A DNA stretch of 64,000 nucleotides from Isurus oxyrinchus. Lineage: Eukaryota. The stretch spans positions 5,456,001 to 5,520,000 of the forward strand of contig JANJGN010000041.1 of the NCBI GenBank assembly GCA_026770705.1, read 5' to 3'. The position numbers and the translations under genes were made by a program. Position 1 is the first letter of the stretch. Every line of letters starts with the position of its first letter. Positions 1 through 64,000 of this stretch are shown here, one piece after another. A model generated the notes under the pieces. The model made no database searches, was not told the DNA's origin, and saw nothing but the letters and a program-made list of their open reading frames with translations.

Positions 1-329
1 TAAGCATTGCCGGAATCCCCTGTGGCTTTGGCAAACCCACATTGCCATGTTACATGGTGGCGCTGACAGAGGGACATTGGAGCATAGGAAATTCGAGTAT
101 GAGTTGACCATTTGGCCGCACGACGGTGCTCCACTACCCAATTATATCATCGCTTAAATTATGCCTCCACGACATTCCTCGCACTATCTCATATCTTTGG
201 ACGCATTTACTATTGTGAAATCAGTTCATTGACACATTCAACATACTCAATGATTGCCAATCCACGGAGGTTGCAGTACATAATTTCGAACATTTACCCC
301 TCCCTGAGTGATGAATTCTTCCTAAGACC

Positions 330-1210
330 AGTTCTAAATGCAGACCTCTTATTCTGATATTGCTTTTCAGGGTTTTAGGCACCCCCAACAGGGGAACAAT
401 CCAGGCAAATCTACACCAACGAAATTTATAAGAACGATGGATGCTTCAGTGAGATCAATTTTCATGTGCCAATGCTCCAGAAAGCAGAAGATGAGTCTCG
501 TCAATGTCTCCACATAGGACAATCCCAGCGACCTTAATGTAATCCAAGAGGTAATGTGTTGAACATTCCTTGTCGCAGAGCTACAACAGCACCTAATGAA
601 ATCCACACAAAAGGGGCAAAGTAGATGCTTTACTGGAAGCACGAACATCACCATAAACATTCCACATGAATATTGCAGATTTGGGTAATCGCTGGCTTGG
701 GGTTACAAATTATTCTTGTGCACAAATCAGCTAACGCTGTTGGTCCACAGTGCCTCGTGAATGCCCTGTTTTGAGTGGTTTATCAAGGTGAATTGTACGC
801 CATTTAGCACAATGATTGTCTCACAAAATACAATCGAGAGAAGCCCTGATGTGAAGGCGGAATTTGTCTGAACAAGTACCGTGCGGCGGTTATTCCTATT
901 AATCCTTTAATGAACAGATGCACCTGTGGTGGGTATGTTGGTGGACCGAATTTACATAGAGTTTTGCACCTGCGTTGTTCCCTGATCACCTGCCAAAGAC
1001 CCAGTCTAGCATTTACATTTATGGACTGGCCAGCTCGAAAATTAATGGCTCAACTGATCCTCTCTTGCTCACAGACATCGAGGTCCGCATTGTGAAGCAT
1101 TTTTCTTTCCCTGTCATTCCCCAAAAGATCATCGATCCATCCACTGAGGGGAAAGGGAGGTGGTCAGCAGGAGGGGATATTCTTTGCCCATGTGTTTCAT
1201 GATATCATGA
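330..1210 (-). mobile_element. Degenerate CR1-clade LINE endonuclease-region fragment
   Basis: Minus-strand translation remnants (…LIFCFLEHWHMKIDLTEAS…, GLWQVIRE…) resemble the AP-endonuclease region of a CR1-clade LINE. The paralogous copy is at ~48960-49830. Confidence 0.55.
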
Positions 1211-3522
1211 GATTTCATTTAAATACCACGTGCTCTCAAGGATATGAAAAGTGATGCACACTGAAAGTGTTGCAAAATGGTATTTAGGAATCAGTAATAC
1301 AATTGAGCAATACCGAGAAATTCACATGATATTTCACCGTTTAGATCAGACAATTTCACTCAGATGTTTGCTGATGATTCATATGAACTTTAAAAGCTTT
1401 AAGAGGAATTACTCAGATAAGGATAAACATCTTGAATCATTAAATCTACGGAATGATTGCAAATCAAACTGTCTGCTTTGTCTTGGAATAAGTCAATATT
1501 GTTGAATTATATTAGAGCGTAAATCATCCAGACAGGTGTAGCATATTCCATCATACGCCTGATCTGAGTATTTAAATGAAGGAAAGGTTTTGGAGAGTCA
1601 GGGGGTGCTTTGCTCACAACAGCATTCTCAGATTCTGACCTGCCCTTCTAGTCACAGTTTCTTGTCAATTGTTTGTCCAAGGATGGTGAAATTGGCTTCT
1701 TAAGCGATGGTGATGTCATTAAAACTCAAGGACATTTTGATGGATACTCCTTCGGTTCAGTTGGTCATTGCCTGTCAATTTTGTGGGATGCAAATTACCT
1801 GTCGAATTTCAGCATAAGTTTGGCTATTGCCCAGGTATGGATGGACATGGGCATGGATGTTATTAGCATAAGTTGTGTCGCGAATGGCGCTGAACTTTGA
1901 ACAATTATCAGCGGACACAACCTTCTCCCAGTAGCCCACACCCTACCCACCACACCAAACCTCTTTCTGTGTTTTAAATGGAAATAATTTCATTGATGCA
2001 GCAGCTTAAGATGGCTGCGCTCAGAGCACTGCCCTCAGGCTCTCGTCAAGTTATGTAATGGGAAACAAAGAATAAAGAAAAAAAAATCCTTTTCACTTGA
2101 TATGACTTCAAGCACTGGGGACTTTGCTCCTTTTTCTTATTGACTAAAATTCCGATAGCCCTCCTTTACACCATAGTGTGACAGCTGTTGTCTTGATATA
2201 AAACACTGCTCCTCTCTTCTCACCTTATGAGTACAGCACTTTTGAACATGTTTCAACCAAGGTTGAACCGAGAGTTGGAGTTCACACGAAGCAAGAAGTG
2301 AGCGTCAGTGAGCAGTTTACTGTGAGTACCTGGCGATTGAAAGCATTGTCCATGAGACTTTTCATCACTTTGATCATGATGAAGTGTAGGCAGACGGTGC
2401 TGTAATTAGATTGCTTGGATTTGGCGTGTGTTTTTGTGGATAGGCATGTCTGTGAAAATGCTGACATTTTTGCATCGATGCCAGTATTTTAGAAGCACCA
2501 TACGAGCTTCGATAAAGTAGTCTTATTCAGGAGCACTGATCTCCCATACTATTGGCATTGTCTAAAATTACCCTTAGCCTCTGCATCATCCAGATCCTTC
2601 TGTCATTCCTTAAATTCGAGTGCTGAGAATCACATTGTATTACGCCTGGCATCTGTGTTGCTTTTTATCCAATGGAGGAGGCTGGGATGGTTCATCCACC
2701 CGTCACTTCAGGGTGAATGTGGCTGCAAATTCTTCAGCCATGTATATGCACTGGTGCACAGTGCTACACAGTCATTTCCGATGGGGATATTGGTGGTGAT
2801 CCGTCCACCAGTGAGTTGCAGAATTTTCCACCGCCATTCAAGGCGACTGTGACTTGACTTCAGAGCAAGCTATCGTTACTTGGTAGGGCGATCAATGAGC
2901 CCTGCTTTTCTGATGCTGAATACGCTGTTTTGCCTGCAAGTAGCCTTGTCTTAAAATTCAACAGGTGTAGCCGTGTTGTTAGGAATGGTCACTGTTGCTG
3001 TGGACATATGACAGATGTCGACAAAGTTCCTTCATTTGTGCACTTGACCTCGAATGCATGGAAGGACAACAGCAGAAGAGGCATGGGAACACTCTTAATT
3101 ACAAAGTCCTTTCCATGTCTCGCACCAAGTGGACTTGGAGATGTATCACCATTCCTTGACTGTCACTGGATCAAAAACCTGGAAATCCATCACTCGTAGC
3201 ATTTTGTCTGCACCCGCTTCATATGGACTCCAAAGCTAGAAACACCTTATTTTCAAGAAGAATAATTGAAAACAGGAATAAAATTACTAATCTTGTCAAT
3301 ATATCCAAAGAAAAAAAAAATCCATGATGAACGAGTTATGAAGAGTGATATTCTTTTTGTATTGAAATGACGGCCCTGGCTTTTGCTTTTTTTCGAGCTC
3401 AACAAAGAATAACTACAATATCCATGTTTAAATGTAAATTATTTCGGACAATACTGGTCCCAAACTGAGAATGTATATTTTGAATTCACTCCTGAATATC
3501 CAAATCTTTAACCAAAAAAATT

Positions 3523-4223
3523 GGCTGAAATTTTCGTCCACATTTCATACCTCTCCCCCACCCTCTAAAGGCCCGACTCCCCATCACCCACCCACCTCCA
3601 AAATGCCGAATCGGCACGCAGATCAATGACATGCATCGGGTATAATCTTGTCAGTTACATGAACCTCCCCGGTTTCAGATGGAGAACAGTTACAAGTTAC
3701 TAATTAGCCACTTATTGAGTTTCTGAACGACACAACCGAATGTTTTCTTGATTCGTGCCTTGCATTTGCCGTGGCCCAGACGAGAGAGAAAACATATTTC
3801 TGTGCAGCTACCATCAGACCAGAATCGCGTGGAAGAGAGGTTCTGCGTCCGGGTCCATGATTAAATGTCGCAACAGATGGTGCTGGGGAAGGTGGCAGCG
3901 GTTTCAGGATTACTTTTCACTTTTCTTGTTTCTTGCCTGAGCTTTCAACAAAAAATATTTTTGGCAAAACCGTTTCTGAGATCAAGTGGTCTTGAGCTTG
4001 CAGCCATACCGACTTCCTGTTCACAACATTACACTCTGTAGCAGGATGTTCAGGCTTTCACTGCCGATTGGACGCATACCCTATTGTGCATCACTCATTG
4101 CCTCTTCACAGTGGCAATTTAATTAATTGTGGAGCTGGAGATGGTCTATGGGAGAGTGTGGAGGGAAAGGGCGAATTTTACATTTCTCCAATCTCACCTG
4201 CCTAAAAACGTAAAATCCATGCC
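3523..4223. mobile_element. MITE-like non-autonomous DNA element with imperfect terminal inverted repeats
   Basis: Starts ggctgaaattttcg and ends cgtaaaatccatgcc. The paralog at 51263-51968 starts gcctggaattttcg and ends tgtaaaatccagacc. No coding capacity. Confidence 0.45.
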
Positions 4224-7200
4224 ACTGTCTACTTATTATAATGATTCTGTATGATTTTAAATCACGATTACGTTTTGCACCTGCACCGGAGGATCTGTGT
4301 CACTTCTCTAGTGTAACTGCTGCTGACTGTATACTTAATTTGCTAGGTAAATAGTGGATAATCGTTTGGATAGGTCACTATTTAATTAGGTAGATAATTG
4401 GGTGCTTCATTCCTGCGCAACTTCAATGTTTAATTCGGAAAGAAATCTGGAAATATACTGATAATTTATTGGATAACAGTTTGGATAATGAATTTGTTCA
4501 AACATTGGCTGCTTCATTGTATATTTTTTTTTCAATTACTCTATATTTGAACCTGTTTCCTTATTTAGAGTGTGGCCAGAACAGTTTAAAGTGATGATAA
4601 TTTGGCGAACAATCTTTGTATATTTCACAATAGCGCACAGATAATTATGCCTCTCAGTTTAAATGCATGTCATTGTCGGAATATAAATATTCGGTTTGCT
4701 CAAATAATAATAGGTATTGGGTAAATGAAGGTAAATTTTCATTTTTGACATTTATTTCAGCTGCAGCTGTGTCAAAATAGCTTTGATTAATAATGCTTCC
4801 ACCTTTTCCAGTTCAACCTACATTCCTAACAGAAACCCAAAGTTTAATTTTGATCTATTGCCTAGCGTTTTCAAGGCTGTTTGTGATTACCTTTGACAGC
4901 TCCATTAAGTCCATCAATATTTGATGCTTGCATTCGAGTTAGAGAATTGTGAATTGGGGGCTGCCAACTGGGCTGTGTATGTAATGCAAAGAGATACTTG
5001 CTTTTTTTTATGTGTGGTCAAACATTGCCAATTTGCAATCTGATCCAAAAATGTAAAAAAACTATTTATCTTTATCCGACTATTTTGCATTACTTCATTC
5101 AAAGTTCATCTGAATCATTAACCAACAACATATTGAAATAACATGATCCAATATGTTAATTAACCACCCGTTTATAGACCATCAATGCATTGTTATTTCC
5201 CTACATTGAAGTTTGCGAAAAATCTACGCTCAGTCTGCACCATGTTGCATAGCCTGGAAAACAGTTGATAATTGAAATAACTCTCTATCTACTCATCCCA
5301 TTGTTTTGCGCATGTGCATTATCCATTCATTAATCTGTGCCTTCCAAATCTGACCGCGGATTTCGGTCGGAAAGCTATTCAGCACCCTTGAAGGAACCAT
5401 GACATCCTCTCCTATAGCAGCGCCAGCAGAACTAAAGACAAAATTTCGGCAGCGAGCCGATTACCCACTTTCGATAATAATTCAAGGTAGAGTTATTTAA
5501 TTTGATTTTAAATGCCGAAAATAATCTAGTAAACGTGTGCATCAAGTTATTACATATCTAGCAGCTACAAATTAGTTCAGAAATATTCACTTAGAAAATA
5601 TAATCTTCAAAATTCAAATGGACATTCACTATCTAAAGAACAGAAAACATAATGCAACCGTCATTATCTGAGGCTCACATCAATTACGCTTAACTTATAT
5701 AGATGATTGGGTTTCATCAGTAATCAGTATAAATGTCTGAAGTTAATCTTGTGGAAAATAATGCAGCATTGAATAACGGCGTTAATTCTCGAAAAATGTT
5801 CGTGCATTTTGAAAAAAAATATGCATTTTAACAAATAATGCTAAGATTCATGTGTTTTATGAACCTGGCCAATCTGAAATGAAATAAGCTGTAGAGGATG
5901 TTAATTTAAACATGGGTGTGATAGGTGTAATGTCTCTTTCGTCAGTTTATCGACAATTCGTAATTTCACTTTTCTGAACATATATTAGTTTAAAGATTCA
6001 AATTGATGTCCCCATCACCTTCAATCTTTATCACGATCTTTCGCACTTGATGCCCAGCAGAAATCAATTTTCAGCTTCATATTTAAAATCACTTCGCACG
6101 GATGCTGTGCTTGAGATGCCCTTTCTGCCCTTTCGGCAATAAAGTGAATGGTTTTGCAGCCGATCAATTAATGGGAACTCTGTCCTGTCTACTAGGAAGT
6201 AAAACGCTAGTTATGACCTCAGTACAATCACATCATCGAATTGGTCATTAACTTTGCCTTGCAAGAAATGTGCCCCTATGGCCAATAAACATTGCCCACT
6301 CAATCTGATAGCAATGTCACCGTTCCCACTCCGCCATTAAATTGCCCTATTGATCAGGACTGACTCCACTCATTCTGCATAGCAATGTTGCTTCACGCCT
6401 TCTGCAATGAATTAGCGATGCATTCACCTGAAATAATCCTGCACAATGCCCAGCCAGCATATCAATCTTACATTACTCATTCTGACTTAAAACACATGCC
6501 TGATCAGCTCTCATTCATGAATAAAACTTCTCGCTGTGAACCTGCATAGGAATGTCACTTTGTACTGATTGTCATTGTACCGCCACCGTGATAACTGCAG
6601 TGTAAACTTGCATTCAGCCTTGTCTATGCTGTCTTTTATGTAGCTCAGTGACCATTTTCTGGTCGTATGTTTTTGCCATCCATCTTTCATCCTCTCAAGC
6701 ATTCAGAGTATGTTCGTGCCACTGGACAATATTTTACCTTCAAGCTGGATGTCCTGTAGCACAGTAATGCTTCCCAGTATTTATCACATCTGTAGACCAC
6801 CCATATGCATTGCACCAATACCTCTTCCAGAGTATAAGTCAACTTGGCACAGATACTATTTTGCGCATTAATTTCCCATTTCACATTGTACCAACACACA
6901 TGAATTGCCACTTTACACCTCCCATTTACCTTCTATTATTCACGATGCCCAGCCATTTGTTTGCTTTCAAATTTTCCAGGTCACATTCGCCCTCAGTAAT
7001 CTCAATCATTACTAAACAATAGTTGCCTAGTTTACTTTGAATATGGTCATTTCAAATTACGAATTATCAACTGAGGTTTTCCTTCCCTATCCACTTTGAT
7101 TCGGTCCAGTTTAAATTTAGAACATGCTCGCCTCGGAATGCAGACTGTGCATATTTGGGTTGAAAGCACAATCCTTTGCTGCAACAGGAACAAAATTAAT

Positions 7201-7251
7201 AATGTTCATTTGTGTCGTCTATCTCTTGCTCTCTTTATCCCTCTCTTACAG

Positions 7252-8153
7252 TTAATCTTGTTGCGATTGTGATTCTTTCCCGAGGAAACTGTGGCCTTTC
7301 CAAATGTATTAGCTACTATATGATCGCCATGGCCGTGGCAGATCTCCTGGTTGTTTGTGCTGAAGTCATACTGAAAAATACGCTGGATATTTATTTCCCT
7401 GTTTTATTCTTGACCACGAGCACGGTGTGCCCTCTAACTGTGATTCTGACTTACGCAGTCATATCAGCCTCTGTCTGGTTAACAGTGGTGTTCACCTTCG
7501 ATCGTTTTGTGGTCATATGTTGTAAGAAGCTGCGAAAAAATTATTGCACAGGGACAACAGCGGTAGCTGTCACATCAGTGGTGAGTGTGTTGAGTTGTTT
7601 GATAAACATTCCCTGGTACTTTGCGTTTGAAACTGCATATATAATGGACAATGTAAATCGTGGTTGTGTCCTAACACAGAATTTTTTCATTTCTGCTGAA
7701 TGGGCCGCATTTGACTTGTTTACCATTATCATGACGCCATGTATTCCATTTATCCTAATTTTGTTGCTAAATGTTTTGACGGCTAGACGTATTTTGCTGG
7801 CCAGTAAAGTTCGCAGATGTCTCCGCGTTTGCAACAAGGATTCTGAAATAGAAAGCCGAAGAACGTCCATTATTTTACTCTTCAGTATAACCGGGAGCTT
7901 TATATTGCTCTGGACAACTCCGGTTATATATATTATCTCTTTGCATGTAACAGTCACATCGAATTCTGGCGCACATGCACTTCAGTCACTTGGATCCATG
8001 CTTGGGATCCTCAGTTGCTGCACAAATACATTCATTTATGTGCTGACACAGGCTAAGTTTAGGAAGGAGCTGAAGAACGGAATGCAGTATCTTGTGAAAT
8101 TGGGCATAAAATTAGGCAAATTACAGTGGAGTACCCGTTCACCATTTCAGTAG
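7252..8153 (+). CDS. Orphan class A GPCR, GPR139/GPR142-like (gene A), main coding exon; first coding exon predicted upstream of the window
   Basis: Open 7TM frame: TM1 end VNLVAIVILSR, TM2 MAVADLLV, TM3 FTFDRF, TM4 INIPWYF, TM6 SFILLWTTP, TM7 SCCTNTFIY, helix 8 KFRKELK. Polypyrimidine tract plus AG acceptor (ctctcttacag|tt) at 7250-7251, phase 1. Stop TAG at 8151-8153. Confidence 0.9.
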
Positions 8154-8329
8154 GACATGAGGTTTGTGCCTTGAATGAACTCATGTTAGGAAAATGCTTG
8201 TAACAACGTTGAAGCATTCTGCATAAAATGATATCCTACTAAAAATGTTCATTTATACTATAATGTCAAACTGAACTCATTTTCACAGTGTACAGTATTC
8301 AATGCTGATTTGTATGTTGTGATAATATT

Positions 8330-8345
8330 AATAAATGATAATAAA
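8330..8345 (+). promoter_or_regulatory. Candidate polyadenylation signals of GPCR gene A
   Basis: Two AATAAA (8330, 8340) about 180 nt after the stop, kept at the homologous position in gene B (56539, 56549). Confidence 0.45.
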
Positions 8346-9759
8346 ACGTACTGAACCTCCACTGTTAGCTGTGCAGAGATTGAAAGGGTGAATTGTGATG
8401 CCAGCTGCTGACAGCCTGGTGTTCATTGGAACAGTTGTTCTTATCAACATAAGAACACCCCAAACATCAGCAGCTGCATCACGATAACTCGACAAATGTA
8501 ACATAGACAAACATCAGGAATTTCCTACAATCTACTCTGGGCCAAATAGTACATAGGGGGAATTTTCAGAACATGTTTCATGAAGTCTGGCACCCTGCAA
8601 ATATCGGACAGTTGCACAATGAGCTGCTTCTCCAAGTTCCATATACCTCAAACGATTGAAACAAGGAAGGCCTGGTCATCACGTGTTTTGTTAAAAGTCG
8701 GGTATTGACGCAATTGATCACACATTCCCACGATCCATAGTGCACAGAGACGACACCATATAATGGATTCAAAACTTTTAAATGCGATTACCCTACGATT
8801 CATTTGAAAGCACAAATGAAATCATACTTGTTTTTGCACGATTAATGGGACTACCTCCTCCCCACATGTTCATTCACAACACTCTCTGTCTCATGTTATC
8901 TGGTCCTTTCACACATACAGCCTTCAAATGGCTGTTATCATATTCTCGAATGTTTTAATATGTTTGACTTTATAGCCACTCATCAATGTAGTGTATGACG
9001 CTTCGACCAGGTATCAGCACGATTTCCCAGCCAAGAAACGTCTGATCACACGTGGCCCTCCCACCAACTTACGTCTTTGTATACCTATGCATATTGAATG
9101 TGAAAAAATGTAACGCAATTGTTCTCGTCGCATATTCTTATCATTTACCTAACTTAAATGCCATTCGTAGAAAGCAACCATTGACAGGCTACAGCACAGA
9201 AGCAGACTATTTGAACCGTCCTTTCCTTACTGTGTCTCTGCAGGAAGATGCAGGCGGCAGCCACTCTTCCAGCTTCTCCCTATCATCTGGGTCATTCGTT
9301 TTTCTCAGATTTAAAATTCAAAATCCTCTTGATCATTATTAGTTACCCACTCCAAACACCGGGTATAATGATTGGCCAGAACAACTGCCAGTTAAAGCAT
9401 CATTATAGAAACCCACAACCGCTGTCATTGAATAAATAAACATTAAAAACAAGACAGATTCGGTCATGGCATGAGGGGCATAGCTGGCACGAAGAGCAAT
9501 TATTGTCAATCTTTAATTGCTCTTGCAGCAAATAATATGTGCTCCATCCTTCTGAGCAGCTGCAGTGCTTCTGATATCTTCGCCCTGGCTGCTTAGGGCC
9601 TGAATTACTAATTGCCCAGATCACCGGCTCAGCTAGCACTCTTTTCTAAATGTTTAATCTGGCTTTTCGGCAACAGGACTTTCTATATATGCAACCCGAC
9701 TGTTCAGCTTCCAGTTCTTTCTGTTCCTGAAGGAACCTAAGTTCCACAAAGTAATGCCA

Positions 9760-10695
9760 CGACTCAACACTGTTTAGGTCCTTCATCAATGACCTCCTCT
9801 CCAGCTTAAGGTCGGAAATGGGGATGTTCGCTCATGATTCCACAATGTTCAACACAATTCATGATTCCTGAGATAATGAGGTTGTCCATTGCCAGATGCA
9901 GCATGTTCAGGCTTCGGCTCACAAGTGGAAAATGACATTTACAGCATACAAGTATCAGGCAATGACTATCTCCAAAATAGAATATCAAACCATTGCCCGT
10001 CAACATTAAATTACATTACCATAGCCGAAAATCGTACTAGCAGCATTGCAGTGGATATCATTGACCAGAAACAACATAACTGGATTGGCCAATAAATACA
10101 ACGTTTACAAATGCAGTTGAGATGCCAGGAATCCTGCAGCGAATAACACAAGTGTTGAAACCCAAATTCCGTTCCACCATTTACAAGACAGGAATTTCAT
10201 GGTATACTCTCTACTTGCTGGGATGCATGCAGCTCCAATATTAGTCAAGAAGCATGATAGCATCTGGGATAAATCAGCCAGTGATTGACACCACATCAAT
10301 GAACGTTGACACTCTCCACCACTGATGAACAATGGCAGCAGTGCTTAATATCTGCAAGGTGCGCGGCAGGAATTCTGGAAATCAACTTGGACCATTCAGT
10401 CCAAACCCACGAAGGATAATGGGCAGCAGGTTTATGCGAACACGACTATTTGGAAGTTCCCCTCCAAACTACTCACCAGCTTGATTTGAAATGATATTCC
10501 TGTCCCTTCCTTGTCATCGTGTCAAATTCCAGGAACTCCATCCCCAAGGGCACTATGCGTGCAGAGTGGCCAGAGGGACTGCTGCGGTTCAAGAAGGCAG
10601 CTCCACACCACTTTCTCTAGGGTACTTATGTCTGGGCATTAAACACTTGCGAACGACTGGCACCAACATCCTCTTAACGAATAATAATAAAATAT
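9760..10695 (+). mobile_element. Degenerate CR1-clade LINE 3' portion (RT C-terminus and 3' tail)
   Basis: Remnants RSEMGMFAHD (YADD-like region) and IIDQKQHNWIGQIN, ending in an A-rich tail at ~10680-10695. Paralog at ~57880-58830. Confidence 0.65.
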
Positions 10696-11489
10696 AATTG
10701 TCCCTCTGGCTGCACAGCTACTGCGCTTCCCATTTTTCCAGTCTGTCAGCTCTGTTCTACTATAACCAAATCACTTTCCTAGCTAATACTTACTGCTTCT
10801 TATAAAACTAACCTCTTGCTATTTAGCTCCCGGACTTTTATAAATCTCTGCTCTGGGGGAAGAGTGCCTTTTACCTTCCAATCTGTGTTTTGATTATCTA
10901 AGGCACGCTTTTTTTATCTCTGTTATGGGGGTGTAGCCCCTTTCTAATCTTTGCTTTTAATATCTCTCTCTAGCTCTTTTTAAATTGCTCCTCTGGCCAC
11001 TCAGCTTCCGCTCTTTTTACATATCTGCCATAGTGCCTCAACTACTCCTCTTTCTAAAAAATATCACCTGTTCGTGCACAGCTCCCAGCTCGCTCTAAAT
11101 CTCTGCTCTCACTGTTCAGCTGCAGCAGTAAAAGAATAATTAAACCTGCCCTGACTGCCAAGTGTCTAGCCCGGAATTGGAGACTGTTGAGTTTAATTAA
11201 GAATGATCACTGGTTTGTAGCACCACCGTATCTGAGGAAGTGGGCAAAATCTACAAAGGTTGAAAATAGTGAATTCTTCTGACGCACCTCCCACTGAAGA
11301 TTTAACATATGGTCCAGCAAATTCGCTAGATGTATTCAAAAAAAAAGACGATAGTTATTACAGTAAGGAGGGAGTTTGTGAAAATCATCGGAAGTGCCTA
11401 TGTCGTTCCAAATGATGATGAGAACGAAATTTTCAGCAGATCTAAAAGCACTGGAAATGTTAAACGGAGAAAGGGTTGAAACAAATTGC

Positions 11490-12760
11490 CTGCTTTACAC
11501 GAAAAATCGCTGATGAAACCTTTTCATTCTGCTGCAAATTATACGTCATAGAAACCACATGCAGATTATGCAAGGAATGCGGCAGTGTCTGGAATCATCT
11601 CAGTGATAGATTGCAATGTCATCGAATTATCTAAGGACAATATTCAAAGCGCAACAAAATGAATTGAAAGAAAGCGAATGATCCCAGAAATGGAGGTACT
11701 GGATGTGGAAGCACAGAGATATATAAACAAGGTGAGGATTAATGACAAACAACGTTGACAGGCATTATTGCAGCCGTTCAGTTCTAGATGAGCAGATCTC
11801 AGAGTTTTTTCGGACACCTGCAAGGCTTTTTGAGCACACCATTGAATCATTTCTGGGAATAATTGCCATTGGAGCTAACTTCGACCCTCTGATGCATGGA
11901 TATGCCCCATGCAGCATAAAGTAAATATACTCCTGACCATTTTCTTGGAACTCGTATTCAAAATGAGCTAATTTCGATGATGACATTGCAGGTGAAGAAA
12001 TTGAACTTTATTGTAAACGTGAAGGCTGCAATACACCTTGCGCTTCTTCTTGTCATTACCCCTGGTCTGACTGATGAAGATCAGTTATTCCTTGTGCTTC
12101 GTTAGCTTGATCTGTTTTCTGAAGATGTGAATCCAAGGGAGGATTTGATTCATTCTCTGATGATTCAAAACAAAATTTAGTAAGGCCTTTCTGTTTCTCT
12201 CAATGATGCGCCAAATGGGCTTGGCCTTCGCATCACTGTGAGAGGCAGGGACTCAACAATCTGGTAAATATTAAGGATCAGAAACGAGGCGTACAGGCCT
12301 GCCCACTTCAACACAACCGTTGAAGCTTTTTAACCCCATGAGGCTGCCACAACTTATCTCTGGTATTGGAAGAAACAGCAAACTGTAGTTCTAAACAATG
12401 AAATTGTTTTGGAGTTGTGCAGGGAAATTAAAGAATTATTACAGTTTGAAACAACAAATGACATATATTGAGAGCGGAAGCTTCCTGGATAATGTTAAAG
12501 TCATTGTCAGACTGTTGGTGGAATGTCTAGTATAGAGTGGAAATGCAATATGTTACCAAACAGCTGATATCAGGAAGGCATTGATTACAGTTACTGAAGA
12601 ATGTGGCAACTCAGCGTTAAAATAGAGACTTAGTCCATGATCAACTACGAAGTTAAAGGTTTCGAATTTTGCTTGGCAATGGTTGAGTGGCACAACAGCA
12701 TATTCGCCAGAAGCATCGTGACCCAGAATATTTAATACTTCGATATGCAGCTTTGTGGGG
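11490..12760 (+). mobile_element. Fossil hAT-superfamily (Tip100/ZMYM1-like) DNA transposase
   Basis: Frameshifted remnants match hAT transposase motifs: IIAAVQFL, FLGIIAIGANFDPLM, DHFLGTRIQNELISM, C-RGQG..N..NIK.QKRGVQA, GCHNLSLVL, FEFCLAMVEW. Many stops. Confidence 0.8.
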
Positions 12761-12829
12761 CTTTAGCATTTCAGAGGGAAGGCGAAAATGAAAAGCAGGC
12801 TCCGTAGCACTCGTAATAAGCTAAGATAT

Positions 12830-14200
12830 TATTGGTAATAGCGGACATTTCATTAAATGATGATGGGCCAATTTGTGAGGAGTTGGGAAACATCAAGGGG
12901 ATCAAATACTTGTGGGAGTTGTGAATAGCCCAGCAAACCACAGTGCTAAATTGTGGCGTGGTATACATCAGGAAATTCGTGCTGAATGTAACATGGTTAA
13001 AGTAGGAAAATTAGAAACTTCAGTTTGCAACAAGACCATCGTTAAGCAAATCAGCACTAATAGCATGCAAGAGGAATTCATTGAATGTATCCTAGCTTGG
13101 TTTCAGAACTAGTAAGTTGAGGAGCCAACTAGGAATCGAGCTAGACAGGATTTAGTGCTCGATCATGCGAAAGACTCAAAGCATTTCAGTGCTCTCAATT
13201 AATCTTTGGGAAATAGTCACAATAAAGTGATTGAGTTTTGCAATAAGTATGACAGCGATATGCTGAATCCTGAAACTTGGTGGTTAAATCTGAATAAAGA
13301 AAATTCTGAATGTAAGAGAGGCAAGTTGGCTATAATAGATTTCGAAAGTAAAGGAAAATGTTTGTTAGTGGACAGGGAATGGCGAGTATTTAAGGAAATA
13401 ATGCACTGTCTACATCAAACAAGCATTCATCGAAAGCTCAACACAGAGACAGAAAGAAAACTCAACCGAAGTTCCCAATGAAGTTAGATATCGCGCTTCA
13501 TGAAATGAAATGATTTATCATGGTGCAAGAGAAAAAGTGGTAAATCTGAGGTTTGGGAGAACTTTAGAACCCAGAAAGTGAGGACCAAGAAACTGATTTA
13601 TAAATGGGAAGAGAATGTAATGCAATCCAGTTAGGAACATAAAGCGCAAGTCTCGGAACTTTACATGTAGGTAGGGGAATATTTATCATGGAGAACAGGG
13701 AAACATCATGGTAACGAAACAATAACTTTTCGCCTGTCGTCACAGAAGAACTTATAGAATATTTCCAAGATAAGCTAGGCAACCAAATGAGTTGTGAAAC
13801 AGGGAAGCGAAAAGGAATAAATAGTTTTACAGGAAACGGTAGTGCTTGACATGTGAACTGGATTGAAGGTTAAATAATTTGCTGGACTAGAATTGCTTCA
13901 TCTCAAGAGTGCTGAAGGAGGAGGCTGAAGAAACAATGGTTGCATTGTTTGTTTTGTTTCAAAATTCTTTAGTTTCTGCAAAGCCTCCAGCGAATTATAA
14001 AATATCAGATGTTGCATCACAATTGAAGAATATAATAAGATGGTCGAGGGAGAACTGCAGACATGTTAGTTTTACATAAGAATTCTGGGAAAAGTTATTA
14101 GTACGGAGGTGATAACTGGGTATGTAGTAAAGAATGATAACATTGCACAATCTGATCAAGGATATATGAAAGGGAAATCATGTTAGAAAAACAATTAAGC
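12830..14200 (+). mobile_element. Degenerate CR1 LINE ORF2 (endonuclease to RT start)
   Basis: Remnants GVVNSPAN, QEEFIECI, EPTRNRARQDLVL, LGNSHNKVIEF, WRVFKEIM. Paralog at ~61490-62830. Confidence 0.75.
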
Positions 14201-14645
14201 AACTCACTGCATAAAGAGACTCCACATATATCCAGATTTTCAATGCTGCGAGGGCCCAGCATATCAGTGGAAAATGTAAAGCTAAAGCCCTCTCAAAGGT
14301 ACCGAATGGATGAGGCAACTTGGCCTCCTCCATAGGTTCCCAAAATTACAGATGTTAGTCTTCAGTCAAGTTTATTCACACTCTGTGATATCAGGAAGCC
14401 GCTGAACCTCTGGATACTGCAGGACGGTGGGCACGAGAATATTTCGGCAATTGTACTGAATGCTTGTGCACTCGATATTGCCCTATGGCATAGCCATGCT
14501 GCTCCAGTACAGATTCAACACTGGCATCTACTCAAATATCAGAAAAATCGCCCAGGTACGAGGTACAGAAAAATGCAGCACAAGCCCAACCTGTTCATTA
14601 ACAGTCGCGTGAGCCTCCATTTGATAATCAGGAAAGTAATGGAAG

Positions 14646-15378
14646 AACACCTGCAGTCTGTCCGCAAGAATGACCCAAACCTCCCTGTCGCTTGCCATTT
14701 TAACACTCCACCCTGCTCTCTTGCACACATGTCTGTCCTTGGCTTGCTGCATTGTTCCAGTGAAGCCCAACGCAAACTGGAGGAACAGCACCTCATCTTC
14801 CGACTATGCACTTTACAGCCTTCCGGACTGAATATTGAATTCAACAACTTTAGTTCGTGAGCTCCCTTCCCCATCCCCGCCCCCTTTTTGTTTCCCCCTT
14901 CCCTTTTTTTCCAATAAATTATAAAGATTTTCCTTTTTCCACCTATTTCCATTATTTAAAATTAAAACACCCCCACTAGAGCTGTACCTTGAGTGCCCTA
15001 CCATCCATTATTAATTAGCACATTCGTTTAGATAATATCACCAACTTTAACTTTAACACCTATGTGTTCTTTTTTACTATTGTTGTTGACATCTTTTGAT
15101 GATCTGCTTCTATCACTGCTTGTTTGTCCCTACAACCACACCCTTCCCCCTCCACCTCTCTCTCTCTCTCTCCGCCGCCCACACACACACCTTAAATCAG
15201 CTTATATTTCAACTCTTTCTTGGACTCGAACTCAAGTTCTGTCGAAGGGTCATGAGGACTCGAAACGTCAACTCCTTTCTTTCTTCGCCGATGCTACCAG
15301 ACCTGCTGAGTTTATCCAGGCAATTCTGTTTTTGCTTTGCTTTGGATTTCCAGCATCCACAGTTTTTTTTGTTTTTAT
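14646..15378 (+). mobile_element. 5'-truncated Penelope-like retroelement (GIY-YIG endonuclease C-terminus plus 3' region), flanked by a 12-bp TSD
   Basis: Frame EHLQSVRKNDPNLPVACHFN…LEEQHLIFRLCTLQPSGLNIEF is typical of a PLE GIY-YIG end. Direct repeat aagtaatggaag at 14634-14645 and 15379-15390. Empty site in the paralog at 63280-63291. Confidence 0.9.
15235..15273 (+). ncRNA. Minimal type I hammerhead ribozyme-like motif in the Penelope-like 3' region
   Basis: agtt-CTGTCGA-a-gggtc(atgag)gactc-GAAA-cg-tc-aact. Stem I agtt/aact, stem II gggtc/gactc, vestigial stem III. The core reads CUGUCGA rather than CUGANGA. Confidence 0.6.
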
Positions 15379-16789
15379 AAGTAATGGAAGGGTTCATCAA
15401 GCGGCATCTGATCAGCAGTACTCTGCTCATGGAGGCTTAGTCTGTTTCCAAAAGATTCAGTCTGTTCCTAATAGCATCACCGCCATGGTCAAAATATGAG
15501 GTAACAGCTTGACTCCAGATGTGACGTGATAGTGACCACACCTGATATCAAGGGAGCATATGATCACTTGTGGCATCAAGGCGCCCTCAAATAAACTGAG
15601 TCAACGTGAATTAATGGGAAAACTCTTCGTTAGATGGAGTCATATCTGGCACAAATGAATATTGTTCTGGTAGTTGCAGAAGATTCATCTCAGTTCAAGG
15701 ATGTCACTGCAGGAGATGCTGAGGATTTTGGCTAGTCCTCAGTACCATCAGCTGCTCCATCTATCACCATTCTTCCAACATAAGCTCATAATTGTTGATT
15801 TTCGATGACGATTGCACAATGGACAGTGTATTTGCAATGCCCCAAATACTGACCCGTCCATGCCCAAATACTGGAATGCTTGGATATTATCCAGGCTTGT
15901 GGAGAGAAGAGGCAAGTAACGTTCATGACACATAAGTACTTAGCATTTTTATCTCCAAAAAATAAACTAACCATCGTCGCTTGGCATAAGTAATATTATA
16001 ATTTCCGAAACCACCGCTACCATCATCCTAGGAACAAATGTTGACCAGTAATTGAACTGGCCAAACCATACAAATACTGTGGCTACAAGAGCAGGCCAGT
16101 GGATAGGGAATCTGCCGCGAGCAGATCACGATCTGACTCCCCACTGCTGGGCCACCACCTACAATACACAACTCAGGAGATCCCGGAACAATGCTGCTCC
16201 AACAGCCCTCAGCATCCTCAAAACCATCCATGACAAAGTTGGATTGGCAGCCCTTCAATAAGCGTGCACTCCCTCCACCAGCAACGAACAATGATGGCAG
16301 TGTGCACCAGCTGCAATATTTTCCTCAGGAGTACAGCCCTCTGCCTTAGACAGTACATCGTAAATCCAGAACAGCTGCCATCTAGATGGACAAGAACAGC
16401 AGGCACATGGGAAAACCAGCACTTGCAGGTTTTCCTCCCCGCTACTCACCATCCTAGCTTGGGAAGATCCGCGTTCCTTCATTGTCGCTGGGTCAGACCC
16501 TGGAGCTACCACCTTTAACTGAACTGGTGGTTTATCTGCAACAAACGGACAACCAAGGCTCAAGCATTGTATTCCCCACCACCTTGACAAGTGTAATTAG
16601 GACGGGCAGTCAATGGCTGCCTAGAACAGCGATACTAACATTCCGTAAATTATAAAGAAGAATGTAGACATGTTAACAAGTTGAGAATTTTTCCAACTTT
16701 TCGTCACTATGTGGCATTCTGTTCATAAACAATGACTGCAATGATATTGAATTTATTCAACGTAGATGTAGAAAGATTTTTTGGTACAG

Positions 16790-17350
16790 CAGGGAGTTAT
16801 GGGTTTTGGACCATGTCGGAAGTTCGAGTACAGAGGGCTTGCAGTCCGTTCTGACCTTAGTGAATAGTGGAGCAGGATAGGAGTGTCGATTGATCTGCTT
16901 CAGACGCTCAGCGCTATATTCAAATCTTAACTTTTCCCTAATTGTAAACAACAAACATACATATTTACTCCTGTGCTCCAATCCTCTTACAAATAAAGCT
17001 AACGTGTCATCTGCCCTTTTAAGCGATTTCTTTACACACAAGCCCTCGTGTTTCAAAGTTTTTAAATATTATACTCTGCTTTAATAATATTAGTGTCGAA
17101 GTCAGTGAATTCACACTTCGACACATGACACTTCATGTAACATCATATTGACAGCTCAATTCATCATTCTATATCTCTCTGCAACCTTTCTGATCTCCCC
17201 CTCAGCTAATCATTCTCCTTAGGTCTATATGATCAGCAGGGTTTGATACATAATTCTTTGTCCCTACTCTCGAGTCATTAAGATTCATTTTTGGAGCCAT
17301 TCAGCAACTTTCAGCCTTTTAAATAGGAACAAGATAATGCCATTCTCAGC
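16790..17350 (-). mobile_element. Degenerate CR1 LINE ORF2 3' fragment
   Basis: Minus-strand remnant …ADDTLALFVRGLEHRSKYVCLLFTIREKLRFEYS… resembles the CR1 C-terminal region. Confidence 0.55.
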
Positions 17351-18102
17351 GTCAGGCATTTTAGAATAGGTCTACAATGCCTCGAGCCAGTTCTACAGAA
17401 ATAGAAGAAGGCAATTTTGTCTTTCTTTTGTTTTTGTACAGACGAGGTGGGGGAGGGATTCAGACTCTGCCAATCCTATTACACAGGGAACGGGGGGTAA
17501 CACAATTAATTCTATTTTCTACCCTGTAACACAGGAGCTGGGGGATGTCATTTAGCACCCACAGCCTGTTGCCGTGGAACTCTGCGGGGGAATGACTGTA
17601 CTGGAGCAATAAACACGTCATTGGAATGCTCCACACAAGCCCTAATGGAGGGCACAAATTTGAAAAAAAAATGCTCCTCTTGTAGAATTGCATATGCAGC
17701 GGAATATCAATGTTAAAGATTTCTTTGTTGTTGATGGTTTTCATGATATGACAGTAACCAAGTGGAAGCTGTACTGTATGTTTCTGGCGCATGCGACCCT
17801 GAGGAATGGGGGATACATGTTGGTGAATTGATGTTGCCAGATGATAACAAGGGTTTCAGTTAGCTCTCCCCGACATCGGTTTGTGTACCTCCTATTTATG
17901 ACAAGATTTAAAAGAAGAAATGTTGGGCGTTTATGGTCAAGGAACGGATAANNNNNNNNNNNNNNNNNNNNNNNNNNNNNNNNNNNNNNNNNNNNNNNNN
18001 NNNNNNNNNNNNNNNNNNNNNNNNNNNNNNNNNNNNNNNNNNNNNNNNNNNNNNNNNNNNNNNNNNNNNNNNNNNNNNNNNNNNNNNNNNNNNNNNNNNN
18101 NN

Positions 18103-20150
18103 ACAATATGATTGAAAGTGTCCTCCACTTTCAAGTGGGGAAGAGTGTGCCTGAGTCAAGTGTTTATGTGTAAAGATGGACATCTATTTGGGCATGAAAG
18201 CTAAGTGAGCTGATGCGAATGTGAATATTAGGCTTGGTGAGAGGTCAAAGGAGCAGCAGTGGCTGGCAGTTAATGAGGCATTTCAGAAGACTCAGAGTAC
18301 GTATATCTCTGCAGTAAAGAAAGATTCTTAATGGAGGACCCACCATCCACGGATAATTAAAAAAGTTAGTGAAAGCAGTGAGGTAATGGAAAACAGAATA
18401 AACCGTGCAAAGTTTGTTGCCAGGTCAGGTTATTGGCCAGTTTAATAGTAACATCAAGGAATGGACTAAATGGTTACCGGGAATAAGAAATTAGAGTCTG
18501 AGGTGAAAAAAAAAACCTAGAAATGTAAAACGTATAGAAACAGTTTCATCAGAGTTTTTTCGAAAGGAGAAGAGGCAGTAAAGGGAGTGATATTCCCTTT
18601 CTGCATTAAAAAGAGAGTCAATATTAGCTAATAAGGGAATGGGGAAATAAATGAAGGCATATTTTGCTGCTGTATTCAGCACACAAGTAACACAAATGTT
18701 CCACTCATTGCTGGAAAGCAAGACAGGAAAGGAAGAGGTATCTTGGTGAAATCACAATCACTAGGAAAGAGGTCCTAAACAAACTGATGGAGCTGCAGGC
18801 AGACACGTCTCAGGGACCTCTGGAACATCATCCTAGGATCTTAAAAGAGGTGGCTAATAAAGTGGTAGATGCGTTTTTGCTTAAATTCCAATTTTAACAA
18901 TTTTCGGGAAACATTCCATTCCAATGGGAGCACGAAAAGAACCTCACAATTCAACAAGGACGGGATATGGATAACAAGACACTATGGGCCAGTTAGCTTT
19001 ACATCTGCCATGGGGACGGTGCTAGAAATGATCAGGCAGAAGTTTATAGCTGGGCATTTAGAGATAATCAAGATAATTGGGAACATTATCCATGGTATTC
19101 TGAAAGGGACGTCTTGTTTAACCATTATTTGCCGTTGTTTGAATTATAGACATGCATTGTGGATAAAGGGCTGATTTTGTATGTGCTGTATTTCGGACTC
19201 TCGGAAGTCATTTGATAAGATGCCACATCAAAGTTTAGTTTAGATGAAAAATGTTCATGGCCAAAGGGTTAACTTATTAGCATTGATAGAAGATTGGGTA
19301 GCCAGCAGATTAGAGAGACGATGGAGCATAATCTGGGATAATGGGAAGTTGTCACTTTGGCACAGACAATGAAAATAAAACTGGGTAATGATTAAACTGA
19401 GAAAGGCTGCAGGATTCCGAACTGCAGGAGAATCAAGCTGGTCAAGTACATGAGTTGGAGAAAGTGGCCATGCAGGGAGAGCATGTAGTTTCAGAATGAA
19501 ATGCTATGCTTTTTTTGTGATGGGAATTGAAATTAAAAATAAGGATGCTATGCTTCACTTAAGCAGATCATTGCTGAAATCTAGAATTTTGTGCGTCGTT
19601 TTGATTGCCCTGTTTATGCAAGGATGTGGATGCCTGGGGGCGCTTCAGAGAACGCTCACTAGGTTGTCACCTGGAATGAATGGAATGTGTTGTGAGGAAA
19701 CTTTAAGAAGATCGGACTTGCCTGCACAGCATTTTACAGGAGGGGGGGAAATAATTGAATTCTATGCGAACCTGAAAGCTTTGTCGAAGGCTGTGGGAAT
19801 CCATCGTTGATGTTTTGGTTGAGCAGCGAATTAGGAGTCTTTTTTTTTTAAATTGCTTTGCCCTTGTAGCACACAGTTTTTCTACTTGTTTGTGTGCGTT
19901 TTTGTTTGTTTCTCCTCGAGGTTATTCTGACGTTTGAACTCTCTGCATTAGAAGGCCGAGGAGGCCCGATCACTGAATATTGTTAAGATGGAGGCCAATA
20001 TATTTTAGCCAGGAAGATTAATCAAAGTTTATAGGGTTGGTTGGGATTTTGGTACTTGAAAAAATCAGATTCTCCAAGAACTTAATGAAAGGAGGAGAAG
20101 GCTCAATGTTCCAAATAGCCTATGTCTGCTCAAATCTTCTGTGTTTGTAT
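18103..20150 (+). mobile_element. Degenerate CR1 LINE ORF2 and 3' UTR
   Basis: Remnants HYGPVSFTSAMGTVLEMI, HGILKGTSCLT, DSRKSFDKMPHQ, GIEIKNKDAMLHLSRSLLK, ALQRTLTRLSPGM. Confidence 0.75.
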
Positions 20151-21009
20151 GTTCGTAATCGTGACAACATGGACCAATTTGATCAAAACAATATAAACTT
20201 AAAATTTATGTTCTTATCAGAGCGGTAGAGTTCAGAGTGCACAAAGGCGATGGATGAATGAGGTTTCGTGAGATTTTGATATTAGGCAGCAGAGTTCGAG
20301 ATGCGCTTTGATTGTACAGATTTGTAACTGGGTTTTGCCAGGAAAATAATTAGTAAAGTTGAGCCTGGATTTCTCAAAAGGACAGGTGAGACCTTGAGCA
20401 GCAGATGATCTGGAGTACATGTTCTGATATAATGTTGGGGATCGAGTGATAAGCTTTGGTTGAGTGTGATGATATGGAGGCGCTTGTCATTTAGTGTCAA
20501 GTAGATGGCAAAGGTTCTGCACTGTCTGTTTCAGCATCAGATATTAGCCAGATACTGGTCCAGGAACGCATATTGTTTAGAAATTAGGAAAATGTCCGCC
20601 ATCTTCACATTCTTGAGCACCGCATATGTTAATGCCATGAATCATGGATTTTAGGCATAACATCTGGATATAATGATTTAACAGGAAGTCCGCCAAAGCA
20701 ATGATAGGAGAATGAGTTAACAAAATCATCAGTAAGTTAAGAATGGGTTGCCGAGTTAATAACTGGACGCCGAGATTCAAAAAATAAATACAAAGCAGGG
20801 CACATTAAATAGCTAGAATAGCAGCGTCAAACATCGCCCATAGAAATACTCACTGAGTAGAGTATCTTATTGGGGCACAAACAGTAGCCACGATAACTAA
20901 GAAATATATTAAAACACTGGTCCGAAATGGGTCAGTTCGGCTTAGTTATCCACTAATCATTTGCAGAAATAAAGTTGAAACTGTAAGATAATCCACTGCC
21001 CCTTGTTTG

Positions 21010-21210
21010 TACATTCCATTCTATTGTTCCTACATCGACTGCATTGTGGTAACATTCGAAACAATTGATCTCAGATGCATATTCAGTTTTGCAACATTCA
21101 GTTCGTTTATTCTCAGATTCAAATGCATTCTGGAACATTGAATTCTGTTGTTCTCAGATTCAAAATGCATTGTTGTACCATCCTAATCTATTGTTCTCAG
21201 ATTCAGAACT
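21010..21210. repeat. Degenerate ~41-bp tandem repeat (4-5 units)
   Basis: Recurring ttctcagattcaaatgcatt…acatt…tgttg core. Confidence 0.55.
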
Positions 21211-21296
21211 GTGTAGGCAAACTGGGTAAATGTTGCTCGAAAATGGAAATCCAACGGCAAAGTGGAGTCTCATTGACTGCCGCAGCGCCAGGCCTG

Positions 21297-21368
21297 TTTT
21301 CTTTAGTATAGTGGTGAATATCCCCACCTTCCACACGGGACATCGGCGTTCCATTTACCAATGGGGAG
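21297..21368 (+). pseudogene. Decayed tRNA-Asp(GTC) gene copy 1
   Basis: Gap-free 72-nt alignment to the vertebrate tRNA-Asp consensus (ttagtatagtggtgaatatcccc…cggga…gttcc…ggggag). Acceptor stem and B box are damaged, and the anticodon position reads TCC. Confidence 0.75.
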
Positions 21369-22394
21369 AAAAGTCATTGTTTGAATTGTGCGCTGTGGAA
21401 TATGTGGTCATGCTTTTGATTAGCAAATCGGTTTTCATCTCCCCATGATGATTTACCTAAAGAGCAGTTCCTCATCACTTGGGACAGAAGACAGATTTGC
21501 AAGTATACATTGTGAGTAAAAGTTTCTGGAAAGATCTGGGTATCAAAATCCCCTCTCGGTAACGGCACTTCAATCCATCATGCTGTCTGCTTCCATCTTG
21601 GAGACATCGCAATGTTTACACAAAATTACGCATCCCAACGTTTATCCAGGGCACTTCATTCAAATGAATGAATCGACAACGGCACAAGTCATATCAGATT
21701 TTTCGATAACCGATGAGGTCAACGTAATTCACATCAAAACCACGATTGAGCATCCAGGCCGAACTGACGACAACCCGCTCCAGGTAATATCACAGCTTTG
21801 CATCACCCGTAACCGAAGCTGTTGAAGCCTGAAATAAGTTTGCTATGGCCAGAGTGCCAACTGAAATGTACTCAATGTATTTCGCTAAGCACCAAACTGG
21901 CAAACGCAGAAAGGAAAGAACATTTGAAGTCACGAAAATGTCCATTCCACATTCCACACTTAAACGCCATTCTTGAATTTAGTCATTACTTGTGTTATGT
22001 GATCACTTCCCTTCAGCATATATAAATTCAAGCCAAAAGAAATAACAACATTGCATGCAGTCGTCTCAAATTACCAAGATAATCTTGTGCAAAAACAGAT
22101 TTTCGCCAAGAATCCCCTGGTTCTGTCAGCAACGCATCAAATATTTGCCGCCTGGTAATTTGTTGCACTTCAACTAACCTTCTGACTGTCAAATGAGTCT
22201 GGATTTTGAACGACACTCAATAAACTCTTCAGAACACACGGTGCTTAAAAGTGAAATAAGCTATTCGATTTCACTTTTGCATGCAACCCGAATTATGCAT
22301 GGCTTGTTCCTCACACCTAACAGGTTCTCTCCCAAGTGAGACGAACAGGTGAAAAAAATGTCCGCTGGGCGAGAAAACCAATCAATTTTAATAG

Positions 22395-22495
22395 ACAACT
22401 AAATTATTGGAAAAAGTCAGCAGGCCTGAAAAAATCTGTGGAAAGTAAGACACGGTTTACTTTACGAGTCTGTGTGGCACTTCCAAAAAACGGTA
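22395..22495 (-). mobile_element. Penelope-like 3' end fragment
   Basis: tggaaaaagtcagcaggcctg…atctgtggaaag is the reverse complement of the tail seen at 15285-15320 and 42990-43030. Confidence 0.5.
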
Positions 22496-23378
22496 ATTTT
22501 TAAACTTTGTTTGGACGTGTTTGTAGATGTTGCTTTAAGCAGTCTATCCTCACCACATTACTCCACTCCTCTTTAGGCAGTTAACATTCAGTCTGAAATG
22601 AAACTAGCCGTGTGGATATCCTATCCAGTCGCCTCATAAACGAATAAATCAAATCACGCTCTCCCCATGTAGCCTCCGCTCCTCTGACCTCAACTCCCTC
22701 TGCTGGTCCTCAATTCTGCATCGACAGCTTTTCAGAAATTGATGATTTTTAACCCTTCGATCGAACGCCCTTTTTTATTTCTGTGCTGAAAGCTGATCAT
22801 GAGATTTCAAGCTTTTTGTTATCCATTCTGCATGACGCCCCTTTCGTACACGGATCCTATTGCTGCACTAAGGCTTTATCTCTGAAGAGGGACCAAGAAG
22901 GACATAAGATAGAGAGTGACATAGCCCATGATTTGGAAACGTTGCTTCTGTCAATATTGCTTATGTTGCTGCATGTAAAAGAAGAAATTAGCCTCTTCCA
23001 ATACTGGTTATATGTCGTGTTTAGCATCTGACAAATTGACATGGTTTTTGCGGATATTGGAAATAGAGCAGCGAGTGTCACTGCAGCAGAAAGGCGTTTG
23101 AAGCGTATGGCCGACTTTAATTCCTTTCGAATTCTTTGCGAGACTTTGTGAGTGAAGAAATGCGTGAAATAGCTGAGGAAGAAGCAGCTTTGCTTCAGCA
23201 CAACGGATAAAACCGATGCCATTCAACGATTTTTAAGAAAGAAGATTTATCCAGTATAAACCGATGGAAGGTAAGTGTCTGCATTGAGCAGGCAAAGTGT
23301 GTAACTATTGCTTCAAAATGAAAATCTCACCGCAAACTGGAACCTTACTGGCTCCCTTGGAAAGCAGAAGCAGGCCGC

Positions 23379-23450
23379 TCCTCGTTCGTATAGTGGGGAG
23401 TATCTCCGCCTGTCACGCAGGAGACTGAGGTTTAAATTCCCGACGGGTAG
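23379..23450 (+). pseudogene. Decayed tRNA-Asp(GTC) gene copy 2
   Basis: tcctcgttcgtatagtggggagtatctccgcctgtcacgcaggagactgaggtttaaattcccgacgggtag. About 11 mismatches to the vertebrate tRNA-Asp-GTC consensus. Anticodon GTC intact; B box GTTCGA changed to GTTTAA. Confidence 0.85.
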
Positions 23451-24009
23451 ACAAGTCCATGGTCATATATTGCGAGGTCGAAAGCGTTACCATGCTTTTG
23501 ATTCGCAAACTGCTTTTAATTTCCACAATGTGATTGACAGAATGGGTATCTACAGGAGAGAAGGCAGATTTGCTCAAATATAAAATGAGCAGATTTTCTG
23601 GACAGATGAGTTTATCAAAATCACTTGTGATCAACGGCGCTTTCCGCCATTATTGTGTACCCTTACATCTTGTAAGCGTCGAAACGATTACCAAAAATAA
23701 CGCATTTCCATATGTGTCCACTGCTTATGCTGCCTGAGTTCCTGGTGCTGGTGCAGCACATCAATGTCGATGGAGTATTGAGTGCACGCTTTATATTCGG
23801 AGGTTAGTACATCTCTCATGAAGCATTAAGAGAGAGAGGCGGAGGCAATTCAGCCAATGGAAGCTGCGCTGCTTTTCATTTGCAATGTAGCTGACATGTG
23901 TCGGAACTCCATCAATGCACACTGGCTCCATGACACTTGAACATTTTTCAAAATGAAAGCTACCAAATGCAGTTTTTAAAATGATTCATTTGTTTTCTAA
24001 ATTAACCTC

Positions 24010-24450
24010 AAAACACCATGTTGTTAATCCTTGTCTCCTCGTACTACCCCTCTCCCTGTTGTCACTTACTGATATATTGCATCATTCATATACCACGTTT
24101 CCAAATCCCGAGATCTGCTCATCCCCTCCTTATCTCTGAAATCATCTCCTGCCCAATAATTAATTCAGGTATTAATGGTTCTCGAATTCACCCCTCATTT
24201 GCTTTCCTTGGCAGGAATGCATTCTGCTGCTGGAGCCTCGAACTCCTGTATTCCGTCTGTTAGCCTCTCCACCTCTCTCTTCCCGTTTTAGATAATCGCT
24301 AAAATAAAATGTTCTCATTTGAACTTGAGGTCGACTATTCTTAATATGTTTCGGGGTGGGTTTTGGTAATTTATCCCACTCTCAGCCTTCTGTGTGGCGC
24401 CTTGGGACATTTCTTCACTCACCTGGAGGGACAAAGATATCACCTTGCTA
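24010..24450 (+). mobile_element. L2-like LINE 3' end fragment
   Basis: Resembles an L2 3' end (…gcattctgctgctggagcctcgaactc…gtggcgccttgggacattt…). A related fragment lies in reverse orientation at ~31655-32090. Confidence 0.5.
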
Positions 24451-24479
24451 ACTGGGCAATGCAGACGCCTCCGTTCATC

Positions 24480-25130
24480 TCAGTTTGACACGATTGGAGC
24501 GCTCTGAATATGGCTGGTCCCATATCCCTCACTTCTAACACAGTCTGAGGACCGTGTGCAGTGTTGGTGTCTGTATCCCTCTGGTAGAGCACCCTTGGAG
24601 AACTGTCCGCAGTTCTGGTCTCCATATCACTCGGTTAGACCACACTTGGAGCGCTGAGCAAAGTTCTGGTCACAATACCCCTCGGATTGTTAACATTTGT
24701 AGCGCTGTGCACATTTCTGGTCTCCATATCCCTCGGTTAGACCGCACTTGGAGCGTTGTGCACAGATCCGGTCTCCATATCCATTCGTTAGCCGAAGCAT
24801 GGAGCTCTGTGCACAGTTATGGTCTAATATGCGTTGGTTAGACCACACCTGGAGTATTGTGAACAGTCCTGGTCACCATACCACTCGGTTAGACCCCACC
24901 TGGAGCACAGTACACAGTTCCAGTGTCAATATCTCTCAGTTACACCATATAAGGAGCACTGTGCACGCTTGTTGCCTCCATTAGCCTCGGTTGGGCCGCA
25001 TGCAGAGCACTGGAAGCAGCGCTGCTCTCAGTATCTCATGTTTAGACAGTACCTGGAGCACTGAACACAGCACTGATTTTACTATCGAGATGTTAGATCA
25101 CACTAGTTACAGTGTGCACAACTCTTGGCT
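24480..25130 (+). repeat. 51-bp minisatellite array derived from CR1 ORF2 (~12-13 units)
   Basis: Unit starts ctcgg at 24630, 24681 and 24732. Consensus CTCGGTTAGACCACACTTGGAGCACTGTGCACAGTTCTGGTCTCCATATCC encodes SVRPHLEHCAQFWSPYP, matching the CR1 motif LVRPHLEYCVQFWSP. Confidence 0.9.
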
Positions 25131-25429
25131 CTAAGTGCGGCTATGCTATCATCAGTGTCCATAGATGAGCTCTCAGTATGCATCAGGAATCAAAAGTGTG
25201 GCAGACAATTCCACGGATCAATAAATTCCTTCGCAGGTATGGTCTTGTGATTTTGGGGCAGTGGAAGGGCCTGTAATATGGGAGGATCCAATGAAGAGGA
25301 GATTTTGATGCCTTGGGAATGCCGATTCATTTTTAAGTGCTGTGGGGCTGCATGAGGTATAGAAAGTTGAATAAGTCGCTTTGTGAGGCCAACCTGATGT
25401 TTAGGCTGAGACTGTCTCTAATATATGTA

Positions 25430-26420
25430 ATTCCGGCTATGAATCATGTGAAGGAAACTGTCTGTTTCGATCACTGCCTCTTCCCCGTGTCTCATTTCTC
25501 ACTCGGATCAGCCTGTCACCATATCGACAGGGAGGGAGGAGAGGTAAGGAAATGGCAGGGTCGAACTGACATCTTCAAACGCCACTGACAACATGCATGT
25601 AGAAAATGGCAGGGTGTCATTGGCATTTTATAGCTCCTGAATAGTCATGCTTTCAGAATCAGAACTACAATCAATGCCAAAGGTTCGCCAACCATATTCT
25701 TGGGTTTGTCATGGCCCAATGACAGGAGCGAGGTACATTGCATTTTGGCACAGGGGCATATAAGAGGTCTGAGCTTGTACTTGCAATGCTTGCTCAGCAT
25801 TGACTCCAGGCTCTGTCATGTCACAAGGCTTGAGGGCAAACAGGGAATGGGAACCTCCTGCTGATTCCCAGCTGCCTCGCTCTTGAAACTGATCAATCTC
25901 TACTCCCCCATTTTAAACACCGCATTGAAAAGCAATGAGCGTATCAAAGGTACAGAATGTTCTCTGCTGTGCGACCTGCATTTTCATCACCCAGAGAGAC
26001 TCTGGGTCACCGTTACAGACCCATGTGGCCAAGCCCTGTAAGGAAGAATAGGCCTGAAGCAGGTGAACCATCAGGAGGGAAATTTCTACTGGGCCTCAGC
26101 ATCACCAATCCACCCGCTGCAGTAACATCTCTCGCTCACGGTGTTGCTATGAATGACCACCGCAAAGCACTACTGACAACAGCCCTCTTTTTCAAACTGA
26201 GGACGCACTCCATTGTGTTTTGTGACAAGCATTGCTTTCAATGGGATAGTTTCAAAAGAGATCACACAGCACAACTCTCAACATCCATGAGGTTCGTGGG
26301 CCATCAGCAGCAGCAGAATTAAATTCAGACACAATCTGCATGACTATGGCCCTATATACTCCTCACCCTTCCACGACCATTACCGTTAAACTAAGAGAAA
26401 AGGCATGGTTCTCGGACAAT
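25430..26420 (+). mobile_element. CR1-clade LINE endonuclease-region fragment
   Basis: Remnants KQGMGTSC/NLLLI, ITNPPAAVTSLAHGVAMNDHRKAL, WDSFKRDHTAQLSTSMR. Inverted paralog at ~34930-35830. Confidence 0.65.
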
Positions 26421-29400
26421 GGAATGAGAACTTCTGATTTTACTACAACAATCTAGCCTTAAATTATGCCCGTTCCTTGCAATTCTATACCGCAGTCTAC
26501 CCTTCTAGCCATTTGGCATTCAGTTTTGGATCTGTTGTATGACAACTGTACACTCTCCAGAGCCCAAGAGCAAAATGTTTCCCAATTACAAACTCAGTCT
26601 ATGAGTGCAGGAGACGATGGAATGACGAGCAGCAGGCAAAACTGAGGATCACACCCTGTGGACCGTCACCCCGTTGACGCATTGCTCTAGCTGCTCAGGC
26701 TAAAGTTACCAATGGCGCTTCATATCAGGTGAGAAATATAAGATCTCAATTCCTACACACTTTTGAAATTATCTTTTGTTGATCTACAGTTGGCAACTCT
26801 ACAAATGGTAAGGTGCTGTAAAGTAACTTTAAAGAGAAAAGGCAGCACGTAATAGAAATGAGGTTATAGTTGGGAAACATTTTGTTCCTGGGATATGGAG
26901 AGTCTAGCGTTATTAGTCACTGGAAGCCAACCTGGATGCAGATTGGCTGGAATGGTGGACTGAGGGCGTGAATCGTAAGGGATGGGCAGAGGTTAAGGCT
27001 ACATTGTTGTAGGAACGTCAGAGTCTCTCGCCCTATTGGTCGAGAATTGTCAAACTAGGTACTATCTAAGGGTGTTATACAGTAGGGATGCACTCATACC
27101 ATTGCTTTAGAATCGCAAAAAAGTTGCTCAGCGAAGGCAACAAATTCTTGCCTTTCTAGTGAAGATTTCATATAGCCTGACAGAAATTTTTTTAAAAAAT
27201 CAAACATATAAAAGATCTAGAATAAGCAACATAACGGAAGTGGAGAAAATAACGGGACGTTAGATTGGCAAATCCCGAGGGTCAGATAGTTTCCATGCCA
27301 GCAATTGAAGGTAAAAGCTGAGAAATTGCGGATGTCCGGGCTCTACTATCTCGCAGTTCCATTCATCTCAGAATTATTCCTTCAGGCTGGCTAATTCTGA
27401 AAGGCGCTCTNNNNNNNNNNNNNNNNNNNNNNNNNNNNNNNNNNNNNNNNNNNNNNNNNNNNNNNNNNNNNNNNNNNNNNNNNNNNNNNNNNNNNNNNNN
27501 NNNNNNNNNNNNNNNNNNNNNNNNNNNNNNNNNNNNNNNNNNNNNNNNNNNCAAGTTACCCGAATGTGAGTTGTCAGGCGTGGAGGGAATGCAGGCTTTG
27601 CTTACGAGAAATGGCACCCAGGCTAGAAGGGAAAATAGAATGGAAGGAATTGCACAAATACTGCTTGTGCTTTCTGGAATTCGGAATGTTCCAGAGTAGT
27701 TCGGTTGAAGTATTCAAGGTGTTAAGGGGAACAGATAAGGCTGGAAAAAAGAAAATATTTTCAATGGTGGAGTAGACTCAGCCGATTGGGACAGCGTCTA
27801 AAATGTCTATTCAGACTGTTCAATGCAACATTTAGGGAACACTGCTGTATACACAGGCAGTACACAACGCTAACTGCCTTCTTAAGAAAGTACCAGATGC
27901 GAGATCTATTGCTAAAAATTAAGTGTAAAATTGAAAGTTTTCTGTGGCCCAGGGCTATTAAGGTCCACACAATGGTCACAACATGGACTCAGATCACACA
28001 TTTTTCAGAACTTTGTGGAATACCAGCCTGTGCATTTTACACACAGGCGGCCGGGAAGCAGCTGGAGCCCTGTGCTGGGGCGAATCCTTCCTGCGAAATC
28101 CTGGTACCCATGCTCAAGGCTACTGGTGGCCGGTCAATTCTGTGATCGGAGCTATTTTTTAACAGGCTGATAAGCAGCCCGAGACGAGCACTACGTGTTG
28201 CAAAGATGGGCAGAATGGTGTCAAAAATTGGTGCAGGTACAAGCCAACAAGCATTCTGCCTCTTCCATCTCCTTCACCTATCCGTTCTTGGATTGTGTGT
28301 CCCACTTGTGAGGCCACCATTTATTGACCATTGCTACCTGCCCATGAGAAATTGCTGGCAGTCTGCTTCCCTGTACCGCTACAGCCCATGTGTTGCCTGT
28401 ACACCCACAGAGAGTCAGAGAGTAAGGTTTGCGCCATGACATGAGGTTACAGATTGGGTTTGCGCTCAATCCTGCCTGTGCGGCAGTTGGACCTCAGTGC
28501 CTCATGGATGCCCGCTTTTGCGCTGCCCGACACATTTGGGAGTGACACACAACACCATGGAAGGTGCCCTGAGAGTGAAGACTGGATTTTTCCCCTACAA
28601 AGACTTTTTGCTTGTCACTGCTGCTTATACCTGTCATGGACAAATTAAGATGCTCAAGGTTAGATTAACGAGGACTGGGCAAAGCAAGTTTCCCTCCTCG
28701 TGTTGGTTCTCTCACTGCAACATGGAAGTGGAGAAAAATCGAAGGTTTTGGCTGCTGCCTGCTAACGGGGGCTTAGAAAGGCAGGTGCTCTCTCAGAAAC
28801 ACATGCAAAAACTAGAAACAGGAGCTAGATGTTGAAGCTGTTGCTCTTCGTCACGTTTTGAAGATAGTTGCCAGGCTGAAACAGTCTAGAAAGGGCCAGG
28901 TAGCCAGGTTCAAGCTAAGGAAAGCCCCAAATAATCGAATGAGTGGAACAGGAGAAAGTCCCAGACAGGCGATTGAGTTCATTGAAGGACAGGGACGTTC
29001 CCTTCCTTCCAGCCTGCCTGATAGATCCTTCAATGTTGAGTCACTGTTACTCCTTGGTACTGAGGACCCCAGAAACCCAGAGTACACCCGGTGCCATCTT
29101 TTCAATCGCAGCTGATGTTACCCCTGGATAAGCGTATTCCCAGTCTGAAAATGAACTTGATAGACACTAACTTATACTTGTTTGTTTAGATACGTGGACG
29201 GGACTATTGAAGAGTCGCTGGAGACAGCTGATGTGCTTTTAACAAAAGAATAAAACATTTATTAAGGAAGAAACGTTGAACTATAATAAAATATTGCTTT
29301 ACCCAGGACTATACCTTTAAAAATATATACAGGTTTTTCAGGATATCACATGTTAAAAGCTATCTTACACTCTACTACTCACAGTAAGCACAAAGTCCAA

Positions 29401-29459
29401 TAGGCACCCTGTATTCAGATAGACAACACTATGAAATCACGTTCTCGGTGTCACCTCAA

Positions 29460-30090
29460 CCCGATGCAATGACTCTTTCCCCAACTCCCCTCACACCATT
29501 ATAACCCTGTGAGCCAACTGGACTCATTGATCCCCCTCCGTTTTGACTTGTTGGACATGCTCTGAATCTATCCGGTTTATCACGGAGGGAGTTCCAAACA
29601 ACATAATGGCGTGTGTCCTGATGATTTATCTTCACAGGTGCTGAGCAGTGGTCACCCCTCCCCATGCCGCTTTGAGCAGAGGCAACTGCGGTGGGTAGAT
29701 TGGTGAAGACTGGTGAAGTGAAATTCCCCCCTCTTTTTGTTTCTGTCACCTTCTGTCGCAGGCCAAGTCTGTCAGGTATGTCCTTCAGGCGTCGAACACT
29801 ACGGTCAGGCGTAAAGTTACCGAACCACTCTTGGTGACGCATATTAAAGTCTCCACCCGCTCCCCCTTCATATAGATGACATCCTGTGTCCCCTTGTGTT
29901 CAGATGTATCCCAATTGTTGATTGACATGGAGGAGAACAGGTTGATCAGCCGTGCGAGGGAGGGTAGGGATCGGAATGAGGTGTCCTTGTCTCTGTTCAG
30001 TCCTCATGACACGTGTGCTTGGGTGGGCGATCAGAAATCAACAGGAAACTTCCTTTCCTGAGCATTTTTTTCTGTTCGGTCAAGACTACA
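29460..30090 (-). mobile_element. CR1-clade LINE endonuclease fragment
   Basis: ORF 29456-29842(-) reads HQEWFGN…RLGLRQKVTETKRGGN…FTNLPTAVASAQSGMGRGDHC. Confidence 0.7.
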
Positions 30091-30139
30091 TAGATGCCTT
30101 TGGCATGGTTGTGGGCTCAATTATTACTTTTTAAACTTA

Positions 30140-30464
30140 AAACGGGAGGCCAGCATTTATTGTCCAAGCCTAATTGCCGTTGTTCAGAGGCCATTTTGAA
30201 GAGTCAGACACAATGCTGTGCACCTGGCTTCAATTGCAGACAAGACCGGCAGATTTTCTTCCCTAAACAGCATTAGTGGACCAAGTGGGCTTTTATGATA
30301 ATTGGTATTAGTTCCATTGGTTATTGTTAGAATTGTTACCTACGGAAAAAAATTGAATTGAAATTCCAACATATGCCTTGGCAGGATTAGAAACCAGGTC
30401 CTCAGAATTTTACCCTGGGTCACTGGCTTACCAGCCCAGTGTCAACACCACTACGCCACTGCCC
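30140..30464 (-). mobile_element. tRNA-derived SINE
   Basis: Minus-strand 5' end gggcagTGGCGTAGTGG (A box) then GGTTTCTAATCC (B-box-like). The 3' tail (gacaataaatgctggcc) is shared with the CR1-clade LINE ends in the window. Confidence 0.7.
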
Positions 30465-31029
30465 CGACCGAAGGTCTACCAGCGGGCCTCAGATTTTGAG
30501 GGTCTGTCTGACAGAACGTACACAGGGATGGCAACGGGTGAAACTAGGGAGTTAAACAAAAGGAAAGGCACTGTGTTGGTGAATGTTTTGGATCTAAAGA
30601 AAGACTGTATAAAATCACTTCCCCTCACTCCCTGTCGGTACGTTGATACACCGATCTGAGTGAGAAGTGATACACGGATAAGAAGCGGTGATCAACGCAG
30701 CCAGTTTTATGCACATGATTCTGAAAGCATTGGATCATTGGCCATTGGACATACAGAAGGTAGCAGATTCTGAACGACAGAAATTCCAATTCGCTTCAAA
30801 CAGAATCCCAGGCGGGTCTCGCGGTGTGACATCCTGCCTCCGGGTTACTCAAAGAGGTTGGCAGTTCCTGAACTTGAAGCGGAGGTTGCATTTCCCGTTG
30901 ACCCTGTATGCATCACAATCTTCACATGGGAGTCTTCTACAGAACATTCCACCCCCATCACTCAGCACGATAGGGAATGGGAAACAGGAAGAAAGAGCTC
31001 ATTAGTGCCGCTGGTCAGAGCCGCTTGGC

Positions 31030-31650
31030 GCCCAGATGCACAAGAACCAGTTGTGGGCTAAAGTGCGCACATGGAGACCCGATATGGGAACAGTGGTCCA
31101 TATGTGGTCTAACCGAGGCATATGGAGACCAGAGCTTTGCAAAGTGCTCCAACTGTGGTCTAACCGAGGGATATGGAGACCGAACTGTGCACGGTGCTCC
31201 GATTATGTCTAACCGAGAGGTGCCGAGACCAAAACTGTACACAGTGCACAAGGTGTGGTCTATCCGTGGAGTATGTAAACCAGAACTATGTACATTGTCT
31301 GACTGTCGTCCAACTGATGGATCTGGCGATCAAAAATATGCTCAGTGCTTTGAGTGTGTTCTAACCGAGAGGTATGAAGACCAGAAAAGTGCAGAGTGCT
31401 CCATGTGTGGTCCAAACGAGGGATACAGAGGGCAGAACTGTGAACAGCGCTCTAGGTGAGATCTAACCGAGGGATATTGAGATCAGAACTGTGTACAGTG
31501 TTCCGAATGCGGTCTCACTGAGGTAAACGGAGACCAGAACTGTGCACAGTGCTTAAAGTGCTCTCTAACCGACAGGATTGGAGACGAGAATTTTGCACAA
31601 TGCTCTATCTGTGGTCTATCCGAGCAATATGGAGCCCTAAACAGTGCACA
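31030..31650 (-). repeat. 51-bp CR1-derived minisatellite array (~12 units), reverse orientation
   Basis: Recurring gtggtctaaccgaggg(a)tatggagaccagaactgtgcacagtgctcc. Translation SVRPQLEHFAKLWSPYASVRPHMDHCSH. Confidence 0.9.
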
Positions 31651-31654
31651 ATCA

Positions 31655-32090
31655 GAATGATGAAAGCTTATGCAACAACTACATGAAATTTCACACGGTG
31701 CCTCAAGACAGCATGTTAGAAAATTGATTTGACACAGAGTCACTTTAACAGGGATTAGTGGAAGGTTGCCCAACGCTAATTCGAAGATGGTGGATTGAAG
31801 GGCTATCACCAGGGAGGAGAGAGGTTTGGACAGTTTTACAAAGGGATCTTCCGGCCTTGGTCCCAGTCAGTTGAAGGCACCATGACCAATGGCAGGCCAA
31901 TTAATATTTCGGAATGGATTGGAGGGCAGAATTTGTGTGGCACAGGTATCTGGACGACTGCTTTGGGTTAAAGGAGATGTCAGAGAGAGAGTGGGATGAG
32001 ACAATGGAGACATAGGGAAACATTCTGTATCATTAATTCAAGATATCACCAAGGGAAAGCTCCTCGGTGGTTGATAGTTGAGGTTGGGTC
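31655..32090 (-). mobile_element. L2-like LINE 3' end fragment
   Basis: gatttgacacagagtcac…cagggaggagagagg…ggccttggtcccagtcagttgaaggcac resembles a reverse-strand L2 3' region. Confidence 0.5.
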
Positions 32091-34929
32091 ATTAAAAATA
32101 AAGTGCTCAGTTTTTGAATAAAGGCTCACACTGAGACTGACAGCTTTCTGCTTTTTGTAGGATTTTAATGGTAACGGAACGAAGAATGTGCAATGGTGTT
32201 AAGACAGTTGTCAGACCAAGCATTCCTATAACCTCCCAACGATTGAATAGCTCTCGCTGCCATGGGGACATGGTCACTTTCCCCCTGCACACTACAGCCG
32301 CTGCTTCGAACCTTACTGGCTGCCAGAGCCTGTAGCACAATCAGGAAGCCTGAGGCTCCTCCATTTCTTCCTCCTGTGTTCCCCATGCCTGCCTCACTCG
32401 CAGGCATCCCCTCTTGTCCCTAGCCACTGATCGAATCAGAAGACCATGTCCTGAATAATGTGACTGCCCCTAGTACAAATGACCAGGCAAATGCCCCACT
32501 CCCAGAGGCATCACTGTGTCAGCGGATGGGCCTCCATCTGACACTCACTGTAACCCTCCCTCTTTGTCTTCCAAGTTATTTCTCCACTTTTCTCTCTCAC
32601 GCATTTTCTCTCCCCCAAACACGTGTTTCTCCACCTCTTTACTTATTGCATCCCTTTTCTGAATCTCTTGCTCAGTTCCTCCCTCTCTCATCTCCATATC
32701 TTGATTACTATCTCTTGATGATATTTTCACTGATTCACGGGACGTGGGCTTCGCTGGCTGGGTCCAGAATTTACTGCTCATCAGTAATTTCTCCCTTGAG
32801 AAGGTGGTGGGGGAGCCATGTTCCTGAACTGCTGCAGTCCATGTGGTGTCCATACACCCACCGTGCTGTAAGGAATAGAATTAAAGCTTCACGCTCTGTT
32901 CTGCTGTTTGGCTATTTTTGTCACCTTTGCTCCTCCTTCTCCAGCTCCATCTTCCACTCATGCAAACTCTGTGTCTCACTCTCCATCTCCCTTTCTCTCT
33001 TTCACTCCGCCTTCCACATCTGCATTGTTGGTTAAATATTTCCAATTTTAGTCCCCTGCTGGTTGGTTAATAATTTACCCCTGAAGCGGAACTGTGCTTT
33101 CCGCAGTCACCATCTTGTCTGACTCCAGATAGGAATGAGCTGTCCCTGAATATGATCCAGAAGTTGACTGCCTTCGTTTGGGGACAATATGCAATCCCTC
33201 AATGAATGAGTGTCCAAATATCATCAGATTAATTGATCTAAAGCGGTGAAATAATGTGAAGAGATGTTTTATCAGTAGTGTATATGTCTAGATATATTTT
33301 TAGCGGGCTAAAAATTGACCCAATGCCATGTGGTTCCACTAGATGCGCGTTGAATTTCGACTCCTCGCAGGCCCATCCCATTCTGAATATATCCCACTGG
33401 GCTGCAAAATCTGGTGAGCCGGCCCTGCAGCTGGTGATGATTATTCCCAGGGACATTGATGGGGAAGTCTGAGCCATTGGCTTTAGGGTATCATTCGGTG
33501 AGTTTGGCTATGTCAGGCCATTGATCGTGCAGTCTCTGGGGCAATGCTCCAAATGTTGTCATTCCCTTGAACACTCAAGTGCTGATCAGACACAATGTCC
33601 ACGTGACAGCATTTGTGCCCTCCTCGAACTCACTTCCACTGAATGGGGGCAGTGGACACGCTGGCACAAATCGGCACCAAGTTAAATGGCAGCCCTGCTC
33701 AAGGGCCCAAACTCACGGACTGGGCACTGGAGGTTCTGAATGATGCGCCGCAGAGGTGGAGCAATGCACTGCAGAGCTTCATCTGACTGACCCAAGCTCA
33801 ACTTCCTGCCCCTCTCCTCCTCTAACCGCTGACATTGTCCTCCCTGGTCTAACACTCTAATCCCATTCCCCGTCATGACCAGGTGGATCTCTAGCACAAT
33901 GACAGTCAACAAGAATTCTCATCGTCCCGGAGAATCCAGGAAATGGTCCAACATATTCGAGGAGCCTTGCACTGATCTTGTTCAGTTGATGCCTGCTGGT
34001 GTACTGGATTGTGAAACTGTGCCTGAAGCCGTGTCTCACACTCAACCTGCTCAAAGCTGGGTGCACTGCACAACATACAGCTGGCCACACTTGTCGATAG
34101 TCAGCTCCTGAATTATTCTTCATGTGTTACCATCTGCAACAGCCTACAACTCATGGATGCACCCGCACACTGACTGGTGCACACCAGTCCATGTCCTGTG
34201 TCCATAAACCTGCCTTTGCCCCATTTCACTCAAAACATCTGACGGTAAAACATCCCTCCATCTCATCTTTAAAGTTAATATCATCCTTTCGCTAATTGCC
34301 ATTTGTGGAAGAGAGATGGAACTCTCTGTTACCCTTTGTGTGACGATATGTCCCTTTGCGAGAATAACAAAGCAGCGGGAATATCTTCTACATATCCAAC
34401 TTCGCTCGAATCTAATCGAATATTTAAGATTCTTGATCAAAGGCACAGTGATTCTGGCTTCGGTACAACAATCTAACGCTAGCTTGTACCCTATATTATT
34501 ATTCTGCTCCAAGTGCAGAGTGCTCCAGACTGTCCTGCCACAAATTCCCCATCACATTACAAATCGATTCCTCAGGTTATTCTTCTGGTCAGTCAGCATG
34601 CACGTTCTGGCTCCTGCTTAATTCTGATGCTGGAGCCATTGGAGCCCAAATTTGGCCAAATGCAATCTCAGTTCACACCTTATCTTTTTACTCTCGTTAA
34701 AGCTACATAAAAGCAGTTGACTTTTAAAGAGAAGCCAAGTCAAAGGCATCTTAACAATATTCCAATAATAGCAACATATCAATGAATTTCATCAATAGCA
34801 CCATGTACAATAGAATTGCTATTGTAGGTAACAATAATTACACCAATGTATCAATGAGCTGATTCCTAACAAGGTTAGAACATAATTTTCTTTTCGATAT
34901 GCCTTACCCCGCACTTGACACTCTCTCCT

Positions 34930-35830
34930 GCATTCTTCAGTGAATCAGGCTTGATCCTTTGCTTTGAACGTTATGGTGGTGTCAGGAATATGTCAGGCAA
35001 TGACCTTGCAGGTTGTATTTGAATTTAATTTCGCTGCTGCTGATGGCTCTTGACGCCTTGTGGATGTTGAGATTTGAGCTGTGTGATCTGGTCTGAATCT
35101 ATCCCGTTGAATCCAGTGATTTTCAGAGAATACATTGGAGAGTATCCTCAGTGCGAAGACCATCATCACAAGGCCTGTGTGGTGTGTCATTCCCATCAAC
35201 ACTGTCAGGGACAGATGCAACTGTAGCAAGTAGATTGCTGAGGATGATGTCATGTAGAAATAAGGCTCTCGTTGGTTCACCTGCCGCAGGCTTATTCTGC
35301 CATTCAGCGCTCGGACACCTAGGTCTGTAACGGTGACCCTGAGCCACTCTTGGTAATGGACATGCAGAGAACATTATGTGCATTTAATATGCTCATTGCT
35401 TTTTCCATGTTGTGTTTAACATGGAGGAGTATACATTGAACAGATTCGGGAAAATGGTATGTGGGAGTCAGCAGGATGTTCCATTTCTAATGTTTGCCCA
35501 CCTGCCTTGCGACATCAGAGAGACTGGAGTCTGTGTTGAGCACTCCTGTCACAAGCCTAAAGTTATGCATTTCTCTGTGTCAACACGTCAGGAAGAACTT
35601 TTCATTCAGTGGGTCATAACTTACCCAGGGATATGGGCGATGAATCTGTGACATTGCCTTTTAAGTTATGATTATTCCAGTGTGATTATGTTGGAGCAGC
35701 CGGGTGTCAATGTGGCTCTGCCATTACCTGACCTCCCTTCACTCCATGCCGATATGGTGACGCACCGATCCGAGTGCGAATTGAGACATGGACAAGAGGC
35801 AGTCATCGATGCAGCCAGTTTCATTCACAT
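34930..35830 (-). mobile_element. CR1-clade LINE endonuclease fragment (inverted paralog of 25430-26420)
   Basis: WIQRDRFRPDHTAQISTSTRRQEPSAAAKLNSNTTCKVIA. Shares specific sequence with the 25.4-26.4 kb copy. Confidence 0.7.
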
Positions 35831-36159
35831 GCTGCGGAAAGCAGTGGGCCGGGGTCATTAGATCCTCAGAATCTATCAGAGCAGGATTTATGGAATTACA
35901 GTTAGCTCCAGTCGGAGCCATGGACATCTCGCATATAGGGACATGTTATGTTTAGGCAAGTAATTTCTTATGCAGCAAGTGAGCCAAAAATATGAAGTAT
36001 GCCAAGAACCACCTCTCATATCTGTAACATCGGACAAATCTGCAGGTGCCTCCCAAATCATCACACTCTCTCCATTGTCCTTGGAAACAGAAAGGGATAA
36101 TTCAGTGCTACAAAATTTCAAAGCTCTGCCGCATCTGGCTGCCATGCAACCAAATTCAC

Positions 36160-36535
36160 TGGAGACCAGAATTGTGCACAGTTCTCCAGCTGTCATCTAA
36201 CCGATGGATATGGAGACCAGAACTGTGCGTGCTGCTCCAATGTGGTCCAACCGAGTAACATGGAGGCCTGAACTGTGCACAGTTCTCTAAGTGTGGTGGA
36301 TCCGAGATATATTGAGGCCAGAGCTGTGCACAGTGTTCCAGGCGTGGTATAACCGATTGATATGGCGGATGGAATTGTGCACAGTGCTACATGTGCCGTC
36401 AAACAGAGCGGTATGGAGAGCAGAGCTGTGCACATGGATCCAGTTGTTTTCGAACGGAGGGGCATGGAGGTTTGAACTGTGCATAGTGTTCCAGGTGTGT
36501 TGAAACCGATAGTTGTGGAGATGGGACTGTGCACA
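36160..36535 (-). repeat. 51-bp CR1-derived minisatellite array (~7 units), reverse orientation
   Basis: Recurring atggagaccagaactgtgcacagt…ccaa…tgtggt…aaccga. Confidence 0.85.
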
Positions 36536-37149
36536 AGGGAAATGCTGCACCTTCTGCATAAAGGGAGAGTGGCAATGGAGGGTTTTGAAACACGGGCCAA
36601 CAGGCTGGTAGGTAACCTCCTGCCCTGCAGGGCAGTATTGTCCTAGGGGAGTGAATGGTGATGAAGATGTCTCCCCAGATCTGCCGAGGAGAGGCACACT
36701 GCAGCAGAGCCATAAAACCCTGACCAAAGTTTATAGGTATTGCAGCATCTCACTGAGGGTCATCACGTAGATGGGAGAAACAAGGCAACTAGGATAGTTG
36801 CTTGGGTTATAATCGACAATTATGAGTAATTTTCTTTTAAAGACGATTTATGGAAGGGTGGAAAATGGATATGGACAGCTTTCTCTTTAGGAAACTTTTT
36901 AAGGTTTGTGGAAAAAAGAGGGGCAGATGAAGTTAAGACACCAATTTGAAACCTCATTCATTGTATCAAGTGACTTTACAAAAATGAATTGCAATCAGCA
37001 GATGTGACTTTGAGGGTCGTACAGAAATTGCCCATATATTGTACATTTAAATCTCGGGAATTATATGGCCGGGTGACAGACATTGACAATGCCTTGACAT
37101 GAAGCGATTAATGTCCATAATGAATAGGAAAATATTTACATACTGGGAT

Positions 37150-39870
37150 TGTAGTAGTGTCTATGTTTATGTTAGTGTCTGTGTATCTTAACTGGATGAA
37201 AACCAGCAAGGCTGGTTGATTGATGTGTAGTAATTTTCGATTTTAGTTAGATAAAGAGAAGCAGTAAAAGGAATGCATATTTGTTGAACAAACCATTCAA
37301 AATATTGGATTAAATATTACTCCTAGCTACACGACACCATAGCAATGTCTTTATATTGCTATTAAAATTGGTGGAATGAAAGGATTATTGTTAGCAGAGG
37401 TAAAATTAAAAAAAATAGTAAAGCTAATGAAAATTTGCATTCAAAGGGAAGGCTAGATTTAAGCAGAAACTTGTTTGTACATACGAGTCATTGACAGCTA
37501 TGATCAAACCATGCTGTCAGCCTGGATCTGTTTCTGCAGTAGAAACAAATTGGTGTTAATTTATTAAATGTTGACTTTAGTTTTACATTAAAAATTTCGT
37601 GAAGATTGATGGTTTTATTTCTGAATTCAGAGTTGCATCTCAAGCGTACCAGTATAGGCTATTACAGTTGTTCAATTTTCCCTTTTGATTTTAGGCAAAT
37701 AAGCCTTAATCAATTGCTGTGTCGTAACAGCCTATTGTAGTAGAACAACCTGTTGAGACAGAATCAGCAGAGAACGTACAGAAAGAGAACCCTAGTGTTT
37801 CCAGACTGTGTGGTGACTAAACCACAGTTGTGCACATTTACACAGGAAGTGGAATAATCTAACGGACAGGCAGACAATGCTGAAATTCATTTGGTTGGAT
37901 AAACCCTTGAAAATATTGCTCAGGATGAGTGTGCTGAAGAGGATGAGACTGAAGTATTCAGTTCATTAGTGGAGCTAAATATGCAATGCCCACTCGTAAC
38001 GCAATTAAACGTCACCGGTTACTCTGAAGTAGAAGCAGAATGCATTACAGAGTTTATTTACATTCAGAACAATGTGTTAATGAAGAAGTAGAGGCAGTGT
38101 CTTGTTCATGTAGATGGAAAGTGGAAAGTAGTGCACGAAGTAGTGATACCATCTGCGTAATGGAATTAAAATTTGAGAGCACCTCATGAAATTCCAATCG
38201 CTGTACATGTGGGAAGTAGGAAAACCCAAGATAATTACAATGGAGCAAATAGTCTATTGGACTTGACTACATGAAGATGTACACAAATTCTGTCAAACAT
38301 GTCGCATATGTCAGTTGAAAGGATAAGCTATAGCATTTGTTAAACCACCACATTTAATTATAATGCCAGCGTTTGAGGAATCATTTAAACAATGTCCTGA
38401 TTGATTGTGTAGGACACCTCCCTCAGACTAAAAGTGGGAATCAGTACTTACTGACAGTCATATATGTGTCCATGAGATTTCCAGAAGCTTGTCCTTAAGG
38501 AAAAATGCAGCAAAGTGGAGTAAATCATTTTTCATTACAAGATGTGGATTAAGAAAAGAAAGACAGTCGGATCAAGGTTCGAATTTCATATCACAGCTGT
38601 GTAGATAAGTTATGTACAGCCTAGGAATATAACAATTTATGAAGTCAGCGGATCTCCCTGAATCACAGTGTGCCTTAGAAAGGTGGTAACACTGCATGAA
38701 GGCTATAATTATCGCATGTGTTCAAGGCTATCCACATGGTAATTTTCGAGGGATTTTATTCTTTTTGGTTTCCTTTACGGACATCCTTAATGTGTCAAAA
38801 GGATTCAGTCCTTTTAAGTTAATTTATGGTCATGCAATGAGGGGAAAGTGCAATCTGATTGAGGCGAACTTCATGGGGCAAAGTTCAGATACTACTTTTT
38901 TTGGACATGTGGCGAATTTCAGAGAAAGAATGAGGAACGCATCTGAGCTAAGCAAGAAAATGTTACTTATACCTCAGCAAGAGACAAAGGCAAATGCAGC
39001 TCAAAGGACAAAGGCTCGTAGTTTTTTTTTAGGTGTCGGCAAAGTGTTAGTTTTGTTCCCAGTGTCAGGTGAACATTTCAAGGCAATGTTTAGCGGGCCT
39101 TACCAAGTTGAAAAGGGGCTGAGTGTAGTAATCTATGTAATAAAGTACCCCAGGTAGAAGGAAGAGCCGGCCGGTGTATCATTAAAATTGGCTTAAATAT
39201 ATTTTTAACACACAGAATAAACAGGAAGAGGTACAGCTAGTTGTAAGTAAGGGAACAGAGGTAAAGGCTAAGGATTCTGAAACTTACCTACCTCTGATGT
39301 AAACGCAAAATCAGGAAGTACTGAGGAACATAAATTTGTGCTTTGGTTACTTTCCAGAAAAGCGTCAAAAGTGATTGAAAAAAACTATTGCAGTCATATA
39401 AAGCAATTATTGGAAATCAGTTGGGGAATGCATATTCGGCTGTACAAGATATTGAGCTGGGGAACTGAGCTTCAAAAAGGCAACACGATGAGAGATGAAA
39501 TCCAGTAAAATCACCAATAGTGCAGGAGGAAATTCAATTTCTGCTTCAACACGACAGGATTGTGCCTAGTCACACTAATTGGAGTTCAGCCATTGTAATG
39601 GTGCGGAAAACAAATTGGTTACAAGCACTATGTATTCATTACTGAAAAAAATGAACGCTACAACAAAGGCAGATTCATATCACAGGCGATGATCAGACGA
39701 GCATAGCAAGATAACCGCACAGTCAACACCTACCAAAAATCTGACTTGCTGCGAGGATACCCTTATTTGAAAGGGCATTAGTTTTTCTGATGCTGGATGG
39801 TCTACATCAATGCCATTATGGAATGCACTTTGGCATGAAAAATAAATGCACCAGCAGTGCTTCCTTGGAA
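37150..39870 (+). mobile_element. Degenerate Gypsy/Ty3 LTR retrotransposon with integrase upstream of RT (Gmr1-type order); probable LTR at ~37150-37729
   Basis: Integrase zinc finger HEIPIAVHVG…FCQTCRICQ (~38180-38320). Core LIDCVGHLPQTKSGNQYLLT…RFPEA, QSDQGSNF, GFSPFKLIYG, FSGPYQV (to ~39160). Then RT N-terminus VQEEIQFLLQHDRIVPSHTNWSSAIVMVRK (~39500-39650) and FGMK(N)AP. Confidence 0.85.
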
Positions 39871-41989
39871 GGATAATGGAAGATGATGCAGTTGTTGAAA
39901 GGATTGAATTTGAAATTTAAAGAAAATAACAGAGCTATGGAGAATGAGTAGATATAGAGTGGGCAGAATTCGGTTGCTCTGGAAAAGCACCAAGGGAGGC
40001 TCAATGGCCAAAATGGCCTTATTTTGTGCAAAATGATTCTTACTTCTAACACAGAGACATGTTTTTTTAAACATTCTCCAGTTCAATCATTAAACAGACC
40101 TCCCTCTTAATTACCACAAATCTGCCTTTGGATAGTTAGTGCATCGTCATCACTCTTAAAGTGCAGCCAATCCCCATTGTGCCCGTGTTATTATTAACTA
40201 GTGAACATTCGCTCAATTCCTATAAGGAACATTGGTGCTCCGGTTATCTCCTTGTGACTCTCAGGAGCTCAGGAGATGATGTCAAAAGCTCTGTTCGTGG
40301 TACTTGGATTCCTTTTGCTGGGACAGACTCCCTTCCATCTCGCTGCAAGAGATTGTACAATTGGGAGGTGCGCAAGTCTCTCAATAGTGATTCTTGAGCA
40401 ATATTGATTGGAACAGGAGTCCATTCAACCAAACAATCCTGTGATGCCACTGAATTGGGCAGATATTTGCTTTACTCCATCAGCCAAGCACTGTTAAAAT
40501 GATTTCCAAATGCAAATTTACCAATTTTAGTGTTGTGCATTTTCACACAATTGGCTTAAATAGTTTTTTTTTTAATTTACATTAACAGCAGCGAGCCTCA
40601 GCATTGAAACAAATCTCCTTTTAGCCTCCTAACTCTGAATTGCATTCGGCCCCTCGGTAATGTATTCCATGAACGCAATACCACGTGGACTAATCCTTCC
40701 CTTTTCCACCTTTTCTGATTGTTGTCTCCATCTCCATCCCTGTCATGTCCTGCAGCCTCACAACCCTCAGGGGATATCTGCGCCCCACTGACACTGTCAG
40801 ATTGTGCATCCAATATTGGAGGCTGTGTCTTCAGATGCCCCTGAAATCCCTCCCTCTGTTCATGAGGCTTGGTATAAGTTGCTTTTCATCATGTTCGTGT
40901 TAAGTTCACTAATTGTTTTTATATTAAATTGAAGGTGCAACGGAAGTTGCTTTCATTCTGGCTGTGCAAAGCTCAAACCACCATGTTCATTTGTGAGACG
41001 ATCTTTTGATTAAATGCACAGATAAAGTGGCTCTGATAGACCACACTTGGGGAACAGTTAAAGGCATCCGGAATGCAACGTTTCTACAATGCTTTCGATG
41101 TTGACCAGGTCAGCTTTGGTTAAAATGATATTTGGAGCACTTTGTCAATTTTTATAATATTTGCTTGCAACACGGATCTTACTTGTTTCGGCAGTTACCA
41201 TCCTGTCTGACTGTATTGAACAAGGTGCTATGATCTGTAATTAATGAATCATCCCAGTATAGAATCCAGCCGCACACTGCCCGTGTGTGTGGACAATATA
41301 CAAACCGTCCACTCCTTACTCTTCTAACTTCACTCGTACAATCTATTAACACATCGGGCTGATGTTGTGCTAACTTTGACCAACGGATGACAGGAGGCTC
41401 AGATACAGTTCACGATTGTTTATTAAAGCAATTGCAAAGAGAGAACCATCTCAAGGCATCATGAGATAGAACACGGACAAACTGCAAGCATGTTTTATGT
41501 ACCACTGATCCCATAAAATAACATTACTGAAATCCCCTTCTTGGTGGAATTTATATTATATCATAGATTTTCTTTCACGCCGGCAGAAATGTCAGCTCCG
41601 ATCCTGGCTGGACTAACTGTCCTTCCCTAATCGCTTGAAAAGAGCACTTAATCTATGTTGTTGTCATCCTCTGTCTCCAATCAGGCTCTCAAGGCCTTTC
41701 TGTTGTTTGCAGGCTCTAAGGTTGTGCAAGGTTCAACTGGTAACTTTTTCTGTTAATGTGCTTGATAGGTCTGGCTGCATGGAGATTTTAAGTCATTCAT
41801 TCAGTTTCAATACATTCTTGTTGAATTTTCCCGAACAAACCCCACTTTTGGATCTTCGCCTAGCCCAGATTATCCACATTCAGTTGTACTGTCCGTCTCT
41901 TTATGTACCGCCACCCATTGATACTGGCCTGTTACCTCGCTTTGAACCTAAAACAGCACTGGTCAGCTCAGCTGTAGTATCTGGCCCGT

Positions 41990-42250
41990 CACATGAGGCG
42001 CTAATTTTCCTTTGGTCTTTTATGATTTTAGTATCCCTTTGTTCATCTCTAAAATCTGCCCCATCTTCCAGCTTGTCAGAGACCCTTGCAATTTGGTATG
42101 CCTTAGTTTTGGAATTTCTGTCACCTTTAACTTCCTAGCTTATCCATGGATGATGGTTTCCCCCTCATACCATCTTTCTTCCTCATTGGAATGATAATTC
42201 ACTTTATTTTTGCGATTGTCACGAGGCACTTTTGATAATTGTATTTAAAC
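41990..42250 (-). mobile_element. CR1 LINE ORF2 fragment
   Basis: Minus-strand remnant HPWIS…EVKGDRNSKTKAYQIARVSDKLEDGADFR. Confidence 0.55.
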
Positions 42251-42764
42251 ACATTTATGTGACTGAAAGTGTTGTCCAGGTTGATTAGCAGTTTACAAAT
42301 TTGATGCAGCGAAGATCTTAGGGTTTTATGTCAGGTCGAGGGAAAATTTACCCTTGGCTCTAGGTCTGGTGAGTCAGTTTTGATTTATTTATCTCATTTT
42401 GTTTCTCTTCCCGGTAAGTTAGTGATGTTTTTGTTCCTGTCGCAAGGAAAGTGTTATCCTTCAAATGTTATTATTTGCTAGCCGAAGCGCATGGCTTCGT
42501 TCGAGTTCCTGGAAGTCATATCCGATCCGATGTTATGGGGGATTTGATGGGCGAAATTCCCAGTTTTATTGGTGTGCAATACTCGCATCTCGCATGTGGA
42601 AGGTCAATGTGTTTCTATGTTTCTTTTTCATTCACAATCACACCTTTCTGCTTCACTGTTGCCTTAATCAATGATACGACAGTGGATATTTTTTGCATGA
42701 ACCATTTGTATTTAAGCCCTTCAATTTCACATCTTTCTATCTATCCATCCATTTATCCATGTAA

Positions 42765-43070
42765 CTAAAACAAAACTTAAAATACCTGGAAAACACTCAG
42801 CAGGTCTGGGAGTATCTGTGTAGAGGAACACAGTTAACGATTCGAGTCCTTATGATAGTGATCAGTAGACTTCTATCCAGCTCTACATGTCCCACCCCCT
42901 CCCTTAAACCAGCTTATATTTCACCTCTTTTCTATTTTTCCTTATTTCTGTGGCAGAGTCATACAAGCTCGAAAGATTAACTGGTTTTTTCTCCACAGAT
43001 GCTGTACGGCCTGCTGAGTTTTTCCAGGTAATGTTGTTTTGGATTTCTGGCATCCGCAGTGCTTTGCTTT
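42765..43070. mobile_element. Penelope-like fold-back element (inverted 3' ends) with decayed hammerhead motifs
   Basis: 42781-42847 aatacctggaaaacactcagcaggtctgg…cagttaacgattcgag is inverted relative to 42966-43032 ctcgaaagattaactgg…cctgctgagtttttccaggtaat. The internal part matches the PLE tail at 15190-15370. Confidence 0.75.
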
Positions 43071-43480
43071 TATCTATCTATCTACCTAACCATTTATCTA
43101 TCTATCTATCCACCTGTCTGTCTATCTTTCTATATATCTCTCTATGTATCTAACTATCTAACTATCTGCCTACCTATGTATGTATGTATCCATCTATCTA
43201 TATATCTATCTATCTGCCTACCTATCTATCTGTCTATGTATCTATCCACCTGTCTATCTATTTATCTAACTNNNNNNNNNNNNNNNNNNNNNNNNNNNNN
43301 NNNNNNNNNNNNNNNNNNNNNNNNNNNNNNNNNNNNNNNNNNNNNNNNNNNNNNNNNNNNNNNNNNNNNNNNNNNNNNNNNNNNNNNNNNNNNNNNNNNN
43401 NNNNNNNNNNNNNNNNNNNNNNNNNNNNNNNNNNNNNNTATCTATCCACCTATTTATTTACCTATCTATCTATATATCTG

Positions 43481-43546
<66 letters not shown>
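43071..43546. repeat. (TATC)n/(GATA)n microsatellite spanning an assembly gap
   Basis: Imperfect then perfect tatc repeats. N gap at 43272-43438. Confidence 0.95.
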
Positions 43547-43581
43547 ATTCCATCTCGCTCTCTCATTCTCTTGTTCCTTCG

Positions 43582-43641
43582 TTCGCATGCTCCATTTGTC
43601 ATTCGCATGCTCCATTTGTCATTCTCATGCTCCATTTGTCA
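43582..43641. repeat. 20-bp tandem repeat x3
   Basis: ttc(g/t)catgctccatttgtca repeated three times. Confidence 0.85.
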
Positions 43642-44759
43642 CACGCACTGTCTAGCTCTCTCTCTCTCTCGCGTACAACTCTCTCTTCAATCTATCCTTT
43701 TGAATGTGTGTCAATCTGTGCATCTATGTGTCTGTCTAACCGTCTGTACGTCTGTCTGTCTAATCATCTTGATGATTAATTTTCTCGGCCCTTCGACATG
43801 TGCGTGCACTGCAAAAAAAAAATGTCAGTGTGATATCACGTGTGAGATTAGATCAAGTCCATCCTTCTACAATCGATAGCCAAATTCAGCATAAAATGTC
43901 TGTTCAGGTGGAATAAATTATCTTTGCCCATGAATCCTTGTCCTGAAGGCGCTTCTCTCTGTTCTCCACAAATACTGAAATCATTGGTAGATTCTTCCAT
44001 TTGGTTCTGCTGAATGTTTGTTATTTTGTTCATAATCGTGTTTTCAAATGTATCGTTTCATATGGCGGGGATATGGTTAGATGGGCCACAAGTTATTGCA
44101 CGATCCAAATTGCCATTGAAAATATGGAGGTGCCCTACCTTCCTGAAATTGTATATTTCTACTGATTGACGTCAGTAGCATTCCCTCACTACCAAGAATG
44201 AAGTCCTTCCGGCTCAGTGTGATTTCAGATGAAGCAGGAGTCCAATGGTGGACCTACATGTTCATCCGCCATGGGAGAAGTTTTCAGAACTCACGAGTGG
44301 AAATCAAAGGCCCAGGTTGCTTCACTTTTACTTGCTGTGCCTCGGCCTTTCCACCACTCTTTTGAGTCGCTGAGTCTCGAAGCAGTTTTCGAGTTGATGG
44401 ACCGCATTGTGCCAGGCCAAAAGTCCGGGAGCATTCTCCTCCCGCTCCTTGGAGATAAGGACCCCGTGCTTTAGGGACACCTGGAGAGTAGCCTTGAACG
44501 TTTCTCTTTGGCCACCCTTAGGATGAGAAATGCTTAGTGGCAGAGGTAGGTATGGTAAGGCAGCCCTTTACTGAAACATGTACCCGATGACCACCACATA
44601 TCTGCTGCATTTTTGCACGACTTTGACTGGGGGCCAACACAGCTTTGCCCCGGTCCTCAATCCTCCATCCCCACAGGGCTTTTCGCCTGAAGCAGGCCTG
44701 TGAACACCATATTTTAGTAGCAGCATTCCGGTGACTAGGGTTTATGCTTCATATGGTGC

Positions 44760-45620
44760 ATGCACAACACGTTGCTTTTAAAATGGTGGCCTCAGGACCC
44801 CATCTACTGGGATCCAGCTTGCAATCTCTGAGTTTGGCTTTGAGATTTCTGACATTCTGTGGCGGTGCTTCCCTTGCTGACTGAGTGTGGGTTTTGGTAC
44901 GTAGGCATTATCTAGATAAACCACAAGACCTACCCAGGGGACCGGGGCTCGATTGAACATATTTACAATGTCTGGAATGCTGCCCTTTACAAGATTATCG
45001 GTTTTCCGAATTTGTCTTGCCAACAGCCTTTGGAAATGGTTCACGGGCAGTGAAGTTGGAAAGTTTTCATTAGCTTTCTATGAGGCCGAATGGTTATGCA
45101 AGTCTCGCACTGATATGCAAGTGATATAAACAACAAGGCCTGGCAGGCCTTGATCTTCCATTTGAGGGAAAACCCATGTTTTCTTTGCCGAAATCAGTGA
45201 GTGAAGCCTGCCAACCACCGAGCTTGTTTTTGCCACTTGCTGGTAATTTGCCCATCCAAGTTGTGACCTTGGAGTGCATGCTGAGAAGTTAGCAAACCTT
45301 CCATACTGAAAAGAGGAGTGCATTGTTCAAAGTGGCTGTGGTGTCTTGGAGCACGATACCAGCAGCGGTTTGATACAGCATTTGTATCCTCAAATATATT
45401 GTTAATCTTAAACAATTTAATTTTGCAGCAAGGCGCTCAGCATGCACCTGAATGTCTCCGGATCCTGAGCTATGAGTGTACATTGGTCCACAAATAAGAC
45501 TTCCCTCTGTAGCTTTCCAATAACCTCTGTGCAAGAGTTTAATTTTGGCCTTTGAAAAGGCTGCCTATGGCCCTGAAATCTTGTGTAATCCTGTTTCAAG
45601 CTGCTTGAGTGCATGCTTGG
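44760..45620 (-). mobile_element. Degenerate RTE-clade LINE RT fragment
   Basis: Remnants REVLFVDQCTLIAQD (RELLFADDCAL-like), LTIN…TQMLYQ, KTSSVVGRLH. Confidence 0.6.
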
Positions 45621-47456
45621 AAAATGACCAACACAAGTAAAAAAGAAATAGTTTCACACAGACAAACCATTTTGCATCTCTCTGATCATGACGCCATCAC
45701 CAAAGTGTGAATGACACTGATCATCTGTTCAGGGCTGTCGCATATTTATGGATGAGTTGGATAGTTTATTGACCAATAAGGGAGACTAGGGACATGAGGA
45801 TATAATTGTGTGTTGTGGGAGAGATGGCGGAGGGGGCCGGTGTACGGCGCTGGTTGGGGTAACAGAGGCAGAATAGCGGTGCTGAGGCTCTGATCAGATA
45901 AGCCATGAGCCTTCCGATTTGCAGAACAGGCTCAAGGGGCCGAATGGCCTACTGAACTTAACTATTCTGTTTTTGGTGCTTGTTTGAAATGCAACCCACA
46001 CCAAAGTCGGAGGGGCCATCGAACGGATTCATCATACAGTGCATCCATCTCCTAATGATTGTCTGCAGAAGGGATTTGAGGGCCAAGAGTTAAATGTTAT
46101 GCATGGAACACCCTCACAGCGATGTACTCCATATATCCCATTATTTTATTCAAAAAAAAAGTTTTTCATTCAGTTAAAGCATCTCTCTGCATGGAGTATG
46201 TGAATGGGTGAGCAGGAGGATTGCATGGCGTGGGGAATCGTTACTGAGGGTGTATGGGGTTGGATTGTCTTGAACGCATTATCTTGAAATATTTCAGTTG
46301 AGAAAACAAAAGCCTTCTCCATACACTTTCTATTACACATCAGGTCACGAGCAACTCCAACCTTCTGGGTCCTCCATTTGCATTTATAATTTCCAGGCAG
46401 AATGGTGCAAATGTAGGTGCAACAACACAGAATGTCACTGACGGAAATGTAATTTCCAGAGGAATCCACGGAATTATCTGGGCAGCTTATTAGTCCCCTC
46501 TGGAAGATTAAATGACAAAGTCATATATCAGACATGTGCTCTGTTGGAACATAGAATGTGTCCCGAAACACATTCTATGTTGGCCATTTCATTTCGAAAT
46601 GGTGTCTTTCAGAAGGAGAATGACTGACGTAAACTGTTTGTTCAATGACTGAAACTAATTGATTTCTTTTGGGGACATGAATGCGCTCATGGGGATTTAT
46701 CTGCTGCCTATATAACAGTTTCTCTGAATGTCACATTTCATGTTTTCCAAAAGGCTCGGTGTGTCTGTTTCTACAGGAGTTAGCGCTTCTTCCCAAGGAT
46801 ATAATTTGCTCTACTTCATCAGGTATGGGCCATTTACAAACCCATTCTTGAAGTTCTCATTTTCCAATGAACGTTTATTAACATGCTCTCGGACTAACAA
46901 TGTAAATTTCTGTCCTTCTTTAGTTTCATGGATGAGGGTAACGCTTGCAAGGCCTGTATTGCCCATCTCTAATTCTACTTGTGAAGTGGGTGTTGAGCTG
47001 CTACGATCTTTGTGGTGTAGTTACATCCACGTTCTTATTCGGGGGGGATCCATTAACTTGACATGGAGACAGTAAAGGAATGGCAATAGTTTTCCAAACC
47101 AGGGCATTGAGTGGCTTGGAGAGGGACGATCAGCGAGCGGCGTTCCCATGTTCATGTTCCCTTTGCCTTTCTAGATCATTGCAGCTGTGTGTATGATTAG
47201 TTAACTAAAGGGCTTCATGTTCGCCAAATGTAACAGCTTTTCTCTGTTCACTGCTACGATTGCTGTCGTGCCTGTTTTACCCTGTTACTCCAGATTAATT
47301 AACGTGGCATCTCCTCCCGAATCTCCTGTGATTTTAACGTGATTCTCTTATTTTCCTGAACTGAATTTAAAGAAGAAGAGGGTTTCTACGTTTCAGTTCA
47401 GACATTCATTCCATATTCTGCATCGATCTCTGCAGGAAAGACATCTCCTCATAAAG

Positions 47457-47526
47457 ATGGGAGAACTGATACTGCACCAGATAGAAGCCATTTACTATCC
47501 TATTCTCGCGGCCATTGGTGTTCCTG
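47457..47526 (+). CDS. GPCR gene B, first coding exon (N-terminus and TM1)
   Basis: aagATGG Kozak context. Encodes MGELILHQIEAIYYPILAAIGVP plus one base, then donor G|GTAAG at 47527. Phase 1 joins the acceptor at 55445 to give TM1 …AIGVPVNVVAIVIL (GxxxN motif). Confidence 0.85.
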
Positions 47527-48079
47527 GTAAGAGCATAAATACTACCATTACCGGTATAGATGCATGTTGCCGTTTTTTTATAACGCTGGTTCCAATAACA
47601 TGACATCTTTTCTTTACTGCTGGGGAGTCATCAAAGCAGTGATATATGTTTAACCATAAGGATAACAGATTTCTTCCTGCTGCTTTACTTTATACTCGGT
47701 GGTATCCACTGCTGATAACCTGTTATTGCTTAATGGAATGTTATGTCACAGGGTGGGCTCTACAATAATTATCATCATCAAGCACAAACCGAATTTCAAC
47801 TTTTAGAAAATACAATCTCTGAAAATCTGTGCAGGAGAAAATTTGCATTCTGCAAAATTCTGCTTGAAATACTTGAACCTATTGTTCATGATTTTCATAA
47901 ATTTTCCAATATTTAGTGGAACAGAATCCCTGAAGAAAACATATGCTTATTACCACAGCGATCCTTTTGCAAATCTGTATGCAGAAAGGATATCGGGAAG
48001 TCTGGCTGAAACACATTACCGTGTGTGCTGAATACAATCCGATTGTCTATTGAAATGCATTCATTTCTGCAGCCTCATT

Positions 48080-48465
48080 TATTGAGCACCTCAATAAATT
48101 TACATGAATTGTAGTCACTTAAGTAATGAAAAAGATGACAGGCAATTTTTGTTCCGGAAGCTTCCAGAAGCAGCAAGTTGATAATGACCAGATGATCCTT
48201 TTTTGTGCTTTAGCAGAGGTTTAAATAGTGGTCATGACGCAAGGGGCTATGACAATGTTGTTCAGCGAAATAGTGGCATGGAATCTTTGACGTTAACCCT
48301 GTGAATCGAATTGACATCTGTTCTGAAAGTTATTACACCCAATATTGCAGAACTACTTCACTACGGCAATGGATAATTAGCCGAGAATTTTGATCTCAAG
48401 AACTTACGCCGGACTTAAATAATCAAACATCTATCTCAGCACGTGGTTTGCTAACTGAGACATAA
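48080..48465 (-). mobile_element. Degenerate DeuSINE-like element in the gene B intron
   Basis: cagcaagttgataatgaccagatgatc…gaaatagtggcatggaatcttt…gctaactgagaca resembles, from recall, the reverse strand of cartilaginous-fish Deu-domain SINEs. Confidence 0.5.
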
Positions 48466-51400
48466 GTGGTCCGATTTCGGAAGACCTACGCTCCCCGAGT
48501 AGATATCTGGTTCTCATTATTCTGCTCATTTCAATTTCTAGCCCTGCACTTCCTGCTGTTGAAAACGCTGCTTCAAAATCTAACTGAATTACACTGAGAA
48601 TTGGAGTGGAGTGATAGTAAGAATTGTCGGACTTCCCTGTGGCTTTGGGAAACTCACATTGTCACGATACATGGTGGCCCTGACAGAGGGCCAGAGGAGC
48701 ATAGGAAATACGAGTAGAAGTCAACAATTTGGCAGCACGAGGGTGCTCCACTGCTCAAGTATACCATGGCTGAAATTATGCCTCCGCGATATTCCATGCA
48801 CTATTTCATACCTTTGTGTGCATTTAATATTTAGAATTCGGTTCATCAGCACTTTCAACATATTCAATGACTGCCCGTCAGCCGAGGTTGCTGTATATAA
48901 GTTCGAACATTTAACCTTACCTGAGTGATGAAATTCTTCCTCATCTCAGTTCCAAATTGCAGACCTCTTATTCTGATATTGCTTTTCCTGGTTTTAGACA
49001 CACCCGCTAGATGAAACATCCATTAAAGATCTACACCGCTGAAACTTATAAGAATGGTGAATGCTTCAGAGAGATCACTTCTGATTGGTAAAAGCTCCAG
49101 AAAGCAGAAGATGAGTCTCGTCAACGTCTCCACACAGGGTAACACCAGTTAAGTACCATTCCCAAGAAGTATTCTGTTTAACATTCCTAATCGCAGAGCA
49201 AGAACAACAAGTAATGAAATCTACACCGAAGGTGTAAAGTAGAATGTTTGAAAGCACCACAAACATCACCATAAAGAATCCACATGAAAATTACAAAGTT
49301 GGTTATACGCTGGGCTTTGGTTACAATTTGTGGCTGTGCACAAATCAGCTCCAGCTGATGGTCCACAGTCCCTCGTAAATGCAGAATTTTTAGTTCTTTA
49401 TCAAGGTGAATCCTACCCCATTTAGCACAATGGTTGCATCACAAAATTGCGGTGGATGGAAGCCCCGATATGAGGGCGGAATTAGTCTGTACGAGGACCA
49501 TGCCCAGGTCAATCTAATCAAGCATTGAATAGACAGATGGACATTTAGTGGGCAGGTTGGTGGAGCAAATTCAATAAGCTTTTTGCACCTGGTTCTTTCC
49601 CTGACCACCTGCCAAAGACCCTGTCTAGCACTTAACTTTATGACTCTGCCAGCTCGGTCATTAGTGGAGCTACCAATCCTTTCGTGCTCACAGACAACGA
49701 GGTCCCCGACGTAACTCACTTTTTTTTTCTTGTCACTCCCCAAAACGTCGGCCATTAATGATCATTAATTCATCCGCTGAGGGGAACGGTAGGTGGTCAC
49801 CAGGAGAGGACATTCATTGCCCATGTGATGTCATGAGATTTCATGTAATTACCACGTGCTCTGAAATGGTGCACACTGAAAGTGTTGCAACATGGTGCTT
49901 AGGAAAGCAGTAATGCAATTCAGCACAAGAAATTGGATGGTTGATTCAACTTTTACATAAGATTATTTCACTCAGATGTTTGCTGATGATTGATAAGAAC
50001 TTTAAAAGCAGTAAGAGGAATTATTCAGTTAGGGATAAAAAGCTTGATTCATTAAGTTTAAGAATATTTGCAAATCAAGAAGTCTTCTTTGTCCAGGATT
50101 AAGTCAATATCCTTGAACTCTCTTGGAGCGTAAATCATCTGGACAGGTGTAGCTTATCCCCTCACACTCCTGATTTGTGTACATCAGATGGAGGAAAGGT
50201 TTTGTAGAGTAAGGAGTTTCATTGCTCAACATAGTAAGCTCAGATTCTGACCAGCCCTTTTAGTCGCAATTTCTTGTCAATGGTTTTTCCAAGGATGTTG
50301 AAAATGGGGCCTGAAGCCTCTACATCAGCCTGTTTCTTCAGTCATTCCTTCAATTCAAGTGCTGAGAATCGCATTGTATAAAGACTGGCATCTGGGATGT
50401 TTGTCATCCATAGGAGGAGATCGGGATGGTGCATCCACCCGTTACTTCAGGGTGAATGTGGCTGCAAGTTCTACAGCCATGTATATGCACTGGTTCACTG
50501 TACTCCACAGTCATTGCCAATGGGGATATTGGTGGAAGCAGTCCAAAAGTGAGGTGCAGAACTTTCCACGACCGTTGAAGTCTTGTGTGACAGGACTTTA
50601 GAGCTGAGCTATCGTTATTTGCTAGGAGGATGATGGAGCCCTGTCTCTCTCATGCTGAATACGCTGTTTTGCCTGCAAGTAGCCCTGTCTTACAATTCAC
50701 CCGGTTAAGCCCTGTAGTTAGGTATGATCGCTGCTGATGTGGACATATGACAGATGTTGACAAAGTTCCTTCATTTGTGCATTTGACCTCGAAAGCCTGG
50801 AAGGATTAGTGCAGAAGTGGCATGGGAACACTCTTAGTTACAAAATCCTTTCCAAGTCACACACCAAACTGACTTGGAGAGACATAACATTTCCCTGACT
50901 GTCACTGGATCTAAAACCTGGAAATCCACCGCTCGAAGCATTGTGTCTGCACCAGCTTGACATGGACTGCAACATTAGAAAACCTCATTTTCAACGGGGA
51001 TTCGTGAAAATGGAAGTAAAAGTGCAATTCTTGTCAATATATCCAAAGAAAAGAAAATGTTGCATGATGACAAATCTATGACTATTGATAGCCTTTTTGT
51101 ATTGAAATGACGGCCCTGGCTGCTTCTTCCGTTCCCACTCAACAAAGATTATCTACAAAATCAATGTTTAAATACGAATTATATCCGGAGTACACTGGCC
51201 CCTAACTGAGAACGTATATTTTGATTTCAGTCCTCAATATTAAATCTTAAACCAGAAGGATTGCCTGGAATTTTCGTCCACACATCGCCCCCTCGCGTCC
51301 CAAGCCCCAAATTCCCCACTCTCCAACAGCCATCGCCCACAAAAATGCCGAATCCGCGCAAAGAACATTGACTTGCATCGTGTATGATGACGTCACGTAC

Positions 51401-52876
51401 TTGAATCTCCCAGATGCAGCTGGAGAACAGGCGGGCCCACCTTTTCCAAGTTAGTAATTAGCAAGTTATTGAGCTTGTGTATGACACAATCGTATGTTTT
51501 TTTTCATTGGTGCTCTGCACTTACCGTGGCCCAGAGGAGAGAGAAAAAAATATTTCTGGGCAGCTACCATCAGGCGAGAATCGCGAGGAAGACAGGTTAT
51601 GCCTCCGGGACCATGATTGAATGTAGCAACGGCTTGTGCTGGTGAAGCCTTCATGTTTACTTTTCAGGTTTTTATTTCTTGCCTGAGCTTTCAGGGAAAA
51701 TTATTTTTTGAAAATCAGTTTCTGAGAGCAAGTGATCTTGACCTTGCAGCCATACCGACTTGCTGCTTACAGTATTACTCTCTGCCACATGCTGTTCAGG
51801 CTTTCACTGCCGATTGGACGTGTCCCCACTTTGCATCACTCAATGCCTCCTCCAAGTGGGAATTTAATGAATTGCGGAGCGGGAGATGGTCTAAGGGAGG
51901 GTGAGTAGGAAAGGGCTGATTTTGCATTTCTCCAATCTCATGCTGCCCCCAAATGTAAAATCCAGACCGCTCTCTACTTATTGTATTGTTTCTTAATGAT
52001 CTTAAATCACGTTTAGCGGTTTGAACATGCGCCGGAAGATTTCTGTCACTTCTCTAGAGTAACTGTTGCTGTCGAGCCTGCAGCAATGTGCCATACACAC
52101 AAACACACTTCAGTGGATCACACTCGGAGTAGTGTTCGCCACAGCATTCACAAATTCACTGAAATGAATTAATCCTTAATGATCTGTTTTGAATGCAAAA
52201 TATGCCATTAGAAAATTGTTGTTTTGTTCTTAAATTGCGAATATAACATTGCTGTTAAAGTGCTATGGATTTGGGACCGTGGAGGAAACTCCATTGCTCT
52301 GTCGTTCTTCACACTCAGGTAACGAGTCTGCAGTAACGACACCAAGAGGCCCATGAACTGAAGTGCACTGCACCTGCTCCAGGTTCCTTTTCCTAAGCAC
52401 CGAAGCAATAACAGGTCAGAAGCAGATTGCAGTTGCAGAGAGCAATGGGTCCTTCTGTCGCGTTTATACATGTTGATTTCTCTAATTTATTTATCAGGGA
52501 ATAATGTTCATAATATATTTGATGACGGTATTCTTAATTTGCTAGCTAAATAGTTGATAATGGATTGAATAGGTCACTATTTCTTCAGTTGATCATTGAA
52601 TGGTTCATTTCTGGGGCATTTCAACGTTCAATTCGGAGGAAAATTCTGGGAATATACTGATAATTTATTGAATAATAGTTTTGATAATTAATTTGTTCAA
52701 ACATTGGCTGCTTCATTACACAATTGTTTAAATTACTGTATTTTTTAAGCCCTTTCCTTATTTACAGTGCTGGCCAGTAGAGTTTCAAGTGCTGATAATT
52801 TGACTAAGAATCTTTGTATAATTCACAATAGTGCACGGATAATTATGCCTCTCAGTTTAAATGCACGTTATTATAG

Positions 52877-52878
<2 letters not shown>

Positions 52879-52932
<54 letters not shown>
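52879..52932. repeat. (AT)27 microsatellite
   Basis: Perfect AT dinucleotide run. Confidence 0.98.
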
Positions 52933-52935
<3 letters not shown>

Positions 52936-55445
52936 GTTTGATCAAATAATAATAGGTATTGGGTAAATGAAGTTCAATTTTAATTTTTAACAATTACTTC
53001 AAGCTGCAATTGTGTCAAAAAAGCTTTGATTAATAATGCTTCCATCTTTTCCAGTGTATCCTACATGGTCAACAGAAACTCAAACCTTAATTTTTTATCA
53101 ATTGCCTGGCGTTTTCAGTGTTGTTTTTGATTTTCTTTGACAGCTCCATTAAGGCAATGACTGTTTGCTGCTTGCATTCGAGTTAGAAAACTGTAAATCG
53201 AAGGTTGCCAAGGTGGCTGTGTATTTAACGCAAATAGGTTTTTTTTGTTTGTGTGGTCAAAGCTTGCCAACTTACAATCTGATCCAAAAATGTAAAGACG
53301 CTGTTTATCTTTATCCGACTAATTTGTTTTTCATCATTCAACGTTCATCTGAATCATTAACCAACAACTTACTGAAATAATATGATCCAAAATGTTACTT
53401 CACCACCCCGTTAACAGACGTTCAATGCATTGTTTTTCAATAAGTTCAAGTTTGCGAAAACTCTCCGTTCAGTCTGCACCATGTTGCATAGCCATGAAAC
53501 CAGTTGGTACTTGAAATAAATCTCTACCTACTCGTCCCATTATTTTGAGAATGTGCATTTTCCATTCCCTATTCTGTGCCTCACGAATCTGACCAGAGAT
53601 TTCAGTTGGAAGGCGATTCAGCACCATTGTCACAGCCATGTCATCCTATCCTATAGCATCACCACCTGAACTACAACGAAAATTTCAGCAGCGATCCGAT
53701 TTCCTACTTGCGATAATAATTCAGGCTAGTGTTATTTACCTTGCTTTAAAATGCAGGAATTAATTTAGTAAATGTGCGCATCAAGTTGTTACATATCTGG
53801 CAGCTAAAAATTAGATTCACTTAGAAAATCTATTCTTCAAAATTCAAGTGGACCTTTACTAAGTAAACGACAGAAATCGTAATGCAATCTGTGAGTCACG
53901 TCAATTTCGCTTGAATTGTATAAATCATTTTATTTAATCCGTCTAAATGTCTGTCTGAAGTTAATCTTCTGCAGAATAATGCACCATTGAATATCTTGGC
54001 CTATTCCCTAAAAAGGATCCTGCATTTTGAAAAAAAAAAGCGATATGGATTTTAACAAATAAGGCAACCGTTTTATGAGCCTGCCCAATCTGAAATGAAT
54101 TCAAACATGGGGCTGGTAGGAGTTAGGTGTTTATCGTCACGTATTCGACAATTTGTAATTTCATTTTTCTGAACATCTATTAGTCTACAGAATCAAATCG
54201 ATGTGCCCTTCACTGTCAATCGTTATCCCGCACTTTGTGCCCAGCAAAAATCAATTTTCAGCTTCACATTTAAAATCACTTCACACGGATGCTGTGCTTG
54301 GGACGCAAGCGTCTCCCTCCTGACCTTTCAGCAACTAAGTGATTTGTTTTGCAGCCGATCAATTATTGGGAACTCTGTCCTGTCTACTTGGAAGCAAAAC
54401 ACTAGTTATGACGTCGCTAGGATCACATCTCCGAATGGCTCAGTAACTTTGCTTTGCAAGAAATGTGCCCCTATGGCCAATAAATATTGCACACTCAATC
54501 TGATAGCAAAGTCACCCTTCCCAATCAGCAATTAAAATGCCCTCTTTTTCAGTACTGAATGCACACATTCTGCGTAGCAATGTTGTTTTACTCATTCTGC
54601 AATAAATTAGCGATGCATTCACATGAAATATTCACAATGCCCAGCCAGCATATCAATCTCAGATTACTCAGTCTAACATAAAGCACATGACTGATCAGAT
54701 CTCATCACCGAATAAAACTTCTCCCTGGGAACCTGCATAAGAACGTCACCTAATACTGATTGCCATTGTACCGCTCCTCTGATGACACCTGTGTAAACTA
54801 GCGTTCAGCCTTATCTATGCTGGTCTTTTATGTAGCTCAGTGACCATTTTCTGGTCCTTTGCCTTTACCATTTCATCTTTACTCTCACAAGCGTTCAAAG
54901 TCTGTTCGTGCCGCTGGGCAATATCTTACCTTCAAGCTGCAGGTCCTGTAGCACAGTAAACCTTCCCAGTACTTATTCACATCTATAGACCACCCAGCAC
55001 GCCTTTCTCCACTCCCTCTTCCAGAGTATAACTCTTCCAGGCCTAGATTCTATTTTGTGCCTTAATTTCCCCACTTCGCATTGTACCAACACATAAGAGT
55101 TGACTCTGTAGACCTCCCCCTTGCCTTTTAATATTCACCATGCCATTTGTTTGTGTGTAATCAATTTTTCCAGGTCACATTCGCCCTCAGCAACCTCAAT
55201 CATTATTATACAATTGTTATCCAGTTTACATTGAAGATGTTGCTTTCAAACGACGAAGTATCAAATGATGTTTTTCGTCCCTATCAAATTTAAGTAGGCC
55301 CAGTTTACATTTAGAACATGCTCGCCTCGGAAAGCTGACTGTGCATTGTTTGGTCAAATGAACGATCCTTTGCTGCAACAGGAAGAAAATTATTCACGTT
55401 CATCCGTGTCATCTATCTCCTGCTCTCTCTATCCCTCTCTTACAG

Positions 55446-56383
55446 TTAATGTTGTTGCGATTGTGATTCTTTCACGAGGAAAGTGTGGCCTTTCCAAAGG
55501 TATTACCCAGTATATGATCGCCATGGCTGCTGCAGATCTCCTGGTTGTTTGTGCAGAAGTCATACTGAAGAATATATTGGAAATTTATTTACCTGTTTCA
55601 TTTTTGACCATGAGCACAATGTGCATTCTAACTGTGACTCTGACTTATGTAGTCACATCAGCCTCTCTCTGGTTCACAGTGGCGTTCACCTTCGATCGTT
55701 TTGTGGTCATATGCTGTAAGAAGCTACGAAAAAAATATTGCACGGAGACAACAGCAGTAGCTGTCATATCAGTAGTGAGTGTTTTGAGTTGTTTGATAAA
55801 CATTCCCTGGTACTTCGCATTTGAACCTGCGTATATAATGGACAATGTAAATTGTGGTTGTGTCGTAAAACAGACATTTTTCATTTCTGCTGAATGGGCC
55901 GTATTTGACATGTTTACCGTTACCTTGACCCCATGTGTTCCATTCATTCTAATTTTGTTGCTAAATGTTTTGACGGCAAGACGTATTTTGGCGGCCAGTA
56001 AAGTTCGCAGGGGTCTCCGCAGTTGCAGCAATGGAGAACATCACAAGGATTCTGAAATAGAAAGCCGAAGAACATCCATTATTTTACTCTTCAGTATAAC
56101 AGCCAGCTTTATATTGCTCTGGACAACTCCGCTTATATATATTTTGTCACTGCGTGTATCCATCACATCAAATTCTGGCACAAATGAGCTTGAGTCAGTT
56201 GGATCCATGCTTGGGATCCTCAGTTGCTGCACAAATACATTCATTTATGTGCTGACACAGGCTAAGTTTAGGGAGGAGCTGAAGAACGGAATGCAGTACC
56301 TTGTGAAACTGTGCGTAAACATAGGCAAATTACAGCTGCGAACACATTGTTCTTTACAGGAGGACAGAAACTTTCTGCCCTGA
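55446..56383 (+). CDS. Orphan class A GPCR, GPR139/GPR142-like (gene B), main coding exon; spliced product 335 aa
   Basis: Acceptor ctctcttacag|tt at 55444-55445. Motifs MAAADLLV, FTFDRF, INIPWYF, ECL2 Cys (CGCVV), SFILLWTTP, SCCTNTFIY, KFREELK. Stop TGA at 56381-56383. About 80% amino-acid identity to gene A by manual alignment. Confidence 0.92.
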
Positions 56384-56538
56384 AAGAACTCATGTTAGCG
56401 AAATGCTTGTAGAAGCGTTTAAGCGCTCTGGATAATATAATATCCTCCTAAAAATGTTCACTTATGATATAATGTCAAATTGGACTTTTCAAAGTATACT
56501 GTAATCTAAGGTGAATTGTAAGTTGTGATAATAATAAG

Positions 56539-56554
56539 AATAAATAATAATAAA
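56539..56554 (+). promoter_or_regulatory. Candidate polyadenylation signals of GPCR gene B
   Basis: AATAAA at 56539 and 56549, homologous to those after gene A. Confidence 0.45.
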
Positions 56555-59500
56555 AATACAGAACCGCACCTGTTAGTGTTGCAGAGTTTAAAAGGGTCAA
56601 ATCTGATGCCAGGTTCCCACAGTCTTCTGTTCATTGGAAGAGCTGTTCTGATCAACATGAGAATACCCGAAACATCACCAGTACATGGGGGAATATTCAG
56701 AACAGGTTTTATGAAGTCTGGTACTCTCCAAATATCCAACAGTTGCACAATCAGCTGCTTCTCAGAGTTCCAAAGAACTCGAATGATTAAAACAAGGAAG
56801 GCATGGTCATCACGTGTTTTGTAAAACGACGGTTATTGGCGCAATTGATCACTCATTCCCACGCTCCATAGGGCTGAGACGAATCCATATATTGTATTCA
56901 AATCTATTAAATCCAATTTTCCTACGATTCGTTTGAAACCACTAATAGCTCATACTTGTTTTTCCTCGATTAATGAGGCTACCTCCTCTCCACATGCTCA
57001 TTCACAACACTGTCTGTTGCATGTTATCTGGTGCCTCCAAATAGCTGTGATCATATTTCTTTAATATGTTTGACTTGATAGCCATTCATCAATAACACGT
57101 GTGACGCTTCAACCAGGTACCTGCACGAATTCCCAGCCAAGAAACATCTGATCACACATGGCCCTACCATCAACTTCCTTCTTTGTACACCTATGCATAC
57201 TGAATTTAAAAAAAAATGTAATGTAATTCTTCTCGTCCCATATTCTTATCATTTACTTAGCTTAAATGCCGTTCGTAGAATGCAACCATAGATAGACCAC
57301 AGCACAAAAGCAGACCATTTGTCCCTTCCTTTCCTTATTGTACCACTTCAGGAAGATGCAACCTGTAGGCATTCCACCAGTTACTCTCTGTTATCTGGGT
57401 CATTCGCTTTTCTCAGATATTAATCCAAAATCCTGTTGATCATTCTTAATTAACCACCCCAATCACCCGGTAAAATGATTGGCCAGAACAACTGCCAATT
57501 AAAACAGCATTAAATAGAAAACTACAACCGCTGTCCTTGAATAAATTCACGTTTAAAACAAGACAGATTCGGTCATGGCATGAGTGGCACAGCTGGCAAG
57601 AAAAGCAATTATTGCCAATCTTTAATTGCTATTACAGCAAAGCATACGTGATCCTTAGTTTCAAGCAGCTACAGTGTTTCTGATGTCTTCGCAAAGGCTG
57701 CTTAGGGTCTTAATTATTAATTGCCCACTCAGCCGGCCCAGCTACCACTCTTTTCTAAATGCTTGATCTCGCCTTTTGACAACTGCACTTTCTAAATAAC
57801 CACCCGACCGCTCAGCTTCCAGTCCTTTTAGTTCCTCAAGGAACCGGAGTTTCGCAAAATAGTGTCCGAGTCTCAACTGAATTTAGTTCCCTCAACAATG
57901 ACCTCCTCTCGATCTTAAGTTCGGAAATGGGAATGTTCGCTCATTGTTGCACAATGTTCAACACAATTCGTGACTCCTGAGATAATGAGGTTGTCCTTTC
58001 CCAAATGCAGCATCTTCAGGCTTTGGCTGACATGTGGCCAAGGACGCTCACACCATACAAGCAACTGGCAATGACTATCTCAAAAAGAAAAAATCAAGCC
58101 ATCGCCCTTCGACGTCCAATGGCATTACCATCGCCCAAAGTCGCATTTGCAACATTCTAACGGATATCATTGACCAGAAACAACATAACTGGATTGGCCA
58201 TATAAACATAACGTCTACCATTGCAGTTCAGATGCAAGGAATCCCGCGGCGAGTAACATACCTCCTGACTCCCCAATTCCTTTCCACCGTCTGCAAGGCA
58301 GAAGATAGGATTGTGCTGGTATACTCTCCACTTGCTTAGATGCGTGCAGCTTCAATAGCAGTCAAGAAGAATGATAAAATCTTGGACAAATCAGCCGTTG
58401 ATTGACACCACATGAAAAAACGTTGACTCTCTCCACCACCGATGAACAATGGCATCAGGGTTTATTACCTGCAAGGTGCACTGCAGGAATTCTCGAAATC
58501 ACCTTAGACATTACAGTCCAAGCCCACGACCACAACCATATGGAAGGATAATGGGCAGCAGGTGCATGGGAACACAATGCTTTGTAAGTTCCACTCCAAG
58601 CTACTCCCCAGCCTGATTTGAAATTATCTACCTGCCCCTTCATTGCTGTTGGGTCAAATTCAATGGAACTCCATCCATAACTGCAGTATGGGTATAGGAT
58701 TACCAGAGGGATTGAGGCGATTCAAGAAGGCAGCTAAGCAGCACGTTCTCTAGAGTACCTACGTCTGGACACTAAATGTGGTGTGAACAATTGACGCCAA
58801 CACCCTCTTAACGGATAAAAATAAACTATCATTTTGTCTGTGGCTACACAGCTACTGTGCATCCCATTTCTCTGTTCTAATATAGTTCTAATTGCATGTA
58901 ATTGGCAAGTGACCCCTCCCACTCCCACAACCCGCGCCTCTGTCCTCTTTAATGAGCCTAAATGTTCTTAAGCAGCATTATCTGTGATAATTTGTCTATT
59001 AATATCTGAAAATCCTCTAGGGCATGTATTCTCTTCATTAATCTTCTCTGTTGTAATATCAAAATGCAACTAGTTTGTTGAAGCATGTTCTTATTTTAAG
59101 GCATGGTGTTATAAACCATTGATCATTCTTAATTAAATTCAATAGTTTCCAATTCCCGGCTAGACTCTTGACAGTCAGGACAGGTGTATTTACTCTTTTA
59201 CTGCAGCAGCTGAACAGTGAGAGCAGAGATTGAGAGAGAGCTTGGAGCTGAGAACAAACAGGTGATTTTTCTTTTAAGGGGTCGTTGAGTCACGAGGGCA
59301 GAAATATAAAAAGAGCGGGAGCCGGGTTGCCAGAGGAGAGATTGAAAAAGAGCTAGAGGGAGATAGTCAAAGCCCAGATTAGAAAGTGGCTGACCTCCCA
59401 TAACAGAGTTCAAACCAATGGGAGCTAGATAATTTAAAACTTAAAGGCGGTCTTCTCCCAGAGCAGTGATTTATAAAAGTTCAGGATCTAAATAGCTAGA

Positions 59501-60139
59501 ACATACTTTAATAAGAAGCAGGAAGTATTAGCTAGGACACGGATGGGGTGGGAATTAACAAGTGAGGTTGATAGGAATCCATTGCAATAAGACATGGAGA
59601 GTCTACCTGAATAGGCAGGGGATTAGCAGAGGCAATTTAATGCGTTAAAATATAAAATCTTACAATTTGGCAGAAGGGGTAGTGAGGGGGAATAAAGACG
59701 CAATGTCACTGAATTTGATAGAATGGATGGTCAAATGTGCATAGGCTTTGATCTTTGATTGTGGTAGACAGATCCTTGCCTCGGGTATGGAGAATTGCAG
59801 CGACAACACCTGGCACCGTACTTTGGGGGAGGGATATGGACTGCACTGGGTGACCTTTGAATATGGACGACCTTTCATTTCTGAGTAAGTTTTAAGGTGT
59901 CTGTTTAAGAGAAATAAATGAGCGCCCTATTCATATTTCGGTTTCAATGACTATCACGATCAGAGACAGAGAAAATGGGGGAATGGTGCTCGGGTGCGGA
60001 GAAAATGCAGAAAAAAATAGGATATGATAAGACCCTGAAATGTTCTCCAGAAAACTAGAAGGCTTTGAAAAGTTTTTCGGCACGTCTGCAAAATATTGCA
60101 TTAAGGCACTTCAGCGAATGTACCAGCGAAGAGCCTGGT

Positions 60140-61400
60140 GCACATGAAAAATCGCTGATGTGGCTTCTTGATTCCGCTGCAAATTGTACGTCTCAGAAAC
60201 CGCCCAGATATGATGGAAGGAATGCTGCAGTGCCTGGAAACATTGCAATGACAGTTGGCAATGTCATCGAATTATCTAAGGAGCAAGATCGAAATCCAAC
60301 AAATTGAATTAGCACAAAGTCAAGGTTCCCAGAAATGAAGGCACCAGATGAGTAAGCGCAGGGATAAATAAATAAGGTGAAGAAAGAATGGCAAGCAACT
60401 TTGACAGGCATTATTGCAGTCGTCCAGCTCCAGTTGATCATAACTCAGAATTTCGATGAACAAATGCAACACCTTATGAACACAGCAATGAAACCTTCCT
60501 TGGATTAATTGTCATTAGAGCTAAATTCGACCCAATGATACAAGGATATGTCCCATGCATTAAAAACTAATACAATCCTGACCATTTTCTTTGACCTCGC
60601 AGTCAAAAAGAACTAATTTCGACGATGGCATCGCAGGTGAAGAAAATACACATAATTGTAATGGTGAAAGCTGCAAAACACGTTGTGCTTATGCTTGACG
60701 GTACCGCTGGTCTGAGTGATGAAGATCAGATATTCGTTGTGCTTCTTTAGGTTGATCTGACCTCTGAAGATGTGAATCGAAGGGAGTATTTGATTCAGTT
60801 TCTGCTGATTCAAGAGAACATTTTGCAAGGCCTAATTTTGTCAATGATGCGCCAGATGGGCGAGGACGTTAGAGCACTGACTGCAAGAGGCAGTGACATA
60901 ACAATCGGCTAAACATTAAGGATCAGAAACAAAGGTATAGTGCTGCCCCCTTCATCACAACCATCGGGGTTTGTTAACTCCAAGAGGCTGCCACAAATTG
61001 GAAGATATAGTAAAGTATACTTCTAAAACCACCGCATTCTTTTGGAGCTGTGCCGCGAATTTGAGTAAGTATTTCAGTTTGAAATAATGGTTGACATATA
61101 TTGAGAGCAGATGCTTCCTGTGTAACGATAAAGTCGTTTTCAGACTGTTGGTGGCATGTTTAACGCAGAATGGAAATGCAATCTGTTCCAAAACAGCTGA
61201 TATCAGTATGAAATTGATTACAGTTGCTGAAGAATGTCACAACTCAAATGTTAATATAGAGGCATATTCCAGGATCAACGACGAAGATGAAGCTTTCGAA
61301 TTTCGCTTTGCAATGGTTGAGTGGTAGGACAGCATATTCGCTACAAGCATTGTGACTCAGAACATTCAATCCTTCAAAATGCAGCTTCGTGTGGCTTTAG
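60140..61400 (+). mobile_element. Fossil hAT-superfamily transposase (paralog of 11490-12760)
   Basis: Remnants EWQATLTGIIAVVQL, FLGLIVIRAKFDPM, DCKRQ..NRLNIKDQKQR, FEFRFAMVEW. Confidence 0.8.
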
Positions 61401-61489
61401 TATTTCGGAGGGATAGGCGAAATGAAAAGCAGGCTGCATAGCACTCTTAATAACGGAATATATTATTGTTAAGAGCGGATCTTTCATCA

Positions 61490-64000
61490 AACCTTGATGG
61501 GCCAATTTGTGAGGAGCTGGGAAACGGCAAATGGATCAGATATCAGTGGGAGTTGTTTATAGGCCACCAAATATTTGTGTCACATTAAATATCAGGAAAT
61601 TCGATCTGGATGTAACATGGTTAAAGCAGGAAAATGGGAAACTTCGATTTACAAAGAGACAATGATTTACCAAATCAGCACTCATAACCTGGAAGAGGAA
61701 TTCATTGAATGTATGTGTGACTGGTGTCAGCACAAATACGTTAAAGAGCCAACTAGGGATCGACCTAGACAGGATTTAGTGCTAAGCCATGAGAAAGGTT
61801 CAATGGATGTCCGTGCTTTCAGGGATTCTTTGGGAAATAATGACGATAACGTGATAACATTTTGCAAAAACGTATTACATCGGTATGCTCTACTCTAAAG
61901 CTCGGTTCTCAAATCTGACTAAAGGAAATTATGAATGAAAGAGAGGCAAGTTGGCTATGGTGCATTGTCAAAGTATAGCAAAAGGTTTGTCAGTAGACAG
62001 GCAATGGCGAGTATTTAAGGAAAGGATGCTGTGTCTACATCAGACATGCATTCATCGAAAGCTCAAGCACTCACAGGGAAAGATACGCATGGATTGTAAA
62101 CAAATGAATTTAAATATTGCATTACATGAAATGAAATAATTTATCGCGGTACATGAAAGACATGGTAAATCTGAGGGTTGGGGGAAATTTGGAACCCAGC
62201 AAAGGAGGACTAAGAAATAGATTTAGAAATGGGAAGAGAATGGATTACTATCCAGCGAGGAATGTAAAGAACAAATCTGGGCACTTTACATGTGGGTACA
62301 GAAATATTTATCGTGGAGAAAAGGGAAACAGCATAGCAACGAAAACGTACCTTTTAGCTTATCATCACCAAAGAACATACAGAATATTTCCAAGATAAGC
62401 TAGGCAACCAAGTGACTTGTGAAACAGGGGTGTAAAAAGAAATAAATAGTATTAGTGAAGAAGGTAGTACTTGAAATGTGAACTTGGATTGACGATTACA
62501 TAATTGGCTGGATTAGAATTGCTTCATCTCATGAGTTCCGAAGGAGGAGTCTAAAGAAACGTTGGATGCATTGGTTGTTTTCTTGCAAAATTCTGTAGCT
62601 TCTGGAAAGTCTCCAGCTGAATGCAAAGTATCGGATGTTGAATCACTATTTCAGAATGGAACCAACGGGACGAGATGCAATTGCAGACATGTTAGTTTGA
62701 CTTAACTGGTATGGAAAATGTCATAATGTATTAGTACGATGCGGTAACTGGGTATTTAGTAAAAACTGGTAAGATTGCGCAGTGTCAACAAGGGTATATG
62801 AAAAGGGAATCATGTTAGACAGAAATTTGAACAACTCCCTGCATAAGGAGGCTCCAAAAATATCCACATTTACCATGCTGCGAGGGTCCAGCTCATCAAA
62901 GGAAAATATAAAGATGAAGCATTCGCTAAAGTATTCCTCTAGAGGTGCCAAGTGGATGACCCATCTTGGCCTCCTCCGTAGGTTCCCCAGAGCACAGATG
63001 ATAATCTTCAGCCAAGTGCCTACACTCTCCTTGATATCAGAGAGCTGCTGAACCTGTGGATACTGCAAGACTTTGGGCACCAATAATCTTCCAGCAATTG
63101 TACTGAATGCTTGTGAACCCGATAGTGCCCTCTGCAATACCCATGCTTCAACAGTACAGATTCAACATTGGCACATACCCATATATGTGAAATATCGCGA
63201 AGGGACGTGATACAGAAAACCAATCACAAACCCAGCCCGTTCACTAACAGTTGCATCAGCTTCCATTTCATCATCAGGAAAGTAATGGAAGGGTGCATCA
63301 AGGGGCATCTGATCATCATTACTCTTCTCACTAAGGCTCAGTTTGTGTTCCACAAGGTGCAGTCTGTTCCCAACAGCATCACAGCCATTGACCAAACATG
63401 GAGACAAGAGCTGAACTCCAGATGTGACGTGACATTGGCCACACTTAATATCAAGTCAGTATGTGATCAGAAGTATCATCAAGGCGAACTCAAATAACAG
63501 CAGTCAATGCAAATCATCGGAAAAACTCGCCGTCGGATGGAATCATATCTGGCACAGATGAATATGGTAGTGATAGTTGAAGGTCATTCATCTCAGTTCA
63601 AGGATGTCACTGCAAGAGATGCTCAGTATTGTGCCTAGTCCTCAGCACCTTCAGCCGCTTCATCTGTCACCTTTCTTCCCCCATACGCTCAGAAGTGGGG
63701 ATGTTCGATGACGATTGCTCAATGGAAAGAACATTTGCAACTCCTCAAATACTGAGCCGTCCATGCCCACATATAGGAAAGTCTGGACATTGTCCAGGCT
63801 TGGGGAGAGAAGTGTCAAGTAAGGTTCACCTCACATACGTACTAAACAATGTTTATCTCCAAAAAATTTTCTAGCCATCGTCCCTTGGCATTCAACGAAA
63901 TTATGATTTCCGAAACCCCGCTATCATGATCCTCAGAATAACCATTGACTGGTAACTGAACTGGCCAACCAGTCAAATACTGTGGCTACAGGAGCAGGCC
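61490..64000 (+). mobile_element. Degenerate CR1/CR1-clade LINE ORF2 fragments (paralog of 12830-16100, lacking the Penelope insertion)
   Basis: EEEFIECMCDWCQHKYVKEPTRDRPRQDLVL; ISFHFIIRKVMEGCIKGHLI…LLTKAQFVF. Confidence 0.75.

What the first reader, a model, noticed from the sequence alone, without database searches (positions are those of the whole stretch)
7252..56383. Tandem cluster of GPR139/142-like orphan GPCRs: candidate unrecognised chemosensory receptor family
Seen: two open, same-strand 7TM genes ~48 kb apart, made by segmental duplication, in otherwise gene-free, transposon-dense DNA. Gene B has a very short N-terminus (~8 residues before TM1, no N-glycosylation sequon). Both carry variant motifs: DRF, LWTTP and NTFIY with no Pro at 7.50. 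Established: mammalian GPR139 and GPR142 are single-copy class A receptors activated by aromatic amino acids (Trp/Phe), and cartilaginous fishes have few classical odorant receptors. Inference: clustering, copy-specific pocket divergence and birth-and-death style change are hallmarks of chemoreceptor repertoires. These may be a lineage-expanded small-molecule or amino-acid sensing family rather than GPR139 orthologs.
Basis: partly seen in the sequence, partly recalled or inferred. Interest (0 to 1): 0.8.

Follow-up and report, generated by a model that had tools for sequence, protein, structure and literature searches.

The report
Large uncharted shark GPCR family
Two working receptor genes and one decayed copy here belong to a large shark-and-ray family of orphan receptors, distantly related to GPR139, whose members differ most where ligands bind, as smell and taste receptors do, although where they are expressed is still unknown.

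Summary
Two same-strand class A GPCR genes lie 48,194 bp apart in a segmental duplication of about 16 kb (77-81% identity). Gene B has two coding exons and 335 aa; gene A's first exon lies outside the window. A third, decayed copy near 42,400-42,700 was missed.

They are not GPR139 orthologues (about 26% identity). All 120 listed best hits, of 2,257, are sharks or rays. These include 45 distinct paralogues in one species. The sister lineage appears once per amphibian species, plus one sturgeon gene.

Across paralogues the pocket is variable and the intracellular face conserved, the reverse of low-copy relatives at equal identity. That fits a ligand-diversified repertoire.

Three first-reader arguments fail. 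A and B have nearly the same pocket. The short N-terminus and missing P7.50 are shared with low-copy relatives. Only 2 of 5 GPR139 agonist-pocket residues remain.

No expression data were found, so chemosensation (0.45) competes with an MRGPR-like immune or irritant role (0.25). Ten literature searches found no description of the expansion.

The parts
7252..8153 (+). Gene A, coding exon 2 (end of TM1 to stop; 299 full codons plus stop). Its first coding exon should lie about 1.1 kb upstream of the window start (inferred from the duplication offset).
   Evidence: ORF; acceptor; Pfam 7tm_1 E 1.2e-18; 240 of 299 residues identical to B
47457..47526 (+). Gene B, first coding exon (23 codons + 1 nt; short N-terminus and most of TM1; GT donor follows)
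   Evidence: 21 of 23 residues identical to P0001; best window hit of a 64-sequence exon-1 profile, 38.4 bits vs next 2.6
47527..55445 (+). Gene B phase-1 intron, 7,919 bp, GT...AG
   Evidence: splice model computed from the sequence; no transcript evidence
55446..56383 (+). Gene B, coding exon 2; with exon 1 gives a 335-aa class A GPCR
   Evidence: AlphaFold model of exon-2 protein, mean pLDDT 89.6, helical bundle with ECL2 strands; class A receptors in Foldseek
42374..42700 (+). Decayed third copy (pseudogene relic): acceptor region and TM1-end to TM3/ICL2, in-frame stops at about 42,479 and 42,545, frame change near 42,600, rest not found
   Evidence: family HMM 12.4 bits vs at most 2.3 in 12 of 12 controls; best tblastn E 7.5e-6; DNA alignment scores 141 and 144 vs maxima 129.5 and 121.1 in 200 shuffles each and 110.7 and 122.3 in 58 other window segments
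1..16097 (+). Duplicated segment, copy A (runs off the window start)
   Evidence: self-BLASTN blocks 77-81% identity to 48618-64000; flank divergence 0.19-0.25 vs coding 0.11
48618..64000 (+). Duplicated segment, copy B (runs off the window end)

Best explanation
The window is part of a tandem cluster of a rhodopsin-type GPCR family that multiplied in sharks and rays from one GPR139-like gene, whose bony-vertebrate counterpart survives in low copy in amphibians and sturgeon. SHOWN: two-exon genes are copied by segmental duplication, kept under purifying selection or left to decay; dozens of paralogues per species keep a common intracellular face and vary at pocket positions. INFERRED: each paralogue binds different small molecules or short peptides and signals through a shared G protein. 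INFERRED, UNTESTED: the family is a chemosensory repertoire for outside chemicals, expressed sparsely in olfactory neurons, solitary chemosensory cells, taste, skin, gill or gut epithelium. Confidence is about 0.95 for the expanded non-orthologous family and 0.45 for the chemosensory role.
For: Expansion: 2,257 clusters at E<=1e-3 among 4,138 candidates; 120 of 120 listed are elasmobranchs from 15 species, 51 Heptranchias and 38 Heterodontus (tallied by hand), forming 45 and 36 groups below 90% identity. Low-copy sister: 21 amphibian rows from 21 different species plus one Acipenser row among 46 hits (only the 8,000 best candidates were scored). Tree: sampled family 99/98, joined to that gene 100/100; the alternative sister is rejected, p-AU 0.003. 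Pocket: at equal mean TM identity 0.70, pocket entropy is 1.57 and 1.58 bits in the two paralogue sets vs 0.51 in 40 orthologues of a conserved relative, while the intracellular half is 0.47 and 0.52 vs 0.78; 48 of 51 and 38 of 38 paralogues have distinct 11-residue pocket strings, vs 12 of 40 and 2 of 21 in the low-copy sets. Selection: dN/dS 0.49, bootstrap 0.31-0.77. Death: relic copy. Context: cartilaginous fishes average 43.8 known olfactory receptor genes (20-62) despite many olfactory neurons (PMC10869828, passages).
Against: No expression or ligand data. In catshark, the 50 most abundant and specific genes of the brain-plus-olfactory library included no GPCR (PMC11979771, passage); this is weak, since the known olfactory V2Rs were missed by that list too. 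Pocket entropy does not significantly exceed other extracellular TM positions in the shark sets (p 0.06-0.16), so relaxed constraint on the outer half fits too. A and B share 10 of 11 core pocket residues. The same pattern is known (own knowledge) from MRGPR and FPR clusters, which act in immune and irritant sensing. The 33 pocket positions are my own list from class A numbering, not measured on a structure, and the paralogue sets are the closest hits to gene B, not whole repertoires.
Confidence: 0.45

Rival explanations
1. An innate-immune or irritant-sensing repertoire working like mammalian MRGPRs or FPRs: expressed on granulocytes, mast-like cells or somatosensory neurons and detecting microbial, parasite or damage-derived peptides.
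For: Same genomic signature. The MAS1/MRGPR family is reported absent from cartilaginous fishes (PMC8455134, passage), leaving that role open. The nearest characterised invertebrate relatives are peptide receptors (PMC8557429, passages). Foldseek's best matches are peptide receptors, though these are generic class A scores.
Against: No expression data. The one supplement file held for the nurse-shark spleen single-nucleus paper had no GPR139/142 string, but it is only 4,750 characters, so this carries almost no weight.
Confidence: 0.25
2. Nearly neutral proliferation: a duplication-prone region spawns copies of a dosage-tolerant receptor; the outer half drifts because the ligand constraint is weak, and most copies are redundant or dying.
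For: dN/dS of 0.49 is high for a GPCR (comparison from own knowledge); a relic lies in the window; pocket vs other extracellular positions not significant; many fragmentary hits.
Against: The bootstrap interval of dN/dS excludes 1 and coding DNA diverged about half as much as flanks; the intracellular face is more conserved than in orthologues of a low-copy relative at equal identity; several sub-lineages hold both sharks and rays.
Confidence: 0.12
3. Receptors for a matching set of endogenous or conspecific peptides (neuroendocrine, reproductive, seminal or pheromonal), like the protostome expansion of the sister clade (MIP, proctolin, FMRFamide, myosuppressin receptors).
For: The protostome sister clade of GPR139/142 expanded together with aromatic-amide peptides (PMC8557429, passages). 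W6.48 and C3.25 are kept.
Against: Dozens of distinct pockets per species would need a matching peptide expansion; I know of none in sharks (own knowledge, not searched).
Confidence: 0.12
4. These are GPR139/GPR142 orthologues or Trp/Phe sensors using the GPR139 pocket, as the automatic annotation 'probable G-protein coupled receptor 139' implies.
For: Human GPR139 is the best solved-structure match (E 5.5e-10 single sequence; 1.4e-27 family profile); 109 or so of the 120 listed hits carry that name.
Against: About 73 of 276 query positions identical, counted by eye, whereas GPR139 is described as highly conserved across vertebrates (PMC12208981, abstract). Other GPR139-like lineages score better against human GPR139 (80, 68.8, 59.5 bits vs 42.5). 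Of F3.33, H5x43, W6.48, R6.51 and N7x38 (PMC5430874 abstract; PMC12775434 passages), A and B keep 2; 0 of 168 family members keep all five and 6 keep four.
Confidence: 0.03

Closest known systems
GPR139 / GPR142 (vertebrate orphan class A receptors; PDB 7VUG, 9M42)
   Same: Best solved-structure match; share N5.58, W6.48 and a TM7 motif without P7.50 (alignments).
   Different: About 26% identity; R6.51 and N7.39 not kept in A or B; many copies per genome; shorter N-terminus with no sequon, whereas the human N-terminus shows one (alignment).
Unnamed low-copy GPR139-like gene of amphibians and sturgeon (P0216 Pleurodeles, P0390 Xenopus, P0413 Acipenser)
   Same: Sister lineage, 100/100; same short sequon-free N-terminus.
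   Different: One cluster per species (21 rows, 21 amphibian species); nearly invariant pocket (entropy 0.12; 2 distinct strings in 21).
'GPR210A/B' (PMC6504862, passage) and 'Orphan 139-like' / 'NMOGPR' (PMC5207463, table passage): non-mammalian GPR139-like subtypes
   Same: Same broad group. A conserved gnathostome paralogue with shark members (P0267, P0270, P0274) probably matches one of these names (inferred; accession match not checked).
   Different: That paralogue is a separate clade with its own shark orthologues. The passages read list bony fishes and coelacanth for GPR210 and say nothing of a shark expansion.
Vertebrate chemoreceptor families OR, TAAR, V1R/ORA, V2R/OlfC, T1R, T2R
   Same: Works like them, by inference: tandem birth-and-death clusters with variable pockets.
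   Different: No sequence membership: Pfam gives only 7tm_1; different ancestry; has an intron in TM1; expression unshown.
MAS/MRGPR and FPR clusters; nematode srw receptors
   Same: Lineage-specific expansions of peptide-receptor-like class A GPCRs with diverse ligands (own knowledge). Atlas look-alikes include Srw-bearing clusters from nematodes and chordates (lead only).
   Different: No orthology shown; MRGPRs are reported absent from cartilaginous fishes.

Membership tests
Class A (rhodopsin-like) GPCR | 7tm_1 domain and 7TM fold with N1.50, D2.50, R3.50, P5.50, W6.48, N7.49, Y7.53, C3.25 | tested here: met
   Pfam; model; Foldseek; residues
Class A (rhodopsin-like) GPCR | Canonical W4.50, P6.50, P7.50 | tested here: not met
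   No Trp near 4.50 in gene B; T6.50 in 74% and T7.50 in 91% of 168 family rows; P7.50 also absent in low-copy relatives and human GPR139. Variant, not disqualifying.
GPR139 orthologue | High sequence conservation to human GPR139 | tested here: not met
   About 26% identity, 42.5 bits
GPR139 orthologue | Agonist pocket F3.33, H5x43, W6.48, R6.51, N7x38 | tested here: not met
   2 of 5 in A and B; 0 of 168 keep all five (residues)
GPR139 orthologue | Groups with true GPR139/GPR142 in a tree; conserved synteny | not testable with these tools
   No true GPR139 or GPR142 sequence was returned as a stored protein, so none is in the trees; no flanking genes in the window
Broad GPR139/142-related group | GPR139 as best characterised match; N5.58; no P7.50 | tested here: met
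   N5.58 in 100% of every set
Conserved gnathostome GPR139-like paralogue (GPR210-like) | Monophyly with P0227/P0267 orthologues | tested here: not met
   Separate clades; a clade of the two without the amphibian/sturgeon gene is rejected, p-AU 0.003
Known vertebrate chemoreceptor families (OR, TAAR, V1R, V2R, T1R, T2R) | Family-specific profile match or ancestry | tested here: not met
   Only 7tm_1 in Pfam; relatives are GPR139-like
Chemoreceptor repertoire (functional class) | Large lineage-specific expansion with tandem clusters and pseudogenes | tested here: met
Chemoreceptor repertoire (functional class) | Pocket more variable than the rest of the receptor | tested here: inconclusive
   Pocket vs intracellular p<1e-6; pocket vs other extracellular positions p 0.06-0.16; reverse pattern in low-copy relatives p 1e-3 to 3e-6
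Chemoreceptor repertoire (functional class) | Sparse expression in chemosensory cells; activation by environmental ligands | not testable with these tools
   No data found in papers or readable supplements

The most novel reading that the evidence does not exclude
This is a seventh vertebrate chemoreceptor family, confined to cartilaginous fishes as an expansion, derived from a GPR139-like receptor, larger than all known shark olfactory and taste receptor families together, and expressed sparsely in olfactory or solitary chemosensory neurons. It would explain how sharks smell well with only about 44 recognised olfactory receptor genes.
Probability: 0.3. Interest if true: 0.92.

Novelty: new variant of a known kind. 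Interest (0 to 1): 0.72.

Why it matters
Published surveys treat cartilaginous fishes as poor in chemoreceptors (mean 43.8 olfactory receptor genes) and in GPCRs generally. A family with at least 45 distinct paralogues in one shark, seen in only the top 120 of 2,257 hits, already matches that number and is hidden under one automatic label. If chemosensory, it rewrites the shark sensory repertoire and gives another case of a peptide-receptor-like lineage turning into a chemoreceptor family. If immune or nociceptive, it would be the shark counterpart of the missing MRGPRs. Either question can be settled with existing shark RNA-seq. The low-copy amphibian and sturgeon gene offers a handle on the ancestral ligand.

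Tried and rejected
Unspliced reading of gene B from the in-frame Met at 55,358: rejected, since those residues run through the polypyrimidine tract and acceptor, and a proper first exon exists 7.9 kb upstream. A-versus-B pocket divergence: not enriched. One search used the wrong TM5 proline as 5.50; one search corrected it (register confirmed), and only pocket figures are quoted. Short N-terminus as a chemosensory sign: rejected; 24-26 residues precede position 1.50 in 18 of 21 sister-gene rows and 22-25 in 8 of 8 amphioxus rows, with sequons in 0 of 21, 0 of 8 and 1 of 40. First tree left the sister unresolved; more taxa resolved it; 18 of the 59 rows were dropped for the careful tree. Foldseek was uninformative: generic class A hits, GPR139 at rank 39. 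Other genes, RNA families: none. First exons for gene A or the relic: none in the window. Expression data: supplements of PMC8455134 (24 files, one cut when stored), PMC10529500 (1 file), PMC4362833 (2 files) and PMC11589584 (4 of 5 files) had no GPR139 string; the catshark atlas supplement could not be read and may bear directly on expression; bioRxiv supplements are closed. Three papers were not held (white shark genome, Yun 2015, Hara 2018). P0195, P0266, P0183, P0252, P0257 and most representatives have no species name. No holocephalan name appeared in any listing, so presence in chimaeras is unchecked. No eukaryotic genome search was available, so per-genome copy and pseudogene counts are missing.


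Full report
OBSERVATION. The two longest stop-free frames in the window are 7203-8153 and 55298-56383 on the + strand. Both match Pfam 7tm_1 (E 1.2e-18 and 3.3e-20). Each begins at a polypyrimidine tract and AG acceptor, at 7252 and 55446, 48,194 bp apart. A scan for upstream exons found 47457-47526, followed by a GT donor. Spliced across a 7,919-bp intron it gives 335 aa with no internal stop and no N-glycosylation sequon. This exon is 21 of 23 identical to the start of a basking-shark model. The splice model is computed; no transcript was seen. Self-BLAST shows 1-16097 collinear with 48618-64000 at 77-81% identity, so gene A's first exon should lie about 1.1 kb before the window. A and B share 240 of 299 residues; over the first 290 positions dS is 0.19, dN 0.093 and dN/dS 0.49 (bootstrap 0.31-0.77); flanks diverge 0.19-0.25 and coding DNA 0.11. 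Both copies have therefore been under purifying selection. Of 176 stop-free frames of 72 aa or more, only these two had a significant Pfam match, and Rfam found nothing. Transposon density was not measured.

A THIRD COPY. A profile of 96 aligned relatives scored a region at 42,380-42,601 at 12.4 bits, against at most 2.3 in 12 controls. TBLASTN with the 426 stored proteins gave 86 alignments in that 500-bp bin, best E 7.5e-6. At DNA level it aligns collinearly with both genes from the acceptor to the end of TM3; scores were 141 and 144, against maxima of 129.5 and 121.1 in 200 shuffles each and 110.7 and 122.3 in 58 other segments. It carries two in-frame stops and a frame change. The window thus shows both birth and death.

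WHAT THE GENES ARE. The exon-2 protein of B found 2,257 clusters (90% identity) at E<=1e-3 among 4,138 candidates. All 120 listed are sharks or rays from 15 species, most labelled 'probable G-protein coupled receptor 139'. The closest are from Carcharodon (82%) and Cetorhinus (79%), which suggests a lamniform shark. By my tally 51 rows are Heptranchias and 38 Heterodontus; they form 45 and 36 groups below 90% identity. The other 2,137 hits were not listed, so their share in this family is unknown. The unfiltered search gave 104 representatives at E<=1e-30 and 160 at E<=1e-10. The best solved structure is human GPR139, at only 42.5 bits and about 73 identities over 276 query positions, counted by eye; a review calls GPR139 highly conserved across vertebrates (PMC12208981, abstract and section 8).

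RELATIVES. Two low-copy lineages emerged. One is a conserved gnathostome paralogue, found mostly once per named species in fishes, amphibians and reptiles and with shark members. It probably corresponds to 'GPR210' (PMC6504862, passage) or 'Orphan 139-like' (PMC5207463, table passage); I did not match accessions. The other appears as 21 rows from 21 amphibian species plus one sturgeon row. In a 41-row tree the 24 family rows (2 window, 16 named, 6 unnamed) form a clade at 99/98, sister to the amphibian/sturgeon gene at 100/100. Forcing the family together with the other paralogue is rejected (p-AU 0.003; hypothesis named after the tree was seen). A and B are each other's closest rows (98/90) inside a lamniform group (100/100). 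True GPR139 and GPR142 are not in the trees, because no tool returned them as stored proteins.

MOTIFS AND POCKET. In 168 family rows (126 named, 42 unnamed representatives) DRF occurs in 151, and NTCIY or NTFIY in 138. P7.50 is also missing in the low-copy relatives and in human GPR139, so it marks the broad group. Of 126 named models, 65 have exactly 24 residues before N1.50, and 0 of 71 with 22-26 residues have a sequon; sister genes and amphioxus are the same. The short N-terminus is ancestral. With TM5 numbering corrected (register confirmed), the 33 pocket positions I chose from class A numbering (recalled list) have entropy 1.57 and 1.58 bits in the Heptranchias and Heterodontus paralogues. 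In the first 40 of 120 rows of the conserved paralogue, at the same mean TM identity of 0.70, the value is 0.51. The intracellular half shows the reverse: 0.47 and 0.52 against 0.78. Distinct 11-residue pocket strings number 48 of 51 and 38 of 38, against 12 of 40 and 2 of 21. Against this, pocket positions are not significantly more variable than other extracellular positions in the shark sets (p 0.06-0.16). A and B differ at 5 of 33 pocket positions, mostly conservatively, no more than elsewhere (p=1.0). Of five GPR139 pocket residues (PMC5430874, abstract and section 15; PMC12775434, passages), A and B keep two, and none of 168 rows keeps all five. R6.51 is kept in the conserved paralogue and amphioxus, is lysine in the sister gene, and is highly variable in the shark family. 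The model is confident (pLDDT 89.6), but Foldseek returns generic class A receptors.

HOW IT MOST LIKELY WORKS. Shown: segmental duplication makes copies; survivors keep the signalling face and vary the outer half; some decay. Inferred: paralogues bind different ligands and use a common G protein. Untested: the ligands come from outside the body and are read by sensory cells (0.45). Cartilaginous fishes average 43.8 known olfactory receptor genes despite many olfactory neurons (PMC10869828, passages), and catshark has about 50 across the four families (PMC11979771, section 13). This family already reaches that size in one species from a partial listing. The main rival is an MRGPR- or FPR-like immune or irritant role (0.25); MRGPRs are reported absent in this lineage (PMC8455134, passage). 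Near-neutral proliferation (0.12), endogenous peptide signalling like the protostome sister clade (0.12; PMC8557429, passages) and GPR139-type amino-acid sensing (0.03) follow.

IS IT IN PRINT? Ten full-text searches listed no paper describing this expansion; I saw most results only as search listings. 'gpr139' with 'shark' anywhere returned 4 papers, of which I read passages of one. Passages of PMC12294341 and PMC10620051 were irrelevant. The whale shark paper speaks of a paucity of GPCRs in cartilaginous fishes. Its supplement has an orthogroup of 157 7tm_1 proteins in 12 taxa that could be this family, unverified. The library lacks most subscription journals, three requested papers were not held, and the catshark atlas supplement was unreadable. 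The genes themselves are already predicted in NCBI under an automatic name, so the claim is 'not found described as a family in these searches', no more.

VERDICT. Real feature; a large elasmobranch expansion of a GPR139-related lineage with repertoire-like sequence behaviour and unknown site of action. New variant of a known kind; interest 0.72.

Noticed in passing
   Followed up: yes
window 24,574-24,966; 31,071-31,650; 36,160-36,281: Three arrays of a related 50-51-bp minisatellite, the first inverted relative to the other two.
   Followed up: no
window about 14,646-15,378: Insert present only in copy A of the duplication. Its start looks like a Penelope-type GIY-YIG end (recalled); the atlas gave only a weak lead, GIY-YIG on 15% of members at score 0.91, and Pfam nothing.
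   Followed up: partly
window 10,777-11,225 vs 59,104-59,537: A 450-bp block is inverted between the two duplicated copies.
   Followed up: no
window 25,445-26,366 vs 34,981-35,831; 26,409-26,596 vs 26,859-27,046: Inverted dispersed repeats at 72-80% identity between the two genes.
   Followed up: no
P0216, P0389-P0407, P0413, P0419: An unnamed GPR139-like gene seen once per amphibian species and in sturgeon, with a nearly invariant pocket; closest low-copy relative of the shark family and a candidate for finding the ancestral ligand.
   Followed up: partly
P0227, P0267-P0384: A second conserved GPR139-like paralogue from sharks to reptiles, with no mammal or bird among the named rows; two models are labelled TMEM183A isoforms, hinting at a shared neighbour gene.
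   Followed up: partly
P0012 vs window 63,270-63,437; P0158/P0160 vs 14,627-14,812: Extra segments of some long database models match non-genic window DNA (E 2.6e-6 and 5.6e-4), suggesting those models include repeat-derived exons.
   Followed up: no
window 47,425-47,456: A possible splice acceptor 21 nt before gene B's start codon may mark an upstream non-coding exon.
   Followed up: no
PMC8455134 supplementary file 19: Orthogroup OG0000365 (157 proteins, 12 taxa, PF00001) may be this family; composition not available.
   Followed up: partly
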